Program-made: the position numbers and the translations under genes
Shown: in pieces, positions 1 to 42,691 of the stretch
How positions within the stretch are numbered: the first letter of the stretch is position 1
How the letters are laid out: each line of letters opens with the position of its first letter
Origin: Deltaproteobacteria bacterium
GTDB lineage: Bacteria; Desulfobacterota; Desulfobacteria; Desulfobacterales; ETH-SRB1
DNA length: 42,691 nucleotides
Direction of reading: 5' to 3'
NCBI GenBank assembly: GCA_030262775.1
Contig: JAJSZP010000003.1
Span: 1-42,691 of the forward strand
The notes under the pieces: model-generated
What the model was told of the DNA's origin: nothing
Databases searched by the model: none
What the model saw: only the letters and a program-made list of their open reading frames with translations

Positions 1-27
1 AAAAATGGGAACAACTCAATCTTATTT

Positions 28-100
28 CAGCAAGGCCCTATGGGTTTTGCTGAGAACGGCCTTATAGGTCGAATTCAAACCACGTTTTATAAGCGTGGTT
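28..100. repeat. Two adjacent hairpins, possibly the end of a mobile or REP-like element
   Basis: TCAGCAAGGCCC-TAT-GGGTTTTGCTGA (28-54, with G:T pairs) and AACCACG-N9-CGTGGTT (78-100). They lie where the truncated SxtJ copy ends. Confidence 0.45.
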
Positions 101-281
101 ATTGATTTTTAGGGGCAGTCATATTAATGAGAAGCAAAATGACGGATAACACCAGCAATTTGCTTTCGTGATAATATAACGTCACAAACAAACATATAAG
201 AACCACGGCCATATCGGTATCTTTTGCCTGGTCTTTGCTGATTCTCCATAGGATAAAACCGCTGTTTTTATCTGTTTTCAT
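99..281 (-). pseudogene. Truncated 5' half of an SxtJ-family membrane protein
   Basis: Near-identical to the first ~58 aa of 4418..4825 (MKTxKNSxFIxxxISKDQAKDT...). Similarity stops at about position 107. Confidence 0.85.
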
Positions 282-317
282 AAATGAGGCAAATAATTAG
301 CATTAAAAAAATATTCC

Positions 318-1775
318 TCAAGCAACCGTTGCTGTCTTTAACCTGCTATGTTCAGCATCGGCCAGACTAAAAGTAACTATGGCAAATCCCATAAAAAACC
401 AGATAAAAGTTTGATTATACCAGAGATCCACAACACTATGTATCATATATGCAATAAAGATTCCCGTAAAAACCAGTCTCATTGTCTGGTAATAGGTCGT
501 CTGGTTAAAAAAAGAAAAGATTCCATTTTTAAATAACATTTTTGCAATAATCAATAAAACCGAAAGACCAAAACCTATACCGACCAGTCCAAAATCAAAG
601 AAAATTGATAGATACAGATTGTGAGCATGGATCAGACATTCAGTATACTGCTGAAAGCCGCCAAGTCCCAGTCCTTTGAGAAGAAGTCCTTTTTTCAGAA
701 GCAGGTCGAGGCCATGCTGCCAGTTTTCCAGCCTTGCAGCCAGAGACATTATTTCTCCGCTGCTTTCAATAAATTGTGCGTGTATTGCGTAACCGAAAAT
801 ATTAGCAAAAGCAATGGAACTCATTCCTATGGCAATAAATATTGCTGTAAAGACAGGTATAATAAAAAATGCCTTCTTTCGTAATACAGAGCTCCCGATA
901 ATGAGAAAATAAATCATGATTATGCCTGAACCGACACCTCCCTTTGAAAAAGTAAGGCAGTTTGCAAACATCAATAAAATCAAAAACGAGATTAAAACAA
1001 AGCGTTGAAAACGGGTTTTTGATATGATAAGCAGCCCGATTGCAATGCCAATAGGAGCATTCAGACTAAATGAGGAATAGTTGGAGTGCATTACTACATA
1101 GCCCCTTGTATCTACCCCTACAATGTATCTGAATATCAAATTATAATCACTAAAAATATTTTGTGTGAAATAATATGCAGGATGAAAAATAATGGAATAT
1201 ATTATCATCACAGACATAATACCCCCTGTGAATATCCAGCACCACATACATTTTTTGTAAATTTCTTCAGTAAAATTCATGAAGCATGTGTAATAGTACA
1301 AAAGGATATTAAAGGTGAAAAATGCAAATTTTAAAAGGCTGTATTCTAAATTTGTGCACCAGGTGATCGTATAAAGACTATAAATATATAATATAAATAT
1401 CGGAATATTTAAAGATTGTCCCAGATTGACCGGAGTTTGAATCCGGGCCGTTATTCTGACCCCAATACAAGCCAGGCCGATCAACACTAGAGGCATATAT
1501 ATGGGCATGGTATTCATACCGAAAAACATTGCTTTGTCTGATATAAGAAAACCAATAGTATTCCAGAAAATCACTACCCAGAAAATTAAAAAATATAAGC
1601 TCCATTCCGGTTTTTTAACGAATACTATTGCCATTACACCGAGCAATACAAGTGTAAAAAAAAGCTGCCAGCCCAGGACAAGATATAGTACTCCAAAAAG
1701 AATTTGCAGTATAACAATTCCCGCCCAGGAAAAAAACTTCAAAGAACGACTGTTTTTTAAAGTAATCTCAATCAT
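318..1775 (-). CDS. O-antigen ligase/Wzy polymerase-family membrane protein
   Basis: 485 aa with many hydrophobic segments. TFSKGG, R..NW, GLGLGGF and HAHNLYL motifs are typical of Wzy_C. Confidence 0.85.
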   Translation of the reverse strand: MIEITLKNSRSLKFFSWAGIVILQILFGVLYLVLGWQLFFTLVLLGVMAIVFVKKPEWSLYFLIFWVVIFWNTIGFLISDKAMFFGMNTMPIYMPLVLIGLACIGVRITARIQTPVNLGQSLNIPIFILYIYSLYTITWCTNLEYSLLKFAFFTFNILLYYYTCFMNFTEEIYKKCMWCWIFTGGIMSVMIIYSIIFHPAYYFTQNIFSDYNLIFRYIVGVDTRGYVVMHSNYSSFSLNAPIGIAIGLLIISKTRFQRFVLISFLILLMFANCLTFSKGGVGSGIIMIYFLIIGSSVLRKKAFFIIPVFTAIFIAIGMSSIAFANIFGYAIHAQFIESSGEIMSLAARLENWQHGLDLLLKKGLLLKGLGLGGFQQYTECLIHAHNLYLSIFFDFGLVGIGFGLSVLLIIAKMLFKNGIFSFFNQTTYYQTMRLVFTGIFIAYMIHSVVDLWYNQTFIWFFMGFAIVTFSLADAEHSRLKTATVA

Positions 1776-1782
1776 AAAAAAT

Positions 1783-3549
1783 TTAATTGTAGTCCCTATT
1801 CCTGATTTCTAAATTCCCGGCCCCCTGAATAAAAACAGGTTTTTTCCCAAGGTTGAATTCGACTTTTCCATTTTTTATTTTTTTATTTTTCGTTATTATT
1901 TTATTGCTTGATACTTTGGAGATTATAATTTCAGACACATCTCCGACATTTAATACAAGTTTTTGCGGATATTTCATTTTTTTCTTTAAAACGGCAGGTT
2001 GTAAATTTTCTGTTATTATTGTTTCATAATTCAGGGGGGCAAAAGCTATCCACATTTTTTCTCCATTTTTATTTCTGAATTCTTCGATCCAGTAATTCTC
2101 AGAGTTGACAATACCGGCTCTGTGGCCTGAATATATGGGATAGCGTTTAAGTAACTGAATCAAATATTTTGCAAAATAATAATGCCTTCTAATAATGCTT
2201 TTTCGTTTGTCTATCAAGCCAGCAGTACTTCCTGAGTTGGTTTTAATCCCTGAAAGTATCTTTCCCATAATGTTATTTTTTTTTAAATTTGACAGTGCGT
2301 GAACATAACTTTCAAGAATCAGAACAGATGCTTCGTCTTCATCAGTCCAATCCCAGGTCTCTTTCTGATTGCGTTTCATCGGTTGACCATCATGTCCCTC
2401 AGTTATAAAAATCGGCTTATCAGCGTATCCATAATTGTTAAGGATCTGGCGGTATGTGTCAAAAATGTGATATGCGGAAATAAAATTTCCCATTTTGGTT
2501 CCCTGGGTTCTGGATAAGTCTTTGGGATAATCATGTAATGCAAAGAAATCAAATTTTGGGTGCGCCTTGAAATATTTTTTGAAAAATGGAGTTGAGTATT
2601 TTTCGGCCTCTAAGCCACTTCCGGTACAAAAACCTGCTGAGCCAACCTGTATATCCGGATATTCGGATTTGATTTTTTCATATGCAGCATTGTTTGCCTG
2701 CACCAGCTGTTCTGATGTACCACTCCACTTTCTGCCTCTGCCTGTGCCGTCATTTGCTTCGGCCGGTTCATTATGGAATTCAACATATTGAATATTCATT
2801 TTTTCTTTGTATTGCTTAACAAATGCATAAACAAATTCCGTATATTTTTGCGGACTAATTTCTCGTTCAGGCTTTAGTGATCTCAAAAAAGCAGGAAAAA
2901 TTGAGATATTATATTTTTGAGATAATTCAGCAAGATGATCATAATCAAAATTGTTAACATTAGGATTACCTTTTATAGGACCCGGTCTTTCAAAATAACC
3001 TTTCCACACCGGTGGTTTTCCATCAATCGGCACAATTTTATCCCATAAAATACCGATTTTAATACAGGACATGTTCAGGTCATTACATATTTGAAAATAT
3101 TCTTCAATTTTTTCAAGATCCAATTCGTCCAATGCAGCAACCTGAAGACCATATATAAAATCAGAGTCGTTTTTTGTAAGATTTGCAACTGTGAATTTTT
3201 TCTGAACATTATGGTTTGTAAAATATCCGGTTTGGACTTCCTGCCGATAATAATTTTTCCATAGTGTTTGTTCATCCTGCCCAGAGTAGTTGTTCTTTAA
3301 GATCTCAATTGCTTCCCGCAATAACTCCTTAGCTTTTTCAGGGTCTGTTTTTGAAACTTCCCTGGAATTTCTGTTAAGTTGCCTTGCTTGAGATATATTT
3401 TTTACTGCCGCTTTTTCTTCTCTTAATAGAGCCTGTAATTCTTTTACAAGGTTGTTAAGTTCTCTGTCTATTGCAAAGCTGTTGTCAACTGACATAATAT
3501 GCAAAAAAAATACTGCCAGTATAAAACAAAATGATTTTTTTAAATACAT
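1783..3549 (-). CDS. Secreted clan GH-A glycoside hydrolase (GH39/GH5-like, PslG-like role)
   Basis: N-terminal signal peptide, acid/base motif EFHNEP, ALHDY and nucleophile motif FITEG. Confidence 0.7.
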   Translation of the reverse strand: MYLKKSFCFILAVFFLHIMSVDNSFAIDRELNNLVKELQALLREEKAAVKNISQARQLNRNSREVSKTDPEKAKELLREAIEILKNNYSGQDEQTLWKNYYRQEVQTGYFTNHNVQKKFTVANLTKNDSDFIYGLQVAALDELDLEKIEEYFQICNDLNMSCIKIGILWDKIVPIDGKPPVWKGYFERPGPIKGNPNVNNFDYDHLAELSQKYNISIFPAFLRSLKPEREISPQKYTEFVYAFVKQYKEKMNIQYVEFHNEPAEANDGTGRGRKWSGTSEQLVQANNAAYEKIKSEYPDIQVGSAGFCTGSGLEAEKYSTPFFKKYFKAHPKFDFFALHDYPKDLSRTQGTKMGNFISAYHIFDTYRQILNNYGYADKPIFITEGHDGQPMKRNQKETWDWTDEDEASVLILESYVHALSNLKKNNIMGKILSGIKTNSGSTAGLIDKRKSIIRRHYYFAKYLIQLLKRYPIYSGHRAGIVNSENYWIEEFRNKNGEKMWIAFAPLNYETIITENLQPAVLKKKMKYPQKLVLNVGDVSEIIISKVSSNKIITKNKKIKNGKVEFNLGKKPVFIQGAGNLEIRNRDYN

Positions 3550-3584
3550 ATTCCCTCCATAAAATTTAAGTCATTAATTCCAAT

Positions 3585-4249
3585 CTATAACTAACCTAAA
3601 TTTCTAACTGTTTCTTCAGGTTGTCTCATTTCCAAAAGAACATCATCCAGTACACTTTTAATTTTTGTTCTTAAATGTTTGTGGATCTCTTTTTTCTGCC
3701 GGCTGATATTCTTTGTTTCCCCGCTATCCTTTCGAAGCTCAAAAAGCTTTTCACGACCAAGCTGTGTGATTAGCCCAGGGCCACGTCATTAACAAATACG
3801 AATGACCAAAATCCGAAATTCTAAACGGGCTGAGTCCCGCAGATATTGGATAACTATCTGAAATATTTTGGCCATTTGATATCCGAAATTAGATATTGTT
3901 TCGAGTTTCGGATTTTGAAGTCCCCAGAAACTCCTAATATTAAAGCGTTAGCACCAACTTTGACGTTTCCCTGACATGTAGCATACACCTATAGTAAGCA
4001 GTTTTTAATTGTTTTTTATAACACATATTCTTGGGAAACCCTCTGCAAAAGCTATTCTGTCATTGTTCAGTTTCTGTCCTTTAAGTGCCTGGGCAAAGGA
4101 TTGTCCGTCCAGTTTGAAATCACCTTCATATTCCAAAAAATCCAGAATAGTTGGGGAAATATCCATTAACTGAACTGTTTCAAGCTTCCTGAATTATTAT
4201 AGTCCACAATAAGCGGCACATGAAGGACTTCATTTTACAGATCCATACC
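3585..4249 (-). pseudogene. Decayed 3' copy of the sulfatase-like gene (9124..10467), interrupted by a MITE
   Basis: 3585-3778 aligns by eye to 9124-9345 and about 3992-4249 aligns to about 9423-9690, with small deletions and stop codons. Confidence 0.85.
3776..3973. mobile_element. MITE-like element (198 bp)
   Basis: Imperfect TIRs CAGGGCCACGTCA / TGACGTTTCCCTG and an internal inverted repeat AAAATCCGAAA...TTTCGGATTTT. It interrupts the sulfatase relic. Confidence 0.65.
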
Positions 4250-4251
4250 AT

Positions 4252-4416
4252 TAGTGTCCGAACGAAAGCTCCCGCTACATGATTTTGTTGGGTTTCGCTC
4301 ACTGAAACTATATTTTGGTAATTGCTTGATATTCGCAGGTTGGGTTGAGGTACGAAACCCAACTGATTACGCTCAACCTAACTCTACAAAAAACTGGAGT
4401 TTTCGTTTATACACTA
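4252..4416. mobile_element. MITE/REP-composite element (165 bp)
   Basis: TIRs TAGTGTCCGAACGAAAGCTCC / GGAGTTTTCGTTTATACACTA, internal REP-like GTTGGGTTTCG...CGAAACCCAAC, and an IHF consensus match at 4319-4331. Confidence 0.7.
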
Positions 4417-4417
4417 T

Positions 4418-4825
4418 TTAGTAAGGTTTATCAATATCTTCGGGTTTGAATTCATGGTTTCTTGTTTCAAATACTGATGATTTGTTTTTCTTCCATTTTT
4501 TGAGCATCATGGCGTCTGCCCCCATGATTTTCCGGACAACTCCAACAGGCGTAATCACCGTAAAAAAAAGAACTGTTAAAACTATTTTTGACATGAGAGT
4601 TCCAAGGATATTAGACAATCCCAGCCAGATAACGGCTGCCGGTTTATATATTTTAGGCACGGTCATATTAATGAAAAGCAGAATAACGGATAACACCAGC
4701 AATTTGCTTCTGTGATAATATATTGTCACAAGCAAACATATAAGAACCATGGCCATACCGGTATCTTTTGCCTGGTCTTTGCTGATTTTACCGGGGATGA
4801 AACTGCTGTTTTTATTTGTTTTCAT
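4418..4825 (-). CDS. SxtJ-family membrane protein (intact copy)
   Basis: 135 aa. W..L...LG..MS.I.L...FF.VITP.G..R...G.D pattern and a C-terminal ...DIDKPY typical of SxtJ. Confidence 0.85.
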   Translation of the reverse strand: MKTNKNSSFIPGKISKDQAKDTGMAMVLICLLVTIYYHRSKLLVLSVILLFINMTVPKIYKPAAVIWLGLSNILGTLMSKIVLTVLFFTVITPVGVVRKIMGADAMMLKKWKKNKSSVFETRNHEFKPEDIDKPY

Positions 4826-4830
4826 AAATA

Positions 4831-4997
4831 GGGATCGACCTCATACACTTTCTGAATCAAATGCGCTCAGTATTGCCTGAACTCCTGGATGACATTTTAT
4901 TGGGAATGACGGTCGGAATTTCATTTTCGACATTTCCCTTCTTTCGTAATCCATTGGATTTGTTGGAATAGTAGCCGTAGTAGCATACAGTCCGGCG
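4831..4997 (-). mobile_element. IS91-family transposase C-terminal remnant
   Basis: Manual translation gives YYGYYSNKSNGLRKK, then a frameshift and stop, then HLIQKVYEVDP. This matches the IS91 YYGxYSN...WARLIQKIYEVDP signature. Confidence 0.75.
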
Positions 4998-5023
4998 GTT
5001 TTCTATACGCTTCTATTATCAGA

Positions 5024-5347
5024 TTGTTTTTAGATAATGCCACATATTGCAAGGATAGAATTGTTTCTCAAAGGCTGAAAAATCATCCAAAACTTCAAAT
5101 CGAATTTTTACCGCCTTATGCCCCGAATCTAAACATGATTGAGCGTTTCTGGCGTTTTGTTAAAAATAATCTTGTGAAAAACACATACTATAAAAAATAC
5201 AAAACCTTTCGCGCAAAAATCTTTCAGCTTTTGAACCATGTGGAACAACATCTTGATGAATTTAAAATAGTAATGGTTAAAAAATTTCAAATCATGAAAA
5301 ACAGCCGCATCAACTATGTCAAGAAAAACCCACCCGAAGGGTGCTAA
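5024..5347 (+). mobile_element. IS630-family transposase C-terminal remnant
   Basis: LDNA.Y and LPPYAPNLNMIERFWRFVK motifs (second D and E of DDE). The N-terminus is missing. Confidence 0.85.
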
Positions 5348-5467
5348 GGGCTCGGTCAAAAATAAGTTGGTAGAATTTGCGCCCCAATTTGTCATCAATA
5401 CCAATGAGTATTACTTTTTTACTTGATTTTCCATAACAATTCATCTGTATTTTATGATTCGCTATAT

Positions 5468-6520
5468 TTATAGATTATTCAAAAGATACTTAGAGATCAC
5501 CTGATGGCCGAACTCAGAGAAGTGAGTTGAATCATTGTATAAAAACAATTTGTTTGCTTCTATTTTATTATCTCTTATATGGTTAAGCAAATAATCATAT
5601 AAATCTATGTATTCAATATGATATTGAGAAAAAAAGTTTTTTAAATTCTCTTGAGGAGTTAAGTGATCATTTGTTCTTAGTTGATATTCATAGGGAAAAA
5701 GTATGACTTTAAATTTTATGCGATTTTCAGAAAGAATTTCTGAAATATATCGTAATATCTCAAGGCCTTCTTGATAGTTTTTTTTATCAGGGTTATGCAA
5801 TCTTGCATCAGTTATAAAATATCTTGCTGATGTGTCTTCAAAAAGGCTTTTTAAGAATAAGTAGAGTCTTGAGGTTCGCCTAAGGAAATTATTTAATGCA
5901 AAAAAAATATGAATGGATTTCAATTTGTTAATTAAAAAAACGTCTTTCGTAGTATATTGAGATTGGTGCCTTAAGATATCGCTTTTAGGCAGTAAATCTA
6001 AATTGAAATCATTCAGACAGAGGCTCATAACGACGTAGCTTGAATTTTCCACAGCTTTGTTTTTTATGATATAATAATCAATGAAATTTCTATAATCATG
6101 CAAATTGTATCCAAGAACCGCTGCATTCACAATTTTATAATCGGGAGAATTTCTGTTGATAAATTCTACAAATGTTTTTTCAGCCGATACGCCGTATCCG
6201 AAAGTCATAGAATCACCGACGAAAAAGAGACTTCTCTTATCCTTCTTGTAGCCATAATCAGTATGAGGATCAATCCTGAAACCATTATTATCTGTATATA
6301 TTTTTTTACCTACAGCAATCGCTTCTGTTGATTTACTATTCGCAAAAGTATCTCCATAAACATTGTACCTGAATAAATTTTTGCTAACTCCTATAGGAAT
6401 AATTTCAGGAACAAATATGCGTACCAATATCTCCGAAAATAATATTAATACTGTCAACCCTAAAATATTCGAAATCAAAAGCGTTTTTTTCGGATTTTTA
6501 TTAAACCATTTCTGTTTCAT
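5468..6520 (-). CDS. Membrane-anchored SGNH/GDSL hydrolase-family protein
   Basis: N-terminal TM helix, GFR, VGDSMTFGYG, NAAVLGY, LND and DSTH..GH blocks. Confidence 0.85.
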   Translation of the reverse strand: MKQKWFNKNPKKTLLISNILGLTVLILFSEILVRIFVPEIIPIGVSKNLFRYNVYGDTFANSKSTEAIAVGKKIYTDNNGFRIDPHTDYGYKKDKRSLFFVGDSMTFGYGVSAEKTFVEFINRNSPDYKIVNAAVLGYNLHDYRNFIDYYIIKNKAVENSSYVVMSLCLNDFNLDLLPKSDILRHQSQYTTKDVFLINKLKSIHIFFALNNFLRRTSRLYLFLKSLFEDTSARYFITDARLHNPDKKNYQEGLEILRYISEILSENRIKFKVILFPYEYQLRTNDHLTPQENLKNFFSQYHIEYIDLYDYLLNHIRDNKIEANKLFLYNDSTHFSEFGHQVISKYLLNNL

Positions 6521-6738
6521 GAGGTTAATGACATCGCCTTTTTCGTAAAGCGAATTCCTTTCCTAACAGATTCAAGGTTGATACAGTTAATGCCAAATGT
6601 TAAAATATACTAATTATATAACTCCAGTAACTTGCGGTTCTTGCATGGTTTTTTCTGTTTGAATCCTTAATTAATAAAATTTCAGGCAATATTTAAGTTA
6701 TTATTTTTAGTCCCTGTTCTCTGATATCCGGCAAGATA

Positions 6739-8601
6739 TTAATCCATTGTAAACTCATTTTTCCAGTTTCTCGTTTCTCCCCATTCCTTCTGCTGTTTTT
6801 TTGAAAAAATACAATTTCCCATAACTAGAAAATCCATTTCAGTCCTCATGAAACAGATGTAAGCATCCTCGGGAGTGCACACAATGGGTTCACCCCTTAC
6901 ATTAAAACTTGTATTCACAATCAGCCCGTAACCGGTTTTTTTCTTAAAGGCTTTTATCAGTTTCCAGTATTTATAATTTGTATCTTTATTGACACTCTGA
7001 ATTCTCGCAGAATAGTCAACATGGGTTATTGCCGAAATATCGGTGCGAAGATGGTAAAGTCTTTCATACATCTCCATCTGCGAATAATTATCAGGCAGGG
7101 GATTTCGCCTTTCTTCAATCACAGGGGCCACAATAAGCATATATGGAGACGGGATATCAAGACCAAAATATTCTCCGATATTCTCTTCAAGGACCGAAGG
7201 GGCAAAGGGGCGAAAACCCTCCCGATACTTAATCTTCAGATTGAGTTTTTTCTGCATCTCCGGATACCGCGGATCTCCAAGAATGCTGCGGTTTCCCAGC
7301 GCCCTTGGTCCGTATTCCATTCTCCCCTGAAACCACCCGATCGCGTTTCCATCGGCAAGGAGTCCTGCGACATCATTACAGAGAAGATAGAAATCCGAAT
7401 ATTCCTTGAAAGGAGCATCAAACTTGCGAACAGAACGTGCAATCTCAGCAGAAGAATATTCGGGGCCAAGGTAGGCCCCCTTCATCAAATCTTTACCGTT
7501 CCCGGCAGGTCTTTCCTTCTTCAGCCATATGTGCCATGCAGCATATGCAGCGCCAACAGCACCTCCGGCATCACCCGCTGCGGGCTGAATCCAGATATTC
7601 CTGAATATTTTTTTTCTTAAAAGTTTGCCGTTTGCCACACAGTTCAGGGCAACCCCACCAGCCATCACAAGATTATCAGCCCTGGTAAGTTTTTTTGCCG
7701 TATCCGCAAGACGAAAAATGATCTCTTCGGTTACCTGCTGAATCGCGAGTGCAAGATCCATATACGGCTGGTCGAGTTCACTTTCAGGCTTTCTTTTCGG
7801 AATACCAAAAAGTTTTTCCCATTTTCTGTCATGACACATGGATAAGCCAGTAGCAAAATTGTAATAATCCATGTTCAGAAGAAACGAACCGTCTTCACGG
7901 ATGTCAACAAGCTCTGCAATTATTTTCTGCCGGTAGTGCTTCACGCGGTTTCCATCAGGATTTCCATAAGGAGCCAGTCCCATCAGCTTATACTCGCCGC
8001 TGTTAACCTTAAAACCGCAAAAATATGTGAAAGCTGAATATAATAGCCCCAATGAATGGGGAAAGTTGAGCTGATTAAGGATTTTTATCCTGTTCCCGTT
8101 ACCATGCCCGATTGTTGTTGTCGCCCATTCACCGACGCCATCCACAGTAATAATAGCTGCATCCTGAAAAGGAGATGGATAAAAAGCGCTAGAAGCATGG
8201 GAAAGATGGTGTTCCGGAAAAAGAAGCTTTCCTGGTTTTCCAAGATCAAGATCCTTCAGCTCATCCATGAGCTGCTTTCTCATGAAAAGCTTTTCCTTTA
8301 TCCACACGGGCATTGCAGATAAAAAACTAACAAGCCCTCTGGGGGCAAATGCATGATAGGTTTCAAGCAGCCTTTCAAACGTGATGTATGGTTTGTCGTA
8401 GAATGAAACAGCCGTGATATCTTCCAGGCCTAGGCCTGCTTCGCCAAGAACATATTTTACAGCGTGCGAAGGAAATGACGAATCATGCTTGACCCGTGTA
8501 AATCTTTCTTCATGAGCAGCAGCGATAATCTCGCCTTCAATAATTACAGCCGCAGCACTGTCATGGTAATATGCGGATAGTCCTAGTATTGCTTCCGGCA
8601 T
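6739..8601 (-). CDS. Carbamoyltransferase (NodU/CmcH/SxtI family)
   Basis: YYHDSAAA, EERFTR, EHHLSHA, DGVGE, GEYKLMGLAPYG, GGVALNCVANG, GPRALGNRS, FRPFAP and NTSFNVRGEP. Confidence 0.96.
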   Translation of the reverse strand: MPEAILGLSAYYHDSAAAVIIEGEIIAAAHEERFTRVKHDSSFPSHAVKYVLGEAGLGLEDITAVSFYDKPYITFERLLETYHAFAPRGLVSFLSAMPVWIKEKLFMRKQLMDELKDLDLGKPGKLLFPEHHLSHASSAFYPSPFQDAAIITVDGVGEWATTTIGHGNGNRIKILNQLNFPHSLGLLYSAFTYFCGFKVNSGEYKLMGLAPYGNPDGNRVKHYRQKIIAELVDIREDGSFLLNMDYYNFATGLSMCHDRKWEKLFGIPKRKPESELDQPYMDLALAIQQVTEEIIFRLADTAKKLTRADNLVMAGGVALNCVANGKLLRKKIFRNIWIQPAAGDAGGAVGAAYAAWHIWLKKERPAGNGKDLMKGAYLGPEYSSAEIARSVRKFDAPFKEYSDFYLLCNDVAGLLADGNAIGWFQGRMEYGPRALGNRSILGDPRYPEMQKKLNLKIKYREGFRPFAPSVLEENIGEYFGLDIPSPYMLIVAPVIEERRNPLPDNYSQMEMYERLYHLRTDISAITHVDYSARIQSVNKDTNYKYWKLIKAFKKKTGYGLIVNTSFNVRGEPIVCTPEDAYICFMRTEMDFLVMGNCIFSKKQQKEWGETRNWKNEFTMD

Positions 8602-8613
8602 ATTTCCTCATTA

Positions 8614-8763
8614 TCAAAAAAGTGTATATACAAATGGAGCAACCGCGGAACCACTTGTTAATAAAATTATTCCGCCGAATAAAAGAAGCATTAATATTAT
8701 CGGCAGAAGCCAGTATTTTTTCCTTTTGTTTAAAAAACCCCACAAGTCCCTTAAAAATTCCAT
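8614..8763 (-). CDS. SxtK/DUF5989-family small membrane protein (49 aa, absent from the ORF track)
   Basis: Manual translation MEFLRDLWGFLNKRKKYWLLPIILMLLLFGGIILLTSGSAVAPFVYTLF*, preceded by a GGAGAG RBS. It sits directly upstream of the carbamoyltransferase. Confidence 0.92.
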   Translation of the reverse strand: MEFLRDLWGFLNKRKKYWLLPIILMLLLFGGIILLTSGSAVAPFVYTLF

Positions 8764-8778
8764 ATTCTCTCCAGAATA

Positions 8779-8944
8779 TTATATATAAGGTCTATCAATA
8801 TCTTCGGGTTTGAATTCATGATTTCTTGTTTCAAATACTGATGATTTGTCTTTCTTCCATTTTTTGAGCATCATGGCGTTTGCCCACATAATTTTCCGGA
8901 CAACTCCAACAGATGTAACCACCGTTGTTTTTATCTGTTTTCAT
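8779..8944 (-). pseudogene. Internally deleted SxtJ-family copy
   Basis: The first ~7 codons are joined to the 3' end of the gene (~245 bp deletion, frameshifting). The 3' part reads ...KPEDIDRPYI*. Confidence 0.85.
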
Positions 8945-9004
8945 AAATAGGTATCCGGTATTTGTCAAGCAAGTTGTCGCCTAAATTAAAATTAACTATC
9001 TTCT

Positions 9005-9124
9005 GAGCCTCTTGCAGAAACAAATGAAACCACGTTGCCTGAGCTATATATTGTACAGTGGTATAAGCTGTAGCATATTATGCGATAGAGCCATGCTGAT
9101 CGGCGCTGTTTCTGCAAAAGGCTC
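9005..9124. mobile_element. MITE-like element (120 bp)
   Basis: TIRs GAGCCTCTTGCAGAAACA / TGTTTCTGCAAAAGGCTC (17/18 match), abutting the sulfatase stop codon. Confidence 0.75.
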
Positions 9125-10467
9125 TATAAATAACCTAAACCTTCCAACTGTTTCTTTATATCTTCATCTATAGGCGCTTCGTCCGATTGTCTCATTTCCG
9201 AAAGAACATCATCCAGTACATTTTTGATTTCTGCTCTTAATTGTTTGTGGATCTCTTTTTCCTGCCGGCTGATATTATTTGTTTCCCCGCTGTTTTTTCG
9301 AAGGTCAAAGAGCTTTTCACGACCAAACTGTGTGATTAAACCCAGCAGATCTCTTATCCTTATTCTGTGGTGTGATTGGAGTATCTTTGAATATGTTTTA
9401 AAATCCCAGTATTTAAGATATGTAGTAAGCAGTTTGTAATTATTTTTTATAACACATATCCTTGGGGAACCATCTGCAAAAGCTATTCTATCATTGTTCA
9501 GTTTCTGTCCTTTCAGTGCCTGAGCAAAGGATTGCCCGTCCAGTTTAAAATCAGTTTCATATTCCAGAAGTTCTATAATAGTTGGAAAAATATCCATTAA
9601 CTGAACTGTTTCGGGAACTTGAAAGCTGCCTGAATTATTATAGTCCACAACAAGCGGCACCTGAAGGACTTCATTGTACAGACCTATACCGTGCCCAATA
9701 TAATTATGCTCCATGAATGCCTGACCATGATCAGCTATAAGCATGAAAAGATAGTCTTCTGATTCTTCTTGAAGGACTTTGTGGATATCACTTACAAACC
9801 TGTCAATATGGTAAATGCCGGCATCATAGCATGCTATCAGATATTTAATTTCATTTTTTGACGGGATTTTAAGATGTGTGTTAATTTTACGTGAAATATC
9901 CATGATAGATGTTTTTTTTGTATGTTTGGAAGTCAGGATTTTTACTATTTCAGAATTATCAGGCACTGATGTTGCTTTGTCCAAAAACATTTGGACGTCC
10001 TGTTTGTCTGCAAAATAAGGTTCATGCACGTATTCTGCTGTGTGAAAAAACAAAAACGAATTTTTAGCTTTTTTTATCCATTCCCTGAATTCAGGCAAAG
10101 CTTTTTCATTAAGACTCAACTCCTTTGCTTCAGTAAAATGACTGCTGAACGCATTAGGATTTAGAAGTATTTTAAAAGGAGTAAAAATGCCGGTGAGATA
10201 TCCTTTTTCAGCAAGATACTCTGGCAGGACAACAAAATCACGATTTATTTTTTGGTCCATCCAGTTAATCATCAATGTTGGAGGATATTTACCCGCTATC
10301 ATTGAATAAAACGAAGGGGCTGTCCAGTTTGATTGTGCGTATGCATTTTTAAATAAAACGCTTTGACTTGCAATGGAATCAATATTTGGAGAAGTATTTT
10401 TATGATATCCATAGCAACCAAGATGATCAGCTCTTAAACAGTCAACAATAAGAATACAGATATTCAT
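9124..10467 (-). CDS. Sulfatase-like alkaline-phosphatase-superfamily protein
   Basis: DCLRADHLGCYGY, NWTAPS, HEPY, ADHG, GHG, VPL and a C-terminal QLEGLGYL. No canonical C/SxPxR motif. Confidence 0.88.
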   Translation of the reverse strand: MNICILIVDCLRADHLGCYGYHKNTSPNIDSIASQSVLFKNAYAQSNWTAPSFYSMIAGKYPPTLMINWMDQKINRDFVVLPEYLAEKGYLTGIFTPFKILLNPNAFSSHFTEAKELSLNEKALPEFREWIKKAKNSFLFFHTAEYVHEPYFADKQDVQMFLDKATSVPDNSEIVKILTSKHTKKTSIMDISRKINTHLKIPSKNEIKYLIACYDAGIYHIDRFVSDIHKVLQEESEDYLFMLIADHGQAFMEHNYIGHGIGLYNEVLQVPLVVDYNNSGSFQVPETVQLMDIFPTIIELLEYETDFKLDGQSFAQALKGQKLNNDRIAFADGSPRICVIKNNYKLLTTYLKYWDFKTYSKILQSHHRIRIRDLLGLITQFGREKLFDLRKNSGETNNISRQEKEIHKQLRAEIKNVLDDVLSEMRQSDEAPIDEDIKKQLEGLGYL

Positions 10468-10478
10468 TATTATGCTCC

Positions 10479-11561
10479 TTAATTCTTGTACGGTAGTCCT
10501 TCATAATCACCGGTTACCCAGCAGTGGGAGCAGACAGTGTCGCATTTTATGCTTTTATCTTTTGGGGAGGCAACTATCATTCGGCTGGAAAGATATTTTT
10601 CATTATTCCAAATAGTTTTAAAGCCATCCCTGAAAACATTTCCGAAATCGTTTTTAATTGGCCGAACATTACCGCAACAAGGCAACAAACCTCCATCATA
10701 ATTTATATAAGCGGAACGGTACAGCCAACTGCAACCTTGTGATTCGGGAACATTCTTTGATACTTCGTTATCTTTCGGGAACATGGTTGAGAACCATTCA
10801 TTCGACGCGTTATCATCCGGTATATTTGCCCTGATAAAACGAATTTGATCAATTCCCAATTCTTTTGCCTTGTCCCTGGCAAGTTCTATTTCATGTTCGT
10901 TAAATCCTGTGACACAATACTGCCAATCAACAAACGGAGTTGATGATTTAAGTCGCTTTTTTTCATCAATAACGCTTTTGATATTTTTCATGGCAAGTTC
11001 CTGATCACCATTTCCCATAAACTTACTATAGCTTTCCTGACTAACGCCGTGGCAAGAGAAAATCAGCACTTCAAGGCCGGATCTTACAATCTTTTCAGCA
11101 AGATCATGATCTTTGTAATTCATGTTCGAAGAAATAGCCACACCGATATTCTTTTTCGTTGCATATTCAACCATATCCAGGGATTCGGGGAAAAGCAAAG
11201 GTTCGCCATAACCATAAAGGTTAATCTTGAAAACAAATTGCCCGACTTCATCAACCAATTGTTTGAATTGTAAAAAAGTCATTCTACCGTATGGTCGTTC
11301 TCCATCCAGAGGTTTTCGGCGGTTATTATAACAGTATGCACATTTTAAATTGCATATATTTGTGGATTCTATTTTAAGAAGGTAAGGATAACTGGAAACA
11401 AAATCCTTTTTCAATAAACGATTGAATTCAGCTTGCACGAAATTTATCAATTTTTTGAATGTCATATGGCGAATAAATGCGAATAAATGCCGTTTAAAAA
11501 TATTAAATTTTACTACTATATTTATACCCCTTGTTGAAAAATTTAATTCAAAAATGCTCAT
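10479..11561 (-). CDS. Radical SAM protein with SPASM/twitch domain
   Basis: CNLKCAYC, GYGEPLL and C-terminal C..W...DG...PCC...GN...IWN...C...C..C. Confidence 0.9.
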   Translation of the reverse strand: MSIFELNFSTRGINIVVKFNIFKRHLFAFIRHMTFKKLINFVQAEFNRLLKKDFVSSYPYLLKIESTNICNLKCAYCYNNRRKPLDGERPYGRMTFLQFKQLVDEVGQFVFKINLYGYGEPLLFPESLDMVEYATKKNIGVAISSNMNYKDHDLAEKIVRSGLEVLIFSCHGVSQESYSKFMGNGDQELAMKNIKSVIDEKKRLKSSTPFVDWQYCVTGFNEHEIELARDKAKELGIDQIRFIRANIPDDNASNEWFSTMFPKDNEVSKNVPESQGCSWLYRSAYINYDGGLLPCCGNVRPIKNDFGNVFRDGFKTIWNNEKYLSSRMIVASPKDKSIKCDTVCSHCWVTGDYEGLPYKN

Positions 11562-11581
11562 TTTAATATTCCTTTATAAAA

Positions 11582-12916
11582 TTATTTATTCTGTAATAAA
11601 TAGTCGGCCATTTTAATTCCCTGATAGACAGCATTCGTGCTAAGGCAAAAATAATAACCACCTTGCCTCCCAATAGAAAAGAGATTGCTGAACTTGTGAA
11701 TCTCAGAAAATGTCTTTTCCATTTTTTCTTCATAATCAAGTCCATACACAGGCATGGCCTTATTCAGCTTAATAAGGTGTTTTTCTCGCAATTCACTTGA
11801 TTTATAAAGTCCAAGTTTTTCAATGTCTTTTACGGCCCGATCAATTATCTCCTCATCAGAAAAATTTTCATAATCCTTTGATAAACTACATTCCAAGTTT
11901 ATTCCCTCTCTGTCAGAAGGTGAACGTTTGCCAAAGATATTTCTGGGATAATAGATTCTGTTGAAAATAAGATCCGGGTCAGGATGATAAGTATAGACAA
12001 AAGGACGCTCTACTTTTTTTGTCATGTTATATGTCAGGTATACACTTAAAATTGTAACATATTCCAATTCAGGGCAATCATCTGCCCCAAGAAGAGAGTT
12101 GAGTTCATTAACTGAACCGGTCCAGATGATGTTCTTGATATCATATTTCCGGCCTTTGATTTCAACTCTTTTAATGCGATCCTGTTCTTTTTCAAGAGCC
12201 AGGGGGCCGCAATCCAAAATCGTATTTCCTTGTGCCTGCGTGTATTCGTTCCATAGACTTTTTATAAAAAGCTCAAACCCTTCTTCTGGATAATAGGTTT
12301 TGCAGCTTTTCATTTTGGACAACAGCATCTTTACAAGATCCAAAAGAGGCAATGGTTTAAAAGGTTCTTTTTGATTAAAAATATCTCTGTCAGCACGCAA
12401 ATACCAGTCCTTATGAACTCTGTCACCCGGCATCAGAGTTTTTTTAAGGAACAGATCCTTAAAAAGATCATTATAAAAGTCAATCCCGCTTTTACTTGAT
12501 ATCCAATGCATCAATGAATCGGGATCACCTTGGCCTTTGTTTTTTTTCAGCAAGCATGAAATAATCTGTTTTTTGTATCTCCAGGGATAAAAAGGCACCT
12601 GGAGCTGGTTTGGAAATTTCCAGTAACGGCCTTTTGCGTGGATGGCAAATTGAAACTTGCCTGAGATCATTTCTTCTTGTTTTAAAATGTCCAAAATAAA
12701 TTTATCGCATTCAGGATAAGGAGTCGAAAGAAAAACATGGGGTCCTATATCAAAAACAATGCCGTCGATTTTCAATGACCTGCAAAGCCCTCCAACTTTA
12801 TCATCCTTTTCAACAATAATTGTCTGCACACCGGCCTTGGCAAGCAAATATGCTGCGGTTAAAGCTGTCACTCCAGCACCGACGATCAACGTAATTTTAT
12901 CGGATTGTGAATTCAT
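11582..12916 (-). CDS. FAD-dependent oxidoreductase (UDP-galactopyranose mutase/protoporphyrinogen oxidase-like)
   Basis: VGAGVTAL, EKDDKVGGLCRS, FDIGPH and IGRQG.Y.Y. The probable start is MNSQSDK at 12916 rather than 13000. Confidence 0.8.
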   Translation of the reverse strand: MNSQSDKITLIVGAGVTALTAAYLLAKAGVQTIIVEKDDKVGGLCRSLKIDGIVFDIGPHVFLSTPYPECDKFILDILKQEEMISGKFQFAIHAKGRYWKFPNQLQVPFYPWRYKKQIISCLLKKNKGQGDPDSLMHWISSKSGIDFYNDLFKDLFLKKTLMPGDRVHKDWYLRADRDIFNQKEPFKPLPLLDLVKMLLSKMKSCKTYYPEEGFELFIKSLWNEYTQAQGNTILDCGPLALEKEQDRIKRVEIKGRKYDIKNIIWTGSVNELNSLLGADDCPELEYVTILSVYLTYNMTKKVERPFVYTYHPDPDLIFNRIYYPRNIFGKRSPSDREGINLECSLSKDYENFSDEEIIDRAVKDIEKLGLYKSSELREKHLIKLNKAMPVYGLDYEEKMEKTFSEIHKFSNLFSIGRQGGYYFCLSTNAVYQGIKMADYLLQNK

Positions 12917-13022
12917 AATATTATTACCGTCACTATAAAAGAAAAAAATAAAATAAAAGCAATTATTCACCACGCTCTCTTCTGGCATTCTTCGGGGCAA
13001 AATTTTTTATACAAGATAGGAT

Positions 13023-13295
13023 TCATTTGATTTGAATAGTGGCATCACTACCATATTTTCATCCGCTCTTCTTTTTATAGCGTTAATTGTCATGACAAAG
13101 TGGCATAGATATTTTTGAATATAAACCTCGAATATTTTAGCGAGTTTTACCATATTGGTTGTAATAAATTTTTTCTTTATCTTTGTTTGATTTAAGAATT
13201 AGAGGTTTCCCCAGGATCAGTCTGTGTGTATCGTCAGGCTGCCTGATCATGAATGTGGGCAGGATTACGGCAACCCAATCCTTTCCATCAAAAGC
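13023..13295 (-). pseudogene. Decayed, internally deleted copy of the acyltransferase 3' end
   Basis: Aligns by eye to 14923-15280 (e.g. TGAATAGTGGCATCACTACC and GCCTGATCATGAATGT-GGCAGGATTACGGCA), with a frameshift and deletions. Confidence 0.85.
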
Positions 13296-13399
13296 AAAAC
13301 CTGACACCCCACCTTATGGGAAACCGGAACAAAATTCTCCCAAAATCTTTTACTGTATCTGGATGGGGAAACATATTAATAAAAAATTCCATGTGTTAG

Positions 13400-13498
13400 G
13401 AGGCTCTTGCAGAAACACAAAAAAATCATGCCAACACACAATATATTGTTATTGTACTGAATAGAATTCTACATTTTGTGGGTATCTGCAAGAACCTC
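13400..13498. mobile_element. MITE-like element, same TIR family as 9005..9124
   Basis: TIRs GAGGCTCTTGCAGAAAC / GTATCTGCAAGAACCTC. Confidence 0.7.
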
Positions 13499-13510
13499 GT
13501 TAGTTTTGGC

Positions 13511-14818
13511 TTATAATATGTTGCATTGTTTCGATTTTGAAATAAATTTTTTGATTATTTTTTTAATACGCTGTAATTTTTCAAAAATACCAACACTATA
13601 AAATGTGGGGGCCATAAGGTCGGTTTGAAGATTTATTTTTTTTCCTCAATAGCCAACTTTGCTAAAGCTGTACTGGGTTCGATGCCTAATTTGGAAAATT
13701 GAATTCTTTTTAGTTTTTTTCCAAGAAAAATTTTTGCTTTCAAAATGAATATTGTTTGTCTAATCAAGGAGATCGGTCCTTGTCCGGGGATGCCTATTAT
13801 AAAATTATAACTTACTTCCATATTCTTTTTTCGTGCAATATTATAAGTATTCTGAATATGGCATGTTTGAATGTTCTTTCTTAACCACCTTAAACTTTTA
13901 TTACTGAATCCATCCGGTGAAAATTCAAACAATCGGCATCCTGCCTCAAGACACAGATCCACAAATCGTTCATCCATGAATTGTTCATTGAACCAAGCAA
14001 TCCAGTTAACATTAATTCCTCGTTTAATAATCTCTTTGCAGATTTTTTCTGCATGTGACGCCGGAATATTAAAAACATTATCTGCAAAGGCAAATTCTGT
14101 GACACCATGGATATAGCATAACTCCTCAATTTCTGCTACTATATCTTTAGGATCTCTAAGTTTTAATTTCGATCCATTGAGATAAGGGTAAGAACAATAA
14201 AAACATTGGAGAGAACATCCACGTTTGGATTGTACCCCAAGTGAGTAATTTCCTTTTTTGCAATTATCAAAAGGTATAAAGGTTCTATCAGGAATGATAC
14301 TGTTTTCAAAGTTGACAAAAGATCGATCACCGGTAAAAACTATTTCATTTTTATCTCTGATAAATATACCTTTAACATTATAAGGAGAATCAAGATTATC
14401 TAAAAGTTGTGGAAAAAATTCTTCACCTTCTAAAAATATTCCATATTTAATTTCAGGGGCTTCAGTCATGAATTGCCTTGGGTACATGGAAAATCCCGCG
14501 CCCCCTGCGATAATAGGAATATTCCATTTTGTTTTTTTTATTATTTTAATTGTATCCACAAGATATTTAAGAGGAAAAATTAACTCATTTAACACCTTGT
14601 CATATATATGTATGTTTCGAATAGAGATACCAACTACATCTGGGAGCAAACTTGTGTAATACATGCTCAGTAGAATGAAATGGTTGATCAACATCCAAGT
14701 TTTGATCTACTACTTTAACATCATGAGTTCCAACAAAGGAACATAGGTATGCTAATCCAAGTGGATAAATATATTCAACATGTTTACCTGCAAATAGCTG
14801 TATTAGCAGAATTTTCAT
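13511..14818 (-). pseudogene. Cobalamin-binding (class B) radical SAM with two frameshifts
   Basis: N-terminus MKILLIQ...YPLGLAYL shifts frame near 14643 into PDVVGISIRN, followed by SKRGCSLQCFYC. The C-terminus is recovered by adding one A at the T8 tract 13636-13643. Confidence 0.8.
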
Positions 14819-14922
14819 AATTAGATCTTTGGATAGTTGAAATTATTTTAAACCAAAAACAGGGGATAACTCATTAACCTTGTATCCTTATGGGGGGTGG
14901 ATTCCTTATTTTACAAGGTGAG

Positions 14923-15864
14923 TTATTTATTTGATGTGAATAGTGGCATCACTACCAAATTTTTATCCTCTCTTTTATTTATTGCGTTAATTGTCATTGC
15001 AAAGTGACATGGATATTTTTGAATATAATTCTCGAATATTTTTGCGATTTTCTCCATATTTGTTGTGATAAATTTTTGTTTATCTTTGTTTTGTTCAAGG
15101 ATTAGAGGCTGTTCCAGAATCAGCCTGTGTGTGTCGTCAGGTTGCCTGATCATGAATGTAGGCAGGATTACGGCACCTGTTAATGCGGCAATCCTGACAG
15201 GACCGGGTGAAAGGCTGGCCTGTCTGTCCAGGAAAGGGACTGTAACCCAATCCGTTCCGTCTCTTCCATCAAGAGCTATAGCGACCAGTTCATTGTTTTT
15301 CAGGGCTTTTATTACAGGCCTGACAGATCGATCAACATGTAGAAATTTAACCGGCAGGCCACTATTCTCTTTTACTTTAGTTTCATACATCCATTTCAAA
15401 ACCGGGCGATTTACTTCTGGTTTCCCTACAAGCTGGTTTATAGTAAACCCTTTAAATCCAAGGGCAGGCAAAATTGTCATGAATGAACCAAAATGAGACA
15501 GTTGAATAATAACCCCTTTTTCTTTTTTTAGAGCGGCATTTAAGTGTTCAACGCCTTCTATTGTTACGATCCGATCCAGATATTCCTTTGTAAGATTTCC
15601 CATAAAAAGGTTTTCTACATTCCGTTTTATATAAATTTCAAAACTTTTTTTAGCAATCCGGAGAGTATGATCTTTACTGTCTGTTTTGCATAGATCATCA
15701 ATGATTTTGCCAAGATTTTTCCGGTAGAATTTGAACAAAAGAGATGCAACAATCTTGGATAAAAAGAAAACAATTTTTACAGGAAGCATTTTTACAGCGA
15801 TTCGAAAAGGTCCCCAGAAGAACAAAAAAGCTAAATCAGTAATAACTATCTTTATTTTTCTCAT
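14923..15864 (-). CDS. LpxL/HtrB-like lysophospholipid (lipid A-type) acyltransferase
   Basis: IEGVEHL..AL..KGVI..SHFGSF, ALDG, VPFL and GP.RIA..TGA.ILP motifs. Confidence 0.85.
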   Translation of the reverse strand: MRKIKIVITDLAFLFFWGPFRIAVKMLPVKIVFFLSKIVASLLFKFYRKNLGKIIDDLCKTDSKDHTLRIAKKSFEIYIKRNVENLFMGNLTKEYLDRIVTIEGVEHLNAALKKEKGVIIQLSHFGSFMTILPALGFKGFTINQLVGKPEVNRPVLKWMYETKVKENSGLPVKFLHVDRSVRPVIKALKNNELVAIALDGRDGTDWVTVPFLDRQASLSPGPVRIAALTGAVILPTFMIRQPDDTHRLILEQPLILEQNKDKQKFITTNMEKIAKIFENYIQKYPCHFAMTINAINKREDKNLVVMPLFTSNK

Positions 15865-15905
15865 ATAGTTGCAACCAGAATTAAAACAAAATCAATGAAT
15901 TGGAA

Positions 15906-17336
15906 TTATTTTTTTGTTTTTTGAAATGATACAAAACCGGTTTTCTGATCATAGGCTGATTTTTTGCCCTTTATCCTTGCAAGGGTTCGAAAAACGAATA
16001 CAGCAGTCGGTTTCAAGACCCGTTCAAACATTCCGAGAAAACCATCTGCCAGCATATTCAAATATCGTTGAGAATATGGTCTGTAAAACATTCTTGCCAG
16101 GTCATTCTCATCTTTGGGAAACAGATCATCATCTTTTGAAATTAACCCCTCCTTCACCGCTATATCCCGAATATGTGTATCAGGTTCAATTTTGATATAA
16201 CTGATTCCACCGCCTCCTCTGCCAGGCAATGAAAGTTGAATTTTAAAAGGTAAAATTAATGTTTTTATTGTATCTGTTAAATTATAACCCGGCAACGATG
16301 TAAAAAGGCCAAAGCCTATACCAATGCCTTTTATTTTACGTGCCATGTTGATGGTATTTTTAATATCCTGCTCGGTCAATCCTTTTTTCAGGGCAGAAAG
16401 TCCTTTATTAGTGGCAGCATCAGGGGAGAAATCAATCTGAACAGCGCCAGCTTTTTTTAACAACTCCAAAAATTCTTCGGTTATTCCTTTCATATGGCAC
16501 CATACACCAAACTGAACATCAAGATTTCTCCTGATCATTTCCTCAAGAATTTTTCTTGCATGACCCTCCGGTACATTAAATACACTATCCACAAAAACAA
16601 ATCGCTCCATCCCGAACTGGTTGATAAAATATTCAATCTGATCAACAATGTCTTTTGTGTCACGGAGCCTGACTTGCCGGCCATTTAAATTAGGATAGGA
16701 ACAGTATGCACAATTAAGTAAGCATCCTCGCTTTGTCTGGATACCGATAATATTGTATGACGGACCCAGATAATTTTTCATGTCAATTACTTCCGTGGCT
16801 GTTTCAGGCATGGGAATTTCAGAAAATTCAGGCAATGGTCTGTCTCCAGTGTAAATAACCTGATTATTTTTCCGCATGAATATCCCTTTTACATTTTCTG
16901 GATTATTCAGGTTTGCAAGTAATTCTGGTGTGGATTTTTCACCCTCAAGGAAAATTCCGAAGTCAAATTCCGGAATTTTTTTCATGATAATTTCAGCAAA
17001 CATTGAAAACCCAGAGCCGCCTGCCAAAATTTTTATTTCCGGATTAATTTCTTTAATCGCCAGGACCATTGGCTTCACTGTATTAAAGTATACATGTTTA
17101 TTCCTGAAATTTGTTGTATCAATATTTCGAATTGAGATTCCGATTATATCAGGCTTGAATTTTTGCATTTCATTTTTCAGCTCATCCATAGCACTTGATA
17201 AAGGATACAGGTTAGGGTCGAATATTTTTACCTGATGATTTTTCAGGGCAGAAGCTATGTAGGTAAGGCCGATTGGCAAATTTGGGACTTGTGCTTCTCT
17301 TGTTCCCATATCCTGCTGAATGAGTAATACTTTCAT
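15906..17336 (-). CDS. Cobalamin-binding (class B) radical SAM protein
   Basis: PIGL.YIAS, PDIIGISIRNID, GGSGFS, GEKS, QTKRGCLLNCAYC and FVDSVFN. Confidence 0.92.
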   Translation of the reverse strand: MKVLLIQQDMGTREAQVPNLPIGLTYIASALKNHQVKIFDPNLYPLSSAMDELKNEMQKFKPDIIGISIRNIDTTNFRNKHVYFNTVKPMVLAIKEINPEIKILAGGSGFSMFAEIIMKKIPEFDFGIFLEGEKSTPELLANLNNPENVKGIFMRKNNQVIYTGDRPLPEFSEIPMPETATEVIDMKNYLGPSYNIIGIQTKRGCLLNCAYCSYPNLNGRQVRLRDTKDIVDQIEYFINQFGMERFVFVDSVFNVPEGHARKILEEMIRRNLDVQFGVWCHMKGITEEFLELLKKAGAVQIDFSPDAATNKGLSALKKGLTEQDIKNTINMARKIKGIGIGFGLFTSLPGYNLTDTIKTLILPFKIQLSLPGRGGGGISYIKIEPDTHIRDIAVKEGLISKDDDLFPKDENDLARMFYRPYSQRYLNMLADGFLGMFERVLKPTAVFVFRTLARIKGKKSAYDQKTGFVSFQKTKK

Positions 17337-17343
17337 AATTATC

Positions 17344-18854
17344 CTAATCTCTACTTTTAAAAAAATGAAAAACTTTTTTAAAGGTCATGACTATTCCTGG
17401 AAACAAACTTGAAATGAATATATTTTTTTCAAAAACAATAATGAACGGCTTTAACGCAAAAAACCTGATCAAAGTTTTAGATATTCTTAATCGTAAAAGA
17501 ACAAATAACAATGTAGTATAATGAATTGTTTTTTGCCTGTGCCAGACCCAGGTTTTTAAGAAGTGTTGTGGCTCCAGCAGATTATCCTGTTTTGCTTTTT
17601 CATAGAGTTTTGTCCCGCGATAAAAAACCAGGGAGTTAACTCCTATCAGAGATTGAGAAGGGGCGTGGCTTAACAGGTAGTTAAGAGTATATAGTGTATC
17701 GTCAGTTGTTTCCCAGGGATTATTTACCAGAACATCTATTAAAAGTGGAAAACCAGGATAATTATTTTTAAAAAATTTAAATATTTTATCACAATTTTTA
17801 TTAACCTTTATGCGATTATACATAGCTTCTATCCGAGGAGCCTTACTCTGCAACCCAATGTGGCATAATAATAATCCATTTTTAATAAGGTGATTCATTT
17901 TTTTTTCAGAAAATTTTTGTGGAGAGATCAGGCAGCGGAAAGGAAACCCTGATTTTTTAAAAATTTGCGCAACTTCAATAACGTCATTTCGATAAATAAA
18001 GCAGTCATCTTCAATACTGATAATTCTAACAAAAGGAATTTTTTTTTAACCCAGTTTAATTCATCTTCAATTTGATCTAATGACTTCCAGCGTACTTTAG
18101 GCGTTATGATTTTTTTTAAAATATTATTTGCACAATAAGTGCAATTATGCGGGCAACCCCTGGTGGTTTCTATGTGATAGACAGTTTGCATTTCACCAGG
18201 TACACCAGGTAGCTCATGTTTTTCAAATAAATAGTCCTGGTATTTATCTTCATCACAGGTTTCAAGCGAAAGGATTATCTGTTCTTTTTCGGAGTAAATG
18301 AAATGCCCCTCAGGTCCATAGTCAGGCAGAGGAAGAGAAGAAACATCTGAGATGTATTTTTTTTCTGGGCGAGATTTGCCTTTGAACCAAATGTTAGGTA
18401 TGGAGTTAATGTCCTGAGAGTTATTCATCTTCCGAACCAGTTCCAACATGGCATCTTCCCCCTCACCTATGCATACAGCATCAGCATATTGAAGAGCTTC
18501 TTCAGGATTTAAAGAAGGCAGTACTCCTCCCCATATAACGAGATTTGATTTGTTTTTTAAGGCCTGTGTCAGTTTTATTCCGACCTGCATATAGTTATCC
18601 ATTAAACTTATACCAATTATCGAAGAGTCTCTCGTTATATTAACAACTTGTTGAATTATCGTTTCTGGGTAATCAATGTTGGAGAAAGGAGAGATGTTTA
18701 ATGCGGAATCTGAAGAGTGTGAAGGTAAAAAAATCATTTGAGTTTTATAACCAGAATTGCGTAATATTGCGGATATTATCCTTAAACCAAGATTTAATGT
18801 ATTACTGTATGGCGAAATAAGACTCACCTGAATATTACTATCATTCAAAATCAT
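17344..18854 (-). pseudogene. Cobalamin-binding radical SAM, frameshifted at a poly-A tract
   Basis: WGG..P, IGEGE and TTRGCPHNCTYC. Adding one A at 18039-18047 gives ...KKKIPFVRIISIEDDCF..., in frame with ORF 17344..17898. Confidence 0.82.
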
Positions 18855-18890
18855 CCCCCCTCAATTTGTTCGGATTTTTTAGTTACCTAT

Positions 18891-19006
18891 TTAAGGCGGG
18901 GCACTTTTAGTACGCTGAACAGAGGTTTTTAGTAAATAATCAAGCATAATTAAAGCGTTAGCAAGCTTTTGCCAACTGCTTGAATTTACAGACTGTCCCG
19001 CCTTAA
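18891..19006. mobile_element. MITE-like element (116 bp)
   Basis: TTAAGGCGGGGCA / TGTCCCGCCTTAA inverted ends (12/13 match). Confidence 0.6.
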
Positions 19007-19079
19007 GTGTGTAGCCTATTGCAATTTGACAATTAGCTGGCCATTTTAGCCTCATGCAAATTTTGGAATTCCAATACTA

Positions 19080-20198
19080 TCAAATATCAGTGTGTTTTGT
19101 GTAAGAATAAGACATAAATTCATCAATCAAATGATCTGGTATTTCTAATTCATCCCTCAAAATAGATATTATCTCAGGCCTGCTATCTTGTTTCTCTTCC
19201 AACTCCATCTGTTTTAATGCCGTTTCTCTTGACATGTATCCCAGCCTAACCATGTTTGCATATCCATCCACATTATGGTTAAACCCCATCATAGCTTTAA
19301 AACAATGGTTTACTAAAGTATGATGTAAACGACAATCAAATCTCCAACTCGAAGTCTTCTCCTCAGGCTTTTTCCAATCCAACTCTTCCATCAATGTTTT
19401 CTTTATCTTTCTTCGATCCCATTCAATGTAATCATAGAGAAAAAATTCTTTAATATTTTTATTTTTATTAAGGGGATATACATGGCCTTTTATGTCTAAC
19501 AGGTTGTTCATTATGCTGGTTTTAGGGGTCCAATACTCTGTTCTTAAACGCAAAACATAATATAGAAATTTTATAACAGCCGGTTTGTTGATGGAAAATA
19601 AATGTTTCCGAATACCTTCGCGACCAAAAAACTCATTAGAAAACAGTTTATCCTCGAATGAGAATTCTTCTGCTTTGGAATGACCCCACAGGATTACAGG
19701 AATATTATTCTCTATGGCTGTTTTATGTAAAAGCCATTTTCCCCCGGTCATACAGGCGTAGCACATCCTCTGTTTCGCAAAAGTAGGCCCAAAGGGAATT
19801 GAAGCCTTTAGATGGTTTGATAGCAATTGTATGTCTACTTTGCTTCCGGCAGAGATATAATCAACATTTAAAATCTCGCAAGCCCTTTTTAAGTTAGCTA
19901 ATCCCTGGGGATGTCGAAATCCATTATCATAGTTTAGTGCTAATACATTAAGTTTAAATATCTTTTTAGCTGCATACAGGACAAACGTACTATCGCGTCC
20001 TCCACCTGTCCCCACAAGGCAATCGTATTTTCCACCCTTACTTTTATAGGCTGAAAGTATCTTTCTTAATTCGTCCTCACCTAAGGGCTGTTTTTTCTTG
20101 TAGTTTAAGCAGACATTACACACCCCATTTTCATCAAATGTTATATTTGGATAATTTTCAGGCAATACACACTTACTACATCTTTTTACGCCTATCAT
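19080..20198 (-). CDS. N-acetyl sugar amidotransferase-like PP-loop protein (WbpG/PseA-like)
   Basis: CSKCVLP...FDENGVCNVC, YDCLVGTGGGRDST, DNGF, C.AC, DC and a VR.G.MSR..AL tail. Confidence 0.8.
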   Translation of the reverse strand: MIGVKRCSKCVLPENYPNITFDENGVCNVCLNYKKKQPLGEDELRKILSAYKSKGGKYDCLVGTGGGRDSTFVLYAAKKIFKLNVLALNYDNGFRHPQGLANLKRACEILNVDYISAGSKVDIQLLSNHLKASIPFGPTFAKQRMCYACMTGGKWLLHKTAIENNIPVILWGHSKAEEFSFEDKLFSNEFFGREGIRKHLFSINKPAVIKFLYYVLRLRTEYWTPKTSIMNNLLDIKGHVYPLNKNKNIKEFFLYDYIEWDRRKIKKTLMEELDWKKPEEKTSSWRFDCRLHHTLVNHCFKAMMGFNHNVDGYANMVRLGYMSRETALKQMELEEKQDSRPEIISILRDELEIPDHLIDEFMSYSYTKHTDI

Positions 20199-20355
20199 AG
20201 TCTCATATCCTCACTCCTGATTACATATAACCGGGATCCAAGTTTTTTCTATCTGTTTATTATTATTTAAACCTTCTCAACACACACCGATTTAATTCCC
20301 TGTGTGTGCACATGGTTCCAGTTCATACCGAGGTTATTTAATTCATAATATTTGA

Positions 20356-20945
20356 TTATAAACTTACCAATTGTTCGGATTTTTCTCTGCCGATGATTTT
20401 CTCAGCAGCATCTATTCCTTTGATTAATGGGTAAGTACCACTCAGGCTTCCTGCATTTAGCTGAGTCAATGCGCCTTTTTGTATCAGCCCATTGATCTTA
20501 TTCGGCATCTGCTGTATTTCCAGATTTCTTTCAGAGTGAGCAATTATGGGTACTAGTCTGTTTATGAGTAATTTGAAGATTACTTCTTCGGCATATAATG
20601 GAATTTGGTATGCAGGTAATTCCAGTAAGATATATTTTTTTTATACTGGATTATCAGTTTGTTATGCCTTTCAATATATTCCGGAAGGTCATGAGAAATG
20701 AAAAATTCGGCCCCGACAATTATTTTTATATTAATTTTTCTGGAAATAATTTCTTTTTCCAGTTCACTGGCAACCTTGCAAATCCTATTGCATAAATCGC
20801 TGGATGGGATTTCAAGAATATGGGGTGTGGCAACTATTACCTTTATGCCTGCACCGGCAGCTTTTTCCACTATTTTTATGGATTCATCAATAGCCCATGG
20901 ACCGTCATCAATACCGGGAAGAATATCTGTATGGATATCAATCAA
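20356..20945 (-). pseudogene. CpsB/CapC-family PHP tyrosine phosphatase, degenerate
   Basis: IDIHTDILPGIDDG, ATPH and GAE. Frameshift at the T8 tract 20635-20642, then YILLELP, IIAHSERN, QLNAGSL. The xSDAH segment is missing. Confidence 0.85.
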
Positions 20946-20988
20946 TGTTTTTTTCTTCCGAATAGCCTGTTTTATAATAATATTGATA

Positions 20989-23019
20989 CTATCCGTCTGT
21001 TCCTAATTTGAACTTATTTAAAATCATCCCAATAAGATAAACATTTGCCTGGATCAAAAAATCTTTTAACTGGTAAAAAGCCTTGAGCGTTAATTTCTCA
21101 CTTTCTAATATCCCTATAGAGCCATCCACATATCCTGCCAATATTATGGCATCATTGGCCACAAGAACAGGTGGTGAATCAATTATAACCATGTCGTACT
21201 GTTCAGTGAGCTCTCCTATTAAATGTTTCATCTTATTAGATTCTATCAAACGTCCAGGATCGTGCGGAATGGGACCGCTGGTGAGCAAACTTAGACCTTT
21301 AATATCGGTTTTTATTATACTCTCTTTAAGGCCTGTCTCCTCCGCCAGGATGTTGGCAACGCCACGTAAGTTCGATACACCAAAAAATTGGTGAATAGCG
21401 GGTTTTCGAAGATCTGCATCTAAAACAACTACCCTCTTCCCTTCATGAGCAAATGAGATCGCCAAATTAATTGCAGTGGTGCTTTTACCCTCTTTTTCAA
21501 GTGCGCTGGTAACTATTAGGCTGGTTACCGGTTTATCCAGCGTAGCAAATTTAATACTATTCCGAATAGTTCGGTAAGATTCCGGTAACGGATTTTTAGG
21601 GTCCATTTCAGAAATTAATTTAGGTTGTCCCCTTCTGAACTTAGGAATCGTTCCTAATAAGGTAATCCCAAGATTCTTTACTTCATCAGACGTTTTTATG
21701 GTATCATCCAGGTAATCCACCATGAAGCCAAGACCCAACCCGAACATTAACCCCAAAAAAATACCCACGATACTGTTTAAGATAATGCTGGGACTCTCAG
21801 GATCGTCGATATCCGGCACTGTTGCTGCTTCTACCAACCTAATCTCAGAAATAGCCATAGCTTCCGCTATTCCGACTTGATAAAGACTTTCAAGGAGCGA
21901 GCTATAATGCTCTTGACTGACATTGTATTTTAATTCAAGTTGAGATTCTCTGAATACTTTATGAGGCATGACGCGTAATAACGATATATGACTTTTGATA
22001 TTTGTGTCGATGTTTTTACGTTGGGCTTTCAGCGCAGCAAGTTCTCTTTCAAAATCCTGCAAGCTTGTTGAGGTCTCCTGGAATACACTGATTTCAGTTT
22101 TCAATTCATCTCTGATTCTTGCTATCTTTTCGTTAATGGCTGCCACATCCGGATGAGCCGGCCTCTTTTCCATCAACATCCCTGCTAATTCCAACTCAAG
22201 ATCGGTTAAGGTTGTTTTGAGGTTTTTAATCTGGGGATTTTCAGTAATAGCGGAACTTGAGACCTTAGCGTCATTCTCTCTATCAAGTTGGCCTTTTAGT
22301 GTTTCTATTTCTGCCCTAACCCTGGAAATATTAAGAATATTATCCTCTTTCCCCTTTATCAAGTCCACCATTGTTTCTATAGCCACCCTGGTTTCTGTTT
22401 CCAAATCAACAGTGTCTTCCGCTATCATAAATTGTTTTATCTCATTCAAAAGATTGAAATAATCAGCCCTGGTCAATTTGATCTGATTTTCAATAAATCC
22501 TTTGGCGTTTCTGTATTCTTCCTTCATTTGACTGAGGTTATGTTCAATATATACCTCTGCCAAGCTGTTAGCAATTATCGCTGCCTCTTCCGCATCAGGT
22601 GACTGTGCCTTGATTTCAATTAAATCCGCATCCTCAATCTGTTCTAACTCTACATAGGCTTGCGGAAATATAGATGATACTATGAACTTTGATTTTTTCA
22701 ACTCACTGGGCTTCAACAAAGATCCATCTCTGGCCCTTAATTGTAATTTTGATATAACCTCTTCCAGAATTGGACCTACGATGGCCAGCTCCAAGCGCGT
22801 TTCAGTTTCCACTTCCTGCTGGTCGACACCTTGCAAACCAATAGTTGCCAAAAGAGATGATGCGGTATTTGAAGTTTTAGCGTATACTTTTGCAGACGTT
22901 TCGTACACAGAGGGGAGCAAGAAACTGCCTATTATAGCTGTAAGCGAAATAATTAAAAATGCCTGGATAATAATCCACTTTCTGCGACAGATGATTTCCC
23001 AAATTATTTTAAGTTCCAT
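20989..23019 (-). CDS. wzc: Wzc-type polysaccharide co-polymerase/BY-kinase, tyrosine cluster cut off by TAG
   Basis: Two TM segments flanking a coiled-coil periplasmic domain, ESYRTIR, Walker A EGKST, DADLRKP and IIDSPP. Confidence 0.93.
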   Translation of the reverse strand: MELKIIWEIICRRKWIIIQAFLIISLTAIIGSFLLPSVYETSAKVYAKTSNTASSLLATIGLQGVDQQEVETETRLELAIVGPILEEVISKLQLRARDGSLLKPSELKKSKFIVSSIFPQAYVELEQIEDADLIEIKAQSPDAEEAAIIANSLAEVYIEHNLSQMKEEYRNAKGFIENQIKLTRADYFNLLNEIKQFMIAEDTVDLETETRVAIETMVDLIKGKEDNILNISRVRAEIETLKGQLDRENDAKVSSSAITENPQIKNLKTTLTDLELELAGMLMEKRPAHPDVAAINEKIARIRDELKTEISVFQETSTSLQDFERELAALKAQRKNIDTNIKSHISLLRVMPHKVFRESQLELKYNVSQEHYSSLLESLYQVGIAEAMAISEIRLVEAATVPDIDDPESPSIILNSIVGIFLGLMFGLGLGFMVDYLDDTIKTSDEVKNLGITLLGTIPKFRRGQPKLISEMDPKNPLPESYRTIRNSIKFATLDKPVTSLIVTSALEKEGKSTTAINLAISFAHEGKRVVVLDADLRKPAIHQFFGVSNLRGVANILAEETGLKESIIKTDIKGLSLLTSGPIPHDPGRLIESNKMKHLIGELTEQYDMVIIDSPPVLVANDAIILAGYVDGSIGILESEKLTLKAFYQLKDFLIQANVYLIGMILNKFKLGTDG

Positions 23020-23112
23020 ATTTTAAATTTTACTTTCACCGTTTTACTTTCACTGATGAGAAGAGAAATGATTTTATTGCCAATCAGTCACTCAATACTA
23101 CTCAACTAATAT

Positions 23113-23652
23113 TCAATAACTTACAGAGCCTATTTTTTTCAAGGCGTTAGCCGCATTGGAACTGACATATTTATCCTTATCGTCCAACAGTGTTGTTAAT
23201 GCCGGAACAGCGCTTTTATCCTCAATATTTCCTAATGCCCAGATGGCGGTAAGCCGGACATCCTTATCTTGTAGAATTCTGATCAAATGCCTTACTGCTT
23301 TTGCGTTCTTTATCATTCCCAGCGCATCACATGACGCCGTTTTTATCTCTTTATCCTCTTCATTCAAGAGAGCAACTAATGCCTCAACAGAACTATCTTC
23401 TTCTATTTTACCTAAAGCCTCTATGGCATTTAGCCTGGTCTCTTTGAGCTGATCATTGTTTAAAAGTTCGATCAACATGGGAACAGCTCGTTTTTCTTCC
23501 TCTTCTCCAAGATAATATATGGCATTATTTATTACCATAGCATTTTCACTCTTCAAATCCTGTAGATATTTTTCGGTGTCGTTTAGACTACAGCCATAAT
23601 TAAGAAATAAAATTAAAGCTAATAAGCCACCCAAAATCTTTTTTTTAGACAT
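23113..23652 (-). CDS. HEAT-repeat lipoprotein
   Basis: Signal peptide with lipobox-like NYGC and repeated A..ALG.I....AV..L...L.D units. Confidence 0.85.
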   Translation of the reverse strand: MSKKKILGGLLALILFLNYGCSLNDTEKYLQDLKSENAMVINNAIYYLGEEEEKRAVPMLIELLNNDQLKETRLNAIEALGKIEEDSSVEALVALLNEEDKEIKTASCDALGMIKNAKAVRHLIRILQDKDVRLTAIWALGNIEDKSAVPALTTLLDDKDKYVSSNAANALKKIGSVSY

Positions 23653-23745
23653 TTTACCCTCAGAATCCTAAATTTTCTCCCATTTGTTAACAAAAAGCGC
23701 AAGTATAATAATCAGACTATTCTATAGTTTGTTAATTCCTCAATT

Positions 23746-24513
23746 TCATGGCGAAATAACAATATCCTTCTCATCTTCTTTTCCACGCAAAACATCTTCC
23801 ACTTCCGGCGCCATAATGATTCCTCTTTCCAGGCTTATAAAAGGAGTAATAATATTATTAAATCGCTGCATGAATCTTTCTAAATTAGCTATGAAGCTGG
23901 GAGGCACATAGATAATGTCACCGCTTCTTAAATGAATATCCTGATATATCTTCCCTGTCCTGAGCATATCATGGATATTTAAAGCAGCAACTCTGGCTGC
24001 ACCCTTTTCATTTCTTACCAGAAGGACCCCCTTTTCGTTGGCATCAGCAGTAAACCCTCCTGCCTGGGATATAGCTTCCCATGCCAACATCTTTTGATCC
24101 AGGATAAAAGTCCCTGGAGATTCAACCTCGCCGAGAATGTGGATCTTCCGGCTTTTTAAACTGGAAACGTTAATATCCACCTGCGGATCAATAAGGTATT
24201 TTGATAGCCCCGAAGCTATTTTTTCCCTTAATTGGGAAACGGTTAAACCTGATGCCTCAACTTTGCCCGCCAATGGAACGTAGATGTTTCCGGATGGGTC
24301 TATCTGAACTGTTCTTTTCAGATCCTCATGCCTCCAGACATTGATGGCAATCTCGTCGCCTGAGCCCAGGATAAACGAAGATGTGGGGAAGGCTGACTTT
24401 TTTTTGTCAATGATTCCCTTTTCCGTACCGCCTTCCTTGACTATTTTGTGGCCGGAACAGGCCATTGCTAACAACAGCAGCAATGGCCATATTATTTTGC
24501 AGCACTTTATCAT
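23746..24513 (-). CDS. wza: Polysaccharide export outer-membrane lipoprotein (OPX)
   Basis: Lipobox AMAC, LGSGDEI.I.VW, DPSGNIYVPLAG, SLBB motif GEVESPG, AGG and GDIIYVP. Confidence 0.92.
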   Translation of the reverse strand: MIKCCKIIWPLLLLLAMACSGHKIVKEGGTEKGIIDKKKSAFPTSSFILGSGDEIAINVWRHEDLKRTVQIDPSGNIYVPLAGKVEASGLTVSQLREKIASGLSKYLIDPQVDINVSSLKSRKIHILGEVESPGTFILDQKMLAWEAISQAGGFTADANEKGVLLVRNEKGAARVAALNIHDMLRTGKIYQDIHLRSGDIIYVPPSFIANLERFMQRFNNIITPFISLERGIIMAPEVEDVLRGKEDEKDIVISP

Positions 24514-24593
24514 CTCAATTCCTATATCAATTTAAATTAAATTAAATTTCGAATAATTCTTAGCCACAGACACGCACTAACGAACACAGACTT

Positions 24594-26129
24594 TCATTGA
24601 ATCATAAAATTCCTGATTTCACTTGGCTCTTCAGGGGCTGTGGGCCCGGGTTTACCCAACACCCTCCAGTAAATAATCCCATTAATTTGTTCCATCCTCT
24701 TGATTATCTTCCATATTCGTTGCCACGCGTCAACCTGAATGGCATCGGTCGAAGTATAGGTCATCAAGGATTGCCTTGGAACGGTGAGAGTGGGAAATCC
24801 GAAAACAAATGAGGATGTAGGTGAAAACTCCAGCTTAAAACGATACGTGGAATCGGCCTCCCATGCAAATGTCGCCGGTGGCGACTCCGGCAGGACCGCG
24901 CCATTATCTGGAGTCAGCAGGGTAATCTCATCAGTGGCGCTATAATACCAGCTTAAAAACTCGTCCCATTGTGTATCTGCGGGAAAATCTATTATCGAAC
25001 CGTTGTAATCGCTGTCAAAACCGGTTTCTGTCTCAGGAAAATAGATGGCCAAACCGTGTGAATTGGGCAGCCAGGTGCCGTGATATTCAGCTATTACAGC
25101 AGACTCAACGGCAGTCATAACATCAAAAGCTGTCGTCTGAATATCAGGGTCAGAAGATTCAATATAGAGCAAATCGGCAAAATGGTACAGGTCGATATTT
25201 TCAGGGCAATTATATTCCTGACTACCAGCCCTGGCAGCAGTAATCTCTGACTTATTCGAATCCATGGCTGCAGCAAGATCGTTAACGCAAGAAGCAATCG
25301 TATCCATAATACTTAAGTCAATTGCTGATTGCGTAGTTTCACTTGCAGAGCCATAAGACTCACCATAACGATTTACTATGGTTGCTCCCAGATCCGTGGC
25401 GCTCATGGTCGGTAAAGCCGACAGATCTTCTATAATTGTATCATAAGGCCATCCGTCACCAGGTTCGGAAGCTTCGGAAGCGACCATGACATTAGCAAGA
25501 TCCTTTATTTCATAGGCTACCTCTGTCATGCTCATTAAACAGGCATCAAAACCTGCAAGATCAACTTGTTGCCTTTCCGTTTTAATAGTATTAAGCGCAC
25601 TTTTCACCTCGCTCATATACAGACTGTCCCCGCCACTTGTATCATCCCAACAAACCGCCCTAAGGATAGGACGTTCAGGCACATATTCGACGCGCCAGCC
25701 TCCTCCGTGGTTCCACAGAATTACAGCATAGTTGCGGGCCGGATAGTTATCCATAGACCACTTGATAAAATCTATAAGAGTCTGAGGATCAGCCATATTA
25801 ACTTCTCGGCCGCCTGTTCCGTCACCCCAGTCGGAAATGGCATTTGCCACTGTGGGAGTCATGCCGGCCGTTACCAGAAACCTCTGGCAATCTGTCCAGT
25901 TGTCAAAACTGCTGTCTTCGCCGGGAATTCTGTCGAATTGAACCACTATGTTCACATTGGAATCAGAGCCTACAGATGACATCTCCAAAAAATCATCTAT
26001 GCCGGCGTCCTCTAAATTGTTATCTCCATCCAGATAGACCATAAATGTCCAATCAGCACACTTAGCATATTGAGGTAAAAACAGACCAAAAGCCAACAAA
26101 TAAAATAAAACAGACAATATTCTTTTCAT
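24594..26129 (-). CDS. Secreted clostripain-family (C11) cysteine peptidase with a C-terminal beta domain
   Basis: Signal peptide, WTFMVYLDGDNNLE, NHGGGW (catalytic His), FDACLM (catalytic Cys) and GLAIYFP. Confidence 0.92.
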   Translation of the reverse strand: MKRILSVLFYLLAFGLFLPQYAKCADWTFMVYLDGDNNLEDAGIDDFLEMSSVGSDSNVNIVVQFDRIPGEDSSFDNWTDCQRFLVTAGMTPTVANAISDWGDGTGGREVNMADPQTLIDFIKWSMDNYPARNYAVILWNHGGGWRVEYVPERPILRAVCWDDTSGGDSLYMSEVKSALNTIKTERQQVDLAGFDACLMSMTEVAYEIKDLANVMVASEASEPGDGWPYDTIIEDLSALPTMSATDLGATIVNRYGESYGSASETTQSAIDLSIMDTIASCVNDLAAAMDSNKSEITAARAGSQEYNCPENIDLYHFADLLYIESSDPDIQTTAFDVMTAVESAVIAEYHGTWLPNSHGLAIYFPETETGFDSDYNGSIIDFPADTQWDEFLSWYYSATDEITLLTPDNGAVLPESPPATFAWEADSTYRFKLEFSPTSSFVFGFPTLTVPRQSLMTYTSTDAIQVDAWQRIWKIIKRMEQINGIIYWRVLGKPGPTAPEEPSEIRNFMIQ

Positions 26130-26208
26130 TTTTTTTGCCCTTCTCCTTTTAAGCGTAGTGCCTAATACTACAAAATTTTCTATTTGAGAAAGTAAAGAAT
26201 TGCTCCAC

Positions 26209-26595
26209 TCATTTTAGAATAATTTTTTTTACCTTAATATATGGCGCTTTATCTTTAGACAATAGTAATTGACCCTTAACAACAATTTCAGTACCCAAAG
26301 TAACATTCTTTCCAAGCCCGGCTGGAAACTTTCCCGTGACATAGATTGCCCCTGTTGAGTCTTTAACCACCCAGTCGCTTCGGGTGATTAACGGGTTTTT
26401 CAGGCCTCCTCCCTGCCATCCACGATATCGTCCGCATACAGTGATTACCTCGTTCTCATACTTTTGGATATCTTTCCATATCTCGCCGATTGGCGTGTAT
26501 TCCAGGGGAGCATCCTGTTCATTTGACTGTACCCTGCCACAGGAAATCAATATCGTCAAGATCATAAAGATAAGTGTAAATTTTTTGTTTATCAT
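26209..26595 (-). CDS. Small lipoprotein, probable OB fold
   Basis: Lipobox LISC; I.EI......YE...ITV.G and D.TG.IYV.G pattern. Confidence 0.65.
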   Translation of the reverse strand: MINKKFTLIFMILTILISCGRVQSNEQDAPLEYTPIGEIWKDIQKYENEVITVCGRYRGWQGGGLKNPLITRSDWVVKDSTGAIYVTGKFPAGLGKNVTLGTEIVVKGQLLLSKDKAPYIKVKKIILK

Positions 26596-26661
26596 TGATT
26601 ATCACAAAATTTTTTGTATCTGTTCACGATTTATTTGATCCGGTTCTAAAATTTATCATAC

Positions 26662-28776
26662 TCAGTCTGCCATCTTCTCTATATTACACAAAAGCCCCCG
26701 CAGTTGATAGCTGCCAAAGGCCGGATCATAAGGCGGAGCGCTTGATGTTAAGACGTTAGCATTAGACTCCCATACTCCAAAATCCGGCCCCTCTCTTTCC
26801 GGAAACCACCATCCGTGATCAATATTAACTATTCCGCTTTGTATATCCTCTGTTACCACTGCTTTCATCTTTATCCTGCCACGGGGAGAACTCACGTAAA
26901 TCCAGTCTCCGTCAGCGATTCCATGAGAATCAGCTATGGCTGGATGGAGCTCAGCAGTTGGATCAGGCCTTTTTTTTCTCAAGGATTTTATCTGGCGATG
27001 TTCGCTGTGAAAAAACTCAAGCCTTCTGCTTCCAGTTGTTAGCACGTACGGGAAATCGTTTTTAAGCTCAGGTTGATTTATAGGACTCTCTGGTGGTTCT
27101 TTATATGTTGGCATTGGATCATAACCCAACCTTTCTAAGGCGTTGCAGAAAAACTCTACTTTCTTTGAAGGTGTCCTGAATCCATTTTTCTCGAACTTTC
27201 GGTACTCGTGGGGCGGGAACACCATGGATCTCTTTTTTAGTTCTTCAAACGTCAGGCCTAATGGCTCAAGTCGGTAATTTAGAATATCTTCCATTGTTTC
27301 TTCAGAACCAGGCAGGTTCAATCGTTTTGCCAAGTCTATTAAAATCTCTTCATCCTGCCTGCAAAGACCAACCTGAACCACTTTTTGCTGAGCAAAAACA
27401 GCGTTTTCAGCTACATAGGGGAGTTCAATTGTTTGATTGACTTCCGGCCAGAATGCAGCAGGTAAAAAATAATCAGCCAAAGCTGCTGTTGGAGTCATAA
27501 ACATATCAGCAACGACAAGTAAATCCAGATTTAACAGAGAATTATAAACTTCTTTTGAATTTGCTATTGTAACCATAGGATTACTGCCAAAGTTTAGAAG
27601 AGCTCTTATTGGATAGGGCTTGCCTGTTCGCATTGCTTTAAGTACGCCGGGAATATGTGCTGAAGGCAGAAATGCTCTGAATCCTCCCAACAGCTTAAAT
27701 TGTTCCCCGCCTATTCTTTTCTTTATCATCCCCTTTGGCAATTTGTCTTTTAAGACCGGATAAGGCCTGATAATATTCATGCCTAAGATATCACTGCCTG
27801 GTACATCTATATTACCGGTTAAACCTCTAAGCAAAGAAATTGCTCTAACCGTTTGCAAACTATTTGGAGTGTGTTCGATAGCTACGCCCCATTCTATAAC
27901 TGACGGCTTTTCAAGTGCATATTGCCTTGCCGCGGCGACAATTTTTTCAGCAGGAACCCAGGTAATTTCTTCAGCCCATTTGGGCGTATAGTTTGACACA
28001 TGTTCCTTTAGTCTATTGAATCCTTTTGTCCATCTTTCAACAAATTCCTTATCATAAATGCCTTGATTGATAATTACATGGGCCATGGCAAGAGCGAGTG
28101 CATCATCTGTGCCCGGTCTTGTCGGCAGCCACATTTTACAGCGTTTTGCTGTTTCAGATCTTCTAGGATCAATCGCAATGCCAAAACTGCCGGCCTTTAA
28201 TGCCCTTTTTACCGGAAACGATAGTTCCCCGTCCGGGCCAGTAACAACGGGATTATGTCCCCAAAACAAAATGGTCTTAGGGGTGACCTTGCCGTAGTAG
28301 TCTGCAACCACAAACCCGCCATAGGTCAGATGGCTTACTGTTATTCTGGGAATAAAACAATTCGCAAGTCCTGGCTCATACCAATTGGGAGTTCCAAGAG
28401 AATTGGCAAAACGTATAACATGAGTAAAATGGTGCCTGCCTGTTCCCTGACCTATGGCAATAGACTCAGGGCCTGATTCCTGCCTGATACTGTCAAGCTT
28501 ATTCGCAATTTCGTCTAAGGCCGTATCCCAACTAATTTCTTTCCAGCTATTAGAACCTCTGCTTCCAACCCTTTTCAAAGGGGTCAAAATCCTGGAAGGA
28601 TGATATATAATTTCAGGAGTAGAAAGTCCTTTAATACACATCTGTCCACGGTTAAAAGGAGAGTCGGGATTTGGCTTTACTCTTGTAAGCTTACCATCTT
28701 TTACAAATAAAAGAGCGCTGCATCCACCATGGCATACTCTGCAAACGCTTTTAAAAATTTCTTCTTTATCTTTCAA
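26662..28776 (-). CDS. Molybdo/tungsto-bis-PGD oxidoreductase, acetylene-hydratase-like clade
   Basis: CRVCHGGC...C [4Fe-4S] motif, ISWD.ALD, WG.NP, IDPRRS.TA, PGTD.AL and C-terminal HSEHRQI/HGWW. No Tat signal. Confidence 0.9.
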   Translation of the reverse strand: MKDKEEIFKSVCRVCHGGCSALLFVKDGKLTRVKPNPDSPFNRGQMCIKGLSTPEIIYHPSRILTPLKRVGSRGSNSWKEISWDTALDEIANKLDSIRQESGPESIAIGQGTGRHHFTHVIRFANSLGTPNWYEPGLANCFIPRITVSHLTYGGFVVADYYGKVTPKTILFWGHNPVVTGPDGELSFPVKRALKAGSFGIAIDPRRSETAKRCKMWLPTRPGTDDALALAMAHVIINQGIYDKEFVERWTKGFNRLKEHVSNYTPKWAEEITWVPAEKIVAAARQYALEKPSVIEWGVAIEHTPNSLQTVRAISLLRGLTGNIDVPGSDILGMNIIRPYPVLKDKLPKGMIKKRIGGEQFKLLGGFRAFLPSAHIPGVLKAMRTGKPYPIRALLNFGSNPMVTIANSKEVYNSLLNLDLLVVADMFMTPTAALADYFLPAAFWPEVNQTIELPYVAENAVFAQQKVVQVGLCRQDEEILIDLAKRLNLPGSEETMEDILNYRLEPLGLTFEELKKRSMVFPPHEYRKFEKNGFRTPSKKVEFFCNALERLGYDPMPTYKEPPESPINQPELKNDFPYVLTTGSRRLEFFHSEHRQIKSLRKKRPDPTAELHPAIADSHGIADGDWIYVSSPRGRIKMKAVVTEDIQSGIVNIDHGWWFPEREGPDFGVWESNANVLTSSAPPYDPAFGSYQLRGLLCNIEKMAD

Positions 28777-28809
28777 AATTAGTACCCGTTCACAGCAGAG
28801 AGCGCAGAG

Positions 28810-29967
28810 CTAAGAGAGAAAAGATTTTTCCGATCTTACTCTAAGCTCCACGCTCTTATTAAAACGCGCAAGAATCTTGCAGTTTTCTTCGATAATTCTC
28901 TCCGGCGATCCAAGGAGATCGCACAGGTCATCAGGACCGCCAACAATATCTGTCACAATTTCATCAAGATGAATTCGCCCATTCACACACAGGCTGAGAA
29001 TTTTGGCAAATGCTCCGCCAAGATGGCCGCGTGATCCAACCAAAGACACAGCATTGGTAATCATGTGGTCCATAGCATCCAAAACCAAAGGCTCACCGCT
29101 TCTCGCCAGGAGGGCAATACGGCCGTTGGCATTCAAGCGCCGGAATGCCCTGCTAACGTTATCCATATACCCGGAGGCCTCAATAAGCACATCGACGGAA
29201 CACGGACCATGGTCAAAGAATTCTTCAATATCGTACACATGATCGCTCCACTTCATCGCGAGCTTTCTTCGAAATTCAACAGGCTCAACAACGTGGACAC
29301 AGGAAGCACCGAAAACAACCTTGCTCAACATTGCAGAAAAAATTCCTATTGGACCGGCTCCAAAAACAAGAACCACGTCTCCTGGCCCTACACCAGTGTT
29401 CTGACAAGCAACATAAGCGACACCTGCGGGCTCAATGCATGCAGCCGCTCTCAGTCCCCTGTCGCTTTCCGCCAACGCAGAAACATCATGGCTCAGCATC
29501 GCAGGTACATCAACCACTGTGCCAAAGAGTCCATCCTTTTCCAGTCCCAACAATTGTGCATGACAACACTGATTGAACTGACCTCTCCGGCACACATCAC
29601 AGTGATGGCAAACAATGATTGACTCAAACGTAACACAGTCGCCTGGTTTCACATGGTAAACATGAGAACCAGCTTCAAGTACCCTGGCAACTCCTTCGTG
29701 CCCGATGATTCGGCCTTCAGGAGGAATCTCTGCCGGTGCGGAGCATCGAATATAGCCTGTATCAGGATTCGTCTCTACCAAATGCACGTCTGTACCGCAC
29801 AATCCTGCATAGATCATCTCCACCCTGATTTCATCAGAACGTAAGTGGCCCAGCTCACGTTTCTCAATGGAAACACGCGGATTTTGATAAATTTGGTGAG
29901 GCCCCGGATCAACAACTCCCTCTACAGGCTTTCTATCTGCACGAAGAACAACAACTTTAGATTTCAT
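28810..29967 (-). CDS. Zn-dependent MDR dehydrogenase, scyllo-inosose 3-dehydrogenase (IolM)-like
   Basis: GLCGTD, GHEG, structural Zn C..C..C.......C, GAGPIG and GSRGH, plus an IolM-like N-terminal extension and GYI insert. Confidence 0.85.
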   Translation of the reverse strand: MKSKVVVLRADRKPVEGVVDPGPHQIYQNPRVSIEKRELGHLRSDEIRVEMIYAGLCGTDVHLVETNPDTGYIRCSAPAEIPPEGRIIGHEGVARVLEAGSHVYHVKPGDCVTFESIIVCHHCDVCRRGQFNQCCHAQLLGLEKDGLFGTVVDVPAMLSHDVSALAESDRGLRAAACIEPAGVAYVACQNTGVGPGDVVLVFGAGPIGIFSAMLSKVVFGASCVHVVEPVEFRRKLAMKWSDHVYDIEEFFDHGPCSVDVLIEASGYMDNVSRAFRRLNANGRIALLARSGEPLVLDAMDHMITNAVSLVGSRGHLGGAFAKILSLCVNGRIHLDEIVTDIVGGPDDLCDLLGSPERIIEENCKILARFNKSVELRVRSEKSFLS

Positions 29968-31466
29968 GCCCCCTCCATCTCCAACGCCTTTTTATCTATT
30001 TTTCCACTCCCGATCTTAGGTAGAAATTTTCTGATCTCGACTATTCGGGGCACCTTGTATTGAGCTATTCTCCCTCTACAAAAGGCAAATATTTCTTTTT
30101 CTGTTATTTCCCTTCCATTCTTTGTCACTATAATGGCCTTAGGTACCTCGCCTCTGAGATCATCATTTGAAGCTATTACCACCGTCTCTTTAATATCCGG
30201 ATGTTCCATTAAGGCCAACTCAATCTCAAGTGGATATACCTTAAGCCCGGCAACCTTCATCAGCCCGGCTTTTCTGTCAACAAAGTAAATATTCCCTTCT
30301 CTATCCCTTTTGCCTAAATCACCACTGTAATACCAACCATTTTTAAAACAATTTTTACTGTTCATGGGATATTTATAGTAGCCATTAACAACTGCCGATC
30401 CCTTGAATATTAATTCTCCTATCTCGCCGGCGCCAACCAGCTCATCATTTTCATCCACTATTTTTACTTCATAGGACATGCAGGGTTTTCCAACCGAACC
30501 GGGAACTATCGGCCCTCCCGGCACCTGAGTAATGGCAATGCCGGTTGTTTCCGTGCTCCCCCATACAGGTATAATAGGAACGCCGATCTTTTGCCTAAAA
30601 CGCTCAACGAGTTCCGGCCTGGTATGCATTCCCCCGCTTTCCGGAACCCTGAGAGAACTAAGATCATATTCATAATGATCAAGCACATCCAGCAATTTTT
30701 CGTACATGGGCGCCAACCCCATCATACAGGTAACACTATGATCAGAAATGACCTTTGCTAAAGACTTTGGATATATCCTGTCAAGCAAGACCATAGTCCC
30801 TCCTAAATAGAGGGGTCTTGCAATTAGTTCATGAGGATGGGCGAATGGTGCAAAGATGCAAAGGTGGATATCATTTGCGGTAAGTTTAAGGGCATCAACT
30901 GCAGCTATTGTATTCCAGTATATCTGAGCGTGAGTAGTAATAGCGCCTTTAGGATTGCCTGTAGAGCCGGATGTATAGTTTAGATAAACAATATCGTTGT
31001 CTTCAGCTCTGAAACTAAAATTCTCGGATTTTTTATCTTTTATTATCTTGTCCCAGGAAATTTCTTCTTCGTTCTTATTATTGCCTGCAACTACCACTGG
31101 AATTTCTAAGCTCGAAGGAATGGATCTTTTCGCAAGGTTCAAAAACTGTTCGTGGACAATAAGGCACCTGGGGTCAATATTTTGCAATAAGACATTGATC
31201 TTATCATCCAGAAGCTCAAAATTTATGGGAACAACTACGCCTTGAACTTTTGCTATGGCCAGAAAACTGATAACCAGTTCAGGAACCCTGGGGAGCATCA
31301 GCCCAACTTTATCTCCCTTATTGACCCCCATCTCCACCAAAGCATCGGCCAGCTTGTTTACCGTCTGATTTAGTTCTCTGTAACTGATTTTTGTGTTATA
31401 ATAAATTATAGCTATCTTGTCAGGAATATCTCTTGCGTGTATCTCAAGCATCTCAACCAGAGTCAT
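29964..31466 (-). CDS. AMP-binding acyl-CoA synthetase
   Basis: YTSGSTGNPKG, WGSTET, SGDLG, DR, YPLEIE and LPK.GSGKI. ATGA overlap with the dehydrogenase. Confidence 0.93.
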   Translation of the reverse strand: MTLVEMLEIHARDIPDKIAIIYYNTKISYRELNQTVNKLADALVEMGVNKGDKVGLMLPRVPELVISFLAIAKVQGVVVPINFELLDDKINVLLQNIDPRCLIVHEQFLNLAKRSIPSSLEIPVVVAGNNKNEEEISWDKIIKDKKSENFSFRAEDNDIVYLNYTSGSTGNPKGAITTHAQIYWNTIAAVDALKLTANDIHLCIFAPFAHPHELIARPLYLGGTMVLLDRIYPKSLAKVISDHSVTCMMGLAPMYEKLLDVLDHYEYDLSSLRVPESGGMHTRPELVERFRQKIGVPIIPVWGSTETTGIAITQVPGGPIVPGSVGKPCMSYEVKIVDENDELVGAGEIGELIFKGSAVVNGYYKYPMNSKNCFKNGWYYSGDLGKRDREGNIYFVDRKAGLMKVAGLKVYPLEIELALMEHPDIKETVVIASNDDLRGEVPKAIIVTKNGREITEKEIFAFCRGRIAQYKVPRIVEIRKFLPKIGSGKIDKKALEMEGA

Positions 31467-31584
31467 AACAAAGTCCTACTTTCAAAATTCTATCTATCAG
31501 TCCCCGGAAGCTGCAGGAACTTTCCATAAAATGCCCCAATAAGTTTGTCAACTTTTCTGGAGTCAGAAATTTACAAACTCATTT

Positions 31585-33006
31585 TTATAAGGCTCCTCTA
31601 CCACCAATCACTGCTGGTATTGTTTTAAAAAGTATCTTCAGGTCGCCAATAAAACTCCAGTTGTCAATATATTCCAGATCCAATTTCATCCAATCTTCAA
31701 AAGAGATGTCATTCCTGCCACTAATCTGCCAGGTACAGGTAATCCCAGGTTTTATACTGAAGCGCTTACGTTGCCAATCCTGGGTAAAACCGTTATAATC
31801 TCGTATCGGAAGCGGCCTGGGCCCCACTAAGCTCATGCTTCCCCCTATAACATTAAATAACTGTGGCAATTCATCAATACTTGTTTTTCTAAGCCAGCGC
31901 CCAACTTTAGTAATCCTTGGATCATTTCGAATCTTGAAAACCGGACCATCCATTTCGTTCAAGATTTGATATTTTTCTTGTTCTTTTTCCGCACCCATCA
32001 CCATTGTGCGAAACTTGTATAGACGGAAAATCCGTTTGTTGTACCCTACCCGCTCCTGAGCAAAGTAAATTGGCCCTGGAGACGTGAGTTTAATGGCAAA
32101 TGCAGCCGCCAGCATCAGAGGAAAGGTCAATATTATAAATGCCAACCCCACGACCGAATCCATTGTCCTTTTTAACAGATACCGCCCATAGCCATACGGC
32201 CTTGAAGCTGCCGTCAATATCCAAAAACCGGCAAATGTTCCAGTTTTTAATGTTGTAAACTTAGTATCGAAAAGCTGAAAAATATAGCGTATTATAATGC
32301 CTTGTTCTTCGGCTTCTTTTATGATTTGTTGAGCACGTTCATATTGGGAATCAAGAGGTAAAGCAATAACCACTTCATCAACCACCTGACTCCTTAAAAT
32401 AGTCGAAAAATCATCAAGGTTTCCTAAAAGCCTTATGTTTTCTCCATGGCAATTTTTGTGATCATCAACATATCCTAATATGCGATATCCCCATTCCTCA
32501 TGTTCCTGAACCTTTCGAACAAAGTAACATGAATTCTTATTAGCTCCAACCATTAGAATAAATCGAAGATTCCTGCCATAAATACGCAACTGGTTGAGGG
32601 AATATCTTAAAATGGTGCGGAAGGATATAGTCAAAATGGTACTTGAAAGCCAAAACACAGAGAGGAACTGCCCGGTAAAAACCTTAACGCTAAAAATCTG
32701 TCCACACACCAGGATAACGACTGTCCCTATCGTTGTGGCTTTGACAATATCTTTCCACTCTTGAATATGGCCATCTAATCGGCGAGACTTGTAAAACCGG
32801 CAACTATGCAGGACAGCTCCCCATAAAAAAACAATAATTAACAGCATGATTTCATCGGCCAATCTGATGTGTAAAGACAACAGATATTCTAAGGTAATCG
32901 TCTTTGTATGGTCAGTAATGAACCATGCGAACAGTAAACTGACTATCAATATAAATATATCTGAAAGTTTATAAAGATTCAGCAGCAAACTTCGACGGAA
33001 AAACAT
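31585..33006 (-). CDS. Priming polyprenyl-phosphate glycosylphosphotransferase (WcaJ/CpsE-like)
   Basis: N-terminal TMs, KFRTM, DPRIT.VG..LRKTSIDELPQL.NV, MSLVGPRP, KPGIT and DLEYI. Confidence 0.95.
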   Translation of the reverse strand: MFFRRSLLLNLYKLSDIFILIVSLLFAWFITDHTKTITLEYLLSLHIRLADEIMLLIIVFLWGAVLHSCRFYKSRRLDGHIQEWKDIVKATTIGTVVILVCGQIFSVKVFTGQFLSVFWLSSTILTISFRTILRYSLNQLRIYGRNLRFILMVGANKNSCYFVRKVQEHEEWGYRILGYVDDHKNCHGENIRLLGNLDDFSTILRSQVVDEVVIALPLDSQYERAQQIIKEAEEQGIIIRYIFQLFDTKFTTLKTGTFAGFWILTAASRPYGYGRYLLKRTMDSVVGLAFIILTFPLMLAAAFAIKLTSPGPIYFAQERVGYNKRIFRLYKFRTMVMGAEKEQEKYQILNEMDGPVFKIRNDPRITKVGRWLRKTSIDELPQLFNVIGGSMSLVGPRPLPIRDYNGFTQDWQRKRFSIKPGITCTWQISGRNDISFEDWMKLDLEYIDNWSFIGDLKILFKTIPAVIGGRGAL

Positions 33007-33059
33007 GATTTGCCTATATTATTTTGCTTTGCACTAATGTAATTTGAAATACCTCCAGT

Positions 33060-35237
33060 CTAAGGAGCGCATTGCCTTTGTAAAAGTAAAAACTTGTCTT
33101 TCTCAGGCACTTTTTCCATCAAGTTGAGATAGGTCATTTCCATATCATTTAAAAGCCGTTCTTGAGAATACCTTTGCTTAACAAATACTCGCGCCCTTTT
33201 TATACACTCTTCCTTTTGGCTTATACCATTCTCAGCAAGATATTTAAGTCCGTTAGCAAATCCAGATACATCATCATTTCGGCAAAGAATCCCTTTTTCA
33301 CATACTGTAAAACCGTTAGATTGTGAGACATTGACTGGAATTCCCAGGAGATCCGGAACTCCCCCTGCATCAGTAGCAATTACCGGCACCAAAGAAGCCA
33401 TAGCTTCAATAATTGAGACTGGTGTTCCTTCATTTATTGAAGTCAGGGATAAAATATCAAGATCAGCATATACTGAAGGCACATCTTTTACCCACCCACA
33501 GAATAAAACATGATTGTACAGACCCTGCTTATTGCAATAGGCTTCCAGCTCATGCCTTAATTCGCCATCCCCTACTACCAAAAATTTTACCGGAATACGA
33601 GGATTATTTTCGAGAAATAAGTTTGCGGCCTTAAGAAACATCATATGGTTCTTTATAGGAGCCAATCGTCCAATTATACCAATCAAAAATGTATCATCAT
33701 CTATCCCGATTTTTCGTCTAAATTGTCCTTTCAGTAAATTGCAGGACAAAAACGGTGACAAGTCAAATCCCAGTTCTATAATTTTGATTTTATCAGCCGG
33801 AGCAATTCGATATTTACAAACAAGTTCTCTTTTCTGTATTTCGCTTATAGCTATAATTATATCAGTTACCATAGCAAATAGACGCTCAATCCAAACGAAC
33901 ATCAATGATGTTGAACGACTAAAATAGCCTTTAAAAATATGCCCGTGAAAAGTGTGAACAACGCGTACATGTTTAGCACAAAAAAGATTATATGCGCTTG
34001 CAGCAATCCTGGCACTGGTGCCGGCTTTTGCTGTATGCGTATGAACAATATCGGGTTTTACCAGGTAAAGTATTCTGAAAATTTGAAAAAAAGCCTTAAA
34101 ATCCATTTTGAGGCTTATCTCTCTTTGGAGTTCGGGAATAATTACAGGTTTATTTTCCATAGATTCAAACAAATAGCTCATATCCCCTTCCTGGGGAGAA
34201 ATCTTTCCTGTCACCAAAGTTGATTCAAATCTTTCAGTATTCAATCCTTTTGTTAATAAATGGACATGAATAGCAGGTCCGCCTATATTAAGACGAGCAA
34301 TCAAACGCAATATCTTGATTTTTTCTTTCTTTTCTTTAGCTTGTGTTATCTTTTTGTGTTGTTGTATGCCATGCTGTTGATACCAGACACGTATTCCGTT
34401 GGAGACAAGAGTGAAAACAAGCCTTATTGAAAGTCCGGCAATAACTATAAGTCTCATAAACCAAAAAGAAGGCTTATTGTACTTATTGAAAAGCAGATAG
34501 CTGCTCTTATGAAATTCAAAGACCGAGCGAAAAAGCAGTTTATCACTGCTTCCCCCGACATAATGAACGATGGTCGCCTGCGGGAAGTACACCACCTTCC
34601 ATCCGGAATGCCACATGCGTTTGCACCAGTCAGCATCCTCCCAGTACATGAAAAACCGTTCGTCCATCAAGCCGGCATCCTCAACAGCCTTTCTCCTCAC
34701 GACCATGCAGGCTCCGGAGACCCAATCAGCCTCTATAGGAGTTATACCATCGCATCTATTTGTGAGTACATTCTGTCTAGTGATTTTATTGCCGGGAAAC
34801 AATTTACTGAGAAGTGACTTGCGGCCGAACAATCCTGTAAGAGGAGTAGGAAAAGACCTGGCCGATCCTTGAACAGATCCATCATGATCAAAGATTGTTG
34901 GTCCTATAACTCCCACATCGGGATTATCTTCCATGTAACAAAGGACCGATTTAAAAAAACCCTTTTCAATATGAGTATCAGGATTCAAAAGAACAACATA
35001 AGGCGAAAAACTTACTTTTAAAGCCTGATTAACTGCCGCGGCAAAGCCCATATTATATGTATTTCCGGTGAGTATAACCTCCGGGAAAAATTTACTTACG
35101 CGGCTTACATCGTCATTAGAGTCATTGTCTTGTACAAAAATATTTACAGAAATATCTCCTATGCAATCATAAATAGACTCAAGGCATTTAATAAGATAAT
35201 CCGTGCTGTTATAATTAACTATGATAATATCTATCAA
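33060..35237 (-). CDS. Bifunctional GT2 + GT4 glycosyltransferase
   Basis: GT2: IVNYNS, LLNPD, VSGACM, YWEDADW. GT4: ARLNIGGP, HTHTAKAG, EGTPVSIIEAMA. Confidence 0.92.
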   Translation of the reverse strand: MIDIIIVNYNSTDYLIKCLESIYDCIGDISVNIFVQDNDSNDDVSRVSKFFPEVILTGNTYNMGFAAAVNQALKVSFSPYVVLLNPDTHIEKGFFKSVLCYMEDNPDVGVIGPTIFDHDGSVQGSARSFPTPLTGLFGRKSLLSKLFPGNKITRQNVLTNRCDGITPIEADWVSGACMVVRRKAVEDAGLMDERFFMYWEDADWCKRMWHSGWKVVYFPQATIVHYVGGSSDKLLFRSVFEFHKSSYLLFNKYNKPSFWFMRLIVIAGLSIRLVFTLVSNGIRVWYQQHGIQQHKKITQAKEKKEKIKILRLIARLNIGGPAIHVHLLTKGLNTERFESTLVTGKISPQEGDMSYLFESMENKPVIIPELQREISLKMDFKAFFQIFRILYLVKPDIVHTHTAKAGTSARIAASAYNLFCAKHVRVVHTFHGHIFKGYFSRSTSLMFVWIERLFAMVTDIIIAISEIQKRELVCKYRIAPADKIKIIELGFDLSPFLSCNLLKGQFRRKIGIDDDTFLIGIIGRLAPIKNHMMFLKAANLFLENNPRIPVKFLVVGDGELRHELEAYCNKQGLYNHVLFCGWVKDVPSVYADLDILSLTSINEGTPVSIIEAMASLVPVIATDAGGVPDLLGIPVNVSQSNGFTVCEKGILCRNDDVSGFANGLKYLAENGISQKEECIKRARVFVKQRYSQERLLNDMEMTYLNLMEKVPEKDKFLLLQRQCAP

Positions 35238-35334
35238 ATTAGAATCCTTTACGTAATAGTTCAGCTAAGTTTTGACAGGATAACAGGATTGACATGATTG
35301 TTTCCCTTATACGATAATTGTTTCCGTAAGTTCT

Positions 35335-36501
35335 TTATATTCCATTTTGCAGAATGGATGGGAGCTCTTTTAGCGCTTTTTCTACAGGCAGTATGGAGAT
35401 GTTGTCTACATATTCCGGCCTTGAACCACCATATAGCATGTATAGCTTCGCTTCGGGATAGTCATTTGCAAATGACTTCAGTCCGTTAAGATCTTTTTTT
35501 GCAATTCGGCTGGAACGTTTTATTTCAAAAGCAAGAAGACCCTTTGGGCCATAGAGAATAAAATCAACTTCAACGCCATTGCTCGTTCGCCAGTAATACA
35601 GATTATATTCATAGTTGTAATAGTCATTGATGGCAGACAATTCTTGAAAGCAAAGGGTTTCCAGGCCTGGCCCTTCAGCTTCTTGAGGAGAATCAAGCGG
35701 TCCCATAGGACGGAGTGTCCGAAAAAAACCTACATCAAAAAAGTAGAATTTAGGATGGGATATCATTCTTCGCTTTGCCCTTCGTGTAAAGACAGGAAGG
35801 GAGGTGGATAGAAGAAGATCTTCAAGTACTGAAAAGTAGTTTGTAACTCGCATTCTTTCAATACCGGATTCTCTTGCTATCTCGGAAATATTCAATACTG
35901 ATCCCTGTGAAAAGGAAGCTGTTTCAAGAAAACGTGAAAAACTGCCTAAATTCCTTGTTAAGCCTTCCTGCAGAATTTCCTCTCGTAAATATGTCTGAAC
36001 ATAGGCCTTTAAAAAGAGATTGGGGTTTTTTTCATAAAGAATTGAGGGCAAATGCCCCCATGCTAATGACTTTTTCAAACAAAAGCTGTCGCCCAGTTCA
36101 ACGGCTGTAAGAGGATACATTTTGTAGGTTAAGGCACGCCCAGCCAGTAGATTTACACCTTTCTTTCTGAGAGTTCTATCACTGGAGCCCGTGAGTATGA
36201 ATTTGTAGTGAAAAGTTTCTATTAACCGATGGACCTCGTTTAATAGTTCCGGAATCCTCTGGATCTCATCAAGAATGATCCAGTTTTGAAAACCTGGGGG
36301 TATTAGATTTTCCAGGCGATCCGGCCGTGCTAAAAAATCATTATAAAAATCAAATTTCAGGAGATCAAAGTACACAGCTTCCGAAAAGATGCTTTTTATC
36401 CATGTAGTTTTTCCAGCACCTCTTGGTCCAAACAGAAAAAAACTCTTGTTATTATCAACCGGAATTTTTAGCAATCTGCTGAACATAATTTCATTTTGCA
36501 T
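35335..36501 (-). CDS. AAA_14 ATPase with DUF4143/PD-(D/E)xK domain
   Basis: GPRGAGKT, ILDEIQ, LTGSS, LAGRA, PKFYFFD and YWRT..GVEVDF...FEIK. Confidence 0.9.
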   Translation of the reverse strand: MQNEIMFSRLLKIPVDNNKSFFLFGPRGAGKTTWIKSIFSEAVYFDLLKFDFYNDFLARPDRLENLIPPGFQNWIILDEIQRIPELLNEVHRLIETFHYKFILTGSSDRTLRKKGVNLLAGRALTYKMYPLTAVELGDSFCLKKSLAWGHLPSILYEKNPNLFLKAYVQTYLREEILQEGLTRNLGSFSRFLETASFSQGSVLNISEIARESGIERMRVTNYFSVLEDLLLSTSLPVFTRRAKRRMISHPKFYFFDVGFFRTLRPMGPLDSPQEAEGPGLETLCFQELSAINDYYNYEYNLYYWRTSNGVEVDFILYGPKGLLAFEIKRSSRIAKKDLNGLKSFANDYPEAKLYMLYGGSRPEYVDNISILPVEKALKELPSILQNGI

Positions 36502-36594
36502 AGATATTTGAAGAAGTCAACTTCAAAATTTATATTCCAGGCATCTGTGAATGGTCTTCCGTCTGGACCTTCATACTGTCGCATTCACCACCTC

Positions 36595-37575
36595 TCAATT
36601 TTTCCGCAACCGCCTGGTCAGTCGAGGCAGAAGCAATTCTCTTTCCAACAGTCTCCAGATATAATCAACTTCAACTGTTCTGTTTTTTTGAATTTGCTTT
36701 CTTTTTTTTAATGCTTTCTTTATACCCTTCAGCGCATCCCATTTAGCTTTTATAAAATCTTTGTTTCGGCCGCGCGCTGTAAAAAAGAAAAAAGCCGCTA
36801 TGTCATAGATAATGTGGGAAAAGATAGTTTTAAGTATCAATCCGGCAGGCATATTTTGGATATAAACCCATTCCAGATTTCGATGGCTGTAGTAAACTGA
36901 AATTGCTGAGTCATAACCTATGGTTCCGCTAGCCTTATGATATACAACGGCATCAGGTACATATATGCACTTGTAGCCTTGCAATTGTGCTCTGAAACTA
37001 AGGTCAACGTCTTCATAGAGTAAAAAGAAATCCTCATCAAAAAGACCGATATCACGAAGCATTCGTGTACGATAAAGAGCAGCACCCGCGCATGCCCCGA
37101 AAATCCACTCCTGCCGATCATAATTCGTTGCTGATGTTCCGCGACCACGGAGAAGCCCTGCCCCAGCCCTCGTATAAGAATCTCCTGCTCGATCAATGAT
37201 TTTGGGATTGTCGTAAAAAAGAATTTTTGAAGCTGCACATCCTGCTTCCGGATAAGTCTCAATGGCTTTCACCAGCGTCTTAAGCCAGAGAGGATGAGGA
37301 ACTGCATCGTTGTTAAGCAATGCTATATATTCGGTTTGGACCATTTCAAGGGCTATATTGTTTGCACTGGAAAAGCCAACGTTTTTTGAAAGAGCGATAA
37401 TCTTAACCTCGGGGTAATTGCGTGAAACAAAATCAACGGATCCATCCTCAGATCCATTGTCTACAAAAGTGATACTTACTGGTTCGTAAACTTGCTGCCT
37501 AAGGCTATCCAAGCATGTGGAAAGAAAGTCTTTTCCGTTCCAGTTTACTATAATAACATTTATCATTTCTGTCAT
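36595..37575 (-). CDS. GT2 glycosyltransferase (WbbL/rhamnosyltransferase-like)
   Basis: IVNWNG, DNGS.DGS, LLNNDA, GLFDEDFF and EDVDL. Confidence 0.92.
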   Translation of the reverse strand: MTEMINVIIVNWNGKDFLSTCLDSLRQQVYEPVSITFVDNGSEDGSVDFVSRNYPEVKIIALSKNVGFSSANNIALEMVQTEYIALLNNDAVPHPLWLKTLVKAIETYPEAGCAASKILFYDNPKIIDRAGDSYTRAGAGLLRGRGTSATNYDRQEWIFGACAGAALYRTRMLRDIGLFDEDFFLLYEDVDLSFRAQLQGYKCIYVPDAVVYHKASGTIGYDSAISVYYSHRNLEWVYIQNMPAGLILKTIFSHIIYDIAAFFFFTARGRNKDFIKAKWDALKGIKKALKKRKQIQKNRTVEVDYIWRLLERELLLPRLTRRLRKN

Positions 37576-37592
37576 ATATCCAATAGTTAGAG

Positions 37593-38507
37593 TTATATCG
37601 TGTCCGAGTAAAGAAAAGGTATTTCACCTCGTTGACCAGCACGCCCAGAAAATCCATGGTATAACCCCTTTATTATATAAAGGAAGCTGCGTAATCTATG
37701 TTTTTCATACAATAGTATGAGGCACATAATCTTCATAAGTATAGTTCTATTAGATATACACCATCCATGCTCTGCCTTTTTATACATTTTATGAAGAAGA
37801 ACAGCATTGCGGAATTGATAATAACGTCGAATAGGGTCATGATGAGTTGGGTGCACAATTTTCCAAAGAATAAAACGCCCCTCAATATTGCCAATCTTAT
37901 GTAATAGAATGGCATCCCTTACCTGAATGATATCATATCCCCTGTTTCTTAGCCTGAGACAATATTCTATATCGACATAATCAATGAATAGACTGTCAAG
38001 GAAATAGCCGGCTGATTCAAAGGCTTCTTTGGAAATCAGACTTCCGGATGTGATAACATGCGCAATCTTTTCCCACGGCGCATAGGTATGAACCGCTGAA
38101 AAATTATGAGAACAATTGCAAAATGATATTTCTGGACCAACTACCATTAATCTTTCACGGTTAGGGTATCTCTCCCACACATCTAACATTTTCTGCACCA
38201 TATTCGCCTGAGGCTCACTGTCCTGGTCAAATGTAACAATCCATGAATAGCCATAATTTATTGCTTTTCTAACACCCTGATTTAAGGCTGTAGCCATACC
38301 AAGATTTACTCTGTTTTTGATCAAATCAACGGTCTTTCTTCCATTTATGGCCTTATCTAACCAAAGAGACTCCATTCCAGTTGAACCGTTATCTACAATG
38401 ATAACCTGTTTCACTTGCTGTGAAATTATTTTCAACCTATGCTGGAATTCGCGATCTGGAAAATATGTTATAATGACTGCACAAACTGAGTTATTACATA
38501 AAGCCAT
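37593..38507 (-). CDS. GT2 rhamnosyltransferase (RfbF-like)
   Basis: TYFP, VDNGS, FDQDS, ITSGSL, LFIDYVD.EYCLR and RRYYQFRN. Confidence 0.88.
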   Translation of the reverse strand: MALCNNSVCAVIITYFPDREFQHRLKIISQQVKQVIIVDNGSTGMESLWLDKAINGRKTVDLIKNRVNLGMATALNQGVRKAINYGYSWIVTFDQDSEPQANMVQKMLDVWERYPNRERLMVVGPEISFCNCSHNFSAVHTYAPWEKIAHVITSGSLISKEAFESAGYFLDSLFIDYVDIEYCLRLRNRGYDIIQVRDAILLHKIGNIEGRFILWKIVHPTHHDPIRRYYQFRNAVLLHKMYKKAEHGWCISNRTILMKIMCLILLYEKHRLRSFLYIIKGLYHGFSGRAGQRGEIPFLYSDTI

Positions 38508-38692
38508 TATCTTACCTCAATTTAGTTAATTTAACTTTTATTTTTGCCCTCATTCTTACTTTGTGAATACTCCAATTTTGAACAAGCCATCTGAATGACG
38601 CTCAATCAACCAAAATCAGAATACTGGACTGGGCCTAATAATGTTGATGGTTAGTTTGGTAATGTAAGAAGGATCAATTCCCATAATAGTTT

Positions 38693-40939
38693 TTATGTCT
38701 TTATAGAAAAATCTTCTTTTGAAAGAGTTAGGTTTGGATTATAAAAAGGATCTCCATCAGCCAATAGGTCATTCCACTTTTCCGAAAAATAATCTGTTTC
38801 CTTCCTGAATCTTACCTGTTTTTTAAAATTATCTTCATAACCCCTACTTTTAGATTCATAGTGGTATAGTTCAGCATAAGGAGTGTATACTATAAGGTAC
38901 CCCTTTTCTCTGACTTTCAGGCAATAATCTACATCATTAAAGGCATAACTTAAATTTTCATCAAAACCGCCAACTCCTTTGAACAATGACTTCTTAGTCA
39001 TCATACAAGCTGCCGTTACAGCACTGAGATTTTGGATTACTTTCAATCTACAATAATAACCCAAAGAATCTTTGGAAATATACTTATGTGAATGTCCTGC
39101 CACCCCTCCAATGCCTATAATGACACCTGCATGCTGAACTGTATTATTAGGATAATATAACAGTGTTCCTACTACACCAACATCTTCTCTTTGCGCAAAT
39201 CCAAGCATTTCTTCAATCCAATCCTTAGAGATCACCTCTGTATCGTTATTCATGAAAACCAAGTATTCTGAATCTATTCTATTAACTGCGTAGTTATTAA
39301 TGCTGGAAAAGTTAAAGGGAATGTCGTATTTAATAATAGATACCTTTGGATTATTTTTAAGATAATTATAGTAAGTATTAGTTTCTGTTTCAAGACTTCC
39401 ATTATCAACCACAAAAATTGAATAGTTTTCATAACAAGTCAGCCTGGATATTGAGTCTATACATCTCCTTAGCATCTTCACTTTATCTTTAGTCGGAATA
39501 ATGATTGAGACTTTTGGATAATCATTAATTTCATATTTAATACGATAAGTCCCAATGCTATGGCCATTACGTACATCTCCATCCAAACCAAGCCGTTGGA
39601 TATGATCTGATAAAGCTCTTTTTGCGCTATCGTATGCATACATTTTTGCTTCAGCATTTTTACCTACTGAACTATCAATGCATCTCCAGTGGTAAAGAAT
39701 CTTAGGAATATGCTCGATTTTTTGAGTTGTTTCTGTAACCCTCAAAAATAAGTCATAATCCTGAGAACCTTCGTAACCCTCTCTGAAGCCTCCTATATTT
39801 TCTAAAATTTTTCTCCTAATTACAGCAAAATGGCAAATGTAATTATAGCTTCGGAATGTATCAGGAGACCAGTCAGGTTTAAAAAAAGGATCGCGTCTAA
39901 TACCCTCTACTGTAATTTTATCCTCATCACTGTAAACAAAATCAATTTCTCTTCGCTTATTTAATACCTTAACAACTTCATAAAGCGCATCTGCACTTAG
40001 CTCATCATCGTTGTCGATAAGTCCTATAAACTCTCCAGTTGTTAAGTAAAAAGCTTCATTAGACGTTCTTGCAATGCCAGCATTTTTTGGCAAATACTTG
40101 ACTAAAATCCTTTTGTCCTGCTCCGCATATCTTACTAAAACCCTTTTGACATGCTTTTCCGTCGACCCATCATCGACTATACACAAATCCCAGTTTTTAT
40201 AAAGTTGATTCAATACCGACTCAATTGCTTTCACAAGCCAGATCTCATCAACATTAAAAACCGGCATAATAATGCTGATCTTTGGGTTGTACTGAAATCC
40301 AGCAATTTCGGTCTTTATTTTCTTTATCTTTTCCTCCGTTAATTTATTTATCTTTATCCATCTATCGTAGTCACTTGCTCTTAAGCCTAAATGAACAAGA
40401 ATTTTATTAGATATGGATTTAGTTAAGCCTTCTCTTTGAATGTTAAATAATATCCGTTGGAATAAAGGGATATTATATAATAATCTGCAGTAAATAAGCC
40501 TTCGTAAAAATTCCGATAATCGCCATGCTTTGGATTGTTCAATCATATTCAATTCATATTCAATATTCTTAATATGAACATCTTTATCAAGGATAAGACT
40601 ATAATACTTTCCAATATTTATATCCAAAATCTTAACTAGCTCTTCTAAATATTCTTTTTTCACTTTATTATATATACTTAGTGGAATAATATAGTTACCC
40701 CTTGCTTCTTTTATAGATCTATTTTTATACAAGTCTAACTCTTGCTCGTTATTATAAATTACTTTTGTCTTTGGCTTATTGTAATTACGCAATAAATCAT
40801 TTGTAAACTCATCAGTAGAACCATTGTTTACTATGATAATCTCAAAATCCTGAAAGGTTTGATTCAGGACAGATTTCACTACTTCATCAATATATTGTCC
40901 TTGATTATAGCAATTGATAACAATAATTACTTTTGGCAT
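38693..40939 (-). CDS. Multidomain GT2 glycosyltransferase (degenerate GT2, linker, two GT2 domains)
   Basis: DDGS, DNDD, YSDEDK, FKPDWSPD, GSQDYDL, then IIPTKD, MNNDTEV, QHAGV, FNDVD and HYESKSRG. Confidence 0.92.
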   Translation of the reverse strand: MPKVIIVINCYNQGQYIDEVVKSVLNQTFQDFEIIIVNNGSTDEFTNDLLRNYNKPKTKVIYNNEQELDLYKNRSIKEARGNYIIPLSIYNKVKKEYLEELVKILDINIGKYYSLILDKDVHIKNIEYELNMIEQSKAWRLSEFLRRLIYCRLLYNIPLFQRILFNIQREGLTKSISNKILVHLGLRASDYDRWIKINKLTEEKIKKIKTEIAGFQYNPKISIIMPVFNVDEIWLVKAIESVLNQLYKNWDLCIVDDGSTEKHVKRVLVRYAEQDKRILVKYLPKNAGIARTSNEAFYLTTGEFIGLIDNDDELSADALYEVVKVLNKRREIDFVYSDEDKITVEGIRRDPFFKPDWSPDTFRSYNYICHFAVIRRKILENIGGFREGYEGSQDYDLFLRVTETTQKIEHIPKILYHWRCIDSSVGKNAEAKMYAYDSAKRALSDHIQRLGLDGDVRNGHSIGTYRIKYEINDYPKVSIIIPTKDKVKMLRRCIDSISRLTCYENYSIFVVDNGSLETETNTYYNYLKNNPKVSIIKYDIPFNFSSINNYAVNRIDSEYLVFMNNDTEVISKDWIEEMLGFAQREDVGVVGTLLYYPNNTVQHAGVIIGIGGVAGHSHKYISKDSLGYYCRLKVIQNLSAVTAACMMTKKSLFKGVGGFDENLSYAFNDVDYCLKVREKGYLIVYTPYAELYHYESKSRGYEDNFKKQVRFRKETDYFSEKWNDLLADGDPFYNPNLTLSKEDFSIKT

Positions 40940-41070
40940 TATTATCCTTTAGTTGTCTGAAAACATTATCAGCTCATGTGCAATTGCATTTAACGCGACC
41001 TAATACGTTGACAGCAATTCCCACTGTAAAATGACTTAACATATTCAAATCATTACAGATTCCCAAAAAG

Positions 41071-41162
41071 AGTTCACGACAAAAACTGTAACCATTTGAT
41101 ATTACAATAAAAAATCTACTTACGAAAAACGAACAGTATGTTAGACATTCGTTTCGTGAACT
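41071..41162. mobile_element. Short MITE-like inverted-repeat element (92 bp)
   Basis: AGTTCACGA / TCGTGAACT ends and an IHF consensus match TAACCATTTGATA at 41089-41101. Confidence 0.5.
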
Positions 41163-41219
41163 TATTTAGACAAAATGTAGTAATTCCAATAGGTTAAGCT
41201 GTTTTGCAGCGGGAATTGC

Positions 41220-41345
41220 TGATACGTTGAAACGATTTATAGCTGATGGGCTTTTAATAAACATCCTTGTAAAGCACCAGAGGAAACCTATGTATGGTCT
41301 GAGGACAAAATGTGCCGCATCCACAAAAAATACTATTCTTTTAGA
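41220..41345 (-). mobile_element. IS630-family transposase internal remnant
   Basis: VFFVDAAHFVLRPYIGFLWCFTRMFIKSPS..RFNV resembles the first catalytic-Asp region of IS630 transposases. Confidence 0.7.
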
Positions 41346-41374
41346 TGTTTTCAAAAAGCTCATATTGAAGCCGT

Positions 41375-42001
41375 TTAAAGTATATAATAGAACAGTCCAC
41401 ACAATATAGATAACAGGAAGCAGGAAAGCGATAGAACAGGCTTAGATCGACTTTTAAAGGCGAAAATCGCAAACAAGACTGTTCCGGCAAAAAGAGCTTC
41501 TACTGCTATGCCCCAAGCATTGTTGGTATTTATTATGGTAGCAAAGAAAGTACCGATGGTTTCTTGATTTCTCTGAACAATACGGAACAAAGGAAAAGGA
41601 GAGATATAGTATTCGGTATTAAAGGGCCAGAACAAAGGGACTCCAAAGGGCTTAGACGTATCTGCGGAAAAGTAATCCAATATGGGATGAGACAGGAGTG
41701 ATACAAGACAACAGATGAAAACCCGTTTTTTTTAAATCCCCTTGAGCCTGTGCCCTGCAAATCGGTAAAATATCAGTGCCCCAATAAGTCCAAACACCAA
41801 GCTGTGACTGGGCCCGTGGTGAAATCTGCCAGGGTCGCCACACAAAAAACCGGGTATAAAATCCAGATCCGGAAGATTGGCAAGGAACAGACAGGATCCC
41901 AACAGGAATATCTCTTGTTTCGGTGGGCTGTCCGGATCCGTTTTTCTAAAGGCAAGATATACGGCAAGCCCCGCGGCCGAATGGGCTATTGGTAGTGGCA
42001 T
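41375..42001 (-). pseudogene. YdjM-like membrane-bound metal-dependent hydrolase with an in-frame TAA
   Basis: PIAHS.AG, LPDLD, HHGPSHS, then TAA at 41732-41734. The same frame continues KKRVF...SHPILD...GVPLFWPF. Confidence 0.82.
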
Positions 42002-42210
42002 AATTCAACCAAGCCTGCCCATTCAAAAAAATCCATCACATCACCCTGTTTTCCAGCCTCAAAGCGGTCATAGAACGTAGCCGAGCTCATGCTGTAGCAA
42101 TTTTCGAAGTCGCCCAAGTCGTGCTCATAGCGCTCCAATCGCCGTCGATGGCGGCTTAATGTAATATCTAATAGTTTTCCTAACACTTGGTATAGTTCGG
42201 CATCGTTGAA
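41986..42210 (-). pseudogene. Probable antitoxin fragment (TumA-like); no toxin partner seen
   Basis: FE..YSMSS..FY.RFEAG..GD.MDFFEWAGL pattern. The N-terminus appears truncated. Confidence 0.5.
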
Positions 42211-42506
42211 ACAAGCATACTTAGGAACGGGGACAAAATAGAGACGCTGGTAACTTTGTTAACTTATCCATCAAGAAGCCCCTGCTTTTTTAACTGCATT
42301 CCCATTTCCGTAAGGGATAAAAACTGTTGAACCGCTACGGCGCTGAGGACGCGAAGGTTTTTTTGTTGATTTTTCCTGATCAGAACGAATGATCATGAAA
42401 AACGCAATGCCCTGCGGGCAGATCACTTGTACGGAAAAGCTTCTGTAATCTGCTGAGAAAGCTTGCGGGATACCCATGAATTTATGCGTTTCCACTATCG
42501 AATAAA

Positions 42507-42691
42507 TTATTGCATTTGCTCAGGGGATATTTCCTGAATTATTTTCCTGAACCCATCAATGTCTTTACTCTGAAAGGCTGATCTATGAAGCTTTTTCAGC
42601 AACATTCTATTGTTCAATGTGTTTATTTTTTTATGTACATCTCCTGGAACATTACTGCTAAACCTGATATCAAGGGCTTCGAGAACCATTT
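42507..42691 (-). CDS. C-terminal end of a gene running off the window (resembles Rpn/DUF4351-like helical tail)
   Basis: MVLEALDIRF..VP.D...KI......LLKKL.R.A pattern. Partial, 60 aa only. Confidence 0.45.
   Translation of the reverse strand, partial: MVLEALDIRFSSNVPGDVHKKINTLNNRMLLKKLHRSAFQSKDIDGFRKIIQEISPEQMQ

Follow-up and report, generated by a model that had tools for sequence, protein, structure and literature searches.

Enzymes of the LpxL family acylate lipid-linked sugars, a point that is counted below in favour of a glycolipid target. Two published reports describe 'ladderane-type' clusters of unknown function that share part of the gene set found here (PMC2649909, PMC9902471), and our literature search found no published description of a glycan-tailoring system of the present kind. 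The DNA analysed (the window) is the whole of a 42,691-nt stretch from a Deltaproteobacteria bacterium (GCA_030262775.1 JAJSZP010000003.1:1-42691), the host being a marine-sediment, sulfate-reducer-like bacterium.

As a whole, the window is best explained as a Wza/Wzc/Wzy-type surface-glycan locus built from separable, recurrent modules, a reading that we hold with middling confidence. Module A is best seen as its conserved, higher-GC part, with genes for a priming phosphoglycosyl transferase (PGT), an acyl-CoA ligase, a Zn-dehydrogenase (ADH) and an acetylene-hydratase-family W/Mo enzyme. Module B is best seen as its low-GC, exchangeable part, made of two conserved units. The first has two B12-binding radical SAM (B12-rSAM) genes and an LpxL-like acyltransferase gene; the second encodes a flavoprotein, a SPASM radical SAM enzyme and an alkaline-phosphatase-fold enzyme of Thr type. 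On the same explanation, these units come with genes for a WbuX-like amidotransferase, a carbamoyltransferase and a GDSL protein. The sequence-only reading had listed ten tailoring genes co-oriented with wza, wzc, the priming transferase and Wzy, and profile searches found all ten within 9124-31466, on the minus strand like those four (Table 1). None of the tailoring enzymes reached a curated family cut-off in the NCBIfam profile search, and no ACP, ketosynthase, HpnJ-like gene or Wzx-family match was found in the window.

Homologs were found to co-occur in other genomes, both mutually and with glycan loci, as that reading had supposed: the ligase, dehydrogenase and W/Mo genes with the PGT gene and usually wza-wzc, and the B12-rSAM genes with LpxL. 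Because the same gene families recur jointly in other genomes, their grouping is above chance. The counts given below overstate the statistical support, since kin genomes are not independent. The modules co-occur in varying combinations and the locus is therefore modular; in place of the single pathway first proposed there are at least three separable modules, with module A lying 4.2 Mb from the LpxL-flavoprotein cassette in genome G030. The joint recurrence of the radical-SAM, acyltransferase and W/Mo genes in related glycan clusters points to an undescribed, oxygen-independent decoration of a cell-surface sugar polymer or glycolipid.

Table 1. Genes and gene remnants of the window, in order of position.
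Feature	Position	Strand	Evidence
SxtJ-like pieces (remnants)	108-281, 8785-8898		
Wzy_C-domain membrane protein (polymerase or ligase)	318..1775	-	Wzy_C 33.1 bits (cut-off 31.7); 11 hydrophobic segments
Secreted 588-aa protein	1783..3549	-	Hydrophobic N-terminus
Sulfatase-fold piece (remnant)	3609-4247		
SxtJ-like small membrane protein	4418..4825	-	PF19588 24.3, just below cut-off 24.4
GDSL-like acylhydrolase or acyltransferase	5468..6520	-	Lipase_GDSL_2 26.9, below Pfam cut-off 32.9
NodU/CmcH-type carbamoyltransferase	6739..8601	-	Carbam_trans_N 308 bits, Carbam_trans_C 237 bits
Alkaline-phosphatase/sulfatase-fold enzyme, Thr at nucleophile position	9124..10467	-	Sulfatase 110 bits
Radical SAM/SPASM enzyme	10479..11561	-	Radical_SAM and SPASM domains
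FAD flavoprotein, amine-oxidase-type	11582..13000	-	NAD_binding_8, Amino_oxidase; PRK07208 121, below cut-off 389
3' end of second LpxL-family gene (remnant)	13022..13289	-	tblastn: 72% to LpxL residues 256-313, 53% to 202-265
B12-rSAM gene 1	13633..14842	-	N-terminal part in another frame
LpxL-family acyltransferase	14923..15864	-	Lip_A_acyltrans 81.7 bits (cut-off 22.3); N-terminal hydrophobic segments
B12-rSAM gene 2, intact, 476 aa	15906..17336	-	B12-binding and Radical_SAM domains
B12-rSAM gene 3	17344..18854	-	Split by frameshift
WbuX-like PP-loop N-acetyl-sugar amidotransferase	19080..20198	-	TIGR03573 155, below cut-off 203
CpsB/CapC-type PHP tyrosine phosphatase (cpsB)	20267..20945	-	CpsB_CapC profile positions 1-105 of 234
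Wzc-type chain-length regulator/tyrosine autokinase	20989..23019	-	Wzz, GNVR, AAA_31; TIGR01007 167.7 (cut-off 108)
HEAT-repeat protein, lipoprotein-like	23113..23652	-	HEAT_2 112 bits; hydrophobic N-terminus; between wza and wzc
Wza-type outer-membrane polysaccharide export protein	23746..24513	-	Poly_export, SLBB
Clostripain-family (C11) peptidase	24594..26129	-	Peptidase_C11 211.7 bits; hydrophobic N-terminus
Small ORF, 128 aa, lipoprotein-like	26209..26595	-	Hydrophobic N-terminus; no family match
Cytoplasmic W/Mo bis-MGD enzyme, acetylene-hydratase family	26662..28776	-	Molybdop_Fe4S4, Molybdopterin, Molydop_binding
Zn-dependent medium-chain dehydrogenase (ADH), IolM-like or threonine-dehydrogenase-like	28810..29967	-	ADH_N, ADH_zinc_N
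AMP-forming acyl-CoA ligase	29964..31466	-	AMP-binding 277 bits
Priming polyprenyl glycosylphosphotransferase (PGT)	31585..33006	-	Bac_transf 224 bits; TIGR03025 406.8 (cut-off 295.6)
Glycosyltransferases	33060..40939	-	One GT2-GT4 fusion and three GT2 genes

From the observed gene content, motifs and co-occurrence we propose a mechanism in which every substrate and every product is a prediction from sequence. The oxygen-independent tailoring would precede polymerisation and export and take place on the cytoplasmic side of the membrane. The LpxL-like enzyme, anchored in that membrane, would O-acylate a sugar, either in the lipid-linked unit or in a glycolipid anchor, with acyl-ACP, or acyl-CoA from the ligase, as the putative donor, and the two class-B radical SAM enzymes would add alkyl groups, most probably methyl, to unactivated carbons of the acyl chain or the sugar. 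The amidotransferase, carbamoyltransferase and phosphatase-fold enzyme could give acetamidino, carbamoyl and phospho-type substituents, and the dehydrogenase and W/Mo enzyme may perform keto/hydroxyl (hydratase-type) chemistry on a precursor that the ligase or the priming transferase has committed. The predicted chemistry would comprise acylation, C-methylation and possibly a carbocycle; the methylated acyl or cyclitol substituent of the sequence-only reading remains a putative product.

The B12-rSAM and LpxL genes travel jointly, downstream of wzc. Genes 1 and 2 encode proteins of 39% identity, and the gene 2 product has a CX3CX2C motif at residues 205-212 and scores of 242 for BzaD and 239 for TIGR04072, both below the cut-offs. 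In four other genomes (G039, G041, G119 and G076) a gene of the gene-3 family is the immediate upstream neighbour of one of the gene-2 family, and in the first three the order B12rSAM3-B12rSAM2-LpxL recurs; an LpxL-family gene is directly beside a gene of the B12rSAM2 family in five of eight loci of other genomes. The loci L003/L073 have the order CpsB-B12rSAM2 (85% identity)-LpxL (77%)-flavoprotein (84%)-phosphatase-fold enzyme (80%)-Wzy, with Wza, Wzc and Wzy only 41-46% identical to those of the window. The LpxL-like protein keeps the conserved His (SHFGSF) and lacks the acidic residue five positions on. A higher-scoring LpxL of the same genome (197 bits) is encoded on another contig (C6) between two KdtA-like genes, which means that the window's copy is distinct from the housekeeping lipid A enzyme. 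The genome also has, on contig C27, a paralogous B12-rSAM and LpxL pair adjoining ketosynthase, CLF and ACP genes, which ties the pair to acyl-chain chemistry.

These neighbourhoods bear on a rival reading, in which the target of tailoring is a membrane glycolipid (lipid-A-like or otherwise acylated, and possibly the one to which the polymer is anchored or added) instead of the exported polysaccharide, and the Wzy_C protein is a ligase or polymerase joining the two. We consider this unlikely as a reading of the whole locus. The acceptor may still be a glycolipid, as the LpxL/B12-rSAM arrays of relatives have a GT9 gene and a ketosynthase/ACP set beside them: in G039, G041, G119, G379, G139 and G076 the arrays are followed by LpxL, GT9 (heptosyltransferase family), DUF362/ferredoxin, HpnJ-like radical SAM and GT2 genes, while the C27 set of the own genome adds a DegT aminotransferase and a sulfotransferase, and the Pfam Wzy_C model bears the name 'O-antigen ligase'. 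However, wzc/cpsB and Wzy lie on either side of the cassette in the window as in L003 and G030, which places it within a Wza/Wzc export locus, and the canonical lipid A genes, like the better-scoring LpxL, are on other contigs.

All three B12-rSAM genes proposed from sequence alone were present, but genes 1 and 3, like cpsB, are split between reading frames in the assembly. The gene 3 frameshift is in an A9 run at 18037-18045, the gene 1 break near 14614-14656, and cpsB is spread over three frames with breaks at an A8 run near 20630-20640 and near 20359. It could thus be argued that these three are decaying pseudogenes left by cassette shuffling, with only B12-rSAM 2, LpxL, the flavoprotein, the SPASM enzyme and the phosphatase-fold enzyme working. 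The remnants of LpxL, sulfatase-fold and SxtJ-like genes (Table 1) would agree with such decay, as would the single B12-rSAM gene of L003 and the relatives found in other runs: one in run X5 (depth 123) is without B12-rSAM 3 (joint 17353->19061), and those in runs X3 and X6 are without B12-rSAM 1 and the LpxL remnant (joint 13272->15180). We nevertheless judge this reading improbable, a little more so than a glycolipid target. Across the gene 1 break, contigs of three runs have one letter fewer than the window, and one of these contigs is near-identical to it (1 mismatch in 597); across the A9 run, an X1 contig has one letter more. Each difference is of frame-restoring sign, so that assembly errors or minority variants may account for the breaks. 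The gene-3 family has, moreover, been kept directly upstream of the gene-2 family in the four genomes named above. A modular glycan locus remains our preferred reading.

The PGT gene is the first of module A. The ligase had PRK06187 as its top NCBIfam match (391, below the cut-off of 476), and the dehydrogenase scored 216 for IolM, below the cut-off of 450, with 3ip1 as its closest PDB match. Residues 11-694 of the W/Mo enzyme matched PDB 2e7z (E 3e-115), which bears out the Mo/W enzyme of the sequence-only reading as a member of the acetylene-hydratase family; in contrast to acetylene hydratase, however, it has His at the position of the catalytic Asp13, with the Cys ligand and Lys kept. No TM-like segment was found in it by a hydrophobic-segment scan. 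The 3' end of the ligase gene overlaps the ADH start by 4 bases and the ADH-Mo gap is 34 bases, spacings that fit one operon. An HpnJ-like radical SAM gene follows the Mo gene in 6 of 10 relatives examined, giving no more than indirect support to the cyclitol idea of the sequence-only reading; it is absent at that place in the window, where the small ORF and the C11 peptidase gene are found. The peptidase also comes after the Mo gene in G356 (59%) and G611 (73%), in the latter with a homolog of the small ORF (43%) in between.

The Mo gene was surveyed in a class sample of 401 genomes, taking 61% identity or more as orthologs and 41-52% as paralogs. All 11 orthologs (61-73%) were directly flanked by an ADH ortholog (nine, in each case with ADH directly upstream) or a ligase ortholog (two), and ADH was beside none of the 18 paralogs. 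Among ten larger contexts, eight had PGT upstream of the ligase and the contigs of the remaining two end just upstream of ADH; wza followed module A inside the fetched stretch in eight of the ten. Ligase orthologs of 41-53% identity adjoin PGT, ADH or Mo genes in other genomes. In a phylum sample, ADH was adjacent in three of nine further Mo orthologs (63-82% identity), one of them with the order Ligase-ADH-Mo-Wza. The B12rSAM2 family (E<=1e-70) was present in 6 of the 11 Mo-ortholog genomes and, as a truncated copy, in G141, against 1 of the 389 other class-sample genomes; all five tested Mo-ortholog genomes of other classes have it too, and it is thus almost only found in genomes with a Mo ortholog.

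Could the ligase, dehydrogenase and W/Mo genes simply form a small metabolic operon for substrate activation, hydration and oxidation, a neighbour of glycan loci without a role in glycan synthesis? The GC content of the block (0.44, versus 0.40 in the whole genome and 0.35-0.39 elsewhere in the locus) would suit such an operon, the acetylene-hydratase-like family is abundant (112 of 401 class-sample genomes at E<=1e-120), 5 of the 18 Mo paralogs have a distantly similar AMP-ligase as neighbour and no visible glycan genes, and the G030 block is without wza or wzc within 10 kb. We hold this to be quite unlikely, since Mo orthologs of at least 61% are always beside an ADH or ligase ortholog and behind PGT in eight of ten contexts, and in several families and classes the block has PGT on one side and wza on the other. 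Even the G030 block comes after PGT and two glycosyltransferase genes, and those of G621 and G428 follow the GT2 gene of a glycolipid-type block.

We turn to the second unit of module B. Fold search matches of the flavoprotein were spread over the protoporphyrinogen-oxidase, UDP-galactopyranose-mutase and carotene-desaturase groups. The SPASM enzyme has CX3CX2C at 70-77 and C-terminal Cys at 277, 295, 296, 340, 344 and 347. Its gene adjoins that of the flavoprotein in five of seven lineages, being directly 3' of it in G030, the L074 group, L077 and L078, and the order in G030 is Wzc-LpxL (65%)-flavoprotein (77-78%, 77% in this cassette)-SPASM (83%)-phosphatase-fold enzyme (73%)-588-aa protein (57%)-Wzy. 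The flavoprotein is rare (2 of 400 class-sample genomes) and absent from five of five other Mo-ortholog genomes, so the modules are not obligately linked. A Pfam Sulfatase domain next to a radical SAM/SPASM gene might suggest a sulfatase with its anaerobic maturase (anSME), desulfating or remodelling sulfated glycans, but this is very improbable and is contradicted by the Thr-type motif, WTAPSF aligning to CAPSR of arylsulfatase 6hhm so that Thr replaces the formylglycine Cys of the C/S-x-P-x-R motif (WT[AL]PSF in all three relatives compared, L003, G030 and G076) and the SPASM enzyme is therefore not its maturase. The protein also has no detected signal peptide. Pairing of the SPASM and flavoprotein genes extends to loci with no visible sulfatase-fold gene (L074 group, L077, L078), L003 carries a sulfatase-fold gene but no SPASM gene, and no anSME family was among the best 25 NCBIfam matches.

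The amidotransferase has a TGGGRDS PP-loop and two CxxC pairs, with an ortholog (72%) immediately 3' of wzc in G051; the HEAT protein is in the same position in L003/L073, G141 and G051, and cpsB is intact in L003 (228 aa). The carbamoyltransferase is 88-90% identical in L003/L073, followed by a GDSL homolog in L073 and adjoined in L003 by the SxtJ-like protein (78%). The 588-aa protein gave no Pfam or NCBIfam match, and we take it to resemble a clan-A glycoside hydrolase from 'HNEP' and 'ITEGH' motifs read by eye; its G030 ortholog adjoins Wzy. The run of glycosyltransferase genes, finally, is interrupted by an inserted AAA_14/DUF4143 ATPase gene (35335-36501).

Using Pfam and NCBIfam scans, we found every gene listed in the sequence-only reading at its place in the window, which is one entire contig (C3, 42,691 bases) of a metagenome-assembled genome of 2.57 Mb and 92% completeness, with all long ORFs located on the minus strand. 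The gene order as read along transcription is compiled in the table, together with the positions of single features.

Gene blocks of the window in the order of transcription, with positions of individual features
Feature	Position	Strand	Remark
Two overlapping-frame ORFs	41375-42001		by eye, they resemble a single frameshifted gene for a membrane-bound hydrolase
Block 1: three GT2 genes, inserted AAA_14/DUF4143 ATPase, GT2-GT4 fusion		-	
AAA_14/DUF4143 ATPase gene	35335-36501		interrupts the row of GT genes
Block 2: priming phosphoglycosyl transferase, AMP-forming acyl-CoA ligase, Zn-dependent dehydrogenase, Mo/W bis-MGD enzyme		-	
Priming phosphoglycosyl transferase	31585-33006	-	
Block 3: 128-aa ORF, C11 (clostripain-family) peptidase		-	
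Slot after the Mo/W gene	24594-26595		
Block 4: Wza, HEAT-repeat protein, Wzc, CpsB		-	
cpsB frame breaks	~20630-20640 and ~20359		A8 run at the former
Block 5: WbuX-like PP-loop amidotransferase, B12-rSAM 3, B12-rSAM 2, LpxL-like acyltransferase, B12-rSAM 1		-	
Part of the 226-base gap separating the WbuX-like gene from B12-rSAM 3	18946-19061		
Terminator-like hairpin in this gap	18976-18957	-	
B12-rSAM 3 frame break	18037-18045		A9 run
B12-rSAM 2	15906-17336		intact
B12-rSAM 1 frame break	~14614-14656		
Block 6: FAD flavoprotein, SPASM radical SAM, sulfatase-fold protein		-	
Block 7: carbamoyltransferase, GDSL-like protein, SxtJ-like membrane protein, secreted 588-aa protein, Wzy_C membrane protein		-	
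SxtJ-like copies	108-281, 4418-4825, 8785-8898		one full gene, two remnants
Secreted 588-aa protein	1783-3549		

The frame of this gene set is an ordinary Wza/Wzc/Wzy locus. The priming phosphoglycosyl transferase (PGT) scored 406.8 with TIGR03025 (NCBIfam cut-off 295.6), Wza carried Poly_export and SLBB domains, Wzc scored 167.7 with TIGR01007 (cut-off 108), and the Wzy_C protein, having 11 hydrophobic segments, reached 33.1 (cut-off 31.7) for a domain that is common to polymerases and ligases. PGT, Wza, Wzc, a CpsB-type phosphatase, Wzy_C and several glycosyltransferases (GTs) on one strand are shared with both group 1 capsule/colanic-acid-type loci and XrtA/PEP-CTERM exopolysaccharide (EPS) loci. 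The window differs from Wza/Wzc/Wzy capsule and EPS loci in that no Polysacc_synt-type match indicative of a Wzx flippase was found among the 30 window ORFs scanned; a Wzx candidate sits at the end of contig C27 of the same genome. It differs from the XrtA/PEP-CTERM system in that its matches to all system-specific NCBIfam models were below cut-offs (Wza 120.6 versus 180, Wzc 137 versus 279 and 134 versus 231, ligase 247 versus 592), with an exosortase gene being found outside the window, on contig C80. To our knowledge, no described Wza/Wzc/Wzy-type locus carries a bis-MGD enzyme or arrays of B12-binding radical SAM (B12-rSAM) and LpxL-like genes. Over positions 8500-28400, the numbers of terminator-like sites (16, with 15.2 expected) and of promoter-like sites (84, with 65.6 ± 8.1 expected) gave no usable operon boundary. 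Rfam gave no match across the window, and no RNA was listed among the 13 runs containing its DNA, these being only sediment, cold-seep and microbial-mat metagenomes. The ATPase gene of block 1 has weak paralogs (23–24% identity) on three other contigs of the genome. The secreted 588-aa protein gave no Pfam or NCBIfam match; its NEP- and TEG-type motifs recall clan-A glycoside hydrolases, and it may be a glycan hydrolase belonging to the locus. Its homolog adjoins Wzy also in a relative's genome, G030 (57%).

Block 2, usually followed by wza and wzc and here called module A, recurs beyond the window. When 401 genomes of the class were searched for the Mo/W enzyme, orthologs (61–73% identity) were present in 11 other genomes, and all 11 were flanked within ±1.5 kb by an ortholog of either the dehydrogenase (nine) or the ligase (two). 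Paralogs (~35–52% identity) occurred in 112 of the 401 genomes at E ≤ 1e-120; among 18 of these inspected, none had the dehydrogenase beside it and five had a distantly similar ligase. These acetylene-hydratase-family paralogs constitute a large uncharacterised enzyme family, and those with a CxxCHGGC motif (loci L043–L060) are very common in the class, often with two per genome. Contexts of 10–20 kb could be viewed for 10 of the 11 orthologs, the eleventh being on a 3.3 kb contig. PGT and ligase were found upstream in eight of the ten, with the remaining two contigs stopping there, and Wza was found downstream in eight. An HpnJ-like B12-rSAM gene (383 bits in G030, cut-off 578) followed the Mo/W gene in six of the ten relatives. 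In the window the corresponding slot is occupied by the 128-aa ORF together with the C11 peptidase; the genome G611 is arranged likewise (Mo/W enzyme 78%, small ORF 43%, C11 peptidase 73%), and in G356 the C11 gene also comes after the Mo/W gene. The C11 peptidase of this slot (L094 of G611, L034 of G356) is secreted, and the small ORF ahead of it in the window and in G611 is lipoprotein-like. A sample of the phylum gave nine further orthologs from other classes (63–82% identity), three of them with an adjoining dehydrogenase, including one in the order ligase–dehydrogenase–Mo/W–Wza, and two located behind the GT2 gene of a glycolipid-type block, one of which also had an HpnJ-like gene. The 20 genomes belonging to the same family as the window yielded no ortholog, and the GC content of the module A block was 0.44, compared with 0.35–0.39 for the rest of the locus and 0.40 for the genome. 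In G030 (L065 3348-4660), two GT-like genes directly upstream of PGT–ligase–dehydrogenase–Mo/W–HpnJ scored above the cut-offs of TIGR04282 and TIGR04283, which carry the NCBI family name 'arsenosugar biosynthesis glycosyltransferase'.

Among solved structures, the best match to the Mo/W enzyme was the acetylene hydratase of Pelobacter acetylenicus (2e7z), with E 3e-115 over the full length. The two proteins are cytoplasmic, of the monomeric type and of the bis-MGD fold; the window protein has three Pfam domains, and its N-terminal [4Fe-4S] cysteines, Cys metal ligand and neighbouring Lys align with 2e7z. Asp13 of 2e7z, next to the second cluster Cys, is the catalytic residue. The window enzyme instead reads C-R-V-C-H-G-G-C, thus having His at this position, as do 29 of 29 homologs inspected, and it has Phe in place of Ile142. 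A true acetylene hydratase was rejected because of this substitution of Asp13, and the genomic context also differs, being acetylene fermentation for the hydratase and a glycan locus for the window gene. No link of an acetylene-hydratase-family enzyme to a polysaccharide locus was found in the main texts of the papers searched. That the SPASM enzyme of block 6 would serve as a maturase of the W/Mo enzyme was likewise rejected, as its best NCBIfam match, TIGR04317, scored only 105 versus 380, its gene is paired with that of the flavoprotein, and in G030 a distance of 4.2 Mb separates it from the Mo/W gene. Neither the dehydrogenase nor the W/Mo enzyme has partner subunits or an export signal. 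The dehydrogenase scored 216 bits with the NCBIfam equivalog for IolM (scyllo-inosose 3-dehydrogenase), below its cut-off of 450. The ligase could supply an acyl-CoA, and the dehydrogenase and hydratase-family enzyme would fit keto/hydroxyl tailoring of a committed precursor.

The remaining tailoring genes form an exchangeable part, here called module B, with one unit of B12-rSAM and LpxL-like genes and another of the block 6 genes. B12-rSAM 2 had both B12-binding (53.1 bits) and Radical_SAM (57.9 bits) domains, with the CX3CX2C motif as CLLNCAYC at residues 205–212; B12-rSAM 1 and 3 had the same domains in broken frames. The matches were below the cut-offs of named equivalogs (BzaD 242 versus 450, TIGR04072 239 versus 360, PhpK 84 versus 600). 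Class B radical SAM enzymes mostly methylate unactivated carbons. Phosphonate tailoring of the PhpK/Fom3 type was rejected because the genome has no PEP mutase: PF13714 gave no match in this 92%-complete genome, while the control matched in 11 of 14 genomes. Homologs of B12-rSAM 2 (E ≤ 1e-70) were found in seven of 400 other genomes of the class, and six of these seven belong to the eleven having the Mo/W ortholog. A seventh Mo/W-ortholog genome, G141, has a contig-end fragment of this family behind CpsB (74% over 133 residues). The gene was on the same contig as module A in four genomes (G039, G119, G139, G379), and in other classes the family was present in all five Mo/W-ortholog genomes tested, in two of them on the contig of the Mo/W gene. 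An LpxL-family gene directly adjoined the B12-rSAM 2-family gene in five of eight loci. The window's order of B12-rSAM 3, B12-rSAM 2 and LpxL was repeated in G039, G041 and G119, with variants in G076, and the arrays of these relatives continued with LpxL, GT9, DUF362/ferredoxin, HpnJ-like radical SAM and GT2 genes that were 58–63% identical to genes of C27. Among named genomes, scanning with the B12-rSAM led to a single locus, and no main text of the papers searched connected a polysaccharide locus with B12-rSAM and LpxL arrays.

The LpxL-like protein shares with LpxL, LpxM and PatA an above-cut-off Lip_A_acyltrans domain (81.7, cut-off 22.3), N-terminal hydrophobic anchor segments and the conserved His (His124 in SHFGSF). 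It differs from them in being far below the cut-offs of all NCBIfam equivalogs (best 84 versus 248), in having Met rather than an acid at position +5 from the His, and in its location in a glycan locus beside B12-rSAM genes. Members of the PatA type place the catalytic acid elsewhere. Housekeeping lipid A acylation was rejected as its function, because the genome has a separate, better-scoring LpxL gene between two KdtA-like genes on contig C6, as well as LpxC, which argues that the window copy is a specialised paralog. As the LpxL-like gene pairs with B12-rSAM genes, and in a paralogous set with ketosynthase (KS), chain-length factor (CLF) and acyl carrier protein (ACP) genes, a modified acyl chain would be transferred to a lipid-linked sugar by this divergent, membrane-anchored enzyme.

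The flavoprotein of block 6 was rare, being present in two of 400 class genomes at ≥41% identity, in none of 20 genomes of the own family and in none of five Mo/W-ortholog genomes of other classes, with a metagenome scan using its alignment giving six loci of about four lineages. The only named relative of module B was a MAG termed 'uncultured Desulfocapsa sp.' (L003); a metagenome contig, L073, is not independent of it, being 99.995% identical over 18.7 kb. There, CpsB, B12-rSAM 2 (85%), LpxL (77%), flavoprotein (84%), the sulfatase-fold (phosphatase-fold) enzyme (80%) and Wzy are followed by an SxtJ-like gene, a carbamoyltransferase (88–90%) and a GDSL gene. Wza, Wzc and Wzy of this locus were only 41–46% identical to those of the window, and such divergence next to closely similar tailoring genes suggests that cassettes were exchanged. 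G030 has Wza, Wzc, LpxL (65%), flavoprotein (77%), SPASM (83%), phosphatase-fold (73%) and 588-aa protein genes with Wzy, without any B12-rSAM gene, and the metagenome lineage L074/L075/L076 has Wzc, LpxL, B12-rSAM and Wzy and then flavoprotein (48%), SPASM (60%) and HpnJ-like radical SAM genes. With L077 and L078 having flavoprotein–SPASM as well, this adjacency was seen in five of seven flavoprotein-bearing lineages.

With UDP-galactopyranose mutase (TIGR00031) the flavoprotein gave 24 bits versus 304, over residues 38–91 of the Rossmann part only, and it gave no match to the GLF Pfam domain. In Foldseek, eukaryote-type mutases tied with protoporphyrinogen oxidases, so that mutase, oxidase and desaturase were inseparable on a weak AlphaFold model (pLDDT 61.7), and an Atlas look-up led to no more than generic clusters of protoporphyrinogen oxidases or amine oxidases. 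The sulfatase-fold protein starts straight at its catalytic core, where W-T-A-P-S-F aligns to C-A-P-S-R of 6hhm and the C/S-x-P-x-R motif is absent. The motif with Thr recurred in all relatives compared (L003, G030 and G076, the last with a homolog of 26% identity), which identifies the protein as a Thr-nucleophile member of the alkaline phosphatase superfamily rather than a formylglycine sulfatase. A sulfatase with its anSME-type maturase was thus rejected by the nucleophile motif and by the flavoprotein–SPASM pairing.

A second, related gene set was found on one strand of C27 (L018 1-20000): Wzx-like, LpxL, DegT aminotransferase, SPASM radical SAM, GT9, sulfotransferase, EF-hand/BamE-like and DUF362 plus ferredoxin genes are followed by a B12-rSAM gene (47% to B12-rSAM 2; 226 with TIGR04072, cut-off 360), KS, CLF, ACP and LpxL (35%), and then an HpnJ-like radical SAM (428 bits), an 861-aa protein without family, GT2 and PEGA. 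C3 and C27 are separate contigs here, but in relatives a C27-type block is contiguous with the glycan locus as one super-locus. A toolbox of radical SAM enzymes, phytoene-dehydrogenase-like flavoproteins, CoA ligases and GTs was noted as early as 2009, when clusters resembling fatty-acid synthesis were described in Kuenenia, Desulfotalea, Geobacter and Pelobacter (PMC2649909), and in Desulfobacterota MAGs it is flagged as 'ladderane' clusters of unknown function, an antiSMASH class (PMC9902471). With these clusters the genes studied here share B12-binding radical SAMs, phytoene-dehydrogenase-like amine-oxidase flavoproteins, CoA ligase and GTs, the product being described there as unknown outside anammox bacteria (PMC2649909, PMC9902471). 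The term 'acyltransferase' is absent from the main text of the former (PMC2649909). Our genome holds a ladderane-type set with KS, CLF and ACP on C27, whereas the window has neither ketosynthase nor ACP, its B12-rSAM is below the TIGR04072 cut-off, and its genes lie inside a Wza/Wzc export locus, paired with LpxL-family acyltransferases.

For HpnJ, contraction of lipid-linked glucosamine into a cyclitol has been proposed, a reaction that the review still treats as a hypothesis (PMC13459092). The hopanoid HpnI–HpnK–HpnJ route to bacteriohopanetetrol cyclitol ether has a parallel in the HpnJ-like B12-rSAM found after the Mo/W gene or beside GT2 in relatives, but the scores in both G030 and C27 were below the HpnJ cut-off of 578, the gene is absent from module A of the window, and no hopanoid genes were seen. 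By analogy, the relatives' HpnJ-like enzyme and the IolM-like dehydrogenase give no more than a hint of the cyclitol considered in the sequence-only reading.

The genes highlighted earlier thus co-occur with each other and with glycan loci elsewhere, contrary to the lack of co-occurrence that the sequence-only reading had named as its refutation, and their functional tie to glycan or glycolipid assembly is the most likely explanation of this pattern, with every substrate being one that we infer. The proposal that the locus builds and attaches a substituent as one pathway held with regards to the association with glycan loci, but not as a single pathway, since the genes form modules. Tentatively, and with the odds rather against it, the recurrent set (PGT, CoA ligase, Zn-dehydrogenase, acetylene-hydratase-family W/Mo enzyme, HpnJ-like and B12-type radical SAMs, LpxL-like acyltransferases, GT2/GT9 and DUF362) might constitute a single, previously unrecognised and strictly anaerobic pathway by which Desulfobacterota of marine sediments make a glycoconjugate that is lipidated and C-alkylated and may bear a carbocycle. 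Such a route would include the first W/Mo pterin enzyme in glycan or glycolipid biosynthesis, and would supply the missing product of the non-anammox 'ladderane-type' clusters. If the association is functional, a glycan decoration could be built wholly on oxygen-independent radical and pterin chemistry, the large uncharacterised acetylene-hydratase-family branch would gain a testable role, and the 'ladderane-type' radical SAM/flavoprotein clusters of sulfate reducers would be tied to a concrete acceptor, glycan or glycolipid, traceable by NMR and mass spectrometry. In anoxic marine sediments and seeps, aggregation, syntrophy and biomarker records are all shaped by polysaccharides and glycolipids of the cell surface.

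Three genes (B12-rSAM 1, B12-rSAM 3 and cpsB) were split between frames in this assembly, and we therefore compared contigs from four metagenome runs of sediments and seeps (X1, X3, X5, X6) with positions 13000-21100 of the window. Contigs across the B12-rSAM 1 break had one letter fewer than the window in three runs, among them a near-identical contig from X1 (1 mismatch in 597), and an X1 contig across the A9 run of B12-rSAM 3 had one letter more. As judged from these contig-length differences, the signs of the indels fit a restoration of the frames of both genes. A one-letter deletion at 20359 was present in X3, X5 and X6 at full or nearly full contig depth. The apparently frame-broken ORF pair at the high end of the window adds to the suspicion of assembly indels on this contig. 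The 630-base 'empty' stretch after B12-rSAM 1 contains what is left of the 3' end of another LpxL gene, with one sulfatase-fold remnant and two SxtJ-like remnants further downstream. An abundant relative in X5 joins 17353 to 19061 and thereby lacks B12-rSAM 3, and relatives in X3 and X6 join 13272 to 15180, having a single LpxL gene and no B12-rSAM 1; the two extra B12-rSAM genes are accordingly accessory within the population. Many contigs of all four runs end or diverge in the hairpin-bearing gap upstream of B12-rSAM 3, suggesting a recombination junction between cassettes.

The WbuX-like protein gave its best family match, over the full length, with WbuX/WbpG-type N-acetyl-sugar amidotransferases of acetamidino sugars and carries the PP-loop motif (TGGGRDS), but scored 155 bits versus a cut-off of 203. 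Such amidotransferases require HisH/HisF-like partners, and no genes for these were found among the window ORFs. The carbamoyltransferase and the SxtJ-like small membrane protein are conserved as a pair, which was seen also in L003 and, upstream of PGT, in G039. On contig C160 lie the remaining part of a second SxtJ-like gene and another carbamoyltransferase (89–94% identical), so that this contig probably continues the low end of C3.

Follow-up and report, generated by a model that had tools for sequence, protein, structure and literature searches.

The wzc gene of a sediment bacterium (Deltaproteobacteria bacterium, GTDB lineage ETH-SRB1 within the Desulfobacterales), whose product is of the capsule-regulating tyrosine kinase type, ends at an amber codon behind which the frame runs on into a Tyr-rich stretch. 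This raises the question whether the TAG is a genuine stop, a codon that is read through, or an error of the assembly. The window analyzed here is the whole stretch of 42,691 nucleotides from contig JAJSZP010000003.1, and all genes described at the locus are located on its minus strand. At the end of wzc we distinguished the following features:

20989..23019, minus strand: wzc, encoding a fusion of a PCP-2a type polysaccharide co-polymerase with a BY-kinase, 676 aa up to the TAG.
20989..20991, minus strand: in-frame TAG where the C-terminal Tyr cluster would have its first Tyr; 15 of the 20 homologues have Tyr in the corresponding column of alignment A2.
20938..20988, minus strand: Tyr-cluster tail cut off by the TAG, 16 codons long and containing 5 Tyr, followed by the ancestral TGA; the tail aligns with the Tyr cluster of the homologues.

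Upon translation of 20938-23019(-) the C-terminus of Wzc as terminated is KLGTDG, ending at residue 676. The frame 3’ of the TAG reads YQYYYKTGYSEEKNID and closes at the TGA in 20940..20938, which lies within an 8-base stop/start overlap with the phosphatase ORF (TTG start at 20945). This is the arrangement given by the first-pass annotation, in which wzc ended with KLGTDG-TAG and the frame ran on to a TGA overlapping the phosphatase start, and the translation bears it out. The TAG is indeed a single base away from a Tyr codon (TAT or TAC), as had also been pointed out.

An open frame behind the TAG is uninformative by itself, because such stretches are common in the genome: at least 16 open codons follow the stop in 32–42% of long ORFs genome-wide, depending on the type of stop codon. 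It is the content of the tail, i.e. its alignment to the Tyr cluster, and not its openness that appears to matter. For the comparison we used alignment A2, which comprises 21 rows (Wzc of the window and 20 homologues). At the position of the TAG, one homologue carries Ser and four have a gap in addition to the Tyr of the majority. The Tyr cluster is missing from the translated Wzc and is found solely behind the stop, and the match to NCBIfam TIGR01007 breaks off at profile position 192 of 204. The earlier claim that the TAG removes the Tyr cluster is thus confirmed by the comparison with homologues, in which both the column and the tail align.

Upstream of the TAG the protein shows no sign of decay. 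Pfam domains Wzz, GNVR and a P-loop domain (AAA_31/ParA/CbiA) were identified, and the co-polymerase region is present with Wzz at residues 2–67 and GNVR at residues 360–432, both above the Pfam cut-offs. TIGR01007 is matched with 167.7 bits (cut-off 108) from profile position 1 onwards. Walker A, A’ and B are all present, with E510, G511, K512, D534, D536 and D614 among the invariant columns of A2. Altogether 173 of the 184 columns conserved in at least 90% of the 20 homologues are retained, which corresponds to a conserved-column score of 0.94 within the span of intact homologues (0.76–0.98). The nearest relative on the DNA level is L032, with 73% identity in protein and a sequence that ends at residue 584. 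The predicted product would consequently retain the co-polymerase and the P-loop kinase intact and lack the autophosphorylation substrate. The 16-codon tail behind the TAG likewise remains open and undamaged. An undecayed body together with a tail that is still open indicates that the truncation is recent, polymorphic, tolerated, or not real.

We then compared related loci. Intact orthologous loci from sediment Desulfobacteraceae-type genomes and metagenomes (e.g. L028, L031, L033, L035, L107, L109 and L121) encode a Wzc 50–62% identical to that of the window. They resemble the window in the Tyr-cluster tail and in the overlap of the wzc stop with the phosphatase start, and they carry Tyr at the position of the TAG. 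The overlap is arranged as in the window in 14 of 25 close loci, representing 11 distinct sequences since several are near-duplicates. Among 110 related loci, 103 have a tail with at least 3 Tyr, and none has a Tyr-rich frame behind a stop. Three of the 110 (L063, L068 and L077) end naturally without a Tyr tail. Two further homologues (P0013 and P0025) stop just short of the Tyr cluster, for which a contig end or a stop codon are both possible. In 12 genomes of the same genus all Wzc-like matches showed at most 36% identity, and no orthologous allele was among them. A 57-aa query in which the TAG was read as Tyr did not retrieve near-identical short fragments from other samples.

The first-pass annotation had considered amber readthrough, with pyrrolysine as one route, as an alternative to a nonsense mutation. 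In general terms, programmed readthrough, whether it relied on pyrrolysine, on a suppressor tRNA or on a leaky context, would give a full-length, phosphorylatable Wzc of roughly 693 aa. The frame is open and Tyr-rich as far as the ancestral stop, and an in-frame TAG followed by an open and meaningful frame is what the window has in common with pyrrolysine (pylTSBCD) recoding. In those systems, however, the recoded codon stands for a catalytic residue of a methyltransferase, whereas in the window it replaces a Tyr in a low-complexity tail. We searched the bacterium’s own genome (92% complete) with profiles for the pyrrolysine proteins. PylS reached 21.2 bits (cut-off 178), PylD 25 bits (cut-off 150) and PylB 61.4 bits (cut-off 348), while the positive control, Methanosarcina acetivorans, was above the cut-off for all three. 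ARAGORN detected 49 tRNAs and one tmRNA in the whole genome, none of the tRNAs with a CUA anticodon, and no tRNA gene in the window. Release factor RF1 is present and intact (prfA, 530 bits, cut-off 423). TAG terminates 307 of 1409 long ORFs, and the following in-frame stop lies at a median distance of 9 codons for TAG, 9 for TAA and 10 for TGA, so that TAG behaves as a common stop with ordinary frames downstream. An Rfam scan of positions 17000–24000 with E values up to 0.1 returned no element, and the TAG is not conserved at this place in any of the 110 related loci. The amber decoding machinery is absent from the genome as assembled (92% complete). A small pyl cluster may have escaped assembly, and recoding by selenocysteine does exist in this genome, which has two tRNA-Sec genes and a formate-dehydrogenase-like gene interrupted by a stop that is probably its Sec codon. 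Nevertheless, with pylS, pylB, pylD and a tRNA with CUA anticodon sought and not found in this assembly, and with the phosphatase required by a phosphorylatable tail being dead (see below), readthrough is extremely unlikely and this part of the annotation is not supported.

The state of the neighboring phosphatase gene provides the second line of evidence. Its remains are distributed as follows:

20583..20945, minus strand: 5’ piece of a CpsB/PHP tyrosine phosphatase pseudogene with TTG start at 20945, matching positions 1–105 of 234 of Pfam PF19567.
20635..20642, minus strand: A8 run, site of the frame break of the phosphatase; the pieces on either side meet at columns 101–104 of the alignment.
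20356..20640, minus strand: 3’ piece of the phosphatase pseudogene in a different frame, matching positions 103–171 of 234 of Pfam PF19567.

No single ORF spans the whole CpsB/PHP profile, the two pieces being in separate frames, and one extra A in the A8 run would restore an orthologue-like reading. The frame break is accompanied by further changes. The codon at 20925-20927 encodes Asp (His7 to Asp) in place of the second H-x-H histidine, which is present in 9 of 9 orthologues in alignment A3, so that the window reads H-T-D. In the A-H-P-E-R motif Pro is changed to Ser. An internal deletion of 32 columns (A3 columns 175–206, junction near 20433/20434) has removed S-D-x-H, and the C-terminus is also short, with positions 172–234 of PF19567 largely missing. 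The H-x-H and S-D-x-H residues presumably bind metal. Out of 63 conserved columns 43 are kept, 10 are deleted and 10 are substituted. Judging by these at least four lesions, the gene is to be regarded as a multiply inactivated pseudogene. The first-pass annotation was right about the position of a phosphatase gene and its overlap with the wzc TGA, but made no mention of its broken state. In the intact orthologous loci the situation differs: 10 of the 11 distinct ones have open phosphatase genes of 243–267 aa. At L052 the phosphatase is a 60-aa stub and the Tyr cluster is nonetheless kept. The remnant is the sole PF19567 match in the genome; a stand-alone LMW-PTP is encoded elsewhere (contig C133).

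Most of the remaining genes of the locus do not seem to share this condition. Upstream of wzc we found:

23113..23652, minus strand: gene for a HEAT-repeat protein, directly upstream of wzc (Pfam HEAT_2 and HEAT_PBS).
23746..24513, minus strand: gene for a Wza-like outer-membrane polysaccharide export protein, seemingly intact (Pfam Poly_export and SLBB).

The product of the Wza-like gene matches NCBIfam TIGR03027 with 120.6 bits, which is below the cut-off of 180. In some homologues (P0078, L042, L044 and L045) HEAT-type repeats are fused to the C-terminus of the kinase. Wholesale decay of the locus is a poor fit, since the majority of its other genes seem intact.

Whether the TAG is present in the organism at all depends on the quality of the assembly. 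If it were an artefact of assembly or consensus, or a minority allele, the real wzc codon would be Tyr and the TAG would stem from a base-call error or from strain mixing in the bin. The metagenome bin comprises 251 contigs, with 3.6% contamination, and contains duplicate tRNAs, the two tRNA-Sec genes among them. We used Logan contigs for sequence comparison at the site. The sets X1 and X2 contain identical pieces of the stretch together with relatives of 96–98% identity. The sole contigs bridging the TAG site, X1 record 6 and X2 record 14, are from a single sample (305 letters, 98% alike, with 6 differences at places not listed). The A8 run is spanned by X6 record 28, and an A9 run at 18039-18047 by X1 record 1 and X2 record 10; each of these is one letter longer than the window across the span. 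As contigs of the 96–98% relatives are one letter longer across both poly-A runs, the frameshifts are specific to the strain or to the assembly. Among 21 junction-like runs elsewhere, one splits a gene, the housekeeping-type cobD on contig C95 at a T9 run, so some homopolymer calls in the assembly may be wrong. The undamaged tail behind the TAG would also agree with an artefact. However, a substitution is an atypical assembly error, and the consensus depth is about 10. Moreover, the assembly is generally not error-ridden: of 1151 long homopolymer runs, 735 are situated within long open frames, a frameshift splits none of the 74 control ORFs from two other contigs, and of the 21 junction-like runs just the one splits a gene. 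The lesions of the phosphatase include the 32-column deletion, which is beyond any base-call error, and with lesions of this kind a broken switch is biologically coherent. We consider the base call of the TAG probably correct and an artefact quite improbable.

Taken together, loss of a regulatory switch, not exotic decoding of a stop codon, is the most likely explanation. We estimate a probability of roughly 0.7 that the TAG is a genuine and probably recent nonsense mutation, being part of the loss of the phosphorylation cycle of this locus. A single-base change at the first Tyr codon (TAT or TAC) of the Tyr cluster would have created the TAG, RF1 would read it as a stop, and a 676-aa Wzc without its autophosphorylation substrate would result. 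The partner phosphatase of the PHP type would have been inactivated earlier by several independent lesions, and the TAG would represent one step in the dismantling of the phosphorylation/dephosphorylation switch. We infer that the phosphatase died before the TAG arose. The option of a nonsense mutation giving a non-phosphorylatable Wzc, as first proposed, fits all evidence, namely the Tyr column of the homologues, the same downstream architecture and the broken phosphatase.

A phosphorylation cycle has been modeled for Wzc (PMC9245664). For E. coli K30, PMC8285477 describes autophosphorylation of the tail and its removal by the phosphatase as each essential. By analogy, the consequence at this locus would be the loss or a strong change of its high-molecular-weight polymer. 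Alternatively, the truncation could be adaptive. Loss of the phosphatase would trap Wzc in a highly phosphorylated, disassembled state, removal of the Tyr cluster would lock it in an unphosphorylated ring, and export would persist without a phospho-cycle. The many lesions of the phosphatase versus the one in wzc suggest that the phosphatase was lost first. The body of Wzc and the remaining locus are intact, some related loci naturally end without the tail (see above), and in the model the unphosphorylated Wzc is the octamer-forming state (PMC8285477 and PMC9245664). On the other hand, K30 Wzc in which all Tyr of the tail were replaced yielded no capsule according to PMC8285477, the order of events is read solely from the lesion counts, and the LMW-PTP on contig C133 could have taken the place of the PHP enzyme, in which case no trap is needed. 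Such a compensatory truncation therefore appears unlikely. A shade less likely still is its specific form as a natural suppressor, in which selection after the decay of the PHP phosphatase favored the amber codon at the first Tyr of the cluster and a never-phosphorylated Wzc stays in the ring; if it were true, the locus would run without the phospho-cycle that the E. coli model regards as obligatory.

Compared to known systems, the locus combines features of two types. With the PCP-2a BY-kinase and phosphatase pair Wzc/Wzb of E. coli (K30 capsule, colanic acid) it shares the Wzz-like periplasmic and transmembrane part, GNVR, the P-loop kinase with Walker A, A’ and B and a phosphatase gene linked to the kinase, and the window’s homologues share the C-terminal Tyr cluster. 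It differs in that the Tyr cluster is cut off by the TAG and that the linked phosphatase, a pseudogene, belongs to the PHP (CpsB) type and not to the LMW-PTPs; Wzc of the window attains 146 bits with the E. coli equivalog models, far short of the cut-off of 1068. The CpsB-CpsC-CpsD modules of Streptococcus and Staphylococcus (CapC-CapA-CapB) possess a PHP-family phosphatase, and the remnant in the window matches Pfam CpsB_CapC, with a weak match to NCBIfam Cps4B (48 bits, cut-off 400). Kinase and phosphatase genes adjoin in these modules as in the window. In contrast to them, the kinase of the window is fused to its membrane partner in one 676-aa protein, in Gram-negative style, and the phosphatase is frameshifted and lacks one putative metal-ligand His as well as S-D-x-H.

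The case has implications for the reading of similar loci. That a meaningful frame follows an in-frame TAG is no evidence of pyrrolysine here, and the key clue is the state of the neighboring gene. As TAT and TAC are one change away from TAA and TAG, Tyr clusters are prone to nonsense mutations and such truncations should recur and will go unnoticed in annotation. Provided that the TAG is real, the locus presents a natural Wzc without phospho-acceptor tail beside a dead phosphatase, i.e. the dismantling of a BY-kinase switch in the wild, and would be relevant to the question whether organisms other than E. coli also depend on the kinase/phosphatase cycle.

The window is a complete contig of 42,691 bases, belonging to a 2.57 Mb bin of 251 contigs (completeness 92%, contamination 3.6%), and the genes around the TAG site are carried on its minus strand. 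Translation of 20938-23019(-) yielded a 676-aa Wzc with the C-terminal end KLGTDG followed by TAG (20991..20989). Behind this stop the frame runs on for 16 codons (YQYYYKTGYSEEKNID) to TGA (20940..20938), which lies within the stop/start overlap with the next ORF (start TTG 20945). Translation and ORF calls thus agree in full with the first-pass annotation, which had described a wzc ending KLGTDG-TAG and continuing in frame to a TGA that overlaps the start of the phosphatase gene. The protein contains the Pfam domains Wzz, GNVR and P-loop and reaches 167.7 bits against NCBIfam TIGR01007 (polysaccharide biosynthesis tyrosine autokinase; cut-off 108), the match stopping at profile position 192 of 204. 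In an alignment with 20 homologues, where conservation among the homologues reaches 90% or more in 184 columns, it agrees with 173 of these (0.94; leave-one-out values of the homologues 0.76–0.98), and its Walker residues fall within invariant columns. Judged by its sequence, Wzc looks healthy apart from the TAG, which would make the truncation recent, tolerated, polymorphic or not real. Directly upstream of wzc lies a small HEAT-repeat protein gene (23113-23652, minus strand); in some homologues (loci L042, L044 and L045; protein P0078) HEAT repeats are fused to the kinase C-terminus, replacing or following the Tyr tail.

An open frame of at least 16 codons follows the stop in 32–42% of the long ORFs of this genome, so openness alone is uninformative and the content of the tail has to be considered. 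The closest database homologues (P0002-P0024) share 53–63% identity over the kinase domain, and the 20 aligned homologues are 690–764 aa long. Eighteen of these 20 carry a Tyr cluster at the C-terminal end, with Lys/Arg-rich residues after it, and the window residues after the TAG align with this cluster; the TAG column itself holds Tyr in 15 homologues, Ser in one and a gap in four. As in the window, 14 of 25 close loci, representing 11 distinct sequences, have a wzc TGA that shares bases with the GTG or ATG start codon of a gene beginning M-I-D-I-H. The homologous tail and the common overlap therefore place the ancestral end of wzc at 20938-20940, and as read from the alignment the TAG is a one-base change of the first Tyr codon of the cluster. 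Among the 110 related loci with a kinase alignment reaching the C-terminus, 103 have at least three Tyr in the tail, three naturally lack a Tyr tail and in none does a Tyr-rich frame continue behind a stop. This orthologue comparison, suggested by the first-pass annotation, supports the nonsense mutation it had offered as one reading, and the state of the neighboring gene extends it.

The gene downstream of wzc encodes a CpsB/PHP-type phosphotyrosine phosphatase and is broken into two pieces:

20580-20945, minus strand: phosphatase piece 1, Pfam PF19567 profile 1-105 of 234
20356-20640, minus strand, other frame: phosphatase piece 2, PF19567 profile 103-171

The orthologous gene is an open frame of 243–267 aa in 10 of 11 distinct loci. 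Aligned with nine orthologues, the window phosphatase has Asp in place of the second histidine in the N-terminal H-x-H (His in 9/9), Ser instead of Pro in A-H-P-E-R, a frame break within an A8 run (20635-20642), 32 missing alignment columns including S-D-x-H, and a short C-terminus. At least eight of the nine agree in 63 columns; of these the window copy keeps 43, while 10 are deleted and 10 substituted. Since so many lesions have gathered there, the phosphatase was very likely inactivated before Wzc was truncated. The exception among the 11 loci is L052, which has a 60-aa stub: downstream of its wzc stop (~6088-6270) the phosphatase looks degraded, with H-T-R for H-x-H. The Wzc of L052 retains a complete Tyr cluster, therefore tail loss need not follow phosphatase loss. 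No other PF19567 match was found in the genome, which carries two LMW-PTP domains elsewhere:

Contig C133: stand-alone LMW-PTP protein, 160 aa
Contig C21: LMW-PTP fused to an FMN-reductase domain

That the TAG is an assembly artefact or a minority allele is quite unlikely. Half of the sampled words were found in two runs of one sample (Logan contigs), and 305-letter contigs of these runs extend across the TAG site, differing from the window at 6 places along the span. Three relatives' contigs across the A8 or an A9 run are each one letter longer than the window over the span, which hints at frameshifts peculiar to this strain or to the assembly. Of 1151 long homopolymer runs, 735 fall within long open frames. 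Two other contigs, examined over 80 kb, gave no frameshift-split gene among 74 ORFs; the one split there falls at a stop, presumably a Sec codon, in a formate-dehydrogenase-like gene. Outside the window we tested 21 of 22 junction-like runs (leaving out contig C173) and found one splitting a gene, in a screen that is not exhaustive, since the split radical-SAM gene of the window itself escaped it. That one is cobD/cbiB (cobalamin biosynthesis; contig C95:6465-7422), whose two overlapping frames (Pfam profile 3-157 and 154-282 of 282) part at a T9 run (6958-6966), through a genuine frameshift or else a homopolymer that was miscalled in the assembly. The 32-column deletion and the substitutions of conserved residues in the phosphatase cannot be base-call errors, therefore the switch has truly decayed, even should individual calls be wrong.

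The first-pass annotation had alternatively proposed amber readthrough, pointing to the occurrence of pyrrolysine in some Desulfobacterota. Readthrough is very improbable. In the 92% complete genome the best scores were 21.2 bits for PylS (cut-off 178), 25 for PylD (150) and 61.4 for PylB (348), all three models exceeding their cut-offs in Methanosarcina acetivorans. ARAGORN reported 49 tRNAs and a tmRNA across the genome, none with a CUA anticodon, and RF1 is present (530 bits, cut-off 423). TAG is an ordinary stop terminating 307 of 1409 long ORFs, the next in-frame stop lying a median of 9 codons further on, as against 9 after TAA and 10 after TGA. No Rfam family matched in 17000-24000, and with a dead phosphatase a phosphorylatable tail has no obvious use. 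The bin also contains two tRNA-Sec genes (contigs C132 and C189) and duplicated tRNA-Arg(ACG), tRNA-Pro(CGG) and tRNA-Gln(CTG), which hints at a mixture of strains or at contamination. In locus L167 the stop splitting a formate-dehydrogenase-like gene (3928-8037, minus strand) is probably a Sec codon.

No Wzc match above 36% identity was found in the same-genus genomes searched, and the G+C content of the region is 34–38% vs 39.8% for the genome; the locus has the look of a polysaccharide island that is strain-specific and was probably acquired. A DDE_3 (IS630-like) transposase remnant lies inside it (5024-5347, plus strand; profile 83-145 of 146 only). A B12-binding radical SAM gene (17344-18854, minus strand) is split into ORFs of 308 and 184 aa in an A9 run (18039-18047), where one extra A would rejoin the frames, and adjoins an intact 476-aa paralogue (15906-17336). 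An intergenic spacer carries a dispersed repeat of ~50–70 bases (~18950-19025, core 18969-19016) without Rfam match, with 15 more copies, 80–89% alike, spread over 13 further contigs of the genome. Summed contig depth at the repeat in four sediment runs was 243–1202 vs ~5–30 alongside, and many loose contig ends flank it on both sides.

In the E. coli model, as outlined in two reports (PMC8285477; PMC9245664), unphosphorylated Wzc forms an octamer in which the Tyr tail of each subunit enters the neighbouring subunit's active site, multiple phosphorylation leads to ring disassembly, the phosphatase resets the system, and capsule requires both tail tyrosines and phosphatase. A Wzc ending before the cluster could not be phosphorylated on it, and with Tyr cluster and phosphatase both gone the locus would have lost its phospho-cycle. 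Another BY-kinase locus, with a Tyr-rich tail, is present in the genome (contig C134). A locked-ring mode without cycling, perhaps favoured by selection once the phosphatase was lost, would fit the mostly intact-looking other genes of the locus and the natural absence of the tail in a few relatives; we consider it doubtful. The TAG in wzc most likely reflects gene decay in an accessory locus, an ordinary kind of event in a well-known family.

Follow-up and report, generated by a model that had tools for sequence, protein, structure and literature searches.

Why should a bis-PGD molybdenum or tungsten enzyme, an acid-activating ligase and a cyclitol-type dehydrogenase be encoded together in the midst of a polysaccharide locus? 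The question is raised by a 42,691-nucleotide stretch of a deltaproteobacterial assembly (GCA_030262775.1, JAJSZP010000003.1; hereafter 'the window'), on whose minus strand a priming polyprenyl-phosphate glycosylphosphotransferase (PGT; 31585-33006; Pfam Bac_transf and CoA_binding_3; NCBIfam TIGR03025, 406.8 bits against a cut-off of 295.55) lies directly upstream of an adenylate-forming, acid-CoA/AMP ligase of the ANL superfamily (29964-31466; 500 aa). The PGT and ligase are separated by 118 bp; the ligase overlaps by 4 bp a zinc-dependent polyol/cyclitol-type dehydrogenase of the MDR superfamily (28810-29967; 385 aa), and after a further 33 bp comes a DMSO-reductase-family Mo/W enzyme that is predicted to be cytoplasmic (26662-28776; 704 aa, TTG start). 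The ligase stop and dehydrogenase start share an ATGA (29964-29967, within ...GGGGGCATGAAATC...), so that both this overlap and the 33-bp spacing described in the earlier note are present in the sequence, and no terminator-like site was found in any of the gaps between the four genes (-4, 33 and 118 bp).

On a single strand, the trio lies between the PGT and a Wza-type export protein (23746-24513; Pfam Poly_export and SLBB), which is followed by a HEAT-repeat protein (23113-23652; Pfam) and a Wzc-type chain-length/tyrosine-kinase protein (20989-23019; Pfam Wzz, GNVR and AAA_31). With PGT, Wzy_C, Wza and Wzc in one cluster, the locus is of the Wzx/Wzy-dependent, Wza/Wzc-exported type; no flippase was seen in the window, and one is present on another contig (C27) of the same assembly. 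The remaining minus-strand genes of note are an LpxL-like acyltransferase (14923-15864; Pfam Lip_A_acyltrans, 81.7 bits), which is a candidate for acyl-group transfer, three B12-binding radical SAM genes identified by Pfam (13633-14694, 15906-17336 and 17928-18854; top NCBIfam model BzaD, 227-242 bits, below its cut-off of 450) and a GT2 glycosyltransferase, 'GT2a' (36595-37575; Pfam Glycos_transf_2). Neither an acyl carrier protein nor an obvious aryl transferase was found in the window.

Comparison with 55 dereplicated loci encoding a Mo enzyme of at least 58% identity indicates that this arrangement is a conserved module and more than chance, since dozens of related loci keep features of the trio. 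Glycan assembly or export genes are present in 40 of the 55, and in 27 of the 33 whose flanks extend to 5 kb or more; the usual order is PGT-ligase-dehydrogenase-Mo enzyme-Wza. The PGT and ligase are adjacent in all 17 loci that hold both, a ligase orthologue is encoded in 20 of the 26 loci for which 3 kb or more of upstream sequence is available, and in 16 loci the dehydrogenase gene directly precedes that of the Mo enzyme. Wza is found in 31 of the 43 loci with at least 1 kb downstream, in 12 of them immediately beside the Mo enzyme, and the order Wza-HEAT-Wzc recurs in five (L005, L016, L028 of the cultured Desulfamplus magnetovallimortis, L080 and L115). Homologues of the LpxL-like gene (e.g., in L005, L006, L008, L012-L015, L062, L087 and L125) and B12 radical SAM genes, which flank the Mo enzyme in many relatives, are further recurrent companions. 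The earlier note had proposed that a mostly catabolic setting for the trio would count against a role in glycan synthesis; orthologues at this level of identity lie instead in polysaccharide loci, while catabolic contexts were encountered only among more distant homologues of about 40% identity, which also fall outside the clade described below. We found no published description of the module, which is uncharacterised and lies inside the polysaccharide-export loci of anaerobic bacteria.

There are departures from this pattern. In six of the loci with flanks of 5 kb or more, tblastn gave no glycan gene: among the individual neighbourhoods, L003 has a polyketide synthase (PKS) module in place of glycan genes, in L001 the opposite strand encodes acyl-CoA and 3-hydroxyacyl-CoA dehydrogenases, and L074 has an enoyl-CoA hydratase, with ABC transporter genes on the opposite strand. 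The CoA-type neighbours of single loci, namely that hydratase in L074 and an E2/CAT-like acyltransferase following the Mo enzyme in L069 and L076, nevertheless count in favour of the reading proposed below. Searches of the L007 and L020 genomes gave no orthologue of the dehydrogenase. In four deep-branching loci (L012, L013, L015 and L072) the Mo enzyme is beside a DUF362-ferredoxin gene, an HpnJ-like B12 radical SAM gene and a GT2, and not beside the ligase and dehydrogenase; deep-branching genomes have a ligase (66-68% identity) with a different MDR dehydrogenase, followed by Wzc, and this pair is on the same contig in two of three. GT2a homologues, found in seven related loci as well as the window, adjoin the Mo enzyme in these deep-branching relatives, in the order B12 radical SAM-GT2a-Mo enzyme in L012, L013 and L015, and Mo enzyme-B12 radical SAM-GT2a in L018.

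The identities of the first two proteins are clear at the level of superfamily. The ligase has the Pfam domains AMP-binding (277 bits) and AMP-binding_C (68 bits) and the motifs of an ANL enzyme (TSGSTGNPKG at 165-174, GSTE at 303, SGD at 381, and GKI at 488-490 with the C-terminal lysine), and no NCBIfam equivalog exceeded its cut-off (top model NF004837, 391 against 476). The dehydrogenase (Pfam ADH_N and ADH_zinc_N) has the residues of a zinc-dependent MDR enzyme: Cys57, His90-Glu91, the structural-zinc cysteines C120, C123, C126 and C134, GAGPIG at 203-208 and Glu228. Its top NCBIfam model is IolM (NF041097), but the score of 216 bits falls short of the cut-off of 450, and the label 'IolM-like' given to it earlier therefore holds as a likeness only. 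IolM, a scyllo-inosose 3-dehydrogenase, is likewise a zinc MDR enzyme and acts on a keto-cyclitol whose ring is similar to that of dehydroquinate or dehydroshikimate; however, the dehydrogenases of the module score 216-227 bits against the same cut-off and have no other inositol-catabolism genes nearby.

By its domains (Molybdopterin, 137.7 bits; Molydop_binding, 75.9; Molybdop_Fe4S4, 54.8; all over their Pfam cut-offs) and its fold, the third protein is a member of the DMSO-reductase (bis-PGD Mo/W) superfamily. Its closest solved relative by sequence is the acetylene hydratase of Pelobacter acetylenicus (2e7z; E 3e-115), which is also the top Foldseek match (TM 0.91/0.88) to the AlphaFold model (pLDDT 92.3, pTM 0.91); 2vpw and structures of FDH and Nap match as well (TM 0.8-0.9). 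The two enzymes are 34% identical in structural alignment and share the N-terminal CxxCxxxC...C motif for a 4Fe-4S cluster (C12, C15, C19 and C47 in the window protein), a lysine after the fourth cysteine (K49) and the cysteine ligand (C140, where LANCF lies over MYMCI), while CRVCH over CQSCD places His16 at the position of Asp13. All of these residues, together with W296, are invariant across 143 orthologues, and the alignment bears out two earlier claims: that LANCFIPR supplies a candidate cysteine ligand and that histidine replaces the catalytic aspartate. The histidine is not special to the window protein, being the commonest residue at this position among the nearest family representatives (34 of the 103 with a recognisable motif). 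The window enzyme falls within a separate clade, monophyletic with a support of 100 (FastTree), in which the motif CRxCHGGC never varies; the invariant residues specific to this clade include R13, R114, H115, H116, H174 and R603, a set that would fit an anionic substrate.

The enzyme had been said to have neither a Tat signal nor partner subunits, and inspection of its N-terminus and a ferredoxin-motif scan of the window both agree. There is no RR among residues 1-40 and the FeS motif begins at residue 12, which indicates that a Tat signal is absent, and an open reading frame (ORF) with the ferredoxin-type motif CxxCxxCxxxCP is lacking throughout the window. Only seven of the 55 related loci have such a motif, in the DUF362-ferredoxin gene of L012, L013, L015, L018 and L072 and in unrelated ORFs of L003 and L010, and a dedicated electron-transfer partner is absent from the window and from most related loci. 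This absence fits a non-redox enzyme and a ferredoxin-dependent one equally well. The assimilatory nitrate reductases NarB and NasA are monomeric cytoplasmic bis-PGD enzymes that receive electrons from soluble ferredoxin or flavodoxin; since they too combine a single subunit, a single 4Fe-4S cluster and a cytoplasmic location, redox chemistry is compatible with the absence of a dedicated partner, although these enzymes are distant from that of the window (NasC/NasA models score 120-205 bits, far below their cut-offs) and differ in substrate and context. Hence, of the earlier proposal of a cytoplasmic (de)hydration or dehydroxylation for glycan decoration, the glycan link is upheld by synteny, a cytoplasmic location with no dedicated partner subunit is supported too, and the type of reaction is one that we infer.

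A pointer to the substrate comes from the related loci, 12 of which (10 of the 26 with 3 kb or more of upstream sequence) have within the operon the first three genes of the shikimate pathway, encoding DAHP synthase, 3-dehydroquinate synthase and type II dehydroquinase. The usual order is then ligase-dehydrogenase-AroA(G)-AroB-AroQ-Mo enzyme, and in L067 all three exceed their NCBIfam cut-offs (NF009239, 474 against 279; aroB, 371 against 305; aroQ, 207 against 170). In all five genomes tested the operon DAHP synthase is an extra copy, a second paralogue (approximately 53% identity) being located elsewhere in the genome. The aro genes are absent from 14 of those 26 loci and two further loci have only a partial aro gene; in the window and its assembly there is no DAHP synthase of the operon type, only a KdsA-like match of 30% identity, so that for the window the shikimate link rests on orthology with other loci. 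The aro genes nevertheless point to 3-dehydroshikimate as the precursor, and their presence in the module of many relatives suggests that it probably makes a ring-shaped acid that decorates a sugar polymer. Given that aroA(G)-aroB-aroQ lie inside the operon in those 12 loci, an intermediate of the shikimate pathway seems a likelier substrate than the inositols or inososes that had been put forward.

The diversion of 3-dehydroshikimate to an aryl acid that is then activated for attachment to another molecule has an analogue in petrobactin biosynthesis, in which the dehydroshikimate dehydratase AsbF yields 3,4-dihydroxybenzoate and AsbC is the aryl-acid adenylating enzyme, likewise an ANL protein. 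AsbF is, however, a simple metal-dependent dehydratase, in the place of which the window has an MDR dehydrogenase and a Mo/W enzyme; there is no adjacent aryl carrier protein in the window, and the presumed acceptor is a glycan.

We know of no dehydroxylase from a polysaccharide locus, yet the catechol dehydroxylases are instructive for the Mo/W enzyme. According to PMC7028382, the acetylene hydratase branch holds the catechol dehydroxylases Dadh, Hcdh, Cadh, Dodh and Cldh of Eggerthella and Gordonibacter, with homologues from the gene clusters of CC-1065 and yatakemycin serving natural-product biosynthesis. Kinship of the window enzyme with this part of the bis-PGD tree is taken from that literature. 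The same source offers an example of such enzymes serving biosynthesis and not respiration, with hydroxylated six-membered rings as substrates (PMC7028382). The E. lenta enzymes are described there as having, besides a Tat signal, both a 4Fe-4S subunit and a membrane anchor, and those of Gordonibacter as soluble, smaller, Tat-less and accompanied by a small 4Fe-4S partner gene (PMC7028382); the window enzyme differs from both, with neither the Tat signal, 4Fe-4S and anchor subunits of the former nor the adjacent 4Fe-4S protein of the latter. The mechanism proposed for Dadh involves a ring ketone beside the leaving hydroxyl (PMC7028382), and by analogy 3-dehydroshikimate would already possess such a ketone next to a hydroxyl that could leave.

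Taking these observations together, and with a little more confidence than doubt, we propose that the ligase, zinc dehydrogenase and Mo/W enzyme form a cytoplasmic tailoring module by which a ring acid derived from dehydroshikimate is activated and placed on an exported glycan. The module would serve a Wzx/Wzy-type, Wza/Wzc-exported polysaccharide (or a lipid-linked glycan), and its input would be a six-membered carbocyclic acid of the early shikimate pathway, most likely 3-dehydroshikimate, to which DAHP synthase, dehydroquinate synthase and type II dehydroquinase lead. The dehydrogenase, of NAD type, would oxidise or reduce a hydroxyl or keto group on the ring, and the Mo/W enzyme would remove or shift a ring oxygen, in the version that we prefer through a reductive loss of the hydroxyl beside the ring carbonyl in the manner of the catechol dehydroxylases, with electrons from a general ferredoxin, or alternatively through a non-redox elimination of water like that of acetylene hydratase. 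The ligase would then convert the resulting acid, of the (hydroxy)benzoate or cyclohexene-carboxylate type, to an acyl-AMP or acyl-CoA, and the activated acid would be joined to the repeat unit begun by the adjacent PGT, whether by direct attachment or by first serving as the starter for a short acyl chain.

This last variant can be extended into a different account, in which the ring acid primes a short polyketide or fatty-acyl chain that is attached by LpxL-like acyltransferases, the product being a lipidated or aryl-capped glycoconjugate. A comparison is available in p-hydroxybenzoate, the starter of mycobacterial phenolic glycolipids, and several neighbourhoods are suggestive: downstream of the Mo enzyme of L003 (72% identity) come an AMP-ligase-like gene, a radical SAM gene and the PKS module with its ACP and ketosynthase (KS), and contig C27 carries, besides its flippase, two LpxL-like acyltransferases, two ketosynthase-like genes, an ACP, a DUF362-ferredoxin, two B12 radical SAM genes, a DegT aminotransferase and a GT2a orthologue. 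The recurrence of LpxL-like genes in related loci and the match of the window's B12 radical SAM proteins, below the cut-off, to a 'lipid biosynthesis B12-binding/radical SAM' model are in keeping with this. We nonetheless think it unlikely, if worth retaining, given that the trio has no KS or ACP gene beside it, either in the window or in most of the related loci, that a link between C27 and the window contig is conjectural, and that the constant neighbour of the ligase is a PGT and not a carrier protein. Rather less probable still is that the substrate of the Mo/W enzyme is the glycan itself or a carbocycle derived from a sugar and not a shikimate-derived acid, the HpnJ-like B12 radical SAM protein and GT2 making a cyclitol-type residue that the IolM-like dehydrogenase and Mo enzyme oxidise, dehydrate or deoxygenate. 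The deep-branching order DUF362-Fer4, HpnJ-like radical SAM, GT2, Mo enzyme would be accommodated, as would the same type of radical SAM gene after the Mo enzyme in at least eight main-clade loci, often with an SDR sugar dehydratase/epimerase, and a cyclitol dehydrogenase as the top model of the dehydrogenase; but the HpnJ-like scores (370-438 bits) are under the family cut-off of 578, and neither the dedicated aroA(G)-aroB-aroQ between dehydrogenase and Mo enzyme in many loci nor an acid-activating ligase in the set is explained.

There is very little to recommend the idea, already disfavoured, of a true acetylene hydratase, or some other small-molecule catabolic or respiratory enzyme, that is in a polysaccharide locus by accident. 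While 2e7z is the top solved relative by both sequence and fold, and both are stand-alone cytoplasmic proteins with one FeS cluster, more than 150 family clusters outscore acetylene hydratase's own 389 bits, and CxxCD acetylene-hydratase-like sequences (P0046 and P0050) are located elsewhere in the tree, apart from the window clade. In acetylene hydratase we take Asp13 to be catalytic and the substrate ring to be small and hydrophobic, formed by Ile14, Ile113, Ile142, Trp179, Trp293 and Trp472. Not only is the aspartate replaced in every orthologue, but of the ring only Trp293 is kept (W296): Ile14 corresponds to Gly17, the Ile113 loop to GQGTGRHH, Ile142 to F141, and Trp472 to Tyr454, which is variable within the clade. 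The context, too, is one of glycan biosynthesis and not acetylene use, and this synteny extends across many lineages.

With regard to the metal centre, the window assembly contains moaA (368 bits, over the cut-off), two moeA genes and a MobA-like gene, which would give no more than indirect support for a bound Mo/W bis-PGD cofactor in the window enzyme; it also encodes two other Mo enzymes. However, a look through 25 genomes of the same family turned up no counterpart of the Mo enzyme at 58% identity or more, nor of the Wza, and the window contig may be a mobile island or mis-binned, which weakens any argument from the cofactor genes of its own genome.

More specifically, and here with somewhat greater doubt than belief, our preferred reading of a shikimate-derived tailoring module may describe a dedicated W/Mo bis-PGD enzyme of anaerobe polysaccharide assembly that, with the cyclitol-type dehydrogenase, carries out an oxygen-independent conversion of 3-dehydroshikimate to a hydroxybenzoate-type (or cyclohexene-carboxylate) unit of which a simple dehydratase would be incapable. 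The ligase would install this unit on the exported glycan, and the system would have spread horizontally among Desulfobacterota, Nitrospirota, Planctomycetota and the large sulfur bacteria. If this is true, the enzyme would be the first bis-PGD enzyme of glycan biosynthesis and the module would represent a new branch point of the shikimate pathway.

The window carries one large polysaccharide locus, in which every gene except one small transposase fragment lies on the minus strand. It comprises a Wzy-like polymerase, a carbamoyltransferase, a sulfatase with its radical-SAM maturase, three B12-binding radical SAM genes, an LpxL-like acyltransferase, a WbuX amidotransferase, the polysaccharide export proteins Wzc and Wza, a HEAT-repeat protein, several glycosyltransferases and a priming glycosylphosphotransferase (PGT; TIGR03025, 406.8 bits against a cut-off of 295.55). 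Between the PGT and Wza sits a minus-strand trio: an ANL ligase (29964-31466) with a complete set of ANL core motifs, an MDR zinc-dehydrogenase (ADH; 28810-29967) with its zinc ligands and Rossmann motif, and a bis-PGD Mo/W enzyme (Mo enzyme; 26662-28776) composed of the three DMSO-reductase family domains recognised by Pfam. This confirms the observation of the earlier note that the trio follows the PGT, down to the ATGA overlap between ligase and ADH, the 33-bp gap between ADH and Mo enzyme and the 118-bp gap behind the PGT. A weak consensus scan, which called 46 promoters compared with 31 in shuffles, a modest excess, found no promoter or terminator in the trio's three short gaps on the minus strand. 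At 42-48.5% GC, the trio is close to the mean for the assembly (39.8%), with lower values in the remainder of the locus, and composition gives no clear sign that the trio alone had been inserted.

Between the Mo enzyme and Wza, positions 24594-26595 encode a peptidase of the clostripain family (C11) and a lipoprotein-like ORF of 128 aa. This pair looks like a recent insertion, because L061, the closest distinct relative at 92% identity, has Wza immediately after the Mo enzyme, and the lipoprotein is present in L064 (99% identity). Further along, the small HEAT/PBS-lyase-repeat protein (23113-23652) is an unusual member of the Wza/Wzc export pair, and is kept between the two in five related loci as well (L005, L016, L028, L080 and L115). 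The match of a CpsB/CapC phosphatase ORF (20580-20945) to its 234-position profile is limited to positions 1-105, and a gap of 381 bp (20199-20579) comes next; the gene may be truncated or broken. The sole plus-strand gene (5024-5347), in a 642-bp gap of the locus, is a fragment whose 107 aa match a DDE_3 transposase at its C-terminal end (52.7 bits). The carbamoyltransferase co-occurs with an SxtJ-like small protein (4418-4825 and 6739-8601), as it does in L012 (3386-5635), and an AAA_14/DUF4143 ATPase gene (35335-36501) lies amid the glycosyltransferase genes.

The best solved relative of the Mo enzyme by sequence is acetylene hydratase (E 3e-115), which is also the top match in a fold comparison (TM 0.91/0.88; polysulfide reductase next, 0.85) of its AlphaFold model (pLDDT 92.3, pTM 0.91). 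When the two are aligned, C12, C15, C19 and C47 correspond to the FeS cysteines, K49 to the lysine after the fourth of these, C140 to the metal-ligand cysteine and H16 to the catalytic aspartate, so that the candidate Cys ligand and the replacement of Asp13 by His, both proposed previously, are borne out. The same is true of the reported lack of a Tat signal or partner subunit: no twin-arginine motif was found in the Mo enzyme and no ferredoxin-type ORF anywhere in the window. A true acetylene hydratase was considered and rejected, as the residues that we take to form the small hydrophobic pocket of that enzyme are mostly not conserved. More than 150 family clusters in a library of 1.8 billion proteins outscore the 389 bits of acetylene hydratase itself; among 150 representatives the CxxCx motif is recognisable in 103, with His after the second cysteine in 34 and Asp in only four, and these proportions argue that His16 is typical of a large part of the family and no peculiarity.

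Orthologous loci at 58% identity or more were collected from public genomes (24) and metagenomes (37), and merging near-identical cases left 55. The motif CRxCHGGC is present in all 39 full-length copies of the Mo enzyme; across 143 orthologues from loci and database clusters H16, G17, G18, K49, C140, R144 and W296 are invariant, and a loop, GQGTGRHH, with additional His and Arg residues is specific to the clade. In a FastTree tree of 165 sequences, with 10 near-duplicates removed beforehand, the clade sequences group together with a support of 100, a long-branched database representative (P0098) also falling inside; the nearest outsiders are L077 (52% identity) and P0005 (47%), and CxxCD sequences lie far away. 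Database names for clade members are generic only. As to irregular forms, L077 is extended at its N terminus by some 300 aa, and fused forms occur among homologues of about 39% identity (L030, L117, L119-L123), including a 986-aa protein with an N-terminal metallo-beta-lactamase domain from a record labelled Thaumarchaeota (L030). Within the clade, one Mo enzyme ORF ends at 465 aa (L005, 8665-10062) and another continues into Wza, giving 983 aa (L020, 5355-8255); these could be broken genes or assembly errors.

Synteny strongly supports a link between the module and glycan assembly. At least one glycan assembly or export gene was detected by tblastn in 40 of the 55 dereplicated loci, and in 27 of the 33 with at least 5 kb of flank; Wza is present in 31 of 43 loci with at least 1 kb downstream. 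The ADH lies immediately upstream of the Mo enzyme in 16 loci and at any position in 22 of 31 with at least 1.2 kb upstream, while ligase, ADH and PGT are found in 20, 20 and 18, respectively, of the 26 loci with at least 3 kb upstream; wherever a locus holds both PGT and ligase, the two adjoin (17/17). Six longer loci gave no glycan gene by tblastn. Pfam identifies a GT28 fragment and phosphodiesterases in one of these (L069), and a GT2 and an alginate-export protein in another (L072); only upstream genes are visible in L071. A PKS module is present in L003, acyl-CoA and 3-hydroxyacyl-CoA dehydrogenases are encoded on the opposite strand in L001, and L074 combines an enoyl-CoA hydratase with opposite-strand ABC transporter genes. 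By contrast, the homologues examined at about 40% identity (L023, L026, L027, L030 and L031) are in a catabolic setting, with TRAP and Tct transporters, amidohydrolases, a CoA-transferase, PEP-utilising enzymes, metallo-beta-lactamases and a second, respiratory-type Mo enzyme as neighbours. The earlier note had conceded that its reading would fail if the trio usually occurred in catabolic contexts away from glycan genes; given the difference between these two settings, that objection does not hold for the window's clade, and we reject the idea that the module is an accidental catabolic neighbour in a polysaccharide locus.

No orthologue of the Mo enzyme (at least 58% identity) was found in 60 relatives of the assembly (12 congeneric genomes, 13 others from its family and 35 from its order), where the best match was 50%, and a search for the window's Wza in 25 genomes from that family was negative. 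Records that contributed clade members are labelled Desulfobacterales, Smithellaceae, Nitrospirota, Thermodesulfovibrionia, Planctomycetia, Thiomargarita, Parabeggiatoa and Desulfamplus. This pattern makes the whole locus appear horizontally mobile, unless the 42.7-kb contig has been mis-binned. Also present in the assembly are moaA, moeA in two copies, a MobA-like gene and a further two Mo enzymes.

A substrate class, newly indicated, is suggested by genes for the entry steps of the shikimate pathway that lie within the operon. Between its ADH and Mo enzyme genes, L008 encodes a DAHP synthase fused to chorismate mutase, together with 3-dehydroquinate synthase and type II dehydroquinase, and all or part of this set is found again in L011, L014, L018, L024, L065, L067, L071, L079, L084, L085 and L087, making 12 of 55 loci overall and 10 of 26 with at least 3 kb upstream. 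The bifunctional DAHP synthase/chorismate mutase, aroB and aroQ of L067 all score above NCBI curated cut-offs, and in five of five genomes tested the operon DAHP synthase is an extra copy beside a paralogue of about 53% identity. Together, DAHP synthase, dehydroquinate synthase and dehydroquinase lead to 3-dehydroshikimate; neither shikimate dehydrogenase nor dehydroshikimate dehydratase was among the 63 neighbouring ORFs scanned. The simplest reading is that ADH, Mo enzyme and ligase act on 3-dehydroshikimate or a close derivative. A dedicated operon-type DAHP synthase was not found in the window's own assembly, for which the shikimate link is by orthology only.

The ligase passed no curated equivalog cut-off in a profile search, and its solved relatives (NRPS A domains and feruloyl-, anthranilate-, oxalate- and benzoate-CoA ligases) score similarly, at 160-212 bits, and do not discriminate. 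The zinc ligands of the ADH, catalytic as well as structural, are present, as are a GAGPIG Rossmann motif and, at the end of the second strand, an acidic residue (E228) that suggests NAD rather than NADP. Its description as IolM-like stands insofar as IolM is the best curated model, but at 216 bits it falls well below the cut-off of 450; among solved structures it is closest to a zinc alcohol dehydrogenase (3ip1) and to threonine and polyol dehydrogenases.

In proposing a plausible chemistry for the module, we note that 3-dehydroshikimate has a ketone beside a hydroxyl on a six-membered ring, and that its simple dehydration yields protocatechuate. According to a study of catechol dehydroxylases (PMC7028382), these enzymes sit in the acetylene-hydratase branch, soluble Tat-less examples included, and some members have been recruited to antibiotic biosynthesis; for Dadh, its authors propose that Mo is bound by the leaving hydroxyl and that the hydroxyl beside it becomes a ketone by tautomerisation. 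3-Dehydroshikimate already possesses the ketone that the Dadh substrate would gain by this tautomerisation, and for this reason we favour a version in which the Mo enzyme would reductively remove a ring oxygen, either from dehydroshikimate itself or from a catechol acid made from it by the ADH, to give a hydroxybenzoate pattern out of reach of simple dehydration. Alternatively, the Mo enzyme might catalyse a redox-neutral elimination or shift of water, like acetylene hydratase, which would fit the missing partner protein; however, monomeric ferredoxin-dependent members of the bis-PGD family exist, so the missing partner does not decide between redox and non-redox chemistry. The ligase would then activate the resulting acid, and candidates for its transfer are the LpxL-like acyltransferases, a carrier-protein route, or an E2/CAT-like acyltransferase such as that encoded directly after the Mo enzyme in L069 and L076.

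Variant arrangements bear on two further, less likely readings. In a deep-branching subgroup (L012, L013, L015, L072 and L102), the genes that precede the Mo enzyme are a DUF362-ferredoxin fusion, a B12 radical SAM gene resembling HpnJ (370-438 bits, below the cut-off of 578) and a GT2. These genomes also have a ligase 66-68% identical to that of the window, directly followed by a different MDR dehydrogenase and Wzc; the pair shares the contig of the Mo enzyme in two of three genomes, and in L102 all these genes are side by side. Thus, the function of the trio is preserved even where its gene order is not. In many main-clade loci this HpnJ-like gene comes after the Mo enzyme, and another contig of the window's assembly (C27; L145 1-20000) is a companion glycan/lipid locus, with a DUF362-ferredoxin, two B12 radical SAM genes (one HpnJ-like) and an orthologue of the window's GT2 glycosyltransferase at 36595..37575. 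These companions would suit a Mo enzyme acting on a sugar-derived carbocycle. C27 also encodes two ketosynthase-like genes, an ACP, two LpxL-like acyltransferases, a DegT aminotransferase and a flippase, and its ketosynthase-like, ACP and acyltransferase genes would fit a ring acid that primes an acyl chain. Other genes on this contig are an rSAM/SPASM gene, a GT9, a sulfotransferase, a PEGA protein and an 861-aa protein without a Pfam match.

The known roles of bis-PGD enzymes are in respiration, assimilation and anaerobic catabolism, and in a few natural-product pathways; our literature search found no paper in which polysaccharide loci or dehydroshikimate are connected with molybdopterin enzymes or with the acetylene-hydratase branch. 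A role in the construction of cell-surface polymers would be a new field of use for them, and the operon hints at 3-dehydroshikimate as a previously undescribed point of exit from the shikimate pathway. Because the gene set is compact, conserved and present in at least one cultured organism (Desulfamplus magnetovallimortis, L028), the question is directly testable. The operon also suggests that sediment anaerobes, including filamentous and multicellular forms, bear aromatic or carbocyclic groups on their exopolysaccharides, which could affect adhesion, metal binding or redox behaviour.
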